Made by a program: the position numbers and the translations under genes. The notes below the pieces were generated by a model, which did no database searches, was not told the DNA's origin, and worked only from the letters and a program-made list of their open reading frames with translations. From Bilabrum cf. latius (taxonomy: Eukaryota), in contig OZ237736.1 of assembly GCA_965178125.1 (NCBI GenBank), positions 620,001 to 684,000 of the forward strand: DNA of 64,000 nucleotides. The letters are read 5' to 3'. Positions 1 to 64,000 of this stretch are shown here, piece after piece. The number at the start of each line of letters is the position of its first letter. Positions within the stretch are counted from its first letter, which is position 1.

Positions 1-820
1 GGAGGCAAGACGACGACTTGTTCTGTGAGAGCAGTGCTGAAAGCTCTGACAACCCGCCTCCATGAGTCTGGGATGGAGGCGCGCTCTCGTTTGCAGTGGC
101 CCCCGTTGCGACGGTTTGCGTTGACGAGCTACTGGAGCTTGAATGCTCGGTTGATTTGCGCGCTTCCCCATCAGCATGAGCTGGTAGACTCAGAGGACGT
201 GCTTCCCACTCTGCCACTGCCAGTTCACCAGAAGCGTAGTTCAGGCAGCAGAATCCAATCGTTGGCGACGCACCAAGGGTGCACTGCAACGATGCCACGC
301 TTGGGGCTTGTTGCACGATCCTGTCAAAGCACCCAGAGCACTCCGAGCGTCTCAGGCTTAGCCTACTAGAGGGTAGCAGTGGAGTACCCCCAAATAATCG
401 AAGCAATTCAAAAGAGCAGCTGGGGCTCGCGTCGACAGCAACCTGCCAGCGCTGCCCATCGCCCTTCGGTGTCCCGCGTCGCTCTGCAGGAGCCAACACC
501 TGTACCCGTGTGCCATGGTCAAGAACTAGAGCAGTGAGTACTTGTGCGACGGATTTCCGGGACAGTGAGCACTTCAATCCTGTTGTAAGGTTGCCAGTCA
601 CTGCAATTGCTGCGCCAAGATGCTGCTAGCAACATTTTACATCATGAGGGTGCACTGCAAAGAATGCTCCTTGTTCTTTTGCCAGAAACCTAATTGGCAC
701 CATGCAGTCTGCAAAGACTCGGGCACAGTAGGCCTAAGTAGCTGTACAGGCACCAAAACTAGCCTTCGCAAGAGGCTTTTCTAAAGCTATCGATGGAGCC
801 AGCCTTTGGATTGTCAGTGC
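1..820 (-). CDS. MutS-family mismatch repair protein, MSH2-like, 5' part only (runs off the window start; start codon uncertain, candidate ATG at 703)
   Basis: The minus frame is open from 820 to 1 apart from TAG at 734-736 and 626-628. It reads GAFFAVHPHDVKCC*QHLG...LSRKSVAQVLTALVLDHGTRVQV...WQVAVDASP..FELLRLF...TIGFCCLNYASGELAVAEW, which resembles MSH2 domains I-II. It is absent from the supplied ORF track. Confidence 0.6.
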
Positions 821-1368
821 TTAAATACAATAAAATATCCTGACGCACAATATTTCTGGCAACAGGCACTACCGAGTCTGCAAGAGGGAACTGAACGAAA
901 GGAATCAAATCAAGATGATCTTCATCTTCGGCTCCCGCCGGCGTCACGGTGCCGGTGGGTGCTCCAACTGGAGGCACATACCACCGCCTTTTACTTGCGA
1001 GCCCGCATCTATCCCCTTGTACAAACAAGCACCTATGTCATTGATTCTTAAGCATGAAAGCTCGGGCGGGCTAGCTTCATTCCTTTCCCGCGACTCGCGC
1101 TAGCCCTTTATGCATACGCCCGAGACGATGTAGGCGAGACCTCTTCGATGGCCTGCCCCGGTGATGGCTAGTCCTCATCCTTGTGTCCTCCTCCTCGTCC
1201 CGCACCCCAGCTGCCAGACCGGTCAAATGCAATAGTACGGACTACCCAGCACTGGCACTGGCTGACTGCCCGCTAACTTTTCAATGATGTTGTTTATGTG
1301 CCCATGGTACAGTCTAGTGTAGCAAGGCAACTAACTGCCCATGCCAAGCCAACTGCCGCGATCCATCT

Positions 1369-2421
1369 TCAAAGCCTGCTTGCTTTGACGACAAACAAAG
1401 GGTCACATCGAGTACTACTTGGGAGGCCGAAAAGCTCCGGGCCTACACTCGTCAGGTCCCAGGCCTCGATCGGGCCCCAATGCAGCACCTGCGTGGTGCT
1501 GTCACTGCCTCCACCCCCACCCTCTGCATCCGCAACCGATACTGAGCTACTCTCGATACCACCCGCATCATCCGTCTAAGAAGTATCACCAGAAAATCGG
1601 ATCACATCGGCAGCGTAACAAATCTTCTCGGCGAGTCCGAATTCCAGCCAAGGCCTCACCGATTGGGTGGGAAAGCAGCGACTCGATACTGCGGCCATTA
1701 GGACGCCGCCCGGGCGAAGAAGCAACCCTGCTTCCCGCACCACTTGGAGAGGATGTGTAAGGTATTCAATGCTTAAGCTGCACGTTACAACGTCCAATGT
1801 GCTATCGCTGATTCCGGTAGCTGCCCCGAGGGATGCAGGGATTTGCCCTGGCCCCTTCGATTCAAGGGGTACGTACCGGCCCCGTGCTCGTCCATTGTTG
1901 GAACTCGTGGCACTCGGTTCGTGTTCGCGCCATGAAGCCTTGTCGTTCAAATCTAGTACCGTCCATCTGCCGCAATGACCTGGCAAGTCATGCAGAAGCG
2001 GGTTCGCCTATAATTCCTTCGCATTCATCCCTACCCCCACGCAGAGGGATCTACAATGAGCCTGCTTAGCCGCAACAACACTAGGCCAATCCTCCGAGGT
2101 GCAGCCAAAATAGTGGCTCGGATAGTGTGAAGTCCAGCTAGAGCAAAGATCTAAAGCTCGCAGACCATCAGAAGCGCCCTCTTGCAACCTCAAAAACTCA
2201 TCATCATAGAACTATTTAAGACCTGCCTAGGACAGTTCATCGATGTGATGAACACCAATGCGAGGGGACGAATAGAACTCTGGATCTGGCAGCGCATCAG
2301 CCCTATGCAGTTCGCTGTATGCCCACGAGTCAACCGCCTGAATGTGCTCCTGCACTACCTATCTTAGGCAAACTCGGCTGGATCTTAGTATCATCTGTGC
2401 TTCATGTCGCGCACGATTCAT
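1369..2421 (-). CDS. SAM-dependent methyltransferase (Methyltransf_11-like, FY..PR.V.HID family)
   Basis: One frame from ATG 2421 to TGA 1369 with TAG at 2359, 2227, 2212, 2008 and 1576. Motifs: EFYSSPRIGVHHID, LDLCSSWTSHYP, GMNAKEL*ANPLL, DVVTCSLSIEYLTHP, LRPGG, SSRCFPT, C-terminal DPLFVVKA. Confidence 0.8.
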
Positions 2422-2524
2422 TACTGATGACTTTTGAGCCGCCTCGCAAGTGGCGCCGCGCACAGTGGGAGTAGTTCCGTTTTCTTCCGTTGGTGGTGAA
2501 TCAAACCCGGAGCTATCAAATAGC

Positions 2525-3043
2525 ATGCAGTCACGTTTGTGCTGGGATTTCGATGTTCCGTCGTGTAATTTAGGGAAAGTAGGCGTTGGTGGCGAAGGAA
2601 AGTCCGGCGAAATCGACCCTTGGTTTTTGGTTCCGCATGAGCACCTCCTGCGCCCTTCGGCTGAGACGTCAGATCCGAGGGCGGAACGGCCAAGAAAACA
2701 ACCAACAAAGCAGAAAGAGCTACCTGCAACTCGATCCGGGGAAAGGAGGCGGAAAAGCCGGGAATCAGCATCCAAAGCTGCTGTGCCTGTTCTGGCCACG
2801 GCTTCGAGCAGGTCTCGCCCACCGCGCAAGCCACGATCCACCGCCTCCGAGGACGACATCAAGGAAAAACTTCGATTGCATAACCTCAAGCTGGCGCGGT
2901 AGAGCTCCCGATCCTCTTTTGAACCCAGGCACAAGAACACATCTGGCATTAAGGCCTGGGAGCGAGCGACCGGAAGGCAGTACGACAAGCTGTCCATGCG
3001 GGAACGAGCGCGGGCCAACAGGGAAATTGATATGCTATCGTGA
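2525..3043 (+). CDS. Small conserved hypothetical protein (172 aa) with a TPX2-like N-terminal motif
   Basis: ATG 2525, in-frame TAG 2900, TGA 3041-3043. N-terminus WDFDVP...DPWF; C-terminus FEPRHKNTSGIKAWERATGRQYDKLSMRERARANREI lies after the TAG. Confidence 0.55.
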
Positions 3044-3170
3044 AGCTTATTGATACGGCCGCGGCGAAGGTCTGGGTTTTGCCACTGCTGAAATAGTCCG
3101 GGAACACAATGGTCTCAGCTGCACTCATCTGGCAGTGGTGAATCCATCGTGACAGCTGGCATGGCATGCA

Positions 3171-5254
3171 TCAAATGGCGATGGACATCAGACCCTCGCA
3201 GTGTGGGCACGGGCCTTTGAGACGCCCCAGCGCACTCGTGCTCGCCTTGTTCGCCTCTAGCCAGACCTGCAGGTGCTCCAAGTGCATCCAGCTGTGGCAC
3301 TGGCTGCACTGCAGGCACTCGTCACTTCCAGCAGTGCTGCGCTCATCAATGCCTCCAAAGCACAAAATGCAGACTCGCAGTTCATCGTTTGATACTACGG
3401 GCGGCTCTGAGCTTGGAGATGAGCCGATGTGTGCATCTGCCCCTGCCCCTTGCGAGCCTCGTGCGGCTGTCCCCGAATGCACTGAGGAAGAGAGGCGTGC
3501 AGCTGCAGGTGCATCTGCGCCAATCCTCCCAAGTGCGCTTGTGGAGGCAGGCCCCGAGGAGCCGGGCTCGGCAAGCAACGGTCGTGGGACCGTGCTGCCC
3601 ATCAGTCGTGGGACCGTGCTGCCCATCAGTCGTGGGACCGTGCTGCCCATCAGTCGTGGGACCGTGCTGCCCATCAGTCGTGGGACCGTGCTGCCCATCA
3701 GTCGTGGGACCGTGCTGCCCATCAGTCGTGGGACCGTGCTGCCCATCAGTCCTGCGGGTGAAGCCGCATCGCCCGCCTATCGTGGATTCAGCTTGCCCGC
3801 TGCTTCGATCACGTCCAGAAGGCATGCAGTGGCGTCCGCGTGCAGCCGGCGCATGACCAGACTGCGTGGAGCGGGGCGTCATGACAAACATGAAAATGCT
3901 CGTGGTAAATACGATAGAGTCAACGAAGAGCGTCTCATGTGTGTGGGAGCATATCAACTGGGATTGCTGCAGCGATGGTGCGGCATTCTTGGGGGCGCCA
4001 ATCGGGCGGTTGGTTGGAGCCGGGTGGGCTCATAGCGTCAGATATGGCTAACTCACCCAAGAAATCGGTCCACTGCCGGCTGTAAGCCGCAGCTCGGGTC
4101 CGGTCCGGGTCCGGGCACTGGACCGGCATGCTTTGCAGACCCAGCAGGCACTGAAGGCCGAGGGCAGCTGCCAGGAAAAATGGGGGGCATCGCCCGGAGG
4201 GCAGCGCCTGCGAGGCAGCTGCGGTGCGACCGCGCCCTAGACAAAGCAGCTCGTTCATTGGAAGAGATGCTGCCTCCCACAGTCTCTGTCCGGGCACGCT
4301 TCGCATCCCCTCCGATCGCACCCCCTTCACCGAGGCTGGATGCCTCTCCGCCTTTGCCTGCGGGCCGTCCAGTTCCGGTTGGGGCTCCTGACAGAAGCTC
4401 GCCGAGAGCGACCACGTCGGGCAGCAGCAACTGGGACAGGTCCAGTGTGACGAGCACTTCCAGTGAGCTACCTGCTCTCGTTCGTGTGCGGAGGGAATGA
4501 TGTGCATGGGATGGGGGCGTCGGCGATGAATGCCTCGACCGGTGGGTTCGAGCGAGGGGCAGCCGTGCCGTGGGCGAGCATCGGAAGCCAGACCAGAACA
4601 GCAGCGAGGCAACTTACGCTCACCGATTGGAATGTGGATGTGCGCATACGGCACCTGGCCCACTCGCAGGGGAGCATCGTCTTCATCCGCTACATGTGGC
4701 TCGTATGCTGCCTGAGTGCTGATGGCTGCGGAAAAGAGGTCGCACGCGTCTAGTCCGATGCCCGCGTCCTGGTCTTGGCTTGCTGCTGATGTTACAACTT
4801 GTTCTTGTAATATGGCCACGCTATAGCTCAGTCTCCATTCGCGAGGGCTGCCAAGACTATCCCGAACCATCGATAGGCACGCAAGGTCGTCGGCCCAAGA
4901 AGGTGCCAATCGCTGCTCCGCTATGCAAGCGCACACCAAGCTGAAAGGTAGATCGTTTGATACAGAGTCGCCTGCAAGAAATCGTTGCGGGACCCCGACC
5001 TGGAAGCCTCCAATATTGAAATCTATGCTTGTGCAGCCTATGCTTGCTCGGTTCAGCGTACCCTTATCGATTCGCGCCAGTACCGTCACACGAACAGGCC
5101 GAACATAAGATAATATATCAAATGATACGCACAAAACCTGCTGCAACAGCTTGGTTGGCCGTGGAGGTGCGCATATTCGAACTGGATTCAAAGCAAACCC
5201 GGCCAGACGCGCCCAGACGAGCTCTTCAAACTCCAACGACTCGCAAGTGTCCAT
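3171..5254 (-). CDS. Multi-exon protein with an N-terminal PWWP-like domain and a C-terminal RING/PHD-type zinc finger (exon structure only partly resolved)
   Basis: N-terminal LVWARLAGFALNPVRIC...VLCVSFD (PWWP-like). C-terminal CILC...CSQCHSWMHLEH...CPHC ends at TGA 3171. GTGAG donors near 4622 and 4056; in-frame TAG at 3777. Confidence 0.5.
3583..3750. repeat. Perfect 24-bp coding minisatellite, 7 copies (cgtgggaccgtgctgcccatcagt)
   Basis: Directly visible. Encodes (MGSTVPRL)n in the minus-strand RING protein frame. Confidence 0.97.
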
Positions 5255-5396
5255 GAACTCATGCCATGCACGAAATACGACGCGCAGATTTTGTCTAGGT
5301 TGTTGCGTAAGATCAATAGACGCAATTATTGGGATGTGTTCGTCACATTGCTGCCATTGCTGCCGAACGCGCCAAGCAGCGGCCATAGAATAGGAT

Positions 5397-6363
5397 ATGG
5401 CAGCAGCGTCTCGGGCCGGGCTTAAGTTGGCAAAGCTGTTTGGGGTGGCTGGCAAGCGAGTGCTTGTCACCGGCGGGGGGCGTGGGATTGGCGAAATGAT
5501 TGCAACCACATTTGTTGAGAATGGCTGTGACGTCTACATTTCCTCAAGATCAGCTGATGCATTGGAAAAGAAGGCCGAAGAATTAAATTCGCTTGGATCG
5601 GGCAGTTGCACAGCGATCCCAGCGGATCTAAGCAAGGGTGAGGGCTGCTCGCACTGTGCGTGCCGGCAGAATAAAAAAGTACCGCGCGCTTACTCCATGC
5701 ATTCGCACTGTGTCCCGACACATGTTGGCTGCAATGATCGCAGAGTCTGGGTGCTTAGATCTTGCCAAGTAGCTGTCTGCGAAAACAGACAAGCTTGACG
5801 TGCTCATCAACAACGCCGGCACGAGCTGGGGCGAGCCCCTGGAGAAGTACCAGGAGAAGGGCTGGGACAGGTGCCTGGCACTCAATTTGAAGGGTGTGTT
5901 CACAACTACACGCGCGCTGCTGCCACTCCTCGACAAGGCGAGCACCGCGGAGGACCCTGCCCGGGTGATCAACATTGGCTCCGTGGCCGGCCTGCAGCCG
6001 CAGCCAGTCCCGACGTACGCCTACGACGCAAGCAAGGCAGCCGTGCACAGCCTCACGCGCAAGCTGGCGTCTGAATTTTGTGACCGCAGAGCGGACGGAG
6101 GCCACAGGATTACCGTGAATGCGATTGCCCCCGGGTACGTCCCCTCCTCGATGTCGCAGCAGCTGCTCACCTACGTCGGCAAGGAGGTGATCGAGCAGGG
6201 TATCCCTATGGGCAGGCTGGGTGCCCCGGAAGACATGGGGGGTGCGGCGGTGTACTTGGCTTCCAAGGCAGGCAGCTGGGTCACTGGACACATCCTGACT
6301 GTAGATGGCGGCGCCATCGGCGCTGTGCCAATCAGCATGGTCGGCGGGAGCGCAGCCCTGTAA
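5397..6363 (+). CDS. Short-chain dehydrogenase/reductase (classical SDR)
   Basis: TGGGRGIG, NNAG and YDASK motifs. Intron 5638-5743 (GT..AG). In-frame TAG at 5770 (LAK*LSAK). Ends with TAA 6361-6363. Confidence 0.93.
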
Positions 6364-7374
6364 GCCGGCTGATGCCAGGGATCTACCGGAATTGCTCCTA
6401 CAGAATATGATGCCATGACTGAAGGCTTATAAGTCTCATGTGGAGGTACCGCCAACTATGGAAGGCCATCGCAATCACACTTAGGACGAACCTTCGAACG
6501 GAAAGACCACGAAACATCAGCTTGTGCGACCAACTCGCCCAATGCGATCCAGAACGAACCACAAATCCTCCCCAATCGTTGGCTGAGTCGCTGTGCACCG
6601 CATTATCTTAGCCTGCCGCAAAGAAATATAGCTGAACTATACGTAGACCGTGCGTAACTGCGTCATTGGCGGCTTGTGGTCACGCTACAGTGTCAAACAA
6701 TAGGACACGTCGGAGCCTACGCCTTCGGCAGTTTGTTCTACTCCCGTATTGACCAAGACGTCAACACTGGCCATCAAACATGGAACTGTATCCAGGTAAG
6801 GAATCATTAATATTGACTTCCAGAGCTTTGATGTTAACACAATGTCCAAGGGAGCGAATACGAAACGATGATCCGCCGCTGATGCCTCGCAGGCCGAGAC
6901 CAAGGCAGGATTCACGCGATGCTGATGTGTCCGCTCATAATCACGATTAGGACTCCAGACAGAATCCTTGAAGGCAACGAGAATGTTTCCCTCTGGACAG
7001 ATATGCCAGTAGCAGCTGGAAGCCCAGTTTCTCTGCGAGAAAACCTCAGCCGCGCACCGCGTAGTCAGCTGATGGGGCAATCCAGGAAATGGCGGGATGT
7101 GCCGGCCGTGCTAGCAAATCATCAAAATAATGAATTCAAAGTGCTATGCATACCTATACAAGCGGGTGAGTTTTGTTCGCTGCCCGTGATATCATACTGC
7201 AGGATAGGATCTCCTGCCAAACCTCTTGTCCGCAAATCGGGGGGGAACCGATGGCGGGCATCTGATCCTTGCTTCCTGGTCATAGATAGCAAGCACCAAA
7301 AGCTCATTGAGTATAGGTTTCATGCTCTGCCCGACTGCTCCAGAGCAGCTAGAGCAAATGCTTGACACTCGCAG

Positions 7375-10300
7375 TTGCACTTGTGTTGCACGAGCTACCG
7401 CAAGCCTTTTCTCCATTTCACAGGAGATTTTGAGTATACCGCAAGGCTGTCTCAAACCAAGTATGGCAGCACAGAATGTCTTTGGGCCGGCGGATACAAG
7501 GAGAATGTTTCAATTCGCGTGCACGCGTCGCCCCACAGGAGCCTCCAGCGAACATTTGGATACGCAAGTAGGAACCGCGCAAGAGACAAGTGGCACTGCA
7601 GTGCCTCGAGTTACGTAAATGGCATCGATAACTCCAGTTCTACCAAGCGGGAGCTCACAAGACAACGGTCGTTTCCGAATCGGGCGAGCGGTAAAGATTG
7701 CAAGACTACGTATCGCTGTGGTGCGTAGGTATCGCGGTGGAAGCACCAATAGGACATTTTCAGGCTAGCAGATGCAGGAAACATCGGAGCACATCCATCA
7801 TGGCGATTCTTGCATCGTTTTGCATGCGCGTTTGGCGAGGCGTCATACCTGGCACAGCTCGCCCTGCCTGCCGCACCGTCTGCTTCGGCTGGCACTGCGA
7901 GTGGAAACAGTCTCGAGGTGAGCAGCAGGTGGGGCTAGCCTGCGTCTGCGGCACAGCTGACGTACCGCAGCCCGCCTCGGAGCAAAGCAGGGCGACCCGG
8001 CCTGCGCGCGGACCCGTTCTCCGTGCAAGAGGATAGGCAGAATCTGCCCCCACCCGCACTAGTGGCATACACTGTGGCTCTGCTGGCAGCAGTGCTGACC
8101 CGGAATGATACTCCCCTGGTCGTTGTTCGAGGAGTGGTTGATGCGTGCTTCGGGCTAGCGCCATCTTGGCGAAGGAGGCATGCAGCTGCAGCTGCTGCCA
8201 GGCGATTCGCCCGCATGGAGGAGGAGCAGGTGCAGGAGGCAGCGGGGGAGGGGTTCGCAACGGTTGGAGGGTCGGCCTGGCAGTCTCAAACCGCAAATAT
8301 CTTCCTTGCGGACGATTCCATCGGAGATCTGGCCGCCGCTTGGGTGAGCGCTCCGGGCGCCGCGGTGCATGCACGAGAAGAATCAGGTGAATGGGACGTC
8401 AGTCGACTCTCGCCACGGCCTGTGTCTCCGCACCATGCTGCAAGGCCCATGCCCACAGCGATTCAGCGAGTGGCAGAAGCCAGGGAGCCTCCTAGCCCGC
8501 AGCTGGCCCCCTTCTTCCTCCAGCCCAACTCGGTGTTCAGGCTGCTGCGGTGGGCCATCGGGGCCCCTAGAGCCAGGTCTGTGCTGCAAACTTTAGGAGT
8601 GGACGCCCCATCTCCGGCACGGGTCGGCGATAGGATAGAAACACTGGGGCCTGCCGCCACGGCTGCCTGCGAAGGCGCCTGCGATGGTTATGCCGGGATC
8701 GGTTGCGGTTTGCAGCGCACCGATGGCAGCAGCAGTAGCGAGGACGTTGACGTGCGTCGAAGCCATCGCACTGCGGTGCTTTTATCGGCCGCGCACGCCG
8801 GGTTGCTTGCCCCACAGGATAGGCACGCGCTACGCCTGGTCGACCCATGGACGTCTTGGAATGCAGTCAAGCTCAGACGAGCTGCACAGGCTGCTGCATC
8901 GATGGCCAGCCCAAGCCCGAGCGAGCTGACCGAGCGCAGTGAACGAGAGAAAGTGTCCCCTCCGACAGGAAGCGGCCACAATAGCGCGCATATATGCCTG
9001 CCATCCGATACAACTGGCGTTCATGCAGGCTGCGAGGACAAAAGTGACGCCGAAAGCGCGTTCTTCCCGCGCATGCGACGCAAGCAGATGCAGGCACAGC
9101 TGGACCGCCTCCGCATGCAGCAGCTGGCCGAGGCTGACGAGGACCTGAACGAGCTCAGTGCAGGCAAAGGCTCTCCTGCAATCTCCGACAAGCGCATTGG
9201 TCCCGACAGCGTGCACACCATGCTGACATCGGGGCAGTGGAAAAGGTACGGAGGGATCAGGCTGCCGAGGTCAGAGCGACTCGGCAGCGGTCGCCGACTG
9301 CTCACCACCGATGAGGCCCAGGAGTACGTGCTGATCAGCCTGCTCAACAAGGCTAGTGGTTCGCGATACGGTGCACTGGCAGGCGACGATGAGGCGGGGC
9401 CGCAGGACATCGGCGGTGGGTCTGGCGTGCTTGGACTTCGGTACCGGCAGGTCGGCGTGAACGACATCGTGAGCAGCAGCGAGGACGAAGGCAGTGGCAG
9501 CGAGAGCGACGGGGGTTCTTCCGGGCTGCGGCGTAGAGGAAAGCGAGGGGTCGTGGACCAGGACGTGGCCGATGCGCTCCCTCCGGCGCAAGGTAGGCTT
9601 CTCTCACGGTACCGCCAAGGTTCCACGCACGACCCAGCTGATGTGGTCGCAGGATACAAGTCAGGACAAAGTAGCACTCGGCAAGCGTTACCAAGCCAAG
9701 CAGCAGGGATGAGCCGAGTGAGGAGCAACTCGGCAACAGAACGATTCGCCACAGGTGCAGCCGCGGGTGCAGGGGCAACACCTGCAGTCGATCGCTACGA
9801 GCTCCGACCGAGTCATGCCAAGACCTACGATTGCGAGCGTGCCAGTGAAAGCAATGAGAGCACCGTCTTGTATGAGCTTGTGCTGTCGATAATAAAGTTT
9901 GGGGGACCCTGGCTGCTGAGCTCGCAGGTGCTGACAGGAGCTGTGACTCTGCTACAGATGTCGGCCAAGGCTGCTGAGCGCACGTTTCTGCTGCAGCTGC
10001 TGCACAGCTTGTACAATCCCCGCCCGCGCGATCTGCGGGGCTGGTCAACCTGGAGGAAGCGGAGGCTGAGGGCGAAGAAGACCGAGTCGGTGGCGCCGGG
10101 CTACAGATCCACGGCGGCAGCATCACGTGTATCGGATTCACACCGCTCTTATAGGCATGAGCCTGTCACCTTCAACGGGAAGACAGCACCAACGTCACCA
10201 CGTGGATCACACGCGAGCAACACTCACTAGCGTACAGATGAGCAGCAGATGTAGCCGCCTGCTCTTGCGGCAGCAGCCACTCTGTCGCACGAGAGCTCGC

Positions 10301-12582
10301 ACATGCAGCGAGACGATAGCATCGACACACACGGTAGTGGATCTTAGAGGGAACGGAGAGGAGACACGATGACCGGTGCCCATAGCCCGAAACGAAACCG
10401 TAGCAAGCACGGGCTACTGTCGCCGGAGTCTTCGCGCGTTGATCGCCCGAGACGGTCTTCACTGCCAAGCGAAGGATATGCCGGGCTCACCAGACAGCCG
10501 TTTAGCAAATGGAGAAAGCACCGGCTCGCAAGGGGGACACAAGTAGCAGGCTCTACTGATTTGGATGGCCAAGATGGCAAATGGCTGAGATCGGACGAGC
10601 TACAGATGCCCCGGCCAACGCTTGCAGACCCGGAGTCTGGCAGCGGGTCGTCTGTCTCGAGTTAGGACGATGAATACGACGACTATGAGGATATCTGTGC
10701 CGATGGCGTTGCGGAACAACGGAACTTAGACATGTTTCTCGCGATGTGGCGCTCTCGCGTGGTGTGCGAGGTGGCAGCAGCGATCACCAAGCGTGTCAGG
10801 GTGACCTCGCTTGCGGTGCAGTACGCGTTGGCGAACGAATCGAAGCTGCCCGAGTCGCTGCTGAGAACAGGCCCGGACTCCATGATGTCTCTCGCTGACT
10901 CGGACAGCGATGAAGAAGACGAGGCAGTTGAAGTGAACGAATCAGGTGGTCTTGCGGTCTCGCATGAGCGCTCTGAATCGATTGCTGACATGCACGACTT
11001 GCCGCATCATCCGGCACACCGCGCAAGAAGAAAATGCGCATGTCGCCGCGGCTCAATCTCAATGGCGCTGGGGAGCGGGTTCTTGGATTCAGACACGGGG
11101 GTCGTGATCAAGTCAGCAAGCAACGTGCAGGTCGGTTCCATGCGGGAACTGCTGGCCTTCTGCGGGCAAGCGATCGCGAGCTATCGGCCGGGACTCTCAG
11201 AGACCGCTGGGCTGCCTAGGGAGCTGGGAAGCGGCGTATCACCCATCCCATTGCCTAGATCATTGGGAACCGGGGACAAGAACCAGCGACCATCGGCTGC
11301 TAGCAGTAGACTTGAGTGTAGCAGAGGTACGCCTCCAAGCCATGGGCACGATGGCAGTCCGGTCTCGCACGGTCATCTGCATGATCTGGACAAACCCGAG
11401 AGACGCATGGCAGAGCCGATGCGATATTGCTCCCGGTACTCAGTGTCAGGGCCAGGCAGGCTGGTACTGGCAATAGGGCAGTGCCTGACTCGTCTCGGTC
11501 CCCTGGTGTGCGGCGAGTATCAGCAGGTGCTGCGGTGCGCTAGCACGATGGCAGCTGCTGATGCAGGGGCTGCGAGGTACCTGGCCGGCACAGTGCTGCT
11601 CCATTGGCCCCGGAACGCATCCACGAGACAGATCCTGCTGCTTCGGTTCCTCGCCACCACGCTCAACTCGTGGGCCTTCAGCCACGAGGGGCAGTCCCAG
11701 GGCAGCATGGGCAAGAGGGGCGGGTCCAAGGACGCGAGGAGACACGCTCGCATGCTGGCAAGGGCAGGAGGAGCAGCTAGACGGGTCCTTGAAAAGGCAG
11801 GCGCAGGCAGTGTAGCCGGTGCCGGCCCGCTTTCACCGCGAGATGGCCGGGATGATGCGGATGGCCCGCCTTCATGCATGGACGAGCAGGAAGGGTCCTT
11901 GGTGCCTGAGGTGGGCTCGCTGAGAGAACGGCTGGTCCGCAGGCTGTGCGTGTGCATCCAGAGCCCGCACGCACAGCTAGCCACAGCTGCCGCTGCCCTG
12001 TGCCACCCACAGCCCCACACCGGAGAGCCCTCCCCGCTTGTGCCTCTCATCCTGGGCGACTCGACCTTCACGGCACTGGTGCTGTCAGCCTTCCAGGGGC
12101 CTGCACTGCAGGACCACTGGAACAGCACGGTGAAGCAGAATGCCAGAGTGGTGGCACAGGCCATCGCGGGTCGTGCCAAAGAGAGAGAGGTGGAGCGAGC
12201 ACGGGCCAAGGAGGCGAGCAGGAGAGCAAGTGCTTCACGGCGAGCACCAGAGCACCCCGAGAGTCACTATTCGCACGGGAGCGGTGAGTCGTCTGGAAAT
12301 GGATCTGTGAATGCTTCCTCTCCTGCCAAGGCCCGAGGCCCGAGGCAATTCGGGCGGGAGGCAGCATGCGTATCTGCTGCGCGAGCGAGTGCTCGGCACG
12401 CCCTCGCGTTCGCGGGAATTTCGGCTGGCGGACTGCAGGGTGGTCGAGATGCCGCCCAGGAATCTGCATCGACAGCTGACGAGTCAGCCCAAACCTGGAG
12501 ATTCGACTCTCGCGGTCCTTCTTCGCAGGTAAGGCATCGAGTGTCCTCGCCTGCCCTGTCGTCAATGTTTGGTTCAAGCTGA
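7375..12582 (+). CDS. Greatly expanded PP2A B56 (B')-like regulatory subunit; 5' exons unresolved and possibly extend to about 6900
   Basis: One frame of about 1,735 codons to TGA 12580, broken only by TAG (7726, 7750, 7936, 10228, 10252, 10345, 10663). B56-like motifs: AERTFLLQLLHSLY, LLHWPRNASTRQILLL, RRLCVCIQSPHAQLA, DHWNSTV. Confidence 0.7.
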
Positions 12583-12598
12583 GGCAAACCACACAGTA

Positions 12599-12964
12599 TT
12601 ATTGCTATGTATTGATTTCGCCGACAACTAGCTGCGCTAACTTTGTTCGTGCCCTCTGAGAGTGCCCGATTGATTCAAAATCGCTCGTTGCATCGGTTCC
12701 CAAGTAATCCTCGATCACCTCTCCCCCTGGATGCTTCCTGGCATACTCACCAATGTCGATAACCAATTTGTTTATTATAATAAGTTTACGGCCGCCACTT
12801 GCCACTTCTTCTGCAACTTCATCGCGCGTCATCTTCGGCAAGGAACGCGCAGGCTCCGAACCGCATTGCTCCATAGTAGGCACCTTTACGGAATCTTTTG
12901 ATGTTGAAACGACCGTGCAACTACCATCAGCTAGTGGTAGATCTTTCTTTTCGGCAGCAGCCAT
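12599..12964 (-). CDS. Soluble cytochrome b5-like heme-binding protein
   Basis: HPGG, GTDATSDFESIGHS motifs. The 3' end reads TAG CAA TAA, so the real stop is TAA at 12599-12601. Confidence 0.9.
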
Positions 12965-13071
12965 CCAAAGCTACTGTGCTTCTGGCAGCATTCGTGCAGT
13001 TGCAGTTCGCACGTTTCGTGAAGATTCGGCAAGTGCTAGATTGAAGCAGGCACGAACAAAAAATATTTCCG

Positions 13072-15027
13072 TCAGACAGTGGCTTCGTCATCGCCACTAG
13101 CCTCTCCCTCCACTCGCGCCTTCTTGGCGGGCGGTTGCGATTCTTCAGGAGGAGGCGCGGAATCGGCACCGGCACCGCTAGCGGCCTCTGCTGCAACAAG
13201 CACGACACCGTCGGTGCCTTGCACAACATCCGGCTTGCTAGCAGCCTGAAAGCCGCCCGGCGCGGCCGGTCCGCCATCCTCATCGTCGCTATCGATCACG
13301 TTGGACTTGCGCTTCCTGCTCTGTGTCTTGCCATCTTCGCCTGCCGGGGCGGGCGGAGAAGCCTGCTTGCTGCCGCCGCCTAGCAGGTACTTGCCCTTCT
13401 TCTTGGAGGGTGACTTCCTCCGAGATGCCGCTGGTTTCGCACCCTTGCCCTTGCTCAAGATGCCGAACACGCGCTTTGGCTTCTTTGCCCCGCCACTGGC
13501 GGCTGCAGGTGCAGGTGCCTCGGAGGTCGACGATTCTGCAGCTGCAGCGCTGGAGGAGCTTGCAGTCGAAGGAGACGAAGATGAAGACGCGGCGGCAGCA
13601 GTGGACGAGGAGGACGAGGAGGAGGAGGACCCTTCGGCTGCCCCTGCCTCTGCCTCTGCCTCAGCTTCCGGCTTGGCAGCTGATGCCTTCTTCTTCTTTG
13701 CCAAAATCCCTCCGGAGCTCTTGCCAGATCCCTTGCCTTTGGCCTTCCCCTTGGCCTTGGATTTCGCACCCCCTTTGGCAGGCCCTGCCGACGGCTTGAT
13801 CCCGAAGAACGAGTCCATCCTGGGCTGGTGGCCCTTGGCCCTGGCTGCCCTGAGGCGTTCCAGGGACCGCGTCACCCTGTCCTCTGCGAACTGCTTCTCC
13901 TTCACCAAATACTGCATGATGCCTGCCTCGTCTGCGTCGGTCCACTTGAGCGAAACTTCCTCCGCGGGGGAGGCGTCGGGCCCCTTGAAGAGGGCCTTGG
14001 CGCGCTTCCAGTCCCAGCTTTCGGGCACAGGGTACTTGCCCTTGATGTGGCCCATGGCAGACTCGAGGTCTCCGAACTTGGCGATCATGGAGTGGGCCGA
14101 CTTGGGACCCACTCCCTTGATGGGGTCCAGGTAGTCGCAGCCACATAGCATGCAGCAGTCGATGAACTGGTCCATGGTGAACTCGAAGCCCTCCAGTACC
14201 TTGGGGAGGTCGATCTCCAGCAGTGGAAGCTTCCTGCTCTCGCTCACATTCAGGCGACGCACCAGCTTCGGGGTGCCAAAGGTGAGCGTGTCCATGTCGT
14301 CTGAACCAGCGGCGAATACCTTTCCCGCCTTGGCTAGGACCGCGCACTGTGCCTCTGCCTCGCCGGGGGCCTCTACCACGGGCACTCCGAGCAGCCTGAG
14401 CAGCTTCTTGGCTTCGTCTTGGTGCTGCCTGGTCATGTGCACGGTGCGCCTCGAGAACTTCTCCATGTCCTCCACGTTTCCGGCTTCCTCGGCCTTTTTC
14501 GCATCCGCTTCAGCCTTTGCCTTCATGTCTGCACGCTTTTGCAGCTCGCTGGACTTCATATCTGGAGGCTTGCCATCAAACACGTACACGGGCTTAACGC
14601 CGTTCTCGATCATCCGAATGGTCCGGGCAAATATCCCCTGCAAGTGGCTGGTGACTTCACCCGCTTCATTCGTAAGCATTGCAGCAGGACCACCTGCGTC
14701 CCCTGCCGATCTCACAGCAACCTGCAACAGGTGGACACCGGTGCTGGATAGCTGCACTGTGGATGTGCTTTGAGTTCGATGACAGAAGATTGCAGTTACT
14801 ACCTCACTAAAAACTGATAGATGTACATACTTGCATCAATCGCTATCTTCCTGCCGTTCATTTCCTGCACAGTTGAGCAAGGACAAGCGACACAAACAAA
14901 GCAAGGCTTGCTGCTCAGTGCAACTGCCACTGATTCAGAGGAACTGTGGCCTTACTGCTATCTTTCGTTCTCGCACTGCATGTGGAGCCTTGTCCTAAAT
15001 AAGTTTCATCAGGCTTTTGATGCCCAT
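13072..15027 (-). CDS. FEN1: Flap endonuclease 1 with a long low-complexity C-terminal tail
   Basis: MGIKSLMKLI*DKAP (TAG 14995-14997), GRKIAIDASMYIYQFL, PVYVFDGKPP, EAEAQCA, GCDY and PIP box QPRMDSFF. Introns 14865-14955 and 14722-14807. Stop TGA 13072. Confidence 0.97.
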
Positions 15028-15160
15028 CCTAACTGGCCTTGCTGATAGTGCTCCCCAAGTAGCCGTATTTGAAACATGGCGCCGCGCCAGTTAGTTCCGC
15101 TCCACTTGAATATAACGTGGAGTTAATAAAATCAGATGCAGTTCGTGCAAACCGGCCGCA

Positions 15161-15213
15161 CACTCCAACTACGAGATCAGGATGTACTTCATCTTGATCT
15201 CGTAGTTGGAGTG
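15161..15213. repeat. Inverted repeat/hairpin with a 24-bp stem (one G-T pair) and a 5-nt loop
   Basis: cactccaactacgagatcaggatg-tactt-catcttgatctcgtagttggagtg. It is followed by a smaller palindrome atgtact-tcatg-agtacat (15214-15232). Confidence 0.95.
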
Positions 15214-15574
15214 ATGTACTTCATGAGTACATATACATGCAAGCATGTGAGTATACCATGCCGGCTACCTGTGTGGTTGAAGGCTGTGAAAGCCCGCTAT
15301 TGAATTCGTTTTGACTGTCGCAAAGATGACCCTTGCTTAGGACACCTAGGCATGCCTTTCCGGCAGATGACCAATTCAATTGCATTATGGACTGAGCGAC
15401 TCCATGTTTGTCTGTTTTGGATGCGGCAGCCTTCGCGATTTGTGCTGTCTTGCATGTTCCCTCGTTGGGGAAGCTACCGGAGAAGGAGGAGACTCTGAAC
15501 CAGCTACTCTGAATGCGCCCTTTGGGCGCTTGAAGAGAGAACTTCATTTCCTAAGGTCACTGACTCCATCTTGA

Positions 15575-16560
15575 ATGGTGGCAATAAGTTCGGTGCGCTC
15601 GAACATGATTGCCGCCTCTTCTCGAGTGCGTGTGTTTTGTGTGTTATTGATGGTACGCGCGGCAATTTGTCAAGCTCCCGTAGCATGCGGTATTCCAACG
15701 TGTGACACGGCAGAAGTCGACGCAAGATCAGACCCGCTCATTTCCCGGAAGGGACCTAGAAATAGGCGAGCAACTTCGGGTGCTTATATAGGAATCGGTG
15801 TGGCTCCTGAATCCCGGCTGCCCCGTGTCGAAGAGCCCCAACACGCATTTTACTGCTCAACATTCTGGCATTCATTTGTCTTTCTTTCATTATCACAGGT
15901 ATCACCGCCCTTGGGCGGTTAACCTACAGGGGTCGCGCGCCGTACCCGTCGCGTACTCCGTGCCGTCGTGGCATGGCGAACGCGTGCCCTTGCACCCCAC
16001 TGTATGCAGTGACGGATTCATATTGACATACGTACGCAAAGATCCTGTCACCGAACGAACGGTGTCCTCGTTTCTAGCCCACCGCCTGGCGATGGGCGAA
16101 TACTCGCCCTGGGAGGCGGCGGGCTAGAACACGCGGGCGGCGGACCGCATTCGAGTTAAGCAGCACCAACAATGTGAGAAACGCAAAGTCAGCCAATTGT
16201 TCCAGTGTATGATACGATGCAGTGCTCGCCAATGAAGATAAAAGAATAGGGACATCTTAGCTCGAGCGACTTGCGTCGACTGGAAGCGATGCCGAGTGCA
16301 CATAGTGCCAAATTTAATCTCGTTAATCTGACGGCGATCGTGCCCCGATCCTCGCCAATGAACTGTTTCTACTCCTGGTTGAGGATTTTGGCAACTCACA
16401 GACCTGTTCCAAGTCGACGGGCTTGACCCGACGCTGCAGAGAACATGCCACTTTGTCTGACAGGAGCTGTGTTCAAATTGCCACGTGGGGCGATTGATCT
16501 GGTGGTATCCGTGAATCTCTCGTACACCTGCGACTTGATGCGGTTACCTGCTCAGATGCT
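15575..16560 (+). pseudogene. Decayed TnpB/Fanzor-like RuvC nuclease relic (frameshifted)
   Basis: Motifs appear in the expected order across frames. IGVAPESRLP at 15794-15823 (cf. RuvC-I GVDPG.R); RIRVKQHQQCEKRKVSQL near 16146 (bridge-helix-like); LVEDFGNSQTCSKS at 16375-16416 (cf. VDE..TS.TCS.C); CSNCH at 16470-16484; then R-DLVVSVNL at 16491-16519 (cf. RD.NAA.NI). Confidence 0.55.
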
Positions 16561-16945
16561 TCTCTCTTACTACTCTCGCAGATTCCATGGATTGGTCCAG
16601 TTGGCTTGGTGGTAGTTGTCCGGGCTCAGAAAGTAGGCATTACCATGCGAGGTCGTGGTAGTGCTTCTTTTTTTTGTTGGTTTCCTCGGTGACTGCAAGA
16701 CGACGTCTCGTGCAAAGGAGGAATTTACGCGTAGTTGCAGTTTGTCAAACACATCAATTGAAAATGAGGATACGTCTCAATGCACAAATCACAGCTTAAA
16801 CTCACAACAAGCACACATTGCTACTCTATTAACAACTTCACTCTGTAACGTGCCGCATTTTGGCTCTTGAAAGCACTATCAGCAACAGTGATTCTGGCAT
16901 CCTACGAGTCAAGGACTCAACCCGCCCAGCGGTAGCATAGACAAA

Positions 16946-18236
16946 TCACTATAGCCCTCGGGGTGCCCGAACAAAACCGCCTTTCTCGGCAGCGGCTGCT
17001 GTAAGCACAGAGAGCGTCTCTCGGATCTCGTCTGTCGCCTCAATCGGGTTGTCCGTGAGTATCACCCGCTCCAGCGATCTGCACTCCACCAGGGAGCCCG
17101 GCAGCGACTTGAGCCCATTCTTCTGCGCGAAAAGCACCCTAAGCCTGGGCAGCTGCCCGATGCTCGCAGGCAGCTCTGAGATCGAGTTGCCTGCCACGTT
17201 CAGGAGGTCGAGGCTCTCCAGCTTGGAGAGGTCCTCTGGCAGCGCCGCGAGCTTGTTCTTGCTCGCGTTCAGCGACTTGAGGCGGGACATGAGTGGCACG
17301 TCGGCGCCCAGGCTCTCCACGGCGCACGAGTTGAAGTCGAGCACCTCGAGGGTCTCCCTCATGCCGTACAGCTCCGGGAGAGCAGGCAGGAAGGAGTTGC
17401 CGGCCAGCAGCAGCTGCGTGCACGCCGTGGCGCCGGACAGCGACGGAATGAGCACAAGGTTGTTCCATTGCAGTGCGATTCTCGTGCACGCCGGCCATCG
17501 TTCCGGGGCTGGGAACGTCTTGAGCTTGTTGGAGCCCATGTTGACCTCGACGAGCGAGGTCATCTTGGCGAGTGAGTGGGGCACCTTGATGATCTTGTTG
17601 TTGAAGAAGTTGATTTCCTCAAGCTTGGAGCAGTGGCCGAGCTCTTCGGGCAGTTGCGAGAGATCGTTCTTGAATGCGACGAGGCTCTACAGCTCTTGAA
17701 GCTTTCCAATCGCTGAATCGATGGATCTCAGGCCACACTCGCTTACGTCGAGGCTTTGAAGAGATTGCTGCAATATAAATAAGCAAAATCAGGGTGTGTG
17801 CGTTCACTGGAACCGGAAGGATAGTGCATACGAGGTATAGCTCAACGCCACTTACCAGATGCTGGATGGAGTCGCCGATCGCTGAGATGCTATTTCCAGC
17901 AACATCCAGCACTGTCAACGCAGTCATACCTGGATAGGCTGGCAACTCCGTCAGGTTGTTTCGCGCCAGGTGAAGTTCAGTTAGCTGTGCGAGGAAATCA
18001 TGGCTCGAGACTGCAGCAGCCGGCAGCTGTGCAATCTTTGGCGTTGCACTGACCGCCGACCCTTCGGCTTGGCGCAAATCTAAAACTCCATGGCAAGTTA
18101 CTACTCTCTCCTGTATCGAAGGTGCCACCGTGTCCTCAAATTTCAAGTGAGCAAACGGGCGTGCCGTGGCGGGGTCTCCTTGTGCCTCTTCTACTGCATC
18201 AGGAGTGACCTGGGAGGTGCTAGCGCATAAGCCCAT
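16946..18236 (-). CDS. Leucine-rich repeat protein with an N-terminal MGLC acylation motif
   Basis: ATG 18236 (MGLCAS), intron 17768-17855, LxxLxLxxN repeats. TAG at 17687 lies inside a repeat (LQEL*SLVAF versus the preceding LQSLQSLDV). Ends TAG TGA, with TGA at 16946. Confidence 0.9.
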
Positions 18237-18395
18237 ACTAGATATGTACCAGTTTTTCGTACACCTTCGCGACTCGCTCCGATTTACCGGATGTGTGAAG
18301 TGCAAGACGTACTTTAGGCCAAAACGTAACCCGCGACTTCAACTCATTCGGAGTTGAAAATCAAACTTCAGGACCGAATCGGATGCGGAGCTGCT

Positions 18396-21300
18396 TTAGC
18401 TCAACTCAAGCCCCTCATAGTCATCATCGTCGTCGTCTACTAATCGGCGCCGGCTTGGTCGATCTCCTCTGCGGCCAGACTACCCCCTGGCGCCTCGCGA
18501 GCGACTGCCGCCGGCCACGAGGTCACCTTGCCCACGCCTCCGTCTCCTGTGCCTCTCAGTCACCGCATCGTCGCGGTCGCCAGACTCCGCGGCACCGCGC
18601 GATCCATCCAACAAGTCACCGTCCCCAGATGATCTGTCTGCAACTCCAGCTCTGCGACTGCGGCGCTCTCTGCTCTCGTGGCCCTCTGCCGCCCCACCGC
18701 CACCCCTGGGCCTTGATCTGCCACCACGCCTGCGCCCTGCAACCTCGTCATCGCCGTAGTCCCGCCCCTGATCGGACCTCTTCTATGGCAATCGAGTGCT
18801 GGTAGCAGCACCATGACTATCCCCAGCCTCTGCTCCTGGATGCCCAGGTACGTCAGGAGGCTCCCTTCGCCCGCGGTGCCTTCGCCTGGGTCTGGGCCTC
18901 GCACCAGCCTGAGGAGGGCCTGCTGCACCTGCTGCACCTGCTGCACCTGCTGCACCTGCTGCACCTGCTGCACCTGCTGCACCTGCTGCACCTGCTGCAC
19001 CTGCTGCACCTGCTGCACCTGCTTGCTGTGCATCGACGCGCGCTCCTCCGCGCTCTCGGCGTTGCTTTCGCGCGGATCCAGAAGATACCTGAAAGGGCTC
19101 GAAGCTCCTGCTTCTGGTTCGCCTGGGGGCATACTGCGATGAGCCGTTGCTGCCATCGCCGGCGTCGAAGTCTTGCATAGCCAGCGCCTCGTCTCCTACC
19201 GCAGCCTCGATGCTGTCGCTCTTTCCCCCAATCTGCCGCCCGTTCTATGTCGGTCTGCTGCTGGCCTGCCCGCCTGGACCCAGCGAATCGATCGCGTCGC
19301 TCGACGGCCCTTTGTCCTCGCTCGAGTTGGACATGGACAGCTTCAGGGTCTGGTCGAGTCCGGCCCATCCCCGCCTGGTCTGCATCCGGGAGCGAGCGGC
19401 AGCCTCACGGTACTCACCACCCTGTGCTCTGCCATGGCTCTAGTTGGCCCCCTGCACTGCTTCCTGGCTGCTTGGAGCGGCATGCGTGCGACGAGTCGTG
19501 ATTCCACCATGCGATCCGAAGATAGCCTAGGTGGCAGCATCCGGCTGCACATCACCGCTGAAACCCTCATTGCCTCGATCTGCTGCTGCCTGGACTGACC
19601 TGCTCGCTCCACTTGACGAAGGATGCAATATTCCGCCGTCCAAGTCTTCCGATGGGGGTCCACTAGAGCGAAGCTTTGGACTCCTTCTGCCGGACGATAA
19701 ATGGGCATTCGCGTCGTGGTGCAACAGGTGCGCTGCTGCGGCTGCTGCTGCTGCGTTACCTGCGTCGGTGCCTGCCACGGGTGGTGGCGGAGCTTTCAAC
19801 TGCTGCTGTTTGGTCTCGCCCACCAGCTCGGTGGATCCAGACCAAAATCGCCTGCCATCAGTGATACCAGGATCAGTCGAAATGCCGGGCACACCCTCAA
19901 GAAACTGCTGCCTGCGCTACTCGCTGAGCTGTATTGCACCAGGTGAGGCTGGGCCTGCACCCAAACTGCGATGGGAAACGCCAGCAGCTACACTAGACTA
20001 GGGTGCAGCCGTAGCAGTCTAGTTTGCGAGACTAGCCGCCTCACCTGCCTGCGGAATCATAAGTCTCTTCAAGTCGCTCGACAAAAGTCGCACAGAGCCC
20101 CTTCGGACCATGCCAGCCCGCCCACTTCCAGACGTGAACATCCTAACCGAGGACTTTCTCTGGATGCCGTGGCTACCTTGCGTGCTGCTTGCCAGGTTGG
20201 ATACCTTGCTGACGGGTTGGAGGCTTCCACGCCTGACGTGCCGTGGATTGGCTTTCTCTTCCGAGGACGTCTGCTCGACGCCTGCTCCGCCACGATCTCG
20301 ATCGTTGTCAAGGGCCCCTAATTCGGCTTCGCTGCGCTGCGAGTGAGCAGACAGATGCTCACCAACAACACCACCCGATCTGCTAGACTTGCCGCTGTAC
20401 CTCTCACGCGAATGGACACGATGCCTCCGGACTGACCCGTTCTATTGCGAGCCCGTTGCCGCTCCGCCGACCCCGGGCTTGCTCTTCTTTGGGTCACCGC
20501 TGGACCTGGCGAGCTTGTCGATGCTCTGAAGCTAGGCCATGGTGCCAGTAGTTGCTGTATGATCATCGCCGAGATCCTGCACTTGTACACCCCCAGCACG
20601 GGAACGAATGGCCACCAATGCCTTCTCTGCAGCTCGCACAGCGACTGGATCTGCTGGCACGTTGCGCACTGCCTTGCGAATCTTGGAGGCCGTGCGGCTA
20701 CCAAATCGCTCCGCAAGGTCCTGTGCCACTAGATCCTGCTGGTACGCCTCCGCTGCGGCGCCGTGCTGCATCACGCCGTGCGGTTGTCTGGTCCTATCGC
20801 TCTTCACCGACCCGCGGTCATCGACGTCCGATGGCAAAGAATTCAAGTCTCCGCCTCGACCAGCGAATCGGGAACGATACTCTTTGTCACCGTGCTGCTG
20901 GATGTAAGACTGTAACGCTCCCTGCAGCCTCTCAGCCTGCCTTGCCGTGCAGAAGTGCAGCTCAATCGCGAAGTCGGCCGAGTACTTCTCACACGCTCTG
21001 TCTCTATTGGCCACATCGACCCCGTGCCTTGGTATGTGGCATGTGCCGGCAACGCCACATACCTTGGAAAGCTCCTCGGGGTCTTCCCCCCTGGCTTCCG
21101 CGTCGATCGCCCGCCGCTCTGCGGACAACATGATGCTGTCGATGGCTGCAGCATGCGATACCATCTTCTTCTTCCGCCGGTTACTAGGCGGGCTACTCAT
21201 GCGAGCGTTTGCCCCAATGTGGAGCGCAATTTCATCGCGCGACAAGCGACCCGAAGACGCGCGGTCGCTTGCAGATAGCCGAATGCGCTCCGACTGCTCC

Positions 21301-24300
21301 CGCCGGGTAGCTGCGCTAACCTTGAAGGAATGGGCAATGAGCTGAGAGCAGTCATCGGCAAGGGTGCACTGCGAGCGACCTGCACCAGCGCCGATGCCTA
21401 CCACTCGTCTGCTCCCTGCAGCCGAATCCTTTAGCCTAGTCTGCGTCTGAGCCACATGCAGCAGCATGTTTGTATTGAAGCACACGAATGCAACGTCCTT
21501 CTTTGGCGCTTCAGCGTCTCGTAGCCGGAGAGTACAGTCGCCTTCGATCGCCGTGCCGAAGCAGTTCACGGCGAACGTGCGGTAGGCATCCGATGTGAGC
21601 AGCGGCCGGCGCCCGAAGCCCCCTTCGAGGGCCACTCGATTCTCGAGCAGGTCATCAGCCTCGTCCATGGAACCGCTGTTGTCAAATTCAAACTGCTTTT
21701 TGCGGTCACTGATTAGTCTTGATGCCTTGCCGAGGCCAGCAAGGTCCAGAGTTGAAACCGGGAGCCACTCTGGAGTCGCCGGCGATTCGATGGTGCAGAA
21801 TGGCTGCATCGCGTACACCTACCCATTGCGACCAGAGCCACGTCTATGCCGCCGCACTCTTGGCATCGAGCATACTGTCACGTGTGATAGAAACAAGACG
21901 ACCTGCGCGGGGGGCAGACCTTTGGCAAGGATGTGCGAGTAGTATCCCACGTAGCGCCTCTGCCCCGCACCGTCCACCCCTTGCGCCCTCTGAGCGCCAG
22001 CACCTGCTGCATCGTGAGAAGCAACGCTAGCAGCGGCAGCGCCTCCGGCAGTATCCGCTACGGCGGTTGGTTTCGTAGATGTCTCAGTCCGTCTCTGTGC
22101 AAACCACTCGAGTGCCTCCACCGCGGTCTGGAATCGCCTCGTGTCGAGCAGGTGGGAGGACACCATGACGCCGGTTCGCCCTTTCCCGCCCTTGCAATGC
22201 ACAACGACAACGTTCAGAGGGCTTTGTCTCAGGTACTTTCTAGATTGCCGGCAGAATCCCACGAGCTGCGGCAGGCTGGGAGGCATGTGGTCATCGAACG
22301 GCACTCTCACCACCCTCCCGTGAAAGTGCGCAGGATCGTAGCTGTACTGCTTCTCACTGCATAGATTGTACACGCAGTAGCAACCGGGGTGTTTGAGGTC
22401 CAAGAACTCGGCCACCTTCTCCAGCGGGTTCCTGACGAGTCCTTCCAAAGTGGCCGACTGCTGAGACACCGGCACGGACATGGCCGCGCACCTGTCCGAG
22501 ATGAACGTGAGATCCAGGTCCCAGCCCTGGCCCGTGAACCGCCTTTTGTTCTGCGATACGAGTTTTTTCGTTCTTGCCACGGCTTCCCGCTGGTGTGACA
22601 TGAATCTCGTGATGCCTCGGATTACTCGTATGAGTCTCAGTGATCTGCCCAGGATGATGATTACCGCCCTGGTGCTTGCGTTCGCAGCATCTCGTAGCGC
22701 CAGCTCAAACACCGCGATTTCCACCAAGCTTATCAAGACAACCGACACGTCCAACAATGCATACGTGTTCAGAAACCTGGACCCGTACGCAAGCAGTCTG
22801 ACCATGATCTCCACAATAAACAGCAGCAACACACCGATGGTGGCAACCTGGATCCCGACGATCGTGTTGCCGACAACTAGGTCAGCAATGGCAAGGGAAA
22901 TATCCGTGGTGAGAAGCAGGAGAATAAGACCTTGTCCCACGAGGCTCTCCAGAGCTGCCCTGCATGCATCTGAAAATCGCGAGCAATTGCGATCGATGGC
23001 ATGGTCGAGGCACGCGCACATGTGCTCGCTCTGCTGGTTGGCATTCGCGTCGACTGTCAGAATGCCGTCGGGATCCCTGTCCCATGGTGAGCGCGGTACA
23101 ACTCGACCAGATGAAGAAGTAATCAGCTCCCCATCAGCTCCCAGATGCCCGAACATGCTGCCCCCCGGCTTGGAGCTGCGACCACTACCAGCCTCTGCGG
23201 CTGACCCCGATGCCACAAGCTGATTTGCGCGAGCCCGCGAAACAAGCATAGGTTCAGCAAGACTGGTGAATATATCAACCATTCCAACAATCCCTAGTAG
23301 TTCCCCCCCATTCTCGACAGCCATTGGCACTCCGACTTGCTGCAATGCTGCGACCGCTTCACGGACGATGGTAGAACCAGGCAGCACAGGTACCGCAGGA
23401 ACAGTGATATCGCAGCAGCGGATCCCCTGGAAGCTAAAATCAGATGAATTTGCTGCAGTTTTACTCGTCTGCGTCTGCCTGTGCACCATAGACTCTGCAT
23501 TACTGGTATCGTCCGACTCGAAGCTCGATTGTGACATTGGTGCGCCGACATGAGTGGGAGCGGACCGGACGAGGAACGCTGCAATAGCTTCTTTTGTAAG
23601 TACAGCTGGCAGAACCCCAGCTGTACCACCCAATCGGAGAATTGCACCCAGTCTTCGCTCCTCCATCAGCTCCTGCGAAGCCATGCATGAAGACACGTAC
23701 GCGAGTTTATTTCAGTATCCCAAGCGAGGGCCAGGAGCGCAATTATTGGATGTGTCTCACAATCGCGTCTTGTATTGGAGCCTCATATTCAACCGCTCCG
23801 AAATCGGGGTCGACAATTGCTGCAACTGCGACCAAAGCATGGAGCCACTGGGACTGGTGTGGGGAATCGCGAACCTCATCGCGGCATGCAACATATGTTT
23901 GTTTATCGATACTTACTTGGCCTGTCCAGCACGTTCATTTCGCTAAGTTGAATTGAATGAAAAAGTTGTGTGGTCGTCTGCACTGGATTGTAGCGCGGCC
24001 GCAAATGGTCGCAACGGCGTCCACGATAGGGTGCCTGGGAAGGGGGCAGATTTGAAGCAGCTGCACGACGGCTCCCATGTCCTCTGCTAGTCTACGGTTG
24101 AGGGAGCCCTGCCGCCGTGCCTAGTCTATTCGGGGCGTCGACAGCTGACCTTGCAGAGATGAGTGTATCCAGGGCGTCGACAGCTGACAGAGCAAACTTG
24201 AACTCCTCGGAGACCGAGCTCTAGGACTTGCTCGAAGAGTTACGACCGGACCTCACGCCTCCAGCGCGACATCTGCCGGCCAGCTCTGCTGCCATGTACC

Positions 24301-24775
24301 ACCGCAGCGACCCCAGCGACTGACTGGTGCCTCTGAGCGACGGCTTGACGTACCCACCCAGACATGTGACGACCTTGACCTGCTCAAGGCAGATGCTACG
24401 AAGAGAATGCTGACGAGGGATGCAGGCCATCGTGAGCCTAGGGCTTTTGTTTAGTGACGGGCGGCTTGGTTTTGATAGTACAATCGCGGTGAGAGCCACT
24501 GGCATCGTGTGATTCGGAGCGCCCCCGCACCCAGGCTGCCAGTGGACAATGTCGTCTTGTGCCCTTGCGCGTGCACTTGGAGGAGCCTGACCTGAAGGAC
24601 TCGGTGGGGATTTCGATTGCAAAGCATGGACATAGTATTTCGAAGTCGTTCTAAAGCTCACCTGGGGCGCCTGTGGCCTGTGGAAGTATCGGACAAGTGG
24701 CTTGCTGGGCGTACGAGCAGATCTCAGCGATTCATACAGCGATTGCGACCGCATAACTTGAATGTTTTCCGGCAT
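18396..24775 (-). CDS. Voltage-sensing phosphatase (TPTE/VSP-like) with an N-terminal CBS domain pair and long disordered termini, about 2,065 aa
   Basis: CBS-like segments PIQDAI|ELMEERRLGAIL and VREAVAALQQVGVPMAVENGGELLGIVGMVDI. Four TM helices with S4 GRSLRLIRVIRGITR. SQNKRRF linker, VYNLCSE, PFDDHMPP and HCKGGKGRTG, then a C2-like region. Introns 23826-23916 and 23673-23760. Only TAG interrupts the frame until TAA 18396. Confidence 0.8.
18921..19019. repeat. 9-bp coding tandem repeat (tgctgcacc)x11
   Basis: Directly visible. Reads (GAA)n (Gly-Ala-Ala) in the VSP frame. Confidence 0.95.
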
Positions 24776-25024
24776 AAGGTATATCCATGTGATATCGAGT
24801 ACCAGAAGCTTATATCCAGGATAGCTTTAAGCGAGGTCGAGCGCAATTATTGCCAGCATGTGCCACAGCAGTTCGGATTCACACGGGATGTCCCGCACCG
24901 GTGAACAAGAGGGACTTGCAACATTCAGAACTTAATCATCATGGCTTGAAACAACCTACCAAATATCATGCAGCTTGCCCATTCAGCTGCAGCGACCCGC
25001 CTCCTCCGCGCACAGTGTCAGCTC

Positions 25025-26809
25025 TCACGACGTCCCAGCTCCGATGGCGAGAGCCATGCCCGCGCACGACCTGACCACGACCGCCGCAGCCGCCTCCGAC
25101 AGGCCCAGCGCAGCCACGACATTGGTGGCAGCTTCACCGACAGGACCCAGACCGAGGACCAACACTCCCACCAGGAGTGCCCACTGTTCCCCAGAGCCCA
25201 GCGAGCCAGCGGGCCGTGCCCCGATCCGGGCCCACGCAGCTGCAAGCGCGAGGAACGTCAGCGCCGCCATCACCGTCTCCGTGGAGAAGATGCTCTTTGA
25301 GCCGAAGAAGGGAAGCTCCTTTGCTGCAGAAACCATATTCGCGGGCTGGAGGGCGCAGGGGAGCGCGTTGAAGGCCACGTAGCTGGTGGCGTCGTAGACT
25401 GCAGCCGAGGCCGCCTCGGCGAGGTTGAGGGGGAAATCGACCGCCGTCCCCACGATCTCAGGGAACACGCCGGTGACGGAGCTCACAATGCCGCGGGCGC
25501 TGCCCCAGAACGGCACTGACACGGTGGCCGGGTACCCCAGGGCCGCGGAGTCCGGGTTGTTACTGCACTGCAGTGCAGCCAGGGGGCCGGCCCCCTCGGC
25601 GTTGTACAGCGTCGCAGCCGAGGTTGCGACCAGCACGGTGGCGGCGGCCGCTCCGATAGACACGATGGAGACGGGAAGCGGCGCGGCAGACGCGCCGTGG
25701 GAGTCCCCTGGCCTGCCGGCCGCCGCAAGCATGCGGAAGACAGCGGCGGCAGCCTGGACGGCGGCTCCCAAGATGCCCTTGGCGCCCCCGATGGCAGCAT
25801 CCGCGGCGTGCATCAAGAGACCAGCGGCGGTGGCCTGTGCCTGGGAGGGGTCGAGGAGCCGTCCCTGCGCAGGCAGCTCCCAAACGTACGCGATGGCGGC
25901 CATGAATGGGAGGGCGTAGGCCACCGGGGACAGGGCAGAGAGCACTGCGGGCAAGCCCCCGTCGGCCGTGTAGGCGGCGAGTGCTGTGGCTCCAGCCCAT
26001 GCGGCCAGGACCCAGATGGGAGGCATCACTCGGGGGCTCGTTGTTCCCTCGTTCGCGGGCGAGCTGCTAGCCACCCGGGGCTCGTAGTCGTCGTCGTCGT
26101 CCTCCTCTTCTGCTGCGTCCTCGAAATCGTCCGTTCTCTCATCAACCTCGTCCTCCGATTCCTGCTCCTATTCTTCCTCTTCCTCTTCGGACTCTGGTTC
26201 AGGCTCGGGCTCGGGCTCTGGCTTGCGGGCGCGGGCTCGGCTGCCTGCTCTCTTGGAGCTCTTCTTGGCAGACTTGGCCGGTGTCTTCTTTTTGGCGGGA
26301 GTCTTTGCTTTCTTTGCAGGAGACTTCGCCTTCTTTGCTGGTGACTTCCCCTTCCGTGCAGGAGATTTCGCCTTTGCGGCCGGTGACTTTGCCTTCCGCG
26401 CTGGGGACTTTGCCGTCTTGGCGGCTGGTGACTTTGCGGACTTTTTCGCAGTTGTCGCACGCCCCCGTGAAGCTGTTCGCTTAGGAGTGCCTTCTCCTCG
26501 AGCACGCCTCTCATACTGCCTAATGTATGCTTTGGCAGCATCGCCCCCATCTGCAAGCAGCGATTTCCTGGTCTCCCACGACTCGGTTCCGTCGCTCCAT
26601 TCAATCAAGTACTCCACTAGGTTCTGCGAGTATGTTTTCGAGCGCCAGTGTCATTTAGATAGTAATATCGATACTGAAGGCTGGTATTGGTTGGTTCACC
26701 AACTGCTGCCGAGATCATCACGCGATTGCACTTGAAGTGCTCGCCTCACGTCTGACTTGCGCTTGCGCTTGTCCACTATATCGTTAACGGCTTTCAGCTC
26801 TCCAGACAT
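25025..26809 (-). CDS. Chromodomain + H1-like KSPAKK repeats + acidic linker + multi-pass membrane domain protein (about 552 aa)
   Basis: Exon 1 MSGELKAVNDIVDKRKRKSD, intron 26624-26749, then NLVEYLIEWSDGTESWE (chromodomain). About 7 KSPA(R/A/K)K-type repeats follow. TAG at 26168 within the acidic run joins the hydrophobic ORF 25025-26074, which ends in TGA. Confidence 0.72.
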
Positions 26810-26999
26810 GATTCTAGGATAATATGCAAAAACAAAATCCCGCTTATTCTAAGAATTTAGACGCAACGAGCGCGGAAGATGAACCCAACCCCGATCCAAA
26901 CTAAACGGTCGAATTTAACTGGATTATTTTGAAACGTGTACTTATTTTACTATGGCGTCGCTATGGCGTCCAACGCGGCACGGGTCACCCTTTCGTGTC

Positions 27000-27467
27000 A
27001 TGCCCATCCTCCATATTGTGGCACTCAAGTTTAAAGCAGAGCTAAGCGATGAGGCAGTCGAAAAACACTTCAAGGAAGATGCTAGACTGAAGGAGCGGTG
27101 CCCGGATCTCGTCCTGGACTGGTCGTTCTCAAAGAATATCAGCCTGAAGACTCGCGCAGATGTGAATCTTGGCTGCAATTGGGTGGTTCATGTAAGTACT
27201 AGCCAGTTTATCCTTGAGGTGCTGCGCTGCTGTCCTGACATTGCGACGCTTCGACAAGATCGCTAGTTGCAGTTGCACTGCTGGCAGGTTTGTAGCGTTT
27301 GCTTCAAGCATTGGCGCGGCAACTGTTAGAATATCCAAAATTCGCAGGTTACGCTTCCTGATGAAGCTGCGCTCTAGGCTTACCTGGATCACCCGAAGCA
27401 TGCTGAGCTTGGCGAGATCCAGAAGGACATGCTTGAGGCAAAGTTCGTAGTCGACATGCAGGTTTGA
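27000..27467 (+). CDS. Dabb family stress-responsive A/B barrel protein
   Basis: ILHIVALKFK N-terminus, intron 27192-27347, DEAAL*AYLDHPKH with TAG at 27375, TGA 27465. Confidence 0.85.
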
Positions 27468-27669
27468 TTGGGACTTTGAACGTATTTAATACTATTGCAT
27501 TTTATGATTTGCCAGTACGAGCTTTCCCCATAGCTGGCAGGTCTCACTGCAGCTCTCTCATGGGAAATCGGTTGCGACACTGCCAAACATCGGAGCACTT
27601 TCGGGACCGGACCCACCGAAATCTAACAAAGAAAATTGCAAGTGGATAGCTACGACTCCGAACGCTCGA

Positions 27670-29481
27670 TCAGCTGAAGACGCTGTGGTCCACAGCGCTG
27701 AGGTGTATGCTCACCCCGGGGACCCGGAGCCTTCGCGGGGGATATGCTCCGTTCCCCTTCCCCTCTCCCGCCCCTTCCACCAATCTGAGGCTAGCGACGC
27801 CTGCAGCAGCAAGGCCACTGGTCCAGTCCTGCCGCCCGACCTTCGCTCCGCAGCCGTAGCACAGCAGCTCCCCAGCCAGGCCTCGGAGGCACGCCGCCAG
27901 CTCGTCAGGCTTCACGGGAGCAAGTGCTTCCCGCAGGGGCACCCTCTTGCTCGCACCGATTGCCAGCCGCCCCTACTTTCCCGCACGGGCGGCAGCGGTA
28001 CATCTTGCACTGCTGCCTGGCTTCTGACGGGAATCGCGATCAGTTGCCCCCTTTGGATCCCTGGGCCTGGCACGCGCACCCGCACCAGCGGCAGGGGCAG
28101 GGGCAGGTGCGGGTGCGGGGGCTACCTCAGCCCCGGTTGCCTTGAAGGAATCAGGAAGGCCTGTCATGTGGCTGGCTGCAAGGGAGCGAGCCATCCAAGA
28201 CAAGGGCTGTACCATGACGGCTGTGGGCTTGCACCATTCCCACGCGCGTGCCCGTGGCCCGGCGGGGCACGCGGCAGATGGTGCTCTCGCACTAGGGCGC
28301 TCCCGATCATGCGGATCTCCTGCAGCTTGAGCACCGGTTCCTCCGAAATCTGCGGGAGCACGGCATCCGTCTAGGACTCCCGGCTCGCACAACCTGGTCG
28401 CAAAGTGCCCCTCTGTCGTCATGGGCAGCAGCAGGTCGCCAGTCCTGCACAGGACAGACCTGCATCGCTTGCATCGGATCGACGTCTGCTTGAGCTGTTC
28501 GGGTCGTTTCTTTGTAAATCTTAATCTGCCAGGGAGCGGCTGGAGGGTGCTGCCTGCCTCCCTGCCTTGATCCATCGGCGCGCGAGCTGCTTCTGAGGCA
28601 GCTGTTGTCCCTGCTGCAGCTGTTGTCCCTGCTGCAGCTGCCCAAGAGCGCGGTGCGTAGGTCGGCTCTGCGCTACTTCGTGCCCACGGTTCTACCACCA
28701 TGACGGGCCTATTCCAATCGTCGAATGCCCCCGTTGGTCCGACTCCCTTTGGTATGCTTTGAATCTCCTTGCCAGTGGATGAACTCTCTGCAACGTATCG
28801 GTCATGGCCTGCATCTGCACCCGCACTCGCACCGCACGACCCACCGGGCGCAGCGACCTCAGGTAGCCCAAACTTCTCCTTGTAGCTCTAACGTATGACT
28901 GATCCGATTCGTTCAGCCTAATCTTTGCTTATCGGGGCATGCAATCGGTTAGCCGCTTGATCGTCAATCGCAATCGAAGCCGGGCCAACGCCGGTGCTGT
29001 CAGCCCACGTGCTGCTCACACACCGCAGGTATCGCAAAGTTGCCACCACCCTAGCCTATTCTGTTTCATTCTTTGTGCGCTGTGCGAGTTCGACCAGAGA
29101 CAGCTGCAGCAAAAAACCGCGGTTGATTCGAATAATGGGTCTGCGGCGCACCAGCCAGCGAACGACCTGCTCAAGGCTACACGTTGGATTCCATGAACGC
29201 AAAACTGACACGATTGCCGCAGCGGATCGACTAGATCCATGCACGCAATGAACGCACACCGTCTATCCTCCAGCAATAACCCTTTCAGTATGCAGCCTTA
29301 CTGTGCGCAGATGGACGTACAGCAGTGCCATGCGCACGTCGAGTAGATGCACATGGCAAGATGTATCTTTGGCGGCATGAGCAGGAGCCGGGGATCCAAT
29401 CGATACGAACGAAGAGCACGTCTTGAAGCTGTCTGCTTCTTTGAAGCCAGCCAAGACCAGCCCATTCAAAACCTCTGTCAT
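27670..29481 (-). CDS. Dual-specificity phosphatase with a C-terminal zinc-binding domain (DUSP12/YVH1-like)
   Basis: MTEVLNGLVLAG, GG*TVCVHCVHGSSRSAA, INRGFLLQL, RCKRCRSVL, QPLSWM and GELLCYGCGAKVG, all in one frame with only TAG interruptions (29263, 29056, 28918, 28888, 27973). Stop TGA 27670. Confidence 0.8.
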
Positions 29482-29623
29482 CTCCTGCAGCGTACTCCTC
29501 AGCACAATGTAAAGATCTAAAGCATTTAAATGAACAACATTAATGTAGTTCCAATGCAAACAAGGTTCGGGAGTGCTCGTGCCAGTTGCAGTTGGCCGCC
29601 ATCTTGTTCCGGTTCCACTTTGC

Positions 29624-32398
29624 TCAGTCCCCGTCCCCGGAGTCTTGCCCTCCATCTACTGCGCGGCTGTTTCCATGTTGGCTCTACGCATCAGACCGAC
29701 CACGACCTAGCGGAGACATGGATCCTTTGAATGAAGGAAGGTCCAAGTCGGAATCTCCCGCGCTGGCCCACCGACCGCCAGCCTCAGGCCTCACCGCATC
29801 CGAGTCGCTTCCTGGCGGGGGAGGAGGGGGCGATATCTCGTCGCGGCCGTCATCATCATCGTGCACTGCACCCTGCTCACCCCCTTCTTGCCGGCTAGCC
29901 CAAGCCTCGATCGACCCCAGAAGATCAGCGGGCAGAGCACTAGCGTCCCCAACGTGGAACGGGGCGGCACTGGGATCGGCTGGGGAACTACCTGGCCTTG
30001 CTGTCACTGTCCGCTGTGTGGGACGGCCTGCGTTCCTCCGGTTTTTGCCGGCCTTGCTTTCCATACCACCAATCGGACCTGCAGGTCTACCCTGCAAGGC
30101 AGTCTTCCTCTTGCTCTTGCCATTGCCCTTGCCGATGGCCGTGCTACCAGCAGCTTGCCGCATCCCGCCTGGTCGTCTGGCCGGCGGCTTGTCCAATGCG
30201 CCCACCCCTGCAGACCTGCTTGATCCCATGGAGTGCCTTCCCGAGCCCATACCACCTCCGGCACCCACCCCTGTGATTGGACGCTCGTCAAGCACACCAC
30301 CTGCACCCAATCCGCTGGTTGGACGACCACTCAGATGCCGCTCCCGAATGCCCGCCGTGTTCAGCACACCCCCACCGATACTGTGCCGACTGCTTTGAGG
30401 CAACTTCCCGCCAGCACCGCTGCTAGGCCCACCACCAGGTAGCACACCTCCCACAGAGCCAGCAGCGGCAGGCCCGGTACCTGCTGCGCCTTCGCCGCGC
30501 AGGACACCGGCAACCAACTGCGCGCCAGGCCGTCTAATATGGTCAGCGAAGCGAGACTGCAGCTCCAACCTGTCCAAAAACGCTTGTTCCCTGGCGCGTC
30601 GCAGCTCCTCCTGCTTTCTAGCCTCCTCCTGGGCCTTCCTCTGTCGCATCCGCTGCGCCGGTGAAGAGGCCTCGTGGCCGCCTGCAGGCGGGCCGATCCC
30701 TGCACCCGGCTGCGCTGCACGCTGCCTGGACTCCAGTTGCTGCAAGGGCGCTCCAGCGTCGCGACGCGGCAACAAGTCTGTCTCAGAGTCTCGCTGTTCC
30801 ATGCCATCCCTGCTCCTCGCCGAGTCTTGCAACTTGGGGGAACGACGGAGCTGCCTGCCTCCAAACGGTGACGACGGAGCAACGTGTCGACGAGGAGGAG
30901 GTGCGAGCGGAGAATCCGTGGAAATATGCAAGCTCTGGTTGCTTTCGACTGGCCGGCTGTCGCGAGTGGGCGGTTGCGTTGTGCCTGGTTGCGCACTCGC
31001 TTCCAGCTAGTCGCCCTCGGCCCGTGCCTCGCGCGTCCGCTTCGACATGCCATCGATCGCCGCTTGCATTTGCGCCGCTGCGGGAAGGCTTGCCATCGGC
31101 GTGGCGGGTGGTCGAGTCCCTCCGCTGTGGTGTGGTCGATGCGAAGGCAACTGGCTGCCACCTCTGCTGCCTGCCCCTGGCTGTGGATCCTGCTGCTCGC
31201 CTGGCACAGCGTGAGCCTCAGCCTGCTGCTGCTACTGCTGCGGCGAATTGCGCTGCTCTGCCGGCGCTCTTCGCCTGCTTCCCAGTCGAAGCAACGAAAC
31301 CTTGGGTGCAAGCTGACGGCGAGACACTCCCGGCAGTGCCGCCGCCTACTAGTAGCCCGGTGCGTTGGCCTTACTAGAATGTTTACCACCACTGGCACTC
31401 GGTGCCGACGCGCTGACGATAGCAGTGGGCAATCGCAGCATGGCAGACGGACGCAGTTGCCGTCGACTTGCCGATCGTGCCCCGGGGGCTGCGTGCTGTT
31501 CAATGCGTGGGCCTGCTGCTGGTACTGCTGGCGGCGGTGCTTTGGCTGGCGCTGCGCCAGAGGAGCTGCCTGGTGCATGCAATCCGCTTTGCCCTGCAGG
31601 TCTGCTTGCGCTGGCTGCACTTGCAGCGTCTGCATTGCCCAAGTGCCTTGCGGCTGTCGGCGTGCCCAAAATCGACCTCAGGTGTGCGTGCACGGCTGGG
31701 TGTCTGACGATCTCCTCCAGGCTAGGCCTCTACGCGGGATCGGGTTGCAGCATCCACAGGCATAGCTCTTTCGCATTAGGACTAATTTCGGGTGAAAATG
31801 GAGACAATTGATTGTCTGCAACTGCTGCACCCACCGGCATATCTGCGAGGGGCTGGGTAGCTGCCGTATCTCTGTTGGAGCTGGAGCCTTCGCTCTCAGT
31901 GGCGCCGCTTTTCCTGAAGGCTCTCGTCGCGCGATCGAAGGGTCCTTCGCCGCGATGGAGCACAGAATACAAAACGCAGCCTATACAAAACACGGCTGCG
32001 CGGCCAGGCAGCTCGAGTCCGGCCAAGGGGCGGCCTCGAGGCGGCAACGTGTCTTGCTCGATCCGTTCCGGAGGCAGGACGTACTGACTGGCTCGAAGAG
32101 TATCTGTGAGCCTGACGTTCAGCATTATTGCGCCAGAGCTAGATGCTAAAATATTCTGAGGACGGAGATCTGCCATTTCCATTGCTTTCTTTGGAGTAGT
32201 CAAGCACCACGAAGCCAACTAGCCCACGACGGCTAGCCCGAGAGACTCAGCCTCTTTCGAGCGCATATCAAAGCTTAACAGTTGATCAAGAGACGTGACC
32301 GCCATGGTTGCGATCCCATCAATTCTCTCTATGAACCCATCGCTAGAAAGAACGATCTATGTGCCTCGAGTGCGACGGAAGGACGGAGACCTTGCCAT
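29624..32398 (-). CDS. Protein kinase-like (probable pseudokinase) C-lobe with a long disordered tail; start uncertain
   Basis: DLRPQNIL, YVLPPE, VFCIGCVLYSVLHRGEGPF and LWMLQPDPA*RPSLEEIVRHP (subdomain XI). No HRD, DFG or Gly-loop seen. The frame is continuous through TAGs to TGA 29624. Confidence 0.6.
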
Positions 32399-32501
32399 CT
32401 GGCGCTGCACACCTTCCTCTATAGTGAAGCACCAACGTATGCGCCTTCTTATTAGGAAGCGTGTCTGTGAGAGACGAACAGTGTTGCGTCGCCCGGAAAA
32501 G

Positions 32502-34700
32502 ATGATGAGTGCGAACGGCAACTTCGCAAGTTTGCAGGCCATCTGGGAACCTATGGCGATTCCACTAGCAGTCACAGCAGGTTTGGCCATAGTCGACTCT
32601 ATTACGGTGGTGGTTCATGCGTTTCGTGTGACTGACCCCTTCATGGTGAGCTTGGTTCGGGTTTAAATCTGTACTATCTGTCGCGTAGACTGCACAGTGG
32701 ACTTCACGACACAACATGAGCCCCGTTCAACCTTGCAGGATGAGCCCTTTCACGTGGGTCAGACGCAGTTGTTTTGCCGAGGCCGATTCGGTAAGATATC
32801 CAGCTACATTTTGCAGCTGCGATCTGCCAGCCATCTGCAACTCCAAGTCGATTCTCTATTGTGATCAGATATCGCAGACTTGTGGGACCCAAAGATCACA
32901 ACATTGCCAGGATCATACATTTTACCGTCATTGGTAGGTTGGCTTGCCCACACGTTAGGGGGAACCAGTGCATCCGATGCTGCGTGTAGCGTTAGCGCCT
33001 TGCGGGCATACTCTGTCTTGTGGACCGCAGTGACATATTTGGTTGCGGATTTGCTTGTTTTAAGATTGTCTATTTGGGCTGTGAAGCGATAGCGCGTGCA
33101 TATCACGGCCAGCCGGCAGTCTGCCACGTTGCTGATCCCGCTTGCTCTGGTGCTGTGGCCCAGCCAGCACTTTTACGCTTCGCTCGTGTACACAGACGCA
33201 GCTTCCACGTGCAGCGTACTCCTTTGCTGGCTGCTTGCATTTCGATAGGATGCAAGAAGCTCGAGCCTGATGGAATCTATGCCCGGTGCGTTGGCGGGAG
33301 CTGCTGCGATCATGATGAGGCAGACGAACGCCGTGTGGGTGGCCCTTGCTGCTGGTCTCTTGCTATGCAGGATGCACTGGGATCACCTTCCAAATAGAAT
33401 TGAAGCAATGAATACCCTGAGTAGAGCAAAAAGGGCAGAATACACGCTAAATCGGGAAAGACAGAATGCTGCTGTGCGAGCCGCGAGACGGTCGTGGCAA
33501 GGCAGTCTGACTGGTGTAATCCTTGATACGGTCTGGCTTGGTAACAATGGCCCATCCCTCGACTTAGTCCTGCGCCAGCTGTGGGGGTACGTGGCAATTC
33601 TAGTTGCCTTTGTAGCCTTCGTGCTTCGCAATGGCGGCATCGTGGTGGGCGACAGGCAGAACCACGTCCCTGTGGCCCACCTGGCGCAACCCATGTACCT
33701 TCTGCTCATCGCGGGCGGCGCGCTACTGGCCAGCGAGGTTGTCGGGTTGATGGCTATGTCAGCAGTTACTTGTCTTGGGTGCTATCGAGAAATGAAAGCA
33801 GAAAGCGCTGACGGACCCGCGAGGGCGGATGGCAGCAAGCAACCAGGGCAGCATGCAGCGTCTGCCTCTGCCTCTGCCTCTGCGTCTGTGCTGAGCGACT
33901 TGCAGCTTGTAGTGTCCCTGCTCTCGTGCGGGCTGGGCGGGCTACCAGAGGCTGATCCATCGCCGAGTGTGCCGAGCAGATACTCCACCCATGGAAACAG
34001 TTCCAGCGAAAGTGATACTGATTCCGAGTCCGGTGCGCAGACCGAGTCTGACAGCGGTTCGGATGCCGGCGGTCCCACAGATGGTATCAGGAGAAGAGCA
34101 GCCGCGGAGCAAGCGCCAGCAGGTGAGCACAGCGATGACCCCGCCTCAGCTCCTGGTGGTTTCGGGGAGGGCTCTGCAGCTGCCAATTGCAAGAATGAGG
34201 GCGAGGCCACCCCTCGTGCCGGCTCCAGGGCATGTCTCGCAGGCACTTGCGCCGCTTTGGTGCTGGTCTGGACCGGCGTTGCATTGGCAGCCGTGCACTT
34301 TGGGACGTTCTCGCATCCGTTTATCCTAGCCGACAATCGGCACGTTACGTTTTACTGGTGGCGAGCCATGCGCCGACCGCTGGTTCGGTATGGTCTAGCG
34401 CCCGCGTACGTGCTGTGCGGTATCGTGGTTCTAGGCAGGATCGCGAGGCAGTGGAGGAGCATCGCTGTGGCACAGCTGGTCCTGCTTGCAGCGTGCATCG
34501 CGCTTATACCTGCTCACCTCGTGGAGCCGCGGTACTTTAATGTTCCTGTGATGGCGGTTATGCTGCTTGCTGGTCTGCTACCATCTGAAGCAGGCGCCCT
34601 GGCAGCGATTGGCGCCGCCGTGCACGTCGCGATGCTGTGCGTGTTTTGGTTCCGGCCGTATGAATGGGGGGATGGATCTGTTGCGAGATTGATGTGGTAA
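32502..34700 (+). CDS. ALG10: Dol-P-Glc alpha-1,2-glucosyltransferase (ALG10/DIE2)
   Basis: PFM|DEPFHVGQTQ, WDPKITTLPG, YTD, RQTNAVW, NGGIVVGDRQNH, HPFILADNRHVTFY, LVEPRYF and RLMW. Introns 32646-32738 and 32791-32877. TAG at 33090 and 33246; ends TAA. Confidence 0.93.
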
Positions 34701-34872
34701 TGATACTCATAGCTAGTATCGGGATGGCGGCATCGTCGTGCCTTCTGTCGCTCTCAATGTTCATGAGGTTCGTCACCGGAACGAACCACAGCGAACCTCT
34801 GAGCGCTACGTTTCTCGACACAACATTTATCACCTCAAAACGCATCGTTAAGACTCTCAGCAAGCAATTACT

Positions 34873-36465
34873 ATGATCGTATCTCGCTAGCTTAAATCGC
34901 GGACCCTTCGTGCTCTTGCTTCCTCCGCAAGCACCGCTTGGAGAGCGCATTGCAACGCAAGGTTCGGTAGCTGTCAACTGCGCCGAGCTTCAACAGCCCA
35001 GGTCGCTGCAGAGGAGGTAAGCAACCAGGAGTGTTACACCGTGTATAGCGTATGCTATTTCAGGAAAGATTAGGGTCGTTAATTTGGGCTATTTCAAGTA
35101 TACCTAGTTTTGAACACACTTTTCGCCTTGCAGATGGAAAGGAAGTATCTCGTCCCAACATACAACTCAAGCGGAGTGCGCGCAAAAGAGGGTCTTGTGT
35201 TTGAGTCAGGCAGTGGCTCATATCTTGTTGACGAATCGGGCCGCCGATACCTGGACTTCTCAGCAGGTATTGCGGTGAACGCGCTCGGCCATTCTGATCC
35301 AAAGTGGATTGATGCGGTCACGTCATAGCTCCACAAGGTGACACATACCAGCAATTTGTATCATACTCGTCCTGCTCTGGACTTGGCTAAGGAATTGGTG
35401 GATCGCTCTGGCTTTGACAGGGTGTTTTTCTGCAACTCTGGTACGGAAGCGAACGAGGCAGCCCTGAAATTCTCTCGCAAATATCAGCTCCGTAGGTTGC
35501 AAAATTAGTCAAAGGTACCCACCAAGGTCGATTTTGCCTGCCAGAAAGGGAAGGATTCAGTGGAGTGCCGCACAGAAGGCGGTACCTGCGATTGCTGGCC
35601 GCAAGCATCGAAGCTGCAGGGTGGCTTTCGGCATGGAACGGTGGCATTCCAGAGCGGATTTCACGGAAGGACGGGTTTTGCCCTCTCTGTCACACACAAG
35701 CCCGCTATTCGGCAGCCGTTTGCTCCCATGATCCCGGATTGCACCTTCCTCCCGTACAACGATGCCGAGGCAGCCAAGCGGATCGGTGACGTGGCCCCGT
35801 CCACCGTGATAGTGGAGCCGCATGCAGGGGAAGGAGGCGTCATTGCAGGCACCCCTGCTTTCCTGGAGACGGTCGAGGAGCAGGCAAAGAAGGCCGATGC
35901 CGTTCTGATCGCAGACGAGGTGCAGTGTGGGCTGGGACGGCTGGGCAAGCTCTTCGCACACGAGGCGTACGGCATGCAGCCAGACATCATGACCCTGGCA
36001 AAGCCATTGGCAGGGGGGCTCCCGATCGGTGCTGTCCTCGTCAAGGAACACATCGCAAACGCGATCGATCCTGGAGACCACGGAACAACCTTCGGGGGCA
36101 ACCCACTCGTGTGCGCAGCTGCACTGCACGTCCTGAAGCGCATTGACACGCCAGAGTTCCTGGGACACGTCCGCACGATCGGAAAGGCTATCAAGGGCAA
36201 GGCGCTCGACATTTAGAAACGGTTTCCCCACGTCGTGTCAGAAGTGAGGGCACCCGTCACCGGTGGTCCCTTCGTTGGGCTGCAGCTGTCCGTGAGCCCG
36301 GCCCCGTTGGTGCAGCAGTGCGTGGAGGATGGGCTGCTCATCATCACCGCCGGCACGTCGACCGTAAGGCTGTGCCCGCCTCTGACGATGTCCATGGAGG
36401 AGGCCATGGCTGGCATGAACATGCTTGAGAGGGCAATGGAGACAGTGTTCGGCCAAGGGAAGTGA
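34873..36465 (+). CDS. Acetylornithine aminotransferase (ArgD/ARG8-like, class III PLP enzyme) with a mitochondrial presequence
   Basis: [70 protein letters not shown] and HGTTFGGNP. Intron 35017-35133. TAG at 34888, 35326, 35506 and 36214; TGA 36463. Confidence 0.93.
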
Positions 36466-36617
36466 GGCCAAGCTGCTCTCACAAAGCCCCAAACAGGAAG
36501 CTGTGCAGACATAGATTTTACAGGGGATCTACCTGCTTGCGCGTGCAAAAATGTATCACGATTCAACAAAATCATACGTACACTCAATACCAGCAAGGCC
36601 TCCATCCCGCCGAGGGC

Positions 36618-39600
36618 TCAGATCGCCTCCAGCAACTGCTCCACTCCTCTAGTGTACTGAACCAAGTCCACGGACGGTTTCATGAGCTTATCCAAAGCTT
36701 GGACTTCCTCTTGCGAGGGAGTCTTGGCTGGAGAAACCGTGGACTGCCCCGTGGCTGCACGCCCGTTGCGGTCCTGCGAATCGGTTCCAAACACATCCGG
36801 GATCCGTGCCGATCGTGCCATTGCTTTGCGCTCAACTAGCGACAGGCAGGCACGAGAGTGCAGTTGCCTCGTTGCATCGGCAAGAAAGCGAACCCTTGCA
36901 GACTGCATGTCTTGGTCAGAATAGTCTGGTGTCAGCAGAGTCGAGACCACAGCGAACCGCAGCTTCTGACAGCTCCGTTGCACCGCCCTCCAAGCGCGAA
37001 GCTCCCACCTCAGAGCTCCTAGCCCTCCCGAATGCATGCCCATGCCTCGTTCCGGATCATCCCCGCTGCCCTGCTATGGCGCAGACCCATCCAAGTCCGA
37101 GGGACGCACCGATGAATCAACTGCTGGTGCCGGATTGAATCTTGAGAAGGGTGCACTGAACTGAGATTTCTCCTCCACAGGCTCAACGGAATACTTCTTC
37201 ACGATCTGCGGCAGGAAAGAATGAAACGACTTCCCGCTGGCCGGTTGCACCAGCGCTGATGCATCTGCGGGGGAAATGCTGGTCCACTTCGGATTTCCGC
37301 CATGCTAGCACTGGAACGAGTAGTACCCTGCATAGGTGACGCCGAGAGAGCCGCAGTAGCCTGCCCTGCGAGCTGCACAAGACGCACACGCAAGGAATTG
37401 CGACCCCATCGACTTCACGCGAGGGGCAAATCTGTTGTAGTCTACATCCGCAAGCCCTGGAGGGATCACCACGAAGCATGGCTGCCTGATCTTACGAGAG
37501 GAGAGCGCCGTGCATAGGCCAGACACTAGGCATGCTTCCGCGAGCATTCTTGTGTCTCCCGTCGGACGGGGAACGACTCGACTCCGCTTGCTCTCTTCAA
37601 AGAGCGATTTTCCAGTCGGAAAGCTGCTGCCAGTGCTCCCGTATCCAGCCGGGTTGATACTGGCACTTCCAGAGCCAGCTGCAGCGTCGGTAGAGCCGCC
37701 ACCCGCGGCTGCCCCTGCATTGCTGCCAGTGCCCCCACTTGCTGGTGCATCATTCATTTTCATCTTTAAGAGCTTCATGGAGGATGCGATCATCGCGTAC
37801 GCCTGATTATTCCATGCGGATGATACCGATCGAATACCTAGACCGCCAGTCGTCCACTCTCTCAGGTTCACGCCGAACTTGAGCCCTGGTCCATCCTTGC
37901 TAGAAGTCGACTTGCTGCCAGATGACTCTCCTTCGACTGCGTCCGATAGCTGTTTGGTGAACTTCACCCCGAGCACGCCTTCAAGACGCAACAATATGGC
38001 CTGCAGCCGATCGCCGTTCCTCTTCGCATCGTCTGACATGTCGGAAAACACGCCAGTCGCTCGCGATACCCCTTCGTACTGGGGGCCCGACTTGAGCCTG
38101 TCTCGCAGTTCGACCTTCCTTTCGTCTATAGCTTTCTGTTCGTCCTGAGATACCTCCCCTTCGTTCCAAGATGTAGGCTACAGGCCCCCTGCTGTGCCAA
38201 CAGGGCATTTGTGGGAGTATCCATCCCACTTTCGCTTGCAAAGATCGCAGTACTCGTAACCGCACTCCTTGCAGGTCATGTGCTTGCAGCCGCCTTGCTT
38301 CTCGATGAAGACCTTGCAGTTGGGGCACCGCTTGAAGCTCTTCAGCATCATCTCTAAGCTAGCAGCCTCTGTCGATTTGTTGTGAGACTGCAGCCACATG
38401 GCCCACTGCTCGCACGAGGCTGGGTTGTGCGCCTCCTCGCCGCATAGAACGCACGCGCACCTCCCACAAGAACACTTCACCGTGCTCGATTCTGAGTCCC
38501 ACGCTGGAACCAGAACTCGCTAGCAAGCTATAGATCCGTTTGCCAACGAGCCTAGGTCTTCGGCGTCAGCCTCATCACCATCAGCAGCCGCATCCTGATT
38601 ACCACTGCCACCGGCTCCAGCGCTCGGAGTGCTTGCCGCCGCAGCCCCGCCAGAGCCACCAGACGTCGCCGCCATCTGCAGGGCTGCCATGTCAGATACA
38701 GCGGCAGGGTCTGCTGGCGGCTTCTTGCAGAATCTAAGCTCTCTCTACTGGTTCACGAACGATGTAAGCAAGAAGTACATGAATCGGCGGTACTCGTCAG
38801 GACCAGCGGAGCGCCGCCACAGCGACTCGGAGCATCCGCTGCCGCACTCGTGCTGAAGACATGCCCCTGTCAAGATGCACGCAGGGCCGGACTTGACCAT
38901 GGTGCGGAAGTGCTCCGACCAGCAGTTGTTGCAGAATCGGTGTCCGCACGACATGGCACTGGTCTGGTCCAACGGCACGCAAGCGAAGCACACCTCGCAC
39001 ATGAACTCCTCGTCGGCATCCTCTGCAGCAGCACTGTCTCCTCTAGATGTACCCAATGCCGCTGCACTACTTCCAGACGACGCATCTCTTGACGTAGCCA
39101 CGTATGTGCTTGCATGCGCGCGACCGTCGGGCGACAGCTTGGAGGCCTCTGCAGTCATCACAGGGTCATCCAGGAAAGTGGACACGGCCCGTTCCACGTC
39201 CCACTTTTGTGCCCGGAGCAAGAGTTCCCCATCGTCTAAGGAGAGACCAAGGGTTCCAGCCAGCTGTGCAGCCCTAGCCATGCGCAAGAGGTGCGTCTGG
39301 CTGGCCGTCAGGCTGGCCGATGGGCTTCCCGCATGAAGCAGATCGGCCACCTCCACGATCATGGCAGACGCCGGCACGGAGCCTGACAGCTCTGCATACA
39401 TGTGCTCGATATCCGCGTCGATCTGGGATTTTTCTCGCGCGAGGGCTGGGGCAGACAGCTGGTCTCCAGGGTCGGCTTCCGACATATCAGCCTCGCTGCC
39501 GGCAGACTCTCCGTCGCCTGCGACGTCTTGTGTTGAGCCGGACCGCTGAAACAAACTCATCGAGGCTCGGAGCGCCGCCTAGAGTGCGTCTGCGAATCCC

Positions 39601-42600
39601 ATTCCGGCATTCTAGTCCTGCTATGGTTCTGTTCCAACGCTAGTAACCGCATCTGCAGCAGCCTCGAGCTCGGGCGCCGGGGCTAGCTTCTCCATCACTC
39701 GAGTCGCGACAGCGAGATGCCTTGCAGTATCGCGCAGCACTTGCCGCACATCGTGCACGCCCTTCCTGCTGGATGCTTCCGAGGTTGGACACCCTGCACC
39801 AGACCCAGCTGCTGTAGCAACAGCTGCAGCCATCGAGGCCGAGCCATGCTTTCCAGTGAAACCAGTCCCAGAGGAGAACTCGTGCGCGAGTGCCATCACC
39901 GCTGCATCGTAACCCACGCGCCCAGCGTCCGTGCCGTCAAAACCGTTTCCCTCCAAAATACCTGGTATGGGCTTTCCTAGCTCAACAGCGTCCTTGCTCT
40001 TGCGTGCAAGAACACCGCATAGCCGCAGGCAATCAGACACGTGGGCCCAAAGGCGGCTTAGCTCGGTGCCACCGTCACACGCACACCGAGAGCACGAGGA
40101 GCTCGCCCTAAGGATCGGCGTCATCGCACCGCACTCGGCGCATTTCCAGCTCGCAGTTAAGGCGCTCATGGTTGCTTTAACAGCCTCAGCCTTCTTCTCA
40201 TCGAGGAGCGACACCCTCTAAGCTTGCTCAAGCTCCTTAGCGTCCTCGCTCTGCACAAGAGCGCGTACGAATGACCCTCCAGTGCGCTCCACGAGCCAGT
40301 CAAGCGACTGCTGCTCGAATGGGTGCAGGCTGTCGTAGTCTCTAGCATCGATGGCATCCTGGGACACGGAAATGGCGGTGGGTTGCAGCGATTCCTCCTC
40401 GACAGACAGCCCCATTGCTGCCATGTGCGCGTCTGCATCAGGGTCTGCAAGACTGTCAGCGTCCGGTATGCTGTCCAAGTCGGACACATCAGAATCTAAA
40501 CCAGATCTGTCTTGTTTCTGTTCTTCCGCCCCAGTCGCCCCAGCGCTTCGAGGGCGACGTTGTTGATACGCATCTCGAGTTGCTTCCCGGCCGTCACCAC
40601 CGCGCTTCAGCGGCTCGATCATGACAGCCCCCATGGACGGAGGGCGGTACAGGGGGGCATGAGCACCTGCTGCGTTGAGATGCTGCAAGACCTTCATGCA
40701 CTTGCTTGCGCCTGCAACCTGTGCGATGTGCGCAGCCGTGGCGCCGGTGCTCGTCATCCTGTGGTGGACGTCGGCTCCGTGCCGAAGGAGCAACGCCAGC
40801 ATGTTGGCATCATCGCGCACAACTGCAAGCATTGCAGCAGTAGCACCAGATTCCGTTAGCTGCAGCACGGCAGGACTGGGCCCGAACACTCTTGACGCCT
40901 AGATTTGCCGCGAGCGGAACGCACCAAGCGTGGCAGGTCCAACCGCCTCTGCGCCATTGGCGTAGAATGCTGCCGCCGCCGTGCTTCTAAACGACACCAG
41001 CGGCGCAGATCCTGTAGATGAGGGCACCGGTGGCGGCGGCCCAAGAAGGGCTGCAGCAGCCGCCGCATTGCCCTGCATGACTGCCACATGTAGAGGGCTA
41101 ACGCCAAGCCCGTCCAGTTCTAGCTGCATTTTTGGCAGAAGACGAGACACGATGAATAGCGAAGCCACATTGCCTCCTTGCGCGGCCATGTGGAGTGTCG
41201 ACCGCGACCGAGTGAGGGATACAATTCGAGACGGTACAGCGTCACGACCTTCGGCAGAGACAAGGTTGCCACAGAGACCGAGCAGCTCCTGCATGCGCAT
41301 AGCGTGATGCTGCAAGGTGTCCTCATCCGACCCTGCCAACGAAACCGCCTGGTTCGGTCGCTGTGCACCAGGCGGGCTCTTCATACTCACTGACGCCGAG
41401 TAGCACGTGTGGGGCAGCTGCACTAGGCAGGCGAAATGACTCACGCTGCCGCCTGCAGCTGCCAGATCCGCTGCACCCAACCCGTCAGATCGGCGCTGGT
41501 GCGTCAGCGATATGACTGGTCCATGCTGCCCGAGCTCTGGTCCCGGGGGTTCGTGCTTGCTAGCAGAGGCAGGACTGCACCTGTAGAAAGGAGATTGCGA
41601 GATACCTTGCGCAAGGGGTGGGCCCGGAGTCTGGTTGAACGGATGGCTTGACTTGCCCCCAACATTCGGCACCAAAGAGTAACTACCGCTGGCCCTCTTG
41701 CACCCGAATTCAGCTTCAACATCCAGTTGTCTCCTGCTTGTAGTACCCCGACTAGCGGCAGCTGTGCCAGTGCCTCCGCTTGCATACGACGCGACTGAAA
41801 CGGCCGCACTTGCAGCCAATGATGAAGCCAGCTGCCGCTTGAGGTCGGTGTCAAGCACTCTTGCGACTGGACGGAGCTGCATTCCCTGAGCTGACTGCCT
41901 GAACTTAACTGCGCCAATAGCTGCACGCACCAGAGCATGCTGCCCGCTCTAGCATGCAAACAGCAAGGGTCTTGATGCCAATGGCCCAATTGGAGCTGTC
42001 ATTTCATCGCCGGTTGACACCAGGCGGATTTGCATGCGCACGGCTGGGCCGTGTGCGACGGAGCGCAGGTGAGCAGCTCCATTGAGGAGGCTCTGCACGC
42101 CGGTAGGCACAACTCCCGCGAACTGCTCATCATCCATGTGCTTGGAGAGGCCATCCTCAGTGCTGACAGGTGCCTTGCCATCCCCGGCCTATAAGGGAAT
42201 CCACACGTCTAGCGTGAACGGGTCCGACTCGATGCCATCAGGCTGAGCTGGGCGCTGCCAGGGATCCACTGCAACGTCAGACACTCGACTACGAGATACA
42301 GGAAGCTGCTCGGCCAGTCCGAGGAGGTCGAGCGCAGCCGCCTTCTTGCTGGAAGCGGACGCCAAGCCTGGAAGCTGCCCCGACTGAGACGACAGCCCCG
42401 GGCCGCGCGAGCCCTGTGATAAGGCTGGGTTGGCACGTGAAGCGAATCGTAGCCGAGGCGCAGGGCATGCGAGCTGCTGCAGGTGCCGAAGGGTGGCCTC
42501 CCTCTGCTCCCGCACGTGTGGCGACTGGAACGCATGGTGCCTCCGCCGCAGCCGCTCTGCAGCAGTGGCTAGGCCGAGTGCCTCGAGCACCATTCCCCTG

Positions 42601-44468
42601 GGTGCACCATGCTGGCCGAACTGGCTCATGCCGGGCGAGCCTTGCGACATGGCAACACGGGCGACGGCAGCTGCGTACTCGCTGCACAGCTGCGAGGCGT
42701 GCAGAGCCACAAGGTCTTTGATTGCATGCCGTTCTTGCCTTGGCAGCTTCTGCAGGCCGAACATTGACGTATCACGCCGAAGAACGGCGCCAGCCGGAGC
42801 CTCGCCGAAGACCCCGGTTCTCGCCACTGGCGACTCGGACCCTGCAGCAGAGCTGGCAGCGGACTGCGTCCTGCTTCTCGCCCTCGAAGACAGAGGCACA
42901 AGAGGGGAAACAGACGACGAGTCGCTCCCCTTTCCTTCCTCCTAGTCCTCCCTGCTCGCCTCGGTACCGCCGCTGTCGCCGAATCGACCTGTGCTGCCTC
43001 CAGCGTAGGTCTGAATCCCACCAGGGGGAGACGCCGCCGGGGCTAGCTCGGGCACGGCATTGCGCATGCTCATCCACTGCCTGTGAAGCCCAGGCACCTC
43101 CGATGCCTGCCGCTGAGCTGCTTGCAGGATGTCTCCTAGCCTGATTCTTGCGTACTGCTTCGAGTGCCACAAGCCGCCCCACGCCCCCCCCTACACTCGA
43201 ACTCTAAGCTCCGCGCCGGCACGGAAAGGGAGCCCCCATGCCTGCTGGGGATCACCCGAGGTGAAATCAAAGCCGGTTCCACCTGCCTTGGCGTGCTTTC
43301 CCATGGCACTGACTAGAGCTGGCGACTCTTTGGCTGTGTGGAGATGGTGACCGCCAACCTGCATGCTTGCCTGAGTCCAACTCGCCGGTGATAGCGCAGC
43401 CGCCGGCCAGCCGCGCACTGATACGATTCGCGCGAACAGGATGGCGGGTCTGGGGGCACTCCATTCGTTCGAGGCACCCGAACATCTCCAGTATGTCCTT
43501 GTAGATTCACAGCCAGTGGCTCCGCCCGTACGGCCAGCAAGTGAGGCAGTCATGCCTCCCGTCGGCCGCGGTTGCAGACGCAAATCTGGGTGATCTCTCC
43601 AGCCTGTCGACGTCCAGCGAAGCGGAACTACCTCTGCAAGAAATAGTAGTCGAAGTGGACCAATTTGTAGGCTATTCAATGTTGAATTCAGCGGCAACGA
43701 GCTGAAGCGCGGTACGGTTGTTGCAAGAGTAGCGACGAGACGTGAGCACGTCAATGGTCGTAACATCGAGAAAGCCCAGCAGCACCCTAAAGAAAACGAA
43801 TTACAACTTACGGTATTTTCGAAGACGCCCAAAGAACGATGCGCGAAGAGAAGGTGGCAGAGGGCCGTCTCGAAACCACTCAACTTGAGGCCGGGCATGG
43901 TTACCTGGTAGAAGCGTTTGGCCCACGGCGTACGTGTCAACGTCATAAACATCAGTTGTTCCCGTCTTCTGCCATCGAACCTTAACTGCATTGGATCGCA
44001 TTCGGGGTCTAATTGTTTGGCCAGACGGGTCGCTCGGATCTCGAAACCCTGCTTCCACAACATACCCGATTGGCAGCTGCCGAAACCATCCAGTTCGAGT
44101 CAGCCGTTTTCCTTCCTCCAACCCATCTTCATTCCCTGTATCCCACTGAGGCCCACGGACCACGATGTCGCCGACAACGAGCTTGGCGAGCTAAGCGGGC
44201 GGCCCACCTCTCGACATTCGCGGCTGTATTTTGGGGCTACTAGTGCTGATGCTTGGAGGACCGGGTCGACTTGATCCGATTGCTGCGATAACTGGAGAGT
44301 ACACACGTACAGTCTGGTGCCACAAAGCATAGCAACTCGAGACATGGCATGCAGACAGCAGTACTTACAGCCCCCAGAATCCAGACAGCGGTTAACGTGC
44401 ACCTCAATTTCACTCTAAGAAAATTGTTTGTTACATATAGGACACGTAGCAGTGCTTACTGCACTCAT
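36618..44468 (-). CDS. Giant Ariadne-type RBR E3 ubiquitin ligase: UBZ4 - MIB/HERC2 - ankyrin repeats - UIMs - UBA-like - RING1-IBR-RING2 - Ariadne domain (about 2,530 aa)
   Basis: Eleven supplied ORFs from 36618 to 44063 share one frame; ten end in TAG and the last in TGA 36618. 5' exons encode CPICNKQFS*SEIEVHVNRCLD and VGDIVVRGPQWDTGNEDG. Also TLHMAAQGG, GVSPLHVAV, CEVC..CGHRFCNNCW, CSCG..CVLCGEEAH and CPNC..IEKQGGCKHMTC. Introns at about 44292-44368 and 43634-43811 are inferred. Confidence 0.75.
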
Positions 44469-44648
44469 TTGAGCTACTAGCAGAAGTGTTGCCGCTGGTT
44501 TCTTCATTCTTGCATTCATCTTCATCTGTGTTTGCACATCAATGCACTGCATCTTACCGGAGCAATTTGCCTTTTTACTGCCATTTTGCGCCCTGCGTCG
44601 AAGTTCTGGCTTAAAATGTGTACATATTGATGCATGCTTAATTTTCAG

Positions 44649-47591
44649 CGCCACGAAATCGGAAAGAGCGAGTGGGTATTTCTTGGTATCGTCGTCAGTG
44701 AACCTGAGCGATTACGTGCCGCCAATCGATGGGTTCGAGTGGATATAGATGAGGTCACTGGAGACGAGCCTGGCAAGTAGCCATAGCAAGTAACGCACGA
44801 CGACGATGTTACTAGTCGCCACCTCCCGGAATGGTTAAAACGAAGCAGACGAAACATTGCTCGTTTTTCTTCGTCACTGAACGAGCTGAAAGACGGAGTG
44901 TCTCGCTTGAAGGTTGGAATTGCCGCACTCAATGAAAAGGCCCAATAGACTGCCTCCGACAGAGACAACCTGGCTGCCCTCCAGGAGTCTGACGCTCGAA
45001 TGAGAGCGCTGCTGCGCAGCCGTAGCACGTTTGTAGAGTTCTTTTGCTAGTCACCTTTGGAGGTTGCGGCATGCATTGTGTCATGCTTGAATGTATCTGA
45101 CTTGTGTGCAACCGCTCGTCTGTGCAGATCTCTTACTTTGAGTCTGCAATCCAGTGCGAGCGCCATGGCCCCACTTTGGCAGGCGTCGATCGCGAGTTTC
45201 GGAGTGTGCGGAGGCATCACAGGCGGAGACGGATTGCAGCGGCTGGCTTCCACCTATCGAGGAACGGAGGTTGCACTTCATCCAAGCAAACAGGCTGCCT
45301 TAGCCCATTCTTGGCGAGGTGCACGGGCAAGCCAAGAGCTGCAGGATCACCATGACGCCAGCAAAAGCAGCGGTTCATTAGCAGTGCGCGATCGTAGAAA
45401 GTCTGCTGGATCAAGCCGCTGCACAAGTATGCCCGCTGTCCAAAAAGGCGCCGTTGCTTCGTCGGAAGCCGATGGCGCCGCTCCGCACCACGATTCTCGC
45501 GCACATCGAGGATTTCACGTCGGTCTTCTTGTGGCGCTCGAGGCATGCAGGAGTCTTGCTGCCAGGCTGAACCGGGCGCTAGATGACGCCGCAGATCGAG
45601 CTTGGCACAGAGCAAGCAGCATCCTCCAGGGGAGCAGTAATGTATCCTACCGACCAAGGGCAGTGGCGCATGGCCCATTTTCGGGCGGGAGACGAAGCCG
45701 CGCGGCAAAGAGCTCAGTATTCCATGACCTGTCCTCGAGCCGGCTACATCGCGGCTTGGAAGGCGCGTGCATCGTGTGCGAGTGCGCCGCACGGTCTGCA
45801 CTTGAGTACAGAGCAGAGGCAAGCCATCCTCGCCTGAGCGCTTCCACTGCCGCTGCCGGAGCCACTGCCAGTGGCCGTACCACCGCCAGGCGGTCCCTCC
45901 AGCAGGCAAGTTTTGCGAGTCGCACGTGGATCGCGCGGCTGGACCAGATGGAGCTGAATCGGGCATTGTACGCAGCTCTGCAGGAGGACCAATCGCAGTA
46001 TGTGGAGCTTGCAGCGCATGCTATGGCTAACCTGATAGCTGCACGAACGCACCACGCCGAAGCGCAGCGCATTATGCAGCAACCCGATTGGGTAGCTGGG
46101 AAACGAGATCACAGCTATGGGCTCGCCGGTGGTGATGCACCGGGCAAACTTAGAGACCATAAGCTTGAAAGCCACACAACCGGCACCCAATCAACATCTC
46201 GCGGCGGTTCTGCAACGCGCAGGAGTGTGCCAGGCATGGCGAGACGGCTCCGCGACCTTGTGCCGATCGCATCCAAATCCACGCAGGCTCTGCCAGCGAT
46301 GCACTCTGCAAGAGCGCTTTGCTCTCTCTTATTGTAGGATGCTGACCCTGTAATTGCTCCGGTCTAGGACTACATGATGAGGCATCTGCTTGGCCCGCAG
46401 CCCCCTGTGGGTCTATTAGATCTGTCTGTTGCTAGGCACGCCAGCTCGCCATTGCCCGACAATCATATTCATCTACCTGCATTGCATCAGTCGGACCCTG
46501 CAGTACCCAGACCTGTGCAGTCGCTACAGCGTGCGAGGGTATGCGCGCAGCACGTCGAGTATCCACAAGTGGCTGTCCTGTGGCCAAATCCTGGCACGTC
46601 GGAAGGGGGTCAGCACGAGCACACCAAAGCGATAGTACCCGGCGGGGATGTCTCTCCACGCACTGGCGGTAGTGTATCTCGCATGCTATTTGCAGCAAGG
46701 ATTCAAGCTGCATCCAGCTCTAGTGCAGCTCAACTACCGCAGAACCCGCTGATCGATGGCTTGGTGGACCCCGCTGGGTCACCTGCTGCCTCTGAACTAC
46801 CTCACATGGATACTTGGGTCGGCAGCATGGCATCATGGAGTGGCGCTGCCCAGCCGCAAATGCTCCTTCGGGTCGGCCTATTCCCTGACGGTGTTGTTTG
46901 CGGCTACGGTGCTTGCTCTGATGGCCAGCACGTGTTGGTTGGCGGGCGGATGCAGGTCAGCAGCGCGGCAGGGTAGGCGGCGGGGCGGCTCCATGTGACA
47001 TACATGAAGAAGCGGCGGGTAGGTAGCGAGACTTGCATGGATGGCAGGCAAGGTGGTGCCACCGGCAGTGCGTCTACAAGATGGCCAGAGATGCACCAGT
47101 TAAGTTCACCAAGGGTTGAGCCTGATGATACCTCAGGCAGCATCGACATGAGCGCCGTGCCGCATACTGCCCTTGGACTGCTGCATAGACTCAATGCAGC
47201 TGGAGGCGTGCACGGCGTGATTGAAGAAATGGAGCGGGAGTCGGCTCACCTGGTGCTGCTAGGGTACAGCTGCGGGTATCGACTACGGGCGGGGGCTGCA
47301 GGTCGGCACGTCGACATCCCATGGCCGAATGGCGGGGTGTTTGGTACCTGGGAGGTGGCGCGCTCCAAAGGAGGCGGGGGGAGCAGCGCGATGTCACGCA
47401 GTCCCAGTCGGGGATGTGCACCCTTGGGCGCGGGGGCAGCTCCAGGGAGCGCTTCCTTGCCACCCGTGGGTGGTGCTGCTACTGGCAGCACCAGCTAGCA
47501 TCAGACTGTGCCGTCACGTGACCGGCGGGAAGCCGTGCGTGGCGCTGGCGGCGTCTTTCGGCTGACAGTGCTCCCGGGGTAGACAGGATGA
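44649..47591 (+). CDS. F-box protein (start unresolved)
   Basis: C*SPLEVAACIVSCLNVSDLCATARLCRSL is F-box-like. One frame with TAG-only interruptions (e.g. 45048, 46335, 46974, 47496, 47580) runs to TGA 47589. Confidence 0.6.
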
Positions 47592-47748
47592 CTGCCATAG
47601 AATGACTACCAAAGGATATTGTTTTGCCCCGTACTCAATTATATGGATCATGAACGTTCACTGGGAGCCTCTGGAATTCGTCCCATGAGATCGGTCGCCA
47701 GGCCTCAGCCTCCGAGGATCACCCGCCATCGCTGGCTATCTCACTAAG

Positions 47749-48141
47749 CTCGGCTATCGACATGATTTCCCTACGTCGCATTGCCCTTGGAATGCTGCAT
47801 AGACTCAATGCACCTTGTGGTGGGCACCGCGCAATGGATGATGGTGCGGGAGTCGGCTCACCTGGTGCTGCTAGATGGGCACCAAAAGGGGGTTGCTGGA
47901 CGGCATGTTGACATCCCATGGCCCAATGGCGGGGTGTTTGGTACCTGGGAAGAGACGCGATGTTTGCAGTCCCAGTCGGGGATGTGCACCCTTGGGCGCG
48001 GGGGCAGCTCCAGGGAGCGCTTCCTTGCCACCCGTGGGTGGTGCTGCTACTGGCAGCACCAGCTAGCATCAGACTGTGCCGTCACGTGACCGGCGGGAAG
48101 CCGTGCGTGGCGCAGGCTGCGTCTTTCGATTAGCTGTGCTG
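47749..48141 (+). pseudogene. Tandem partial duplicate of the F-box gene 3' end (source about 47132-47573)
   Basis: About 47967-48113 is essentially identical to about 47399-47545. The upstream part is diverged, with deletions. Confidence 0.9.
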
Positions 48142-48255
48142 CATGCCTGTGGCGGAACGGAACGTTCCACACGAACCGAACCGAAACGTCCACCGCACAT
48201 GATGAATCGCAATCGCTTATCGGTGCAGATCTACGCTCTAAAGTACCTCACAGCA

Positions 48256-49941
48256 ATGGCTGCGCCGACAGTTCTAATTTTGATGTCATCAGTCGTCGTG
48301 TTGGTATCTAGCAAGGATCCTCTGGATGGGATAAAAGTCGCTGCGGTGCAAGCATACCCGCATCCGGAGCTCCAGCCTAACCTTGCACTGTACGCACCTG
48401 TCGCCGCCAATGCGTCTCAGTCGGGTGCAGAATTAGTTGTATGGCCTGAAGGCAGCAATGGATGGGTATTCTTGGCATCAAACGGATCTTTCGATCGTTC
48501 TGCGTACGCAAACTTCGGGGAGCAGCTGCCTGCGGTTGGGTCCCAGGCATCTACCGGTGGAGTGCAGATGAAGTCAATTGCTCAGGCCGCGCAGCAGAGC
48601 AGAATATAGATTGTTGCTAATTTGATCGAGATAGCTCCCTGCTCATCATCGTCGGACTGGCAATGTCCACCGGACGGCCGGTTTCTGTTCAATACTGACG
48701 TTGTTGTTGACCCGGACGGAGTGTTTCAGGCAGTCTACAGGAAATCTCACTTGAGTGGCACAAGTCCAGCCCTCGATTAGCCAGCACGACCAGACCCAGT
48801 CACGTTCAAGACGCCATCAGGGCTCCTTGCAGGCCTGCTGATCTGCCAGGATCTCTCCTTCCCACAGCCGTCGAGCCAGTATGCGAGGCCAGGCAATCAG
48901 GTAGATCTCGTGGTGTTTTCCACCGCGTGGTCTAACATAGCCCCTACCATACTCGTCACAAGCCTTGCACAGGCCTTCGCCAAGAATAACAAGGTGCCGA
49001 TCCTCGTGGCCAACCTGAACCAGGGCCCATCCAGGGATGGGGGAGGCCTATTCCTGTCCGATGGGACCCCTTAGCGCGTGTTTCTGCGACCTTTCAATGA
49101 AATTGGAGGTCTTGTGCTCCTCACCGCTTTCCTGCCTCACAATCAGGGTGCTGCAGCTGCGAGCTCGCAGCCTCTTGCGCTGTCTGCTTTGGGGGGTACT
49201 GTTGCACCAGACACGAGCGGATCGGAAGTCCGGGTCAACTAGAACTAGCTTCCTGCCACCACCAGCTACAGCGATGGGCAAGCAATCGCGAGCACTGCTG
49301 TCAGCACAACCGATTCTGCGAGCAAGACGTAGAGCACCCAAGGGCTTCTGCGGCACGGCACTGTGGCGCCGGTTCCGCAGCAATGCAGTGTGACCGGTTT
49401 CCAGATCCCTGCTCGCTGCCAACGCACCCCAGTGTCATTGAAACGGGCGCTGTACTCGGTGAATCCACCGACAGGCGGCCACTTGGAGTGCTCGTTGATA
49501 TTGAGGTGGGGCCAGGGCTCGATAGGTCCCGGCGATTCGGCGTCCTACCTCGTGGCAGCGGAATTTCCGCTCGTGGATCCGCATTCCTTGGACAACTTGA
49601 GCTTCTAGATATGCGCTTGGCTGCAGTGCCCGGACTTTCCGGTGTGCCTGGGTCCGTCGGCCGTGCTCGCCTCTCACACAAGGGTGGACTCCTTCGCGCT
49701 CGTGGCGGATGGGGTCAATGCTAGTGCGACTGTGTTTGGGGGCGCCACCGCGGGAATAGGGTTGCCTATTGACCCTCTTCTTGTGAATGCAACCGGGTGG
49801 TCTGCAGCGGACGCTGGGGCTGCGCAGCCAGGCGATGCCAAGCGGGCGTCCGTGGAGTCTATGCCGGGCTTTGGAGCCTCGCAGTCTGCGATGCTGCTTG
49901 GCGCACAGGTCATAGCAACAGCTCCTTTGTATGGGGGTTGA
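48256..49941 (+). CDS. Vanin/biotinidase-family (pantetheinase-like) nitrilase with a signal peptide
   Basis: Catalytic motifs VVWPEG, YRKSHL and ICQDL; CPPDGRFLFNTDVV; C-domain LSF*ICAWLQC (vanin LQIC). TAG at 48607, 48778, 49072, 49240, 49246, 49330 and 49606; TGA 49939. Confidence 0.88.
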
Positions 49942-50161
49942 TGGAGGGTGCATGATTGTTGATATCTGCTATAAAACGGAAAGATTTGCCCGCGCAGCTG
50001 GCCGCAAAAGCCGCGCTTTGCGTTTCTTGGTAACGTGTACATATTGCGATATCTCAGACCACCCATCCATGGGCCTTTCAATTCGTCTGAACAGCCCAAT
50101 CTTGCTGATTTGATCACAGACTAGCTAAATATTAGTATTTTGTGGGAAGTCGCAGGCTGAT

Positions 50162-53100
50162 ATGCAGCAGCGCCGCAAGGATACAAAAGGGAGGTCGAGG
50201 ACGGCTACCGAGAACGCAGAAACGCAGGGTCATGCGACGCGCTCGCGTTCAACACGGCGCCAGCAGCCCCAAGGAGTGACTGGAGCCTCATGGAGAGATC
50301 TTGCTCGATTACAGGGGGCGGCGCAGCCTGTTGGCAATGGGAGTCGAGTACCAGCGGGGCCTAAGTTGCGCACAGGTGGCAGCCAAGGCAGAACTCGACG
50401 AAGTGGCGAGAAGCGCAAGAGTTCGCGCGGACCTGATAAGCCAGAATCATTGGCTAGTACGCGAAAAGAAACGCATCCCTCCCGTGATCTGTCGGTTTCA
50501 AGCAGGGGCCGTACGGACCGAAGCACAGATGGAGCAAACAAGCGGCGGCAACGCCCGCTGCAGAAGCACGTAAAAAGCCGTGAAGCGCCTGAGTCTGCAG
50601 CTTCTGATAACTAGCATCAATCCACACTTGTTCCTTCGAGCGAGTCGTCGCCACAAAGGATTCCAGACGGAGCATTCGGTTCTATTGGTGGCGAGGCGAT
50701 TGGTGCTGACGATCTCGAGAGCTCTCCCATCGGTGGCCGGGGCAGCTCGATGACGCAAGGACTACCTAGCAACCTGTTTCCTTTCCGCATGCAGAGTGGG
50801 AGCGAAGCAGGCTCACTGGCCGCCGCCGCCTCCGGCCTAGTCTCCCTGCAGAGCGGGAGGGCGCCCGCTCCCTTGTTCAGCGTGGGGGGGCTGCAGGCAG
50901 CCGGCCCAGGATCGGCCCAGACCGACAGCACAGTGGTCCCGGAGATCATCAGCTCGAAAGAACTGGTTTTCTCATCAACCGAAAGTCCAGCTGCTGCAGA
51001 TGGCAGCGAGCTGAACCAACCAGTCTCCTCGTCTGCTGCTGACGCGCAAGCTCCGGAGGACCTGTTCTTTTTTGGCGCCCCTCAGGTGACGGCAGGTGTT
51101 GGTGGCGCACAAACTGAAACTAGGCACCCTGCTAGCGCTCCTGCTTAGGCATAGGCATCTATTCCCGATGCCTCGCAGGAAGTAGCCAAGCCCCTTGCCG
51201 ACCCGCATGTGTCTGGGCAGGCAGCAGGGGGCGTGTCCGGAGGGGGCCGGGCTACCAAGAAGACCGACTTGACCCTGTCTGCAGACGTATCGCTGGCTGT
51301 GTCTTCCACTGTTGGCTCTCGACCGACCTCGCCGAACGATGAAGTTCCCACGGCAGGGGGTCAGAGCTAGGACGCACCAGAAGAGGGAGAGGCTCAGAGT
51401 ACAGGGGCATCAGACGACCTGCCCAAGCCACGGAGGGCGGCGAGAGCCGAGCACGGCCCCGTGTGCGTGCGATAGGCCTTCACCAGAGAACAATTGGAGT
51501 CGGCCATCTTCGAGGGATACGCCGATGGGATCGTGGTAGCGGGTGCGAGCGGTCAGGGCAACGAGACCGCTAGCCCAGCTCCCGTCGCAGTGGAGCCCGG
51601 TACGTACGCCGAAGTTGACGTGCTGGCGCCTGCCCTGCATGCCATTCGTAGGGAAGCAGCTAGAACTGCGGCGTTGGAGGCGCAAGCAGCCGCACAAGCT
51701 GGCAAGAAAAAGAAGGGAGCCAGGGGCGCATCTGGCACCAAGGATGGCATCAAGGGCAAGAAGCACGTGCGACCACGGAGCGTCCCTGTCGCTGAGCTCG
51801 CTGCGCTCGTGCCTCTGGCAATCGAGGAAGCTGCAATGAAGGGTAGCCAGAAGCAGGGCAACGCTTCGGGAACTTTAGTTCGCCGCAGCGAGATTGATCC
51901 TAGCGCGCTGCTATCGGGCGATGGTGCAAGGGAAGCAGCTAGCGGGGCAGGCGCCTCCAGCGGCTCTCGCCGCACAGTCCAGGACTCGCTTCCGGAGGTA
52001 GAGAGACGACTTGCTGAAATCGCCTTTCAAGGCAAGGTGCGCGACGGCTTGGTCAGCCCCGCTGCTGTTGCACGCAAGCTGGACGCGATCGTGGAGAACC
52101 AGGAGGTACTGGCCAGCCAGAACCGGCTGCTGAGCTCGGTGCCACCCACTGAATCGACCGATGATGCGGCCAAAATGGTATCTGGGCAAGCGTCAGCAAT
52201 CGAGACGCTTGTTGATGCTATGCTGGGGCCTGGAGGCGCTTTGCAGCAAGGAGACGTGTGCGTGCTGCGTGGTGGCGCGGCATCAACGTTGGAGTCCGTC
52301 GTCGATATCAATGCCGCAGGTATGGACGGGGACGACGGAGGCTCCCTGCTAGAAAGCAAGGCATCGGACGACGCTGACGCGGAGACGGAGTCAAGCAGCG
52401 AAGACGAGCGCAAGAGCTCCGACGATGCCGCGAGCGCCGGCCAGCGTCGGCGCCCCGTCCTGGCTAGCCTTCTCGTCCGAGTCTCAAAGACCACCGATGG
52501 AGTGGCGCTCCAGACGTCCAAGGCAGGCGATACCACTGGTGTCGAGCGACCGGCGGAAACCGACGATGTGGCTCTGTCTCTGTACCAGCAGGCAGCTGCT
52601 GCCATCTCAACGCTCCGCACGGCGCAGAACTCGCAGGGGCAGTGGCATTGCCCGAAACCAGTGAGCGTCAACAGTAGGGCACACGAAATCATCGCAGCGA
52701 GGCCGCCGTCGGCCCCTCCATCCGTGCCTGTAGGTGACTGGACAGTGCAAGACCTGGGCACGCTGCAGGACGCGGTGTCTGCTGCGGCCTATCCGATCGT
52801 GTCTCAAGCCATCAGCAAGGTAGCAACGTTCCGGTCCACATACCTCGGTGCCCTCTCTGCCCACGCCCGAGAGGTGCTCCAGCCAGCGGTTGAGTCCATG
52901 ACGGTTGGCCTCACGTCCCAGCTCGCAACGCTGCAACGACTGCAGGCGGACGTTGTGTCAGGCCGCAGCGCTGGGTCGCCACCTCCCGTGCTCGCAGATC
53001 TCTGGTCTGCCGCCGCCCGATCGGAGACTCCCGTCGGTGATGCGGGGGTGCCTCGTGCAGCCAAGCTAGGAAAGGCCGTTCGCGAGGCTGTGCAGGCTGA

Positions 53101-56100
53101 GCGAGGGACAGCAAAGAGCGAAGATATCGCTTAGGAGGAAAGGGCGGTCGCAGCTTCGTCGGTCGCAGTGATGGCGCTTATCCGCGCATTTGGGACATTT
53201 GCTGTCAGCCTCGCCGGTCAGCTTCAGGCCAAGTGTGCAGCTGCTGGCAACGAAGACGTAGATGTGCCTGCAGATGAGCTGCGCGTGATGGTCCGGACGG
53301 CTTCATCAATGGCGCAAGATCAGCTCTCTATGGCTCTGTGCCGAGTCTCGAGGTGGAGGCAGGCGGTGCTTGGCGTCGCAGCCCAGGCGTCGCGGTTGTC
53401 AGCAGAGACTGGAGTGCGATTGCTGCAGATGGTGGACAGCAACACTGGGTCTGCGTCGAGGGCGTAGCTCCTTGCTCCGTTTGCATGCCAGGGCGGCGTT
53501 CCAGAGGCCAACGAGATCGACCAGCTGTCCAAGAGTGCGCTCTCTGAGTTGGCCGGCAGGGTGGCCGCTGCCGTGACCCCGTCGATGCAGGCGCTCGAGG
53601 ACTCCGCCCGTGCTGCTGGCACTTCCCACGGCTCGATGGGCCGCGACGTTGTGAGCACTGTAAGGACAGGCCTGCGCGCTGCCAAGCTGCTCGCAGGCGA
53701 CGGCGTTGAGAAGAAACTCGGTCACATTGAGACGGTGGCTAGGCAGAACAACCCGAGGGCAGCAGTCGCTGTGGGTCCCTCGGCTGGAATCGGCAGTACC
53801 GCAGCCCTTGCCAAGGCAGCCGCGCTGGCCAGCTGCCCTCCTGACGTGGGAGGTGAGCTGTCACCGCTGGCCTCGTCTGCCGCACGGTCGGATCTGGACA
53901 AGGCAGTAGCTGCCAAGGTTGCGTTAGAGAACAGCGCGCACATGCAGGCAGCACACGTGTGCGCAGGCGTGATTGGTGGACTCGCTGATGACGAGGTGCA
54001 GGTGGCTGGTGCTCTCTCGGGTGACCTTGAGCTGCGCAGGCTGGACAGGACTGGCATGCTGCAGCGACTGCAGGCTGATGCTGCAGCTATTGAAGGACGC
54101 CTCAGCGAGGCCGAGCACAAGCTGCAGGCTGCCAGGACGAGCGGTCCACCACCCGGCCTGGAAAGCCCCGTGCCTGCTCTGCAGTCAGAATGCGAGAAGC
54201 TAGCGAGAGAGAGGCAGGGCCTCGCTGTCAAGATCAGGGCTCTGCAAGAACGGGCTGGTTCAGCACAGGAAGCGGTCCGCGTCGCGGCCCTTGGATCCCC
54301 TGTGCTCGCAGAGGCGGCTGAGCGATGGCGTGGGGCTGCCGCTGCCCTCGAGAGCGCATCGCCGGATGCTGCCCGGGACTTGCTGTTTCGCGTGCAGGGC
54401 GGCAGCGATGCTGCGGATTCGGCGGGTGCGGGTGCAACCGATGAGCAAGGTGGCACTGACAAGGCTCTCATCTAGAGCCGGGCATCTTCACCGCTTCGAC
54501 TTGGGGCAAGTGCTGCGCTGCAGCTGCTCGGTGCATTCGGCGATGCGGTCCAAGCTGGAGTCGCTGCTGACAGCGCGGTGCGCGCGAGCTCCATCCGCAA
54601 TTCCATCGCGCAGCTTGGCCAGTCGGTTCTTGCTGAGTGCAGGGCAATCATTGGTGGAGGTATTTCTAAGATTATCTCGGAGCTTCGTGAGGTGCTGGTC
54701 GAGGACTCGCAGGCAGCAGCAGCCTCGGGCATGTTCCCCGCAGTACCTCGGTCAAGCGAAGAGCTTGAGGCGCTGAGTATTAGCGGGACCTCCACTGGCG
54801 GTGTTGCTGATGCAGACGTGGCGGCATCCTTGCAGCAGGCTGCGCGCGGCTTGCACGCAAGCGTGCAGGGCGCGACAGTGTTCCCTCTCACAGAGCTTGT
54901 TGGCCACGTTGCTTCTGGTATCAGGACGGATGTAGCTCCCATCATCGGGTCGTGCATGCAGGCGCATGTTGCATGCGCACTTGCCGTGATTGGGGCAGTG
55001 CGCAAGCAAGAAATGATGGCTGCTAGCGAGTGCGTCGCACCGCTGGTGCGCCTTCGCCGGGCCATTCAAGAGCAGGTCACGGCCCAGGCACGACAGGTCG
55101 CAGGGTGGGCGGTGGCGTACGGCTGCTTGACGGTGCTGCGCAGGCGGCATTGGCGACTTTACAGGCAGGCCTGGCAAGGCGTGAACCCCGGCATCCCTGC
55201 GAACCCGAACGCAGTGCAGTGGGGCGCGGGTGCGGCTGAAGGGATCATCGGCTCGGCTGTCGCTGTGGTGGACGATGCTGTCATTGCATCGAGGCTTCGA
55301 AGCAGCCTAACTATCGAGGCTCTGCCCGCTGGGAAGTGGGCCGTCCCTCGGCTGCTCGACCCTGCAACGCAGGTTGAGCGGGCCAGCGACCGAGCAAGAG
55401 TAGGTCGCGAGCTGGCCGATGCGCGAGCCAGGGCCATCGTAGCCGAGTAGGAAGCGACATCATTGCGAGCAGACCTTGGTATGGTGCTCGACGAGGTGCG
55501 CGCGTTTGCAGCCAAGGCTAAAGAATCCAGGGCCGAACAGGCAAGGTAGGCCGCTGCCGCCATGTAGGGAGGCATGGCGCGCAAGGTGGAGGCCCTGCGG
55601 TCCTCTATGGCCACCCACGGTGCCAAGGCGGCAGGTGCGGCTGCCGAGCTGATTGGCCAGCTGGGCGGGCTCGAGGGGCAGATCGGCGAGTTCTAGTACA
55701 TTGGCGCGACTTTGCTCGATGGATGGAGTCGCAGAGACACGGCCTCTGACGTATCAAGGAGCGAGGTAGGCCAGCTTGTGCATGCTGCCTTTCAGGAAGC
55801 GCTGCAAGACTCCGAGGCTACGCCGTAGGTGCTGCAGGCGATAGAACGCGCCGCCGTGGCTGCCTGCCAGCGCGTGGATCCAGCTGGGGAGGCACCTTTG
55901 GCGGTATTGGTTGGGCTTCACCTGCGGGCATGCCTGGAAGCACTTGTTGATGTCGCAATCGTCTCGCCCTTGCAGGCGGCGGGCCAATAGCTGGAGACTG
56001 ACGGGCGCAATGTTCAGACCGAGATTGACCAAGGTGACGGGTAGGACGGTGCGGATTTGTCAGACCGTGTGGCGCAACTGCAGGCGACTTTGCAAGCTTC

Positions 56101-57472
56101 TAGAGCGCACCTTATCGCCGCAGCTCGCTCTCCTGATGCTGTGTTAGCAGCAGGTGCGCGAACCTCCCTGCAGATCGCCTCGTAGACTATAGCCGGTGCT
56201 CTGGGGAAGCTGCTGGATCGGGCCAAGGGGCAAGTGGGGCGGGCCAGCGATGCTGCAAAGCAGGCCGCAGGTGCCACAAAGTCCCGGTTTGACCACCTTA
56301 CCTCGCTGGCGCAGCGGCACTAGCGGCAGGCCCAGGAAGAGAGGAGCCTCAGGGCCAAAGCCGATTCGTCGATCAAGACCGAGTCGGACAATCAGCAGAG
56401 ACTGAGTGAGGAGCTGGAGGAACAGCGCGCAAGGGCCAATCTTGCGCGGGAAGAGCTAGAGCGCACGCGAGCCGAGCTCGAGGCGAGCCGCCGGAGGCTG
56501 GAGGAGACGGGTGCCGCACTGCGCAACGCCAACGATCGGGGATCCAGCCTGCAGACGCAGCTGGACCAAAAAGAAGCCTTGCTGGAGGCAGTTGGCAGCC
56601 AGTTAGTTGACAAGCGAGCAGGCAAATCGCAGCTGCACTACCCTGGACCAGCAGATGTTCAGGCGAGTCATTCTGGGATGGCAGCCGTCGGTTCCGACGC
56701 TCCTGCCCAGTCCAGGCGCGCACAGTCAGATCCTCACGGCGCGGGGCCATCCTCGGCATCGGATGCCCTTGCATCTAAGCGGGAAACGAGTGGTGACACG
56801 ACCGGAAGCGCGCCTGCCAAGCATTCGTCCGGTGCTGGTGATGATAGCGTGCATGCCTCGGGAGGGCCTACCGATGTCTCTGTTCCTGGTATAGGTCTGC
56901 CTTCCGTAGCTGGTGGCGGCTCCGTACCGGCGGGTTTGCCAGAGCTGGACCAACAAGCTGTGGCGGCTGCCGGCGGAATGGCCGGCAGCTTGCCCACTGT
57001 GGCTCCTACCGCAGGCCCGTGGCAGCAGCAGGGCCCTGCGCCGGGCTTCCCGCCAGGCAGCATGGGCATGCATTCCGGCGGCCATGGACGGTACACTGCT
57101 GCAAGTGGTGGTCCGCCGCCCGGCCTCGGCATGCAGCAAGGAGGGTACCCTCCCCAGATGCAGATGTACCCTCCCGCGGCTGGTGGCCAGCAGGGATGGG
57201 GCCCGCCACCACAGAGAGGTGGGTGGGGCCCGCCGCCTATGGCACAGGGGCCATACCATGGCGGGCCGTAGATGGGTGGTGGTCCGCAGCCCGGCGGGCC
57301 CGGCATGGGCCAGCACTACGGGATGCATGGCCAGATGGGTGCCCCTGTGGGGATGCCTCCGCAGCAGTTCAGCGGCGGGCTGCCCATGCAGTAGCAGCAG
57401 CAGCAGCATTACCATGCGCACGATCCGTCGATGTCGCAGTTTGGCGGTCACTCTGGTGGCGGTGGGTGGTGA
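50162..57472 (+). CDS. Large Ala-rich helical/coiled-coil protein (2,436 aa) with a Gly/Pro/Gln/Met-rich C-terminal tail; function unknown
   Basis: Seven supplied ORFs share one frame and all end in TAG; reading through gives TGA at 57470. Coiled-coil near 56330-56600. TAG lies inside a CAG run at 57392. Confidence 0.75.
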
Positions 57473-57559
57473 CGGCTGGTGACGACTGGAGCAAAGTTTA
57501 GACTTGTGCATGGTGCTAGAGAGGCGGAACGCTAGTAGTCCACCGAATAATCCAGTGAT

Positions 57560-60500
57560 TTAGCATAAAAGTATCTATTTTAAGAATGTCTGTACTTGCA
57601 AAGCAGAAGGAGAACATTTAGATCCTGGATTGTGGCCTCACGTCAAGCATTCCCACTTGATCCTCAAGGGCAAAGGTGACTAAGCCTGGATACATTTTCA
57701 CCTCCATCGCTTTTGCAACCCTCGAACTCCTAGACTTTCAAGCAAAGGCATGAGCTCACCCATAGCCAGCTTGCTGCGCGAACTGTCCCGGTCCCTGAGC
57801 TAGTCTAGCCACAGCACCGTGGCGTGCGTAAGCTTGGGGGCGTACATGCGTGCCCGGACGAACGGGTTCAGCATGACAGATAGTTGGGCATGACTTCTGA
57901 CCAGGGGCACCCTAGACGCTAGCTCCAGGTCAAGCATGGACATAGCTTCAGCGGTCCGATACCGGCTCAACTGCGTGACCCTTTTGAGCCTGGAGGCGTC
58001 AGAGCGAAGCTCCTTGGGACGGGACACCCTCGGCAGCAGGCCGGTGTCCTTCGCCTGGTCCAAATCCTCTCCTCGGATGGACGACTTAGGCCGTGGAATC
58101 CCAGCGGTATAGTTGGCAAACGCGTGCCCCAGCTCAACGAGCCCCAGGCCGTCAAGCACGGGCAAAACATCGACCATCTAGTCAGCAACGCAAGCCATCA
58201 GGAGCTGTGCGGAGCGAGATTCGATGCGAGCACCACTGAGCATCACAGCAACTGCCAGCGCGTCGCCCTCGTCCATCCCTTCGATGGAAGGAGCAGCATC
58301 TGATGGCTTCGATTGCAGCGCCAGCTCACGTACTTGCCGGCAGTATTCCTGGTCGGGCTCCGCGGCCCCCAGGTTCTCGTAAGCTTGCACCAGGCCCGAA
58401 GCGTACAGTCCAGCCAGCTCTCCCGCTTGTGTATCTTCACCATCTATTCCTGTGGGCACCCGCGATGCCAGCGCGTCAGCTAGGGCAGAAATGGCACCCC
58501 TGAATGCAAGCGCAGCCTGTGGACCCGGAGAGCTCTCCAAGCCGGGCAGCAGCATGTGGCGCATGCGTCGCACAGCAGGTGGAATCGGCTCTCCTTGCAT
58601 CGCATCAGCTTCCTATTCCAGCTGGAATCCAGCTGTTTTCGGCTACGAAGGCACATACTCAGCGTACTTGTTTCGGGCCCATGCTTTGTCAGAGGCGTGG
58701 TAGGCTGCCATGGCCCGAGACAACACGAAGAGCGTCCCGGTGGGGAGCAGGTGCATGGGCGTCGTGCGGAGTCGCTTTCGGTCCTTTCGCTTTGTTTCCC
58801 TCGGGTCGGCTCGCCGCTCAACAACTAAGTCCTTGTGAAGCACATTGTCGAAATCTGCGACAGCCTAGACGGGACCAGCCAGCCTGCGAAGCAGCTCTGC
58901 AAGTAGCACGCAGATGTCATCAGCACGCGGCCTTGCATCTTCGCCAAGCGAATCGCTGCCCGTCTCAAGCATGACAAACAGTCCCAGTGCAGCGTCTGCC
59001 AGCTGCCTGGATGTCATTGGGCTGCGTGCATCGGATAGCATGGCTTCGTATTTTTCGAGGACTGCCTCGGCTGACACGGCAGGCGTGTCTGCTCCGCCGT
59101 CGCTTCCATCGCCCTGATCGGTACCATCGACACTAACACTCCCCAGTGCAGTTGAAGTGGTGTGTACCATTCGAGCCCCAGTGGCTGGGAAGCATGAGGC
59201 AGCGGCAGTAGCTGCCTGGGGCACGATGAGGCGCTACCCCTCCGCCACAGTAGGCACTCGCCCCCCCTGCAGCCTGTACCCGATGTACTCGCCGGGCTCC
59301 TCCGACGATAAGCCACTGTGGTAGGCAGCAAACCTCTGACTAGATGCAGCCGCGATGCAGCCTAGGGCAGCCGAAGAGGCGCACGCCAGCTTCGGGAAGA
59401 AGGTGGCGGGACGGAGTCCGTCGGGGCCAAAACCGGGCTGCGAAAGTACTTCGGATGATCCCATCGAGGCCCCATCGGCCGCAACAAAATGCTCGCTGCC
59501 GGTTTCCTAAAATCCTGCAACCGGCAGCATGCTCGCAGCACGGCTGGCCAGGACATGCAGCCGGCGGGTGGAGCGCTCAGCATCGGATGAGCTGATCCAA
59601 AGGTCGGACAGAGCCTCCTCAAACGACTCAGAGAACATACTCGTCCACTCTAGACGCTCCTATCGCCTGTTCATGAACCGAATCGACGGCTTGGCTAAGT
59701 CCTCCACAACCATCCAGTCGACGGAGGAGGACGAGGAGGATGAGGAGGAGTGGTCAGCATGACACAGGCCGCGGAGATGAAGCAAATGGGCACAGGTACG
59801 TGCGACAGCCGGCGTCACCTTGTGTGAATCAGGCTTTGAGTTCGACCCTGGCTTTAGTTGATGCACCGCAGCGCCCGCTAATGAGCGGGTGAGCTCTCCA
59901 GCAAGGTGGTCACGGTTTTGGGACGACAATTTCGATTGCCTTTCCACTACAGCCAAGGCAGTCACGGATCTCGCTGCTGCTGAAAGGTCCACCCATGGCG
60001 ACCCCTTGGAATGACTTGCTGCATCCACGCTCAGCTGTGCCCACATAGCAAGGGTTTCGGAGACGGCTTCGTGCGGTGCCACTGAGGTACCGCCTTGGGC
60101 GCTGCGGACTTCCCGTGGGGCAGAACTAGCCAGTGCCAGTGACAAGAGTCTCGCCATCTCCGAGCCAGCCGCCAAGTCAGCGGAGGTCAAGCTATCACAG
60201 CCAACGTGCGAGCAGAGGGTGCGCAAGGCAGCCATGCCTATCTGCAGGTTGGGGTATCGGTGCTCCCCCCGACCAAGCGCAGTCTGATTCCACAGCGAGC
60301 AAAGCAACGGTGCCGGATCCCGCCGACGAGCCACCCTCCGAAGGAAGGTCCTTGCCTCCTCCACATCAGTGGACACGAGGCTAAGTGCGCAAGACTAGAA
60401 CTCGCCATGCATTCGCTTGGCAGCTGATGAGGCCTTCTCAGGTGACACACTGGCATCTGGATTACCATTGACAGACCTATTGCATGCTTTCCAATATGTT

Positions 60501-62164
60501 TCCCAGTGCTGGCAATCCTGTGACCACGTTGCAAGCGCAGCTGACAGGGGCAGCGTGCCAGGTAATGAGCCACTGTTTCCCTATAAAAGGCTATCCGCAT
60601 CCCTAGCGGCATGCAACGAGGCATTGCTGACGGAGAGCAGCTTGAGTGCGAGTTGCCACACGCCCATTTTCGCATCGAATGCAGCCGAGCATAGCGCCTG
60701 AATGTTGCGGTGCATCGATTCAGGCCCATTCGATGCGTGCATACCAGGGCACAGCGAAAGCGGCACCCCATCGCTGCCAGGGAACACACCAAGCGTTTCC
60801 AGGTCGAGCGTTATTAAGGGATCAGCGGGACCCGTCTCGAGGTCGGTGCTGCCTTCAGCTCGTCCGTCCATCACGTGCACTTCGGAAGGGGTAGTGTGTG
60901 GACCGCCGAGCTGGTCTGGGCATGCAACAGCCTCCTACACCCTGCTGCGATGGCCAAGGGCGGGCCAACACCCGGACAAGAAAGAGGCCGAGCTCAGGTC
61001 CTCGATCCAATCCGAAGCATCGCGCGGTGACAGGTGACTGCAATCTGCAGCAAGCGCACTGCCCATCGCGTCTAAACCTACCTTTGTTCGCTCCACAGAC
61101 TCTACAAGCGAGCGCAATGCAGTTGCTGCCACTGGGCGACTCAAGGCCTCTGGTCCAAGCTCAAGGCATCCCGAGAGCGCGACGGCGACCGACGTACACA
61201 TCTCAGCCCCGCTCGCCAGCATGGCAGGGGAGCAGTCCACCCCAGAGTCGGCCGCCCGCTGCATGTGGTCTGACACCATTTCAACGCACAACGTGACATG
61301 TTCTAGAGAGGACTAGAGCGCGGCATCACCCGGCTCTCGTGAGGTAGAGCCATCCGATTTCGCGGCGGACAATCCAGCCGCTGCCCGAAGCAGGTGCGCT
61401 GCCCCCCTGCGGGCCAATCGCAGCGAGTCCTCCTGGTTCAATTCGTGCCCGTTTCTCTTGATTGCATCCATGCAAACTTGCTCTAAAGGCGAGCCGCCTT
61501 GCACATTAAGCACGTGTAGTGACAGCAGCACGTCCTTGGCCATCTCTGCTTGCTCGGTCGTGTCAATGGGCACAGCGCCGCGGCTTGTGGTAGCGTGCTT
61601 GGCCTGCCATGGACCACTCACGTCCCAGCTGTCGTCCAGGGCATCCATTAGAGGTGGTTCAACGATGCGCACAATGAGCTCGATCGAATCTCTGGCTTCG
61701 GATACAAGCTTGTCTACCTGCGACTTGGTGCCGGCTGTGAGTGCCGCAGCTCGCAATTGCGTCGCTACAATTGCACCCGCCCGACGAATTGCTTCAGTGG
61801 CCTCCTTCCCACGAATAGCAGCAGGATCTGCTAGTAGAACATCTACTATTGCCTGAAGGTCCTCTGCAGCTTGCACGCCAGCATGCAGTGTTTGCTGCGG
61901 GTGCTTGTTGCGATCAAGGCCAACTGCACTCATCATCGGTTCAAAATCAGCGGCCAAAAGAGAGCCTTGCTGGCTCATATCTGCTAAGGATCTAGATTCG
62001 TGCGATGATTGCATCCATGATGGTCTGTTGCCACTACTTGAAAGTGACCGACGATGGCACACAGCTGTAACTCGCCCTGATGCGAGCACAATAGTATCCT
62101 AGGCCAACAATCGTCGACTCAATACTCCTGATAGACGATTAAGCTGGATGTAACACCTCTACAT
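57560..62164 (-). CDS. Large alpha-helical hypothetical protein with a mitochondrial presequence-like N-terminus; 3' exons uncertain
   Basis: Nine supplied ORFs (57800-62089) share one frame and end in TAG. N-terminus M*RCYIQLNRLSGVLSRRLLA*...RRSLSSS. Probable short introns lie near 57590-57760. Confidence 0.6.
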
Positions 62165-62310
62165 CACCCTGGCAGCTGTGCAAGAAGGAAAATATATTCC
62201 GGTGCAACTGGATAATGTAAGGTGGGTTTTAAAGACGCACAAATCCGTATTATGTTGCAGAACACTGGCTGCTGTTCGCGCCCCATTTACCCGACATAAG
62301 CCCATAAATC

Positions 62311-64000
62311 ATGCGCAGTGTGGTTCGAAGGAGTATCAAAACGCTTTCAAGGTCACTTAGTGCGGGTGTTCCTGCTGCAGTTCCCAGTAGGACGTGTGCT
62401 GGACTCGCATCGGCAGTATCCCCGGCTGCTGACGGCAGCCATGTGCACGTGATGAAGTTTTCTGGGTCTCAGCTTGACGGTGCTATTGCTCTAAAGTAGA
62501 TTGCAGATTCAATCAGGGAGGCAGAGGCTGGAGATGATAAGTAAGAAGTGCTTGGTTCGTGTATCGTTCCTGGCCATCCAGGACGGATATTTAATGGAAG
62601 CCCTGCTGTGGTTTTTACAATCTTTTGCCTCTACATTTTTGGCGAAAATAAATAAGCGGGACTTTAATTTCCTCATGCAGTAATCAAGCATGCATAGATT
62701 TCCCGTTTCGCAGGTTGGTGGTAGTTCTATCCGCTCTGGCAGGCGTTACGAACTCCCTGTACAAGATTTTGCAAGATTTTGACGCCGGTGCAAGCGTGGA
62801 ATCGCTGAAAGATGATATTAGTGCGCTATTGTCTCTGCATGCCGGGACAGCAACGGATCTTTTGGGCCCTCAAGCTTCCCGACAGGTCATCGAGAACATC
62901 GAACTGGCCCTTGAGCATCACCTGCTGGGCAGATTGCGCTACGCCCGGGAGCGCGAGGGACCGTTGGTACCGTTAGACCGAGACATTATTTGCTCATTAG
63001 GAGAAAGATTCTCTGCCTACATTTTGACGGAATATTTGAGTGAGCACGGCCTGCAGGACCGTGCTGCGCTGGTGCCAGCCGAGCAAGTGATCGTGACCGA
63101 TGGGAAGCCGGGGGCTAGCATGCCCCTCATGGCGGAGACATAGAGCAAGGCAAGGGCGGTTCTAGCACCCATGCTGGCCCAGGGCACGGTTCCGATCGTC
63201 CCTGGATTCTACGGCGGCTCCATTTAGGACGGGGCAGCGACAACGCTTGGTCGCAAGGGCGGTGATCTGTCTGCTGCCATGCTGGGGTACGCTCTCGATG
63301 CGGAGGGGGTAGACTTGTATCACCTGGAGCAGGATCCGTCCAAGGCAACTTTTACGCAGGCGAACCACAGCTTCAGTGACCAGAGGGAGCACGGAGCAAG
63401 TGCTCCGGGGCGAGCAGGCGACCCTGCTCGCTCTGGAGCAGGTGCCTCAGAATGGCGCGCAGACCACAACGGCAGCCACTCAGACGTGGTCGAAAACCTC
63501 ACGTACGAAGCCGCCGAGGAGCTGTGTGCCCTGGGCCAGGACGCCGTGCACAGGGGCTCGGTGGGTCCTCTGCGTCGCAAGGGAATCCCCTTCACGGTGG
63601 CCTCGAGCCTGGGCGCAGAGGACGAAGACACCACCACCATCCAGTCGGAAGTGGATTTGTACGGGAACGAGGGAGCTGTGGGAGGGGAGGCCCCCGCCCA
63701 TGCCGCTGGTGGGGCGGGCCAGGGGTGGGCCGTGGAGGACCGTGTCTCCGCGGTGCATTCCATTGCAGTGCCTGAGTTTGAGCGGAGGTCGAATCGCCCC
63801 CTGGCCATGGACTGGGAGCAGCTGCCCCCCGAGCTGGAGAGGGACGCCTCCACGATCGTCCCCCTCGTGGGGTCATCCCTGATGCGGGACCAGAAGAGGC
63901 TCCGGAAGCTCACTTCGAGGGCGCTTCAGGAGGCCGGGGTGAAGTTTGCTGTTCCCTAGCGCGTGACCGGCTCCGAGCACAGCTTCTCCGTGGTGGTTCC
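62311..64000 (+). CDS. Aspartokinase-like protein (amino acid kinase domain) with a mitochondrial presequence, truncated at the window end
   Basis: VMKFSGS, VVVLSALAGVTNSL, SLGERFSA, VPIVPGFYG, TTLGRKGGDLSA and LTYEAAEELC. Intron 62541-62713. TAG at 62497, 63141, 63225 and 63957. Confidence 0.8.

What the first reader, a model, noticed from the sequence alone, without database searches (positions are those of the whole stretch)
1..64000. Nuclear genetic code with UAG reassigned to an amino acid while UAA and UGA remain stops
Seen: in-frame TAG interrupts essential conserved genes across the window, including FEN1 codon 11 (14995), ArgD (35326, 36214), ALG10 (33090, 33246), SDR (5770), Dabb (27375), aspartokinase (62497, 63141) and the DUSP active-site approach (29263). 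Chains of 7-11 supplied ORFs share one frame and are split only by TAG. I found no in-frame TAA or TGA inside a conserved domain. Predicted true ends are TGA (15 genes) or TAA (SDR 6361, cyt b5 12599, VSP 18396, ALG10 34698). Established: UAA and UAG usually change meaning together in nuclear codes. Uncoupled UAG reassignment is rare; examples include the fornicate Iotanema, a rhizarian and some ciliates, and NCBI table 15 has this form. Inference: this organism looks like a stramenopile flagellate, a group where I do not know of this code, so it may be an independent origin needing a tRNA with a CUA anticodon and a UAG-blind eRF1.
Basis: partly seen in the sequence, partly recalled or inferred. 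Interest (0 to 1): 0.97.

Follow-up and report, generated by a model that had tools for sequence, protein, structure and literature searches.

The report
Protist nuclear code reading TAG as glutamine
This stretch of an unidentified GC-rich protist genome uses the stop codon TAG as an ordinary glutamine codon while TAA and TGA still end genes, a rare kind of genetic-code change that at least one related organism in environmental samples shares.

Summary
Reading TAG as sense raises the longest open frames from 763 codons to 2493, 2447, 1771, 1738 and 1536. Also reading TAA as sense adds 0-19 codons to these. Fourteen long frames (16,060 codons) hold 111 in-frame TAG.

TAG means glutamine, on three lines of evidence:
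- In close relatives (80-96% identical), 8 of 11 TAG-aligned residues are Gln, 2 Glu and 1 Lys. On 9 of these pairs, Gln is about 10^8.7 times likelier than any other residue.
- In deep homologue columns, the mean Gln fraction is 0.23 at TAG sites and 0.24 at ordinary Gln codons. It is 0.06 or less for the other seven residues tested.
- The partner codon is CAG in 4 of 4 ArgD Gln pairs.

A metagenome relative has its own in-frame TAGs at other positions, so the code is shared by a lineage.

The code has the known NCBI table 15 form (Iotanema, Protocruzia, some phyllopharyngean ciliates). The organism is unplaced. One gene tree points to stramenopiles. The tRNA, eRF1 and RNA evidence could not be examined.

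The parts
35134..36465 (+). ArgD (acetylornithine aminotransferase). In-frame TAG at 35326, 35506 and 36214. Ends at TGA.
   Evidence: Pfam Aminotran_3 4e-102. The TAG65 column is Gln in 99 of 120 homologues. In the TAG361 column Gln is the commonest residue, 26 of 120. Against relative L001 the partners are Q, E and Q, and L001 has its own TAGs opposite window CAG at codons 118 and 137.
13072..15027 (-). FEN1, three exons with two GT-AG introns. TAG at 14995-14997 (codon 11). Ends at TGA.
   Evidence: Homologues bear PF00867/PF00752. The codon-11 column in 89 homologues is A 41, G 25, S 16, with no Gln.
47875..49941 (+). Pantetheinase-like CN-hydrolase. TAG at 48607, 48778, 49072 and 49606 among 8 in the frame. 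The first ~90 codons lie in a duplicated segment and may not be coding.
   Evidence: Pfam CN_hydrolase 5e-19. PDB pantetheinase 2e-25. Columns: residue 302 has Gln on top (38 of 147); residue 578 has Gln 7 of 14, and the close relative P0126 has Q; residue 245 has Y 44 and V 37 of 144 with no Gln; residue 400 has L 23 of 74. Relatives P0127 and P0157 end just before residues 245 and 400.
50162..57472 (+). 2436-codon frame with 19 in-frame TAG and no Pfam family. Ends at TGA.
   Evidence: Relatives P0122 and P0125 give TAG438 = Q, TAG991 = E and TAG1102 = Q. The window's own public protein fragments P0121, P0123 and P0124 end at TAG sites.
36618..44063 (-). 2481-codon ankyrin + RBR/IBR E3-ligase-like gene with 14 in-frame TAG. 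Ends at TGA.
   Evidence: Pfam Ank_2 and IBR. Syntenic with L001/L002. The TAG at 37305-37307 is opposite K in the relative. A relative TAG is opposite a window Q.
57698..62305 (-). 1535-codon frame with 14 in-frame TAG and no Pfam family. Ends at TGA.
18396..23684 (-). Ends at TAA.
   Evidence: Pfam DSP-PTPase families. Stop codon seen.
29624..32590 (-). Kinase-like gene with 8 in-frame TAG. Ends at TGA.
   Evidence: Pkinase E = 7e-6, below Pfam's cut-off. Stop codon seen.
27670..29691 (-). Dual-specificity phosphatase-like gene with 6 in-frame TAG, including 29263-29265 just before the HC..G..R active-site stretch.
   Evidence: DSPc E = 3e-7, below Pfam's cut-off.
32865..34700 (+). ALG10 glucosyltransferase. 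TAG at 33090 and 33246. Ends TAA followed directly by TGA.
   Evidence: DIE2_ALG10 1e-50. Frame. End.
5722..6363 (+). Short-chain dehydrogenase. TAG at 5770. Ends at TAA.
   Evidence: adh_short_C2 5.5e-39, matched to profile position 234 of 236. End.
12599..12991 (-). Cytochrome b5-domain gene whose frame ends TAG CAA TAA.
   Evidence: Cyt-b5 4e-14, with the profile ending 4 residues before the end. Codons.
16946..17788 (-). Leucine-rich-repeat gene whose frame ends TAG TGA.
   Evidence: LRR_4 5e-24. Codons.
44634..47591 (+). 985-codon frame with 9 in-frame TAG. Ends TAG ACA GGA TGA.
26952..27467 (+). Dabb-domain gene. TAG at 27375 in the domain. Two further TAGs lie in what looks like an intron. 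Ends at TGA.
   Evidence: Dabb 1.5e-9. Positions.
62308..63998 (+). Aspartokinase-like gene in at least two exons, running off the window. TAG at 62497, 63141 and two more.
   Evidence: AA_kinase 6e-16. Frames.
8215..12582 (+). 1455-codon frame with a weak B56-like match and 4 in-frame TAG. Ends at TGA.

Best explanation
The window is nuclear DNA of an intron-poor, GC-rich (about 59%) microbial eukaryote. Its ribosomes read UAG as glutamine throughout its genes, and UAA and UGA remain the terminators. This is the form written as NCBI table 15.

Shown here: TAG lies in frame in essentially every long gene, sits where homologues and close relatives have Gln, interchanges with CAG between relatives like a synonymous codon, and is shared by at least one related organism.

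Inferred from what is established for other UAG-only codes, and not tested here: a tRNA-Gln with anticodon CUA decodes UAG. Its C34 pairs with G only, which would explain why UAA is untouched. The release factor eRF1 would have lost or weakened UAG recognition.
For: 1. TAG is sense.
- Open-frame lengths rise from a maximum of 763 codons to 2493, 2447, 1771, 1738 and 1536 when TAG alone is read through.
- Fourteen frames (16,060 codons) hold 111 in-frame TAG.
- Pfam domains run across TAGs.

2. TAG is Gln.
- Eleven TAG-versus-residue pairs with relatives of 80-96% identity give Q 8, E 2, K 1.
- On the 9 pairs recovered by blastp, an empirical substitution table from the same alignments gives log10 likelihood -3.9 for Q. 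The next best are -12.6 for H and -12.75 for E.
- In 6 deep-homologue columns with at least 30 sequences, the mean Gln fraction at TAG sites is 0.231. It is 0.240 at the window's 39 ordinary Gln sites, 0.062 for E, 0.049 for K, 0.038 for A and 0.001 for Y.
- The ArgD TAG65 column is Gln in 99 of 120 homologues and in all 4 PDB alignments shown.
- The partner codon is CAG in 4 of 4 ArgD Gln pairs.

3. TAA and TGA are stops.
- Seventeen genes end in TGA (13) or TAA (4).
- Also reading TAA as sense extends the five longest frames by only 0-19 codons.
- If TAA were used relative to TAG as CAA is relative to CAG (184:494), about 41 in-frame TAA would be expected. These frames have none.

4. It is not an artefact.
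- Metagenome loci L001 and L002 (80% identical ArgD, same neighbouring gene) have in-frame TAGs at other positions.
- Protein fragments of closer relatives stop exactly before window TAG245 and TAG400.
Against: - No tRNA gene lies in the window or in L001/L002. No genome is held. So the decoding tRNA and eRF1 are unseen.
- No RNA or peptide evidence was obtained.
- Several TAG columns hold almost no Gln among homologues: FEN1 codon 11 (A/G/S, 0 Gln of 89), CN-hydrolase 245 (Y/V/I, 0 of 144) and 400 (L on top, about 3% Gln), and ArgD 125 (an insertion; Gln below 2%). Ordinary Gln codons show this less often: 3 of 39 columns have Gln below 2%, against 2 of 6 for TAG.
- Three of 11 close-relative partners are E or K.
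- Three of 17 genes carry TAG 1-3 codons before the final stop, against about 0.35 expected (Poisson p = 0.006, uncorrected). Some residual or context-dependent termination at UAG is therefore not excluded.
- All of this rests on 64 kb.
Confidence: 0.9

Rival explanations
1. Ambiguous code. UAG is mostly glutamine but still terminates translation in some contexts, for example close to the 3' end of the mRNA, as stop codons do in Condylostoma, karyorelict ciliates and Blastocrithidia.
For: Three of 17 genes end TAG TGA, TAG CAA TAA or TAG ACA GGA TGA. About 0.35 such cases are expected (p = 0.006 uncorrected). In the cytochrome b5 gene the Pfam domain ends 4 residues before the frame's end, so either codon could be the real terminator.
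Against: The sample is only 3 cases, and the test was chosen after seeing the data. No TAG lies 4-10 codons from a stop. There are 111 in-frame TAGs with conserved sequence downstream. No gene was found whose homology stops at a TAG followed by a long unrelated extension. The base after TAG does not differ significantly from the general first-position make-up (chi-square p = 0.07). The same pattern is expected if these are former TAG terminators that survived because a back-up stop lay close behind.
Confidence: 0.1
2. Both UAG and UAA mean glutamine (the NCBI table 6 form, as reported for Amoeboaphelidium), and TAA is merely rare because the genome is GC-rich.
For: Two of the four TAA-ended frames would grow by only 0 and 2 codons if TAA were read through, because the ends are TAA TGA in ALG10 and TAA GCC GGC TGA in SDR. 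Those two ends alone cannot tell the codes apart.
Against: Frames of 1536-2493 codons run without a single TAA, whereas frames 2 and 3 of the same DNA hold 54 and 49. CAA is not rare (184 against 494 CAG), so GC bias alone would leave about 41 TAA. Also reading TAA as sense joins no long frames.
Confidence: 0.03
3. The TAGs are not translated as written. They would be corrected in the RNA by U-to-C editing to CAG, removed as tiny in-frame introns, or be errors or pseudogene lesions.
For: No RNA data could be laid on the window, so editing is not directly excluded. The CAG partner codons would also fit U-to-C editing.
Against: - TAG codons align without gaps inside conserved blocks, so they are not introns.
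- Only TAG interrupts frames, never TAA, TGA or frameshifts, over 16,060 codons, so these are not pseudogenes or random errors.
- Relatives carry TAGs at other and at the same sites.
- Nuclear U-to-C editing at about 7 sites per 1000 codons is, to my knowledge, unknown in any eukaryote (recalled, not searched).
Confidence: 0.03

Closest known systems
UAG-only to Gln nuclear codes (NCBI table 15 form): the fornicate Iotanema spirale, the ciliate Protocruzia tuzeti, and two phyllopharyngean ciliate lineages
   Same: UAG encodes glutamine while UAA stays a stop. In-frame UAG is spread through ordinary genes. This comes from passages of the Discussion of PMC11687900 and the abstract of PMC5304391.
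   Different: This genome is GC-rich (0.56-0.64 by 4-kb windows). It has many genes on one 64-kb stretch, so it is not made of ciliate gene-sized chromosomes. Its ArgD branches with oomycetes and Cafeteria, not with ciliates or metamonads. TGA is the main terminator (13 of 17).
Amoeboaphelidium protococcarum (aphelid): TAG and TAA both read as Gln
   Same: A stop-to-glutamine change outside the ciliates. The best named FEN1 matches here are early-diverging fungi, Paraphysoderma and Catenaria at 57%.
   Different: That code is reported to change both UAR codons (passages in PMC6299283, and PMC5304391). Here TAA is not used in frame. The 120 best ArgD homologues listed include no fungus among the named hits.
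Uncultured rhizarian exLh (UAG = Leu) and Scotinosphaera (UAG = Ser)
   Same: The meaning of UAG is uncoupled from UAA in a non-ciliate nuclear genome (passage in PMC11687900).
   Different: The amino acid differs. Mean Gln fraction at the window's own Leu and Ser codon sites is 0.016 and 0.035, against 0.231 at TAG sites, and no close-relative partner is L or S.
Ambiguous stop/sense codes (Condylostoma, karyorelicts, Blastocrithidia UAA)
   Same: A possible link only: TAG is enriched just before the final stop in 3 of 17 genes.
   Different: Those codes have no, or only one, dedicated stop and depend on position in the mRNA (abstracts of PMC4967479 and 10.1101/2022.04.12.488043). Here TAA and TGA never occur in frame within long genes.

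Membership tests
UAG-to-Gln-only nuclear genetic code (NCBI table 15 form) | In-frame UAG within conserved protein-coding genes | tested here: met
   111 TAG in 16,060 codons of 14 frames. TAGs lie inside Aminotran_3, CN_hydrolase, adh_short, DIE2_ALG10 and Dabb matches.
UAG-to-Gln-only nuclear genetic code (NCBI table 15 form) | UAG corresponds to glutamine in homologues | tested here: met
   Close relatives give Q 8, E 2, K 1 of 11 pairs. The likelihood on 9 pairs favours Q by about 10^8.7. The deep-column Gln fraction is 0.231 at TAG sites and 0.240 at Gln codons. Three or four individual columns hold almost no Gln.
UAG-to-Gln-only nuclear genetic code (NCBI table 15 form) | UAA and UGA remain terminators | tested here: met
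   No TAA or TGA occurs in frames of up to 2493 codons. TAA read-through adds 0-19 codons. The 17 gene ends are 13 TGA and 4 TAA. This holds within 64 kb only.
UAG-to-Gln-only nuclear genetic code (NCBI table 15 form) | UAG is not used as a terminator | tested here: inconclusive
   No gene's homology ends at a TAG with a long extension. But 3 of 17 frames have TAG 1-3 codons before the final stop.
UAG-to-Gln-only nuclear genetic code (NCBI table 15 form) | A cognate tRNA-Gln with anticodon CUA | not testable with these tools
   No tRNA was found in the window or in L001/L002. No genome is held.
UAG-to-Gln-only nuclear genetic code (NCBI table 15 form) | eRF1 N-domain changed so that UAG is not recognised | not testable with these tools
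   No eRF1 family matched any of the 24 frames scanned against Pfam. No genome is held.
UAG-to-Gln-only nuclear genetic code (NCBI table 15 form) | UAG retained in mRNA and translated (RNA-seq, peptides) | not testable with these tools
No run on record as RNA was listed.
UAR-to-Gln code (NCBI table 6 form) | In-frame UAA used as a Gln codon | tested here: not met
   Zero TAA where about 41 would be expected from the CAA:CAG ratio. No frames merge when TAA is read through.
   ArgD: the window plus L001 sit on a long branch inside a 38-row clade with oomycetes and Cafeteria (SH-aLRT 99, quick search, 60 rows). The best named FEN1 hits are chytrids, blastoclads and Acanthamoeba at 55-57%. The best CN-hydrolase hit is Trimastix marina at 34%. 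No rRNA lies in the window.

The most novel reading that the evidence does not exclude
This is an independent, lineage-wide UAG-to-glutamine reassignment in a group where none is on record. The group is possibly the stramenopiles, judging by ArgD. At least two environmental relatives share the change.

It arose in a GC-rich genome, where TAG terminators should have been common rather than vanishing. The genes ending TAG-TGA or TAG-CAA-TAA would then be fossils of former TAG stops that survived because a back-up stop lay directly behind. This is the trace an ambiguous-intermediate route predicts.

Such organisms would also be the kind of host needed by the giant viruses that earlier notes of this scan found reading TAG as glutamine.
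Probability: 0.3. Interest if true: 0.85.

Novelty: new member of a known kind. Interest (0 to 1): 0.72.

Why it matters
- **Rarity.** Nuclear codes in which UAG and UAA have different meanings are few. The papers read here list Iotanema, a rhizarian, Scotinosphaera and some ciliates. Each new independent case tests why the two codons usually change together.
- **GC-rich setting.** A case in a GC-rich, TGA-terminating genome argues against simple disappearance of the codon before its capture.
- **Annotation.** Public protein collections already hold this organism's proteins cut at every TAG. The window's own fragments P0121, P0123 and P0124 end at TAG sites. Gene calls for this lineage made under the standard code are therefore wrong and need table 15.
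- **Viruses.** It adds a cellular candidate type to set beside giant viruses that read TAG as Gln.

Tried and rejected
- **Whole genome.** None is held for this window. So there could be no assembly-wide code inference and no tRNA, eRF1 or 18S search.
- **Sequencing runs.** Twelve runs were listed and 10 hold part of the stretch, from 6 studies. No RNA holder is listed. Three runs are only guessed to be RNA.
- **Laying reads.** Nothing can be said on RNA retention of TAG, splicing or 3' ends.
- **RNA genes.** The Rfam scan of the window gave 0 matches. ARAGORN gave 0 tRNAs in the window and in L001/L002.
- **Viral contigs.** An ArgD search found no relative.
- **This scan's own notes.** There was nothing for this genome or for look-alike stretches.
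- **Naming the unnamed ArgD, FEN1 and CN-hydrolase homologues by cluster look-up.** This added only Cafeteria, a Symbiodinium-labelled record, Trimastix, Cymbomonas and two animals, and gave no placement.
- **Literature.** Seven searches found no paper reporting a nuclear UAG reassignment in a stramenopile. The library lacks most subscription journals, and supplements were closed.
- **Tyrosine.** This was considered because human pantetheinase has Y at CN-hydrolase residue 245. It was rejected because the Gln fraction at the window's own Tyr sites is 0.001 and no close-relative partner is Y.
- **The 40-residue insertion in ArgD as a retained intron.** This was rejected because the relative keeps it in frame as coding sequence with its own TAG.


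Full report
**What the window is.** The window is 64 kb at GC 0.56-0.64. It has no tRNA and no Rfam match. It carries ordinary eukaryotic genes, identified:
- FEN1, acetylornithine aminotransferase (ArgD), ALG10 and an aspartokinase-like gene;
- a short-chain dehydrogenase, a cytochrome b5-domain protein and a Dabb protein;
- a leucine-rich-repeat protein and a pantetheinase-like CN-hydrolase;
- phosphatase-, kinase- and RBR-ligase-like proteins;
- several very long frames without any Pfam family.

FEN1 has two short GT-AG introns. The Dabb and aspartokinase genes also look split. So this is intron-poor nuclear DNA of a microbial eukaryote. It is not organellar or viral DNA. No whole genome is held for it.

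**The observation.**
- Under the standard code the longest stop-to-stop frame is 763 codons.
- With TAG read as sense, the five longest are 2493, 2447, 1771, 1738 and 1536 codons.
- With TAA read as sense instead, nothing changes.
- With TGA read as sense, many middling frames appear but none exceeds 763 codons.

In 14 long frames totalling 16,060 codons, frame 1 holds 111 TAG. Frames 2 and 3 hold 54 and 49 TAA, and 245 and 337 TGA. At that off-frame stop rate, a 2493-codon frame free of TAA and TGA has chance about e^-53. These frames run stop to stop, so they may include a few leader codons. One TAG of the CN-hydrolase frame lies in a duplicated segment.

**Which amino acid.** Three independent lines give glutamine.

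1. *Close relatives.*
   - Two metagenome loci, L001 and L002, encode an ArgD 80% identical to the window's. They have the same neighbouring RBR gene on the opposite strand.
   - Window TAGs at ArgD codons 65 and 361 face CAG (Gln) in L001. The TAG at codon 125 faces GAA (Glu).
   - L001 has its own in-frame TAGs at codons 118 and 137, and these face CAG in the window.
   - In the RBR gene, a relative TAG faces a window Gln, and a window TAG faces Lys.
   - Fragments from still closer relatives (91-94% identical) give Q, E and Q for three TAGs of the 2436-codon frame. They give Q for CN-hydrolase codon 578.
   - The total is Q 8, E 2, K 1 of 11 pairs.
   - I scored the 9 pairs that blastp recovered with a substitution table taken from the same alignments. 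Gln scores log10 L = -3.9. The next best are His at -12.6 and Glu at -12.75.

2. *Deep homologues.*
   - The ArgD codon-65 column is Gln in 99 of 120 homologues. It is Gln in all four PDB alignments printed.
   - Gln is also the commonest residue at ArgD 361 (26 of 120), CN-hydrolase 302 (38 of 147) and CN-hydrolase 578 (7 of 14).
   - As a control I took every column with at least 30 homologues in the ArgD, CN-hydrolase and FEN1 sets. The mean Gln fraction is 0.231 at the 6 TAG sites and 0.240 at the window's 39 CAA/CAG sites. It is 0.062 at Glu, 0.049 at Lys, 0.038 at Ala, 0.035 at Ser, 0.016 at Leu and 0.001 at Tyr sites.

3. *Codon turnover.* TAG and CAG swap between window and relative at 4 of 4 Gln pairs in ArgD. 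This is what a synonymous pair one transition apart would do.

**Results that fit less well.**
- FEN1 codon 11 sits in a column of A 41, G 25 and S 16 among 89 homologues, with no Gln.
- CN-hydrolase 245 sits in a Y/V/I column, with 0 Gln of 144. Residue 400 sits in a column where Leu is commonest.
- Two of the 6 TAG columns have Gln below 2%, against 3 of 39 for ordinary Gln codons.
- With so few columns this does not overturn Gln, but it is noted.

**TAA and TGA.** Seventeen genes end in TGA (13) or TAA (4). Where a domain reaches the C-terminus, the stop follows closely. This holds for SDR (profile position 234 of 236) and Dabb (95 of 96), and for the ArgD end shared with homologues. If TAA were a Gln codon used relative to TAG as CAA is to CAG (184:494), about 41 in-frame TAA would be expected in these frames. 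There are none. Reading TAA through lengthens the five longest frames by 0-19 codons only. The code is therefore the UAG-only form and not the UAR form.

**Not an artefact.**
- Only TAG interrupts frames.
- TAG codons align without gaps inside conserved blocks.
- A relative has its own in-frame TAGs.
- Relatives' protein fragments P0127 and P0157 stop immediately before window TAG245 and TAG400. This suggests that those two TAGs are conserved.
- The window's own proteins sit in public collections cut at TAGs (P0121, P0123, P0124). This shows that standard-code gene calling has already mis-annotated this organism.

**An open point.** Three of the 17 genes carry TAG within the last three sense codons: cytochrome b5 (TAG CAA TAA), the LRR gene (TAG TGA) and the 985-codon frame (TAG ACA GGA TGA). 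About 0.35 such cases are expected (Poisson p = 0.006, post hoc). Either these are former TAG terminators that were tolerated because a back-up stop followed directly, or UAG keeps some terminating activity near mRNA ends. The window cannot decide between the two.

**Mechanism.**
- Shown: UAG is a sense codon equivalent to Gln, and UAA and UGA terminate.
- Inferred from established knowledge of codon-anticodon pairing and of other UAG-only codes: a tRNA-Gln with anticodon CUA, and an eRF1 that no longer recognises UAG.
- Neither gene is in the window. RNA evidence could not be obtained.

**Who it is.** The organism is unresolved.
- In a quick maximum-likelihood tree of 60 ArgD sequences, the window and L001 form a long branch inside a 38-row clade with oomycetes and Cafeteria (SH-aLRT 99). 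The tree program itself warns of long-branch joining.
- The best named FEN1 matches are chytrid and blastoclad fungi and Acanthamoeba, at 55-57%.
- The best CN-hydrolase match is Trimastix marina at 34%.
- A stramenopile is the best guess from one gene, and no more than that.

**Comparison with what is known.**
- From the Discussion passages of PMC11687900: UAG-only to Gln is reported for Iotanema spirale, Protocruzia tuzeti and two phyllopharyngean ciliate lineages. UAG to Leu is reported for a rhizarian and some ciliates, and UAG to Ser for Scotinosphaera.
- Amoeboaphelidium is reported to read both TAG and TAA as Gln (passages in PMC6299283 and PMC5304391).
- Seven full-text searches found no report of such a code in stramenopiles. 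The library is incomplete and supplements were closed. The runs that hold this sequence date from 2025, so a description may exist that I cannot see.
- Earlier notes of this scan describe giant viruses reading TAG as Gln with unknown hosts. I did not test any link.

**Verdict.** This is a real, clean UAG-to-glutamine nuclear code shared by a small lineage. It is a new member of a known kind, and the organism's identity and the decoding machinery still have to be found.

Noticed in passing
12599-12607 (-), 16946-16951 (-), 47580-47591 (+): Three of 17 genes have TAG one to three codons before the final TAA or TGA (TAG CAA TAA; TAG TGA; TAG ACA GGA TGA). About 0.35 are expected. They may be relics of former TAG terminators with close back-up stops, or a sign of residual termination at UAG.
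   Followed up: partly
47142-47572 and 47756-48140: A segmental duplication of about 430 bp, seen as three collinear blocks at 76-96% identity. The 3' end of the 985-codon gene is repeated in front of, and into, the CN-hydrolase frame. The first ~90 codons of that frame are therefore probably not its real start. A relative's fragment starts near the signal-peptide-like stretch instead.
   Followed up: partly
35506-35630 (+): ArgD carries a cysteine-rich insertion of about 40 residues that the four PDB homologues shown lack and that many of the 120 sequence homologues also lack. The 80%-identical relative keeps it in frame, so it is a lineage-specific coding insertion and not an intron.
   Followed up: partly
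50162-57472 (+) and public protein ids P0121, P0123, P0124: Public protein collections hold this organism's own proteins as fragments that end at TAG codons. Gene calling under the standard or bacterial code has split them.
   Followed up: yes
about 3600-3775 (+): Seven tandem copies of an 8-residue unit (SRGTVLPI) lie in a 452-codon frame without any Pfam family.
   Followed up: no
25025-26650 (-) overlapping 25044-26735 (+): Two long frames on opposite strands overlap almost fully. The minus frame has a long run of KSPA/AKK-type repeats and no Pfam hit. Which strand is coding was not settled.
   Followed up: no
L001 1-2579, L002 1-2021: The relative keeps the same gene order and orientation (ArgD, then the RBR-like gene on the other strand). 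Its ArgD ends at TAA where the window's ends at TGA.
   Followed up: partly
other genomes (earlier notes e1-5306704, e1-5483507, e1-5483497): Earlier notes of this scan describe giant viruses that read TAG as glutamine and have no known host. A cellular lineage with the same code is a possible host type. No link was tested.
   Followed up: no

Follow-up and report, generated by a model that had tools for sequence, protein, structure and literature searches.

TAG is read in frame in long open reading frames

The 64-kb stretch of DNA analysed here (the window), which comes from the intron-poor microbial eukaryote Bilabrum cf. latius and has a GC content of 0.59, raises the question of whether UAG ends translation in this organism or is read as an amino acid and, in the latter case, as which one. 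An earlier note had claimed that UAG specifically encodes glutamine, pointing to TAG codons within runs of CAG and at positions typical of Gln in several protein families, and all the TAGs that it listed were located. We consider it highly probable that the window is nuclear DNA in which UAG is a normal sense codon, most probably for Gln, with UGA as the main and UAA as the minor stop codon, which is the pattern of NCBI translation table 15.

Fifteen long open reading frames (ORFs) totalling 15,409 codons contain 102 in-frame TAGs, distributed over 12 of the 15, and not a single in-frame TAA or TGA. All three triplets are found in the two off-frames of the same ORFs (TAG 138/140, TAA 51/45 and TGA 237/331), and the in-frame TAG pattern is far beyond chance expectation. 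No stop-to-stop frame in the window exceeds 763 codons when the standard code is applied; with TAG as a sense codon, the longest frames reach 2493, 2447, 1771, 1738 and 1536 codons, and reading TAA or TGA as sense instead gives no frame above 763 codons. TAG accounts for 13.5% of the sum of TAG, CAG and CAA codons, and the base that follows it resembles the base following sense codons.

The restriction to UAG contained in the earlier claim was also borne out. A sense reading of TAA adds no more than 19 codons to the longest frames and joins no long ORFs together. Were TAA also a Gln codon, about 38 in-frame TAAs would be expected by our own arithmetic (CAA and CAG numbering 177 and 477, respectively), against none observed. 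Two of the 15 ORFs end in TAA: the ALG10-like gene (33270-34700, plus strand; Pfam DIE2_ALG10, E 1.1e-50), whose TAA at 34698-34700 is directly followed by TGA, and a 1762-codon ORF encoding a PTEN/DSP-like phosphatase (18396-23684, minus strand), with TAA at 18396-18398 and 11 in-frame TAGs. The gene for the acetylornithine aminotransferase ArgD terminates with TAA in a relative and with TGA in the window. As TAA is never in frame, merges no ORFs and serves as a terminator, it has not been reassigned, and UAA has no sense use in this genome stretch.

UAG could, alternatively, have two meanings depending on context, Gln in the interior of genes and termination close to their true 3' ends; codes of this kind are known from Condylostoma and karyorelict ciliates. 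Two of the 15 ORFs carry a TAG within three codons of TGA, against an expectation of about 0.3 based on TAG density (our own arithmetic). In the leucine-rich repeat (LRR) gene it is the last codon before the stop (…GL TAG TGA, TAG at 16949-16951, minus strand), and in ORF 44634-47591 the TAG at 47580 lies three codons ahead of TGA. However, these terminal TAGs may equally be former stops, with translation now continuing to the following one, and each decile of the ORFs holds 6-14 TAGs, an even distribution without enrichment towards the 3' end. Other stops are moreover at hand: TGA, never in frame, ends 13 ORFs and TAA two, and in the three genes covered by transcript contigs the 3' ends lie 46-81 nt downstream of TGA. 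We regard a context-dependent UAG as improbable; UAG may still act as a terminator on occasion.

TAG is retained in spliced cDNA-like contigs

The TAGs might also escape translation altogether, by lying in unrecognised introns, pseudogenes or assembly errors, or by being edited to CAG in the mRNA, and short GT..AG introns are indeed present in these genes. The contigs that bear on this point come from runs X5, X6 and X8, produced by two other studies. These runs are not labelled as RNA, and their RNA nature was inferred from spliced joints: their contigs lack five GT..AG introns that are retained in a DNA contig of run X1. One of the introns, of 117 nt, interrupts the ArgD 5' leader (35015-35131, plus strand), where the joint 35014/35132 is found in X5 and X8 and the X1 contig is colinear across. 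Two other joints, 39149/41827 and 40077/47382, were taken as chimeras or repeats (non-GT..AG, with sides of 20-21 nt).

The cDNA-like contigs cover four genes and contain 34 TAGs, all unchanged. Eight belong to a kinase-like ORF ending in TGA (29624-32590, minus strand), recognised through the C-lobe of Pfam Pkinase with E 2.5e-6, a value under the gathering score, and spanned from 29600 to 32461 by X5 record 9. Three lie in the ArgD-like coding sequence, at 35326, 35506 and 36214 (amino acids 65, 125 and 361); this sequence has 443 codons and a TGA end (35134-36465, plus strand; Pfam Aminotran_3, E 5.5e-104), and is included in X5 record 11 (35132-36546). Fourteen, from 43193 to 37076, are found in the large last exon of a gene resembling ankyrin-containing RBR (IBR) E3 ligases, as judged from Pfam Ank_2 and IBR and from alignments with ARIH1. 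This exon ends in TGA (36618-43633, minus strand), and X5 record 12 extends over 36538-43633 before being spliced across 43634-43811 and 44283-44368. The last nine are in a 985-codon ORF for which the Pfam search returned no known family (44634-47591, plus strand), covered from 44645 to 47637 by X5 record 13. None of the four records differs from the window over its span.

The presence of 34 unchanged TAGs in spliced cDNA-like contigs excludes introns and RNA editing at those sites and contradicts untranslated TAGs for the four covered genes. The window sequence also agrees with that of an independent DNA contig, homology continues in frame across TAGs, and the same genes of relatives have TAGs of their own. 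In the case of ArgD, homology with PDB 2e54 (E 1.5e-88) runs in a single frame on either side of TAG-65 and TAG-125, so that a functional protein requires in-frame read-through. We therefore give practically no credence to untranslated TAGs: UAG is a sense codon inside real, expressed and spliced coding sequences, and it is unedited.

Glutamine as the probable meaning of UAG

The only TAG in a deeply conserved column is that of ArgD residue 65, which the earlier note had listed in the motif AVTS[TAG]LHK. Among 120 homologues this column holds Q in 98, N in 11, S and A in three each, G and E in two each and a gap in one; Leu and Tyr do not occur. Q is also the commonest residue in the column of amino acid 361 (26 of 120 homologues). 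At the codon level, TAG and CAG correspond at four of the five ArgD sites; TAG-125 faces GAA.

Closer comparisons were made with relatives (L001/L002 and P0121-P0130), which share 48-95% identity with the window proteins, 11 of 12 segments being at 80-95%. L001/L002 have in-frame TAGs, and five protein fragments stop exactly at window TAG positions; the flanks of L001/L002 do not align with the window as DNA, and a conserved neighbour gene is visible at the protein level. In 14 pairs with relatives, TAG is matched with Q in eight, E in three and K, T and Y in one each, with neither L nor S. Where it is the relative that has the TAG, it faces Q of the window in three of three pairs. The earlier note's expectation that Gln would dominate over Leu, Tyr and Glu in such a tabulation thus held, both in these pairs and in the ArgD-65 column. 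An empirical substitution likelihood, derived from the 2319 aligned pairs without TAG that these alignments contain, assigned lnL values of -28.0 to Q, -45.6 to E, -54.3 to N, -57.6 to K and -65.1 to Y, placing Q at least 17 ln units ahead of all other residues. Four further proteins (P0131-P0134; 36-50% identity by BLASTP, 41-56% by phmmer) have P, Q and L across from TAG, in regions with gaps, and were omitted from the 14 pairs as unreliable.

Several genes contribute to these pairs. The ankyrin/RBR exon has Q opposite amino acids 1282 and 1481 and K opposite 2253. An ORF of 1535 codons that belongs to no known family (57698-62305, minus strand; 14 in-frame TAGs, TGA end) aligns with fragments of relatives that are 81-95% identical; Q is opposite amino acid 1376 and E opposite 933 and 1147, and three fragments terminate exactly at a TAG of the window (amino acids 882, 1024 and 1502). 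For the 985-codon ORF, fragments end just ahead of TAG-781 and TAG-51, and one has Y opposite TAG-49. Relatives have TAGs of their own in these genes, some at different sites and some, apparently, at identical ones.

These alignments also provide the arguments for Glu, alone or in a mixture with Gln, as the meaning of a sense UAG, UAR being known as Glu in peritrich ciliates. E occupies 3 of the 14 pairs, including two of the three informative sites (Q, E and E) of a relative that is 94% identical, and ArgD TAG-125 is among the sites facing a Glu codon. Of 165 Q codons in these alignments, 7 are aligned with E, which makes the excess opposite TAG unusual at p ~ 0.02 (binomial, our own arithmetic) and leaves room for a relaxed or dual Gln/Glu decoding. 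Aurora C, moreover, has E at the kinase DPAxRP site, and the aspartokinase of Methanocaldococcus jannaschii (M. jannaschii) has E at one site. Against Glu, ArgD-65 is E in only 2 homologues of 120, compared with 98 for Q, the reciprocal pairs all face Q, four of the five ArgD codon pairs link TAG with CAG, and Glu, although next best, is 17.6 ln units worse than Gln. We judge a Glu or mixed meaning to be quite unlikely, about as much so as a context-dependent UAG or slightly more, and retain glutamine, on the basis of these alignments, as the most likely amino acid at UAG.

Distant homologues and local composition spoke neither for nor against Gln. In comparisons with distant PDB homologues, all the TAG sites fall in variable columns with scattered residues: E/K/N and K/A/A-or-L in aspartokinases, N in ARIH1, and E in both Aurora A and C opposite amino acid 124, where the alignment is very weak (domain E 16-36). 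Similarly, the pantetheinase/vanin-like CN-hydrolase ORF (47875-49941, plus strand; eight in-frame TAGs, TGA end; Pfam CN_hydrolase, E 1.2e-18) aligns with human pantetheinase with E 2.3e-25 and has three TAGs opposite Y, V and S. For Q within two residues, the values are 6.9% around TAG, 5.7% around Q and 4.4% around E; a multinomial likelihood of the flanks did not single out Q, with I, L and Q within two units of one another, and this test did not discriminate between amino acids.

The other sites on which the earlier note had relied are present in the sequence and differ in what they tell about Gln. Both poly-Q contexts exist: ATG CAG TAG CAG CAG CAG CAG at 57386-57406 (plus strand), where TAG 57392 is codon 2411 of a 2436-codon low-complexity/coiled-coil ORF with 19 in-frame TAGs and a TGA end (50162-57472, plus strand), and CAG CAG TAG CAG CAG CAG at 31240-31223 (minus strand), where the TAG starting at 31234 is codon 453 of the kinase-like ORF. 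In the latter ORF, DPA[TAG]RP was recovered (TAG at 31732-31730), with a mixed parallel, since the position is Q in Aurora A and E in Aurora C. The UIM-like DAL[TAG]AALRASM of the ankyrin/RBR exon (TAG at 39581-39579) and LQEL[TAG]SL of the LRR exon, near 17687, were likewise confirmed as sequences; both positions are variable, and the Gln parallels drawn there are weak arguments. LSF[TAG]ICAWLQC is found at 49606, and the alignment with pantetheinase ends at amino acid 427, short of it. The conclusion that UAG means Gln stands on evidence other than the earlier note's arguments.

Comparison with known codes

If decoding follows known systems, UAG would be read by a tRNA-Gln with anticodon CUA, which would not read UAA and would be a single anticodon base away from tRNA-Gln(CUG), and eRF1 would no longer recognise UAG efficiently while still recognising UAA and UGA. 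A tRNA scan of the 64-kb window found no genes, and no eRF1 gene is encoded within it. Stop codons are recognised by the eRF1 motifs GTS, NIKS and YxCxxxF, and in Iotanema the Thr of GTS is altered (PMC5304391). In one gene tree, that of ArgD, the organism clusters with stramenopiles and not with ciliates or metamonads, and no nuclear code change in stramenopiles was found in the literature searched. The code change seems to be of a rare, already known kind that is apparently unreported in the present lineage. The trait is common to at least two relatives; if two or three environmental relatives, or more, truly have it, the whole clade would be recoded and not one species. Whether UAG as Gln with UAA as stop is the first nuclear code change of stramenopiles, of independent origin in a GC-rich, intron-poor, near-bicosoecid lineage recoded as a whole, is a proposal that we make tentatively, as a serious possibility that falls a little short of being probable.

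Nuclear genetic-code changes are rare. Split meanings of UAG and UAA are rarer still, being described for a handful of lineages in PMC11687900. Each independent origin helps to test what lets a stop codon be captured (mutation of a tRNA anticodon, change in eRF1, and the parts played by GC content and stop-codon usage), and a GC-rich organism that stops mainly at UGA offers a useful contrast to AT-rich ciliates that stop at UAA. There is also a practical consequence: standard-code gene callers fragment these genes, the relatives' database proteins being pieces that end at TAG, and annotation of this genome and of the related metagenome bins requires table 15.

Reassignment of the UAR pair to Gln (NCBI table 6) is reported for many ciliates, hexamitid diplomonads, ulvophycean algae, Streblomastix and Amoeboaphelidium (PMC11687900). 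The window resembles these codes in having a stop of the UAR pair read as glutamine and TAG within CAG runs, and differs from them in that UAA is a stop and not a sense codon. Other codes likewise uncouple UAG from UAA, with UAG as Leu in the rhizarian exLh and in phyllopharyngean MAGs from TARA, as Ser in Scotinosphaera and as Glu in the ciliate PL0344 (PMC11687900). Here, in contrast, the relative pairs contain no L or S, ArgD-65 has no L and three S among 120 homologues, and Glu trails Gln in likelihood. Recoding of TAG to Gln is also described, in PMC9523058, for crAss-like and other gut phages; codon and new meaning are the same, but the phages supply their own suppressor tRNA in a bacterial host, whereas here the genes are spliced and belong to the nuclear genome of a eukaryote.

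The closest parallels are the table 15 organisms, for which PMC5304391 and PMC11687900 name the fornicate Iotanema spirale and the ciliates Protocruzia tuzeti, Hartmannula sinica and Trochilia petrani. As in the window, these sources present UAG alone as reassigned, with Gln as inferred meaning, and UAA kept as a stop. The ciliates and metamonads of table 15 belong to another lineage than the organism studied here, which falls with stramenopiles in the ArgD tree, and the ciliates are described there as stopping mostly at UAA, in contrast to the predominance of TGA in this GC-rich genome. The share of TAG among Gln codons is 13.5% here, compared with 18.5% in H. sinica (PMC11687900), and UAG use is similarly broad, extending to 12 of 15 ORFs in the window and, in that source, to 78-84% of the genes of two phyllopharyngeans.

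UAG is read as a sense codon

The earlier note had proposed that UAG specifically encodes glutamine, and all the TAG codons it listed, including those of the two poly-Q runs (57386-57406, + strand, and 31223-31240, - strand), are present at the given positions. The GC content of the window is 0.56-0.64, and its longest stop-to-stop frame under the standard code is 763 codons. When TAG is taken as sense, frames of 2493, 2447, 1771, 1738 and 1536 codons are obtained; taking TAA or TGA as sense in place of TAG yields no frame above 763 codons in the window, and if TAA is read as sense besides TAG, the long frames gain 19 codons at most and none of them merge. Within a set of 15 long ORFs starting with ATG (15,409 codons in total), TAG occurs in frame 102 times, TAA and TGA never, while the two off-frames contain 138 and 140 TAG, 51 and 45 TAA, and 237 and 331 TGA. 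At least one TAG is found in 12 of the 15 ORFs; the codon is evenly spread along them (6-14 per decile) and its 3' base is distributed much like that following CAG or GAG.

The window DNA was found in several public sequencing runs, four of which were compared with positions 29600-49599. One (X1) provides a colinear contig across 29600-47427 and behaves as genomic DNA. The others (X5, X6 and X8, from two other studies) provide gene-sized contigs that skip five short introns bounded by GT..AG (or CT..AC), at 32645-32737, 32790-32876, 35015-35131, 43634-43811 (178 nt) and 44283-44368. We read these three runs as cDNA because their joints are spliced, the run labels being guesses only. The X5 contigs match four coding stretches with no other letters and no gaps, at 29600-32461 (8 TAGs), 35132-36546 (3), 36538-43633 (14) and 44645-47637 (9); these 34 TAGs are therefore neither edited nor spliced out of the mRNA and, together with the in-frame counts, they bear out the use of UAG as sense. 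All 14 TAGs of the ankyrin/IBR E3-ligase-like (RBR) gene are within its large exon (36618-43633, -); an ORF start at 44063 was ruled out by the 178-nt intron.

This region shows further features. Depth spikes at 33602-34268 (546 in X5 vs 10-90 elsewhere, 373 in X8), with loose ends clustered at 33854-33887, fall in a stretch of the ALG10-like gene (33270-34700, +) that is of low complexity and rich in Ser, Ala and Asp, probably a simple repeat common to other loci. Over 35000-44200, 64-100% of sampled words occur in runs under four different organism labels from four studies, so the organism may be an associate of other organisms or a contaminant of their cultures. The C-terminus (~47430-47600) of an ORF of no known family (44634-47591, +) and the N-terminus (~47970-48140) of the vanin-like ORF (47875-49941, +) have ~55 nearly identical residues (SRGCAPLGAGAAPGS…VFRL), with a TAG at the same place in both. 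The stretch has either been duplicated locally or is an assembly-sensitive repeat, and the X1 contigs break in its region (47427, 47516-47995, 47966-48113 and 48084).

UAA and UGA are stops

The 15 ORFs end with TGA (13) or TAA (2, one of them directly followed by TGA), and the acetylornithine aminotransferase-like gene (ArgD) of a relative stops at TAA where that of the window has TGA. With a CAA/CAG ratio of 0.37, about 38 in-frame TAAs would be expected if TAA also encoded Gln; the 15,409 codons contain none, which sustains the restriction of the claim to UAG. In two of the 15 ORFs a TAG stands at or within three codons before the TGA stop (16949-16951, -, …GL TAG TGA; 47580-47582, +, …PG TAG ACA GGA TGA). 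We take these as possible fossils of TAG stops past which translation now continues to the following stop; there is a small chance that UAG also terminates occasionally.

Genes of the window

Pfam recognised a class-III aminotransferase (ArgD, 35134-36465, +, E 5.5e-104), FEN1/XPG, ALG10, a CN-hydrolase of the pantetheinase kind, dual-specificity/PTEN-like phosphatases, LRR, ankyrin and IBR domains, an amino-acid kinase and, below the gathering score, a kinase C-lobe; these genes are eukaryotic nuclear. The alignment of ArgD with solved acetylornithine aminotransferases (E 1.5e-88) keeps a single frame before and after TAG-65 and TAG-125, so a working enzyme needs translation through both.

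An insert of ~40 residues with four cysteines (35506-35630, residues ~125-165) is absent from five solved homologues of ArgD and present in few others among the alignment rows listed; it is also in the mRNA contig, and is kept with its cysteines in an 80%-identical relative (metagenome contig L001). The aspartokinase-like gene (62443-63998, +, continuing past the window end) has a short first exon (MKFSGSQL…) containing a TAG at ~62497; after an intron, its second exon, from ~62715, holds three further TAGs. The PTEN/DSP-like phosphatase ORF (18396-23684, -), which also has a weak CBS match, carries near its 3' end a long low-complexity tail with an (AGA)n/(GAA)n peptide repeat (AGAAGAAGAAG…), weakly collagen-like by Pfam, that holds 10 of its 11 TAGs. 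The ORF at 3166-4500 (+) contains a perfect tandem repeat (~3550-3720, encoding seven copies of RGTVLPIS in a single frame) and overlaps an opposite-strand ORF; either strand may be coding.

The residue opposite TAG is mostly glutamine

A metagenome scan retrieved two contigs (L001 and L002) encoding an ArgD 80% identical to that of the window beside the same RBR gene, both with in-frame TAG, a trait thus common to relatives. Other protein searches returned short fragments only, 81-95% identical to the window's proteins; five of these fragments stop exactly at window TAG positions, the product of a standard-code gene caller on a TAG-using relative. Opposite the window TAGs, relatives have Q at ArgD 65 and 361, RBR 1282 and 1481, and residue 1376 of an ORF of no known family (57698-62305, -); E at ArgD 125 and at residues 933 and 1147 of the latter ORF; K at RBR 2253; T at RBR 2330; and Y at residue 49 of the 44634-47591 ORF. 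Conversely, the window has Q at all three sites where a relative has TAG. The tabulation suggested in the earlier note gives, for 14 pairs, Q 8, E 3, K 1, T 1 and Y 1. Pairs from the more distant fragments P0131-P0134 (four in all, BLASTP identity 36-50%), which have P, Q or L opposite TAG in gapped regions, were left out. Using substitution frequencies from 2319 non-TAG pairs of the same alignments (pseudocount 0.5), the log-likelihood of the 14 partners is -28.0 for Q, -45.6 for E, -54.3 for N, -55.8 for H, -57.6 for K and -65.1 for Y. At the codon level, TAG in ArgD is exchanged with CAG at four of five sites and with GAA at one; flank composition around TAG did not tell amino acids apart.

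Among the best 120 ArgD homologues, column 65 holds Q 98, N 11, S 3, A 3, G 2, E 2 and one gap; column 361 is variable, with Q the most frequent residue at 26, followed by P at 19 and by D and E at 14 each, and residue 125 sits in the lineage-specific insert. Outside ArgD, the alignments to solved structures place TAG in variable columns and are uninformative on the amino acid: Y, V and S in human pantetheinase, E/K/N and K/A/A-or-L in aspartokinases, and N in ARIH1. The kinase DPAxRP site, assumed to be typically Gln, does face Q in Aurora A, but E in Aurora C, in a variable column.

Taken together, the observation is confirmed, and ArgD column 65, the relatives and the likelihoods support its interpretation, glutamine being the most likely meaning of UAG. 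There is a small chance that UAG encodes Glu or is decoded in a mixed way, as E faces TAG more often (3/14) than it faces ordinary Q codons (7/165), and the three sites that are informative in a 94%-identical relative read Q, E and E. With UAG as glutamine, this excess may be accounted for by TAGs at weakly constrained sites that tolerate an E-to-Q change via GAG-to-TAG.

Lineage and comparison with known codes

By analogy with systems described in PMC5304391, a tRNA-Gln(CUA) would pair with UAG and not with UAA, and eRF1 would be weakened for UAG; no tRNA genes were found within the 64-kb window. The ArgD FastTree sets the window and a database protein (P0001) beside Cafeteria and another (P0003) with a support of 0.79, inside a clade with oomycetes (0.98). 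The stramenopile placement is tentative because it comes from a single-gene tree. Searches of the main text of freely accessible articles turned up no stramenopile described as having an altered nuclear code, the only stramenopile match being a cited paper on labyrinthulean mitochondria. A code in which UAG means Gln while UAA still terminates corresponds to NCBI table 15, reported for Iotanema spirale, Protocruzia tuzeti, Hartmannula sinica and Trochilia petrani (PMC11687900, PMC5304391). The window, where UAG has Gln-like partners and UAA is a stop, is of the same kind as these; such a code has been described before, but apparently not in this lineage.
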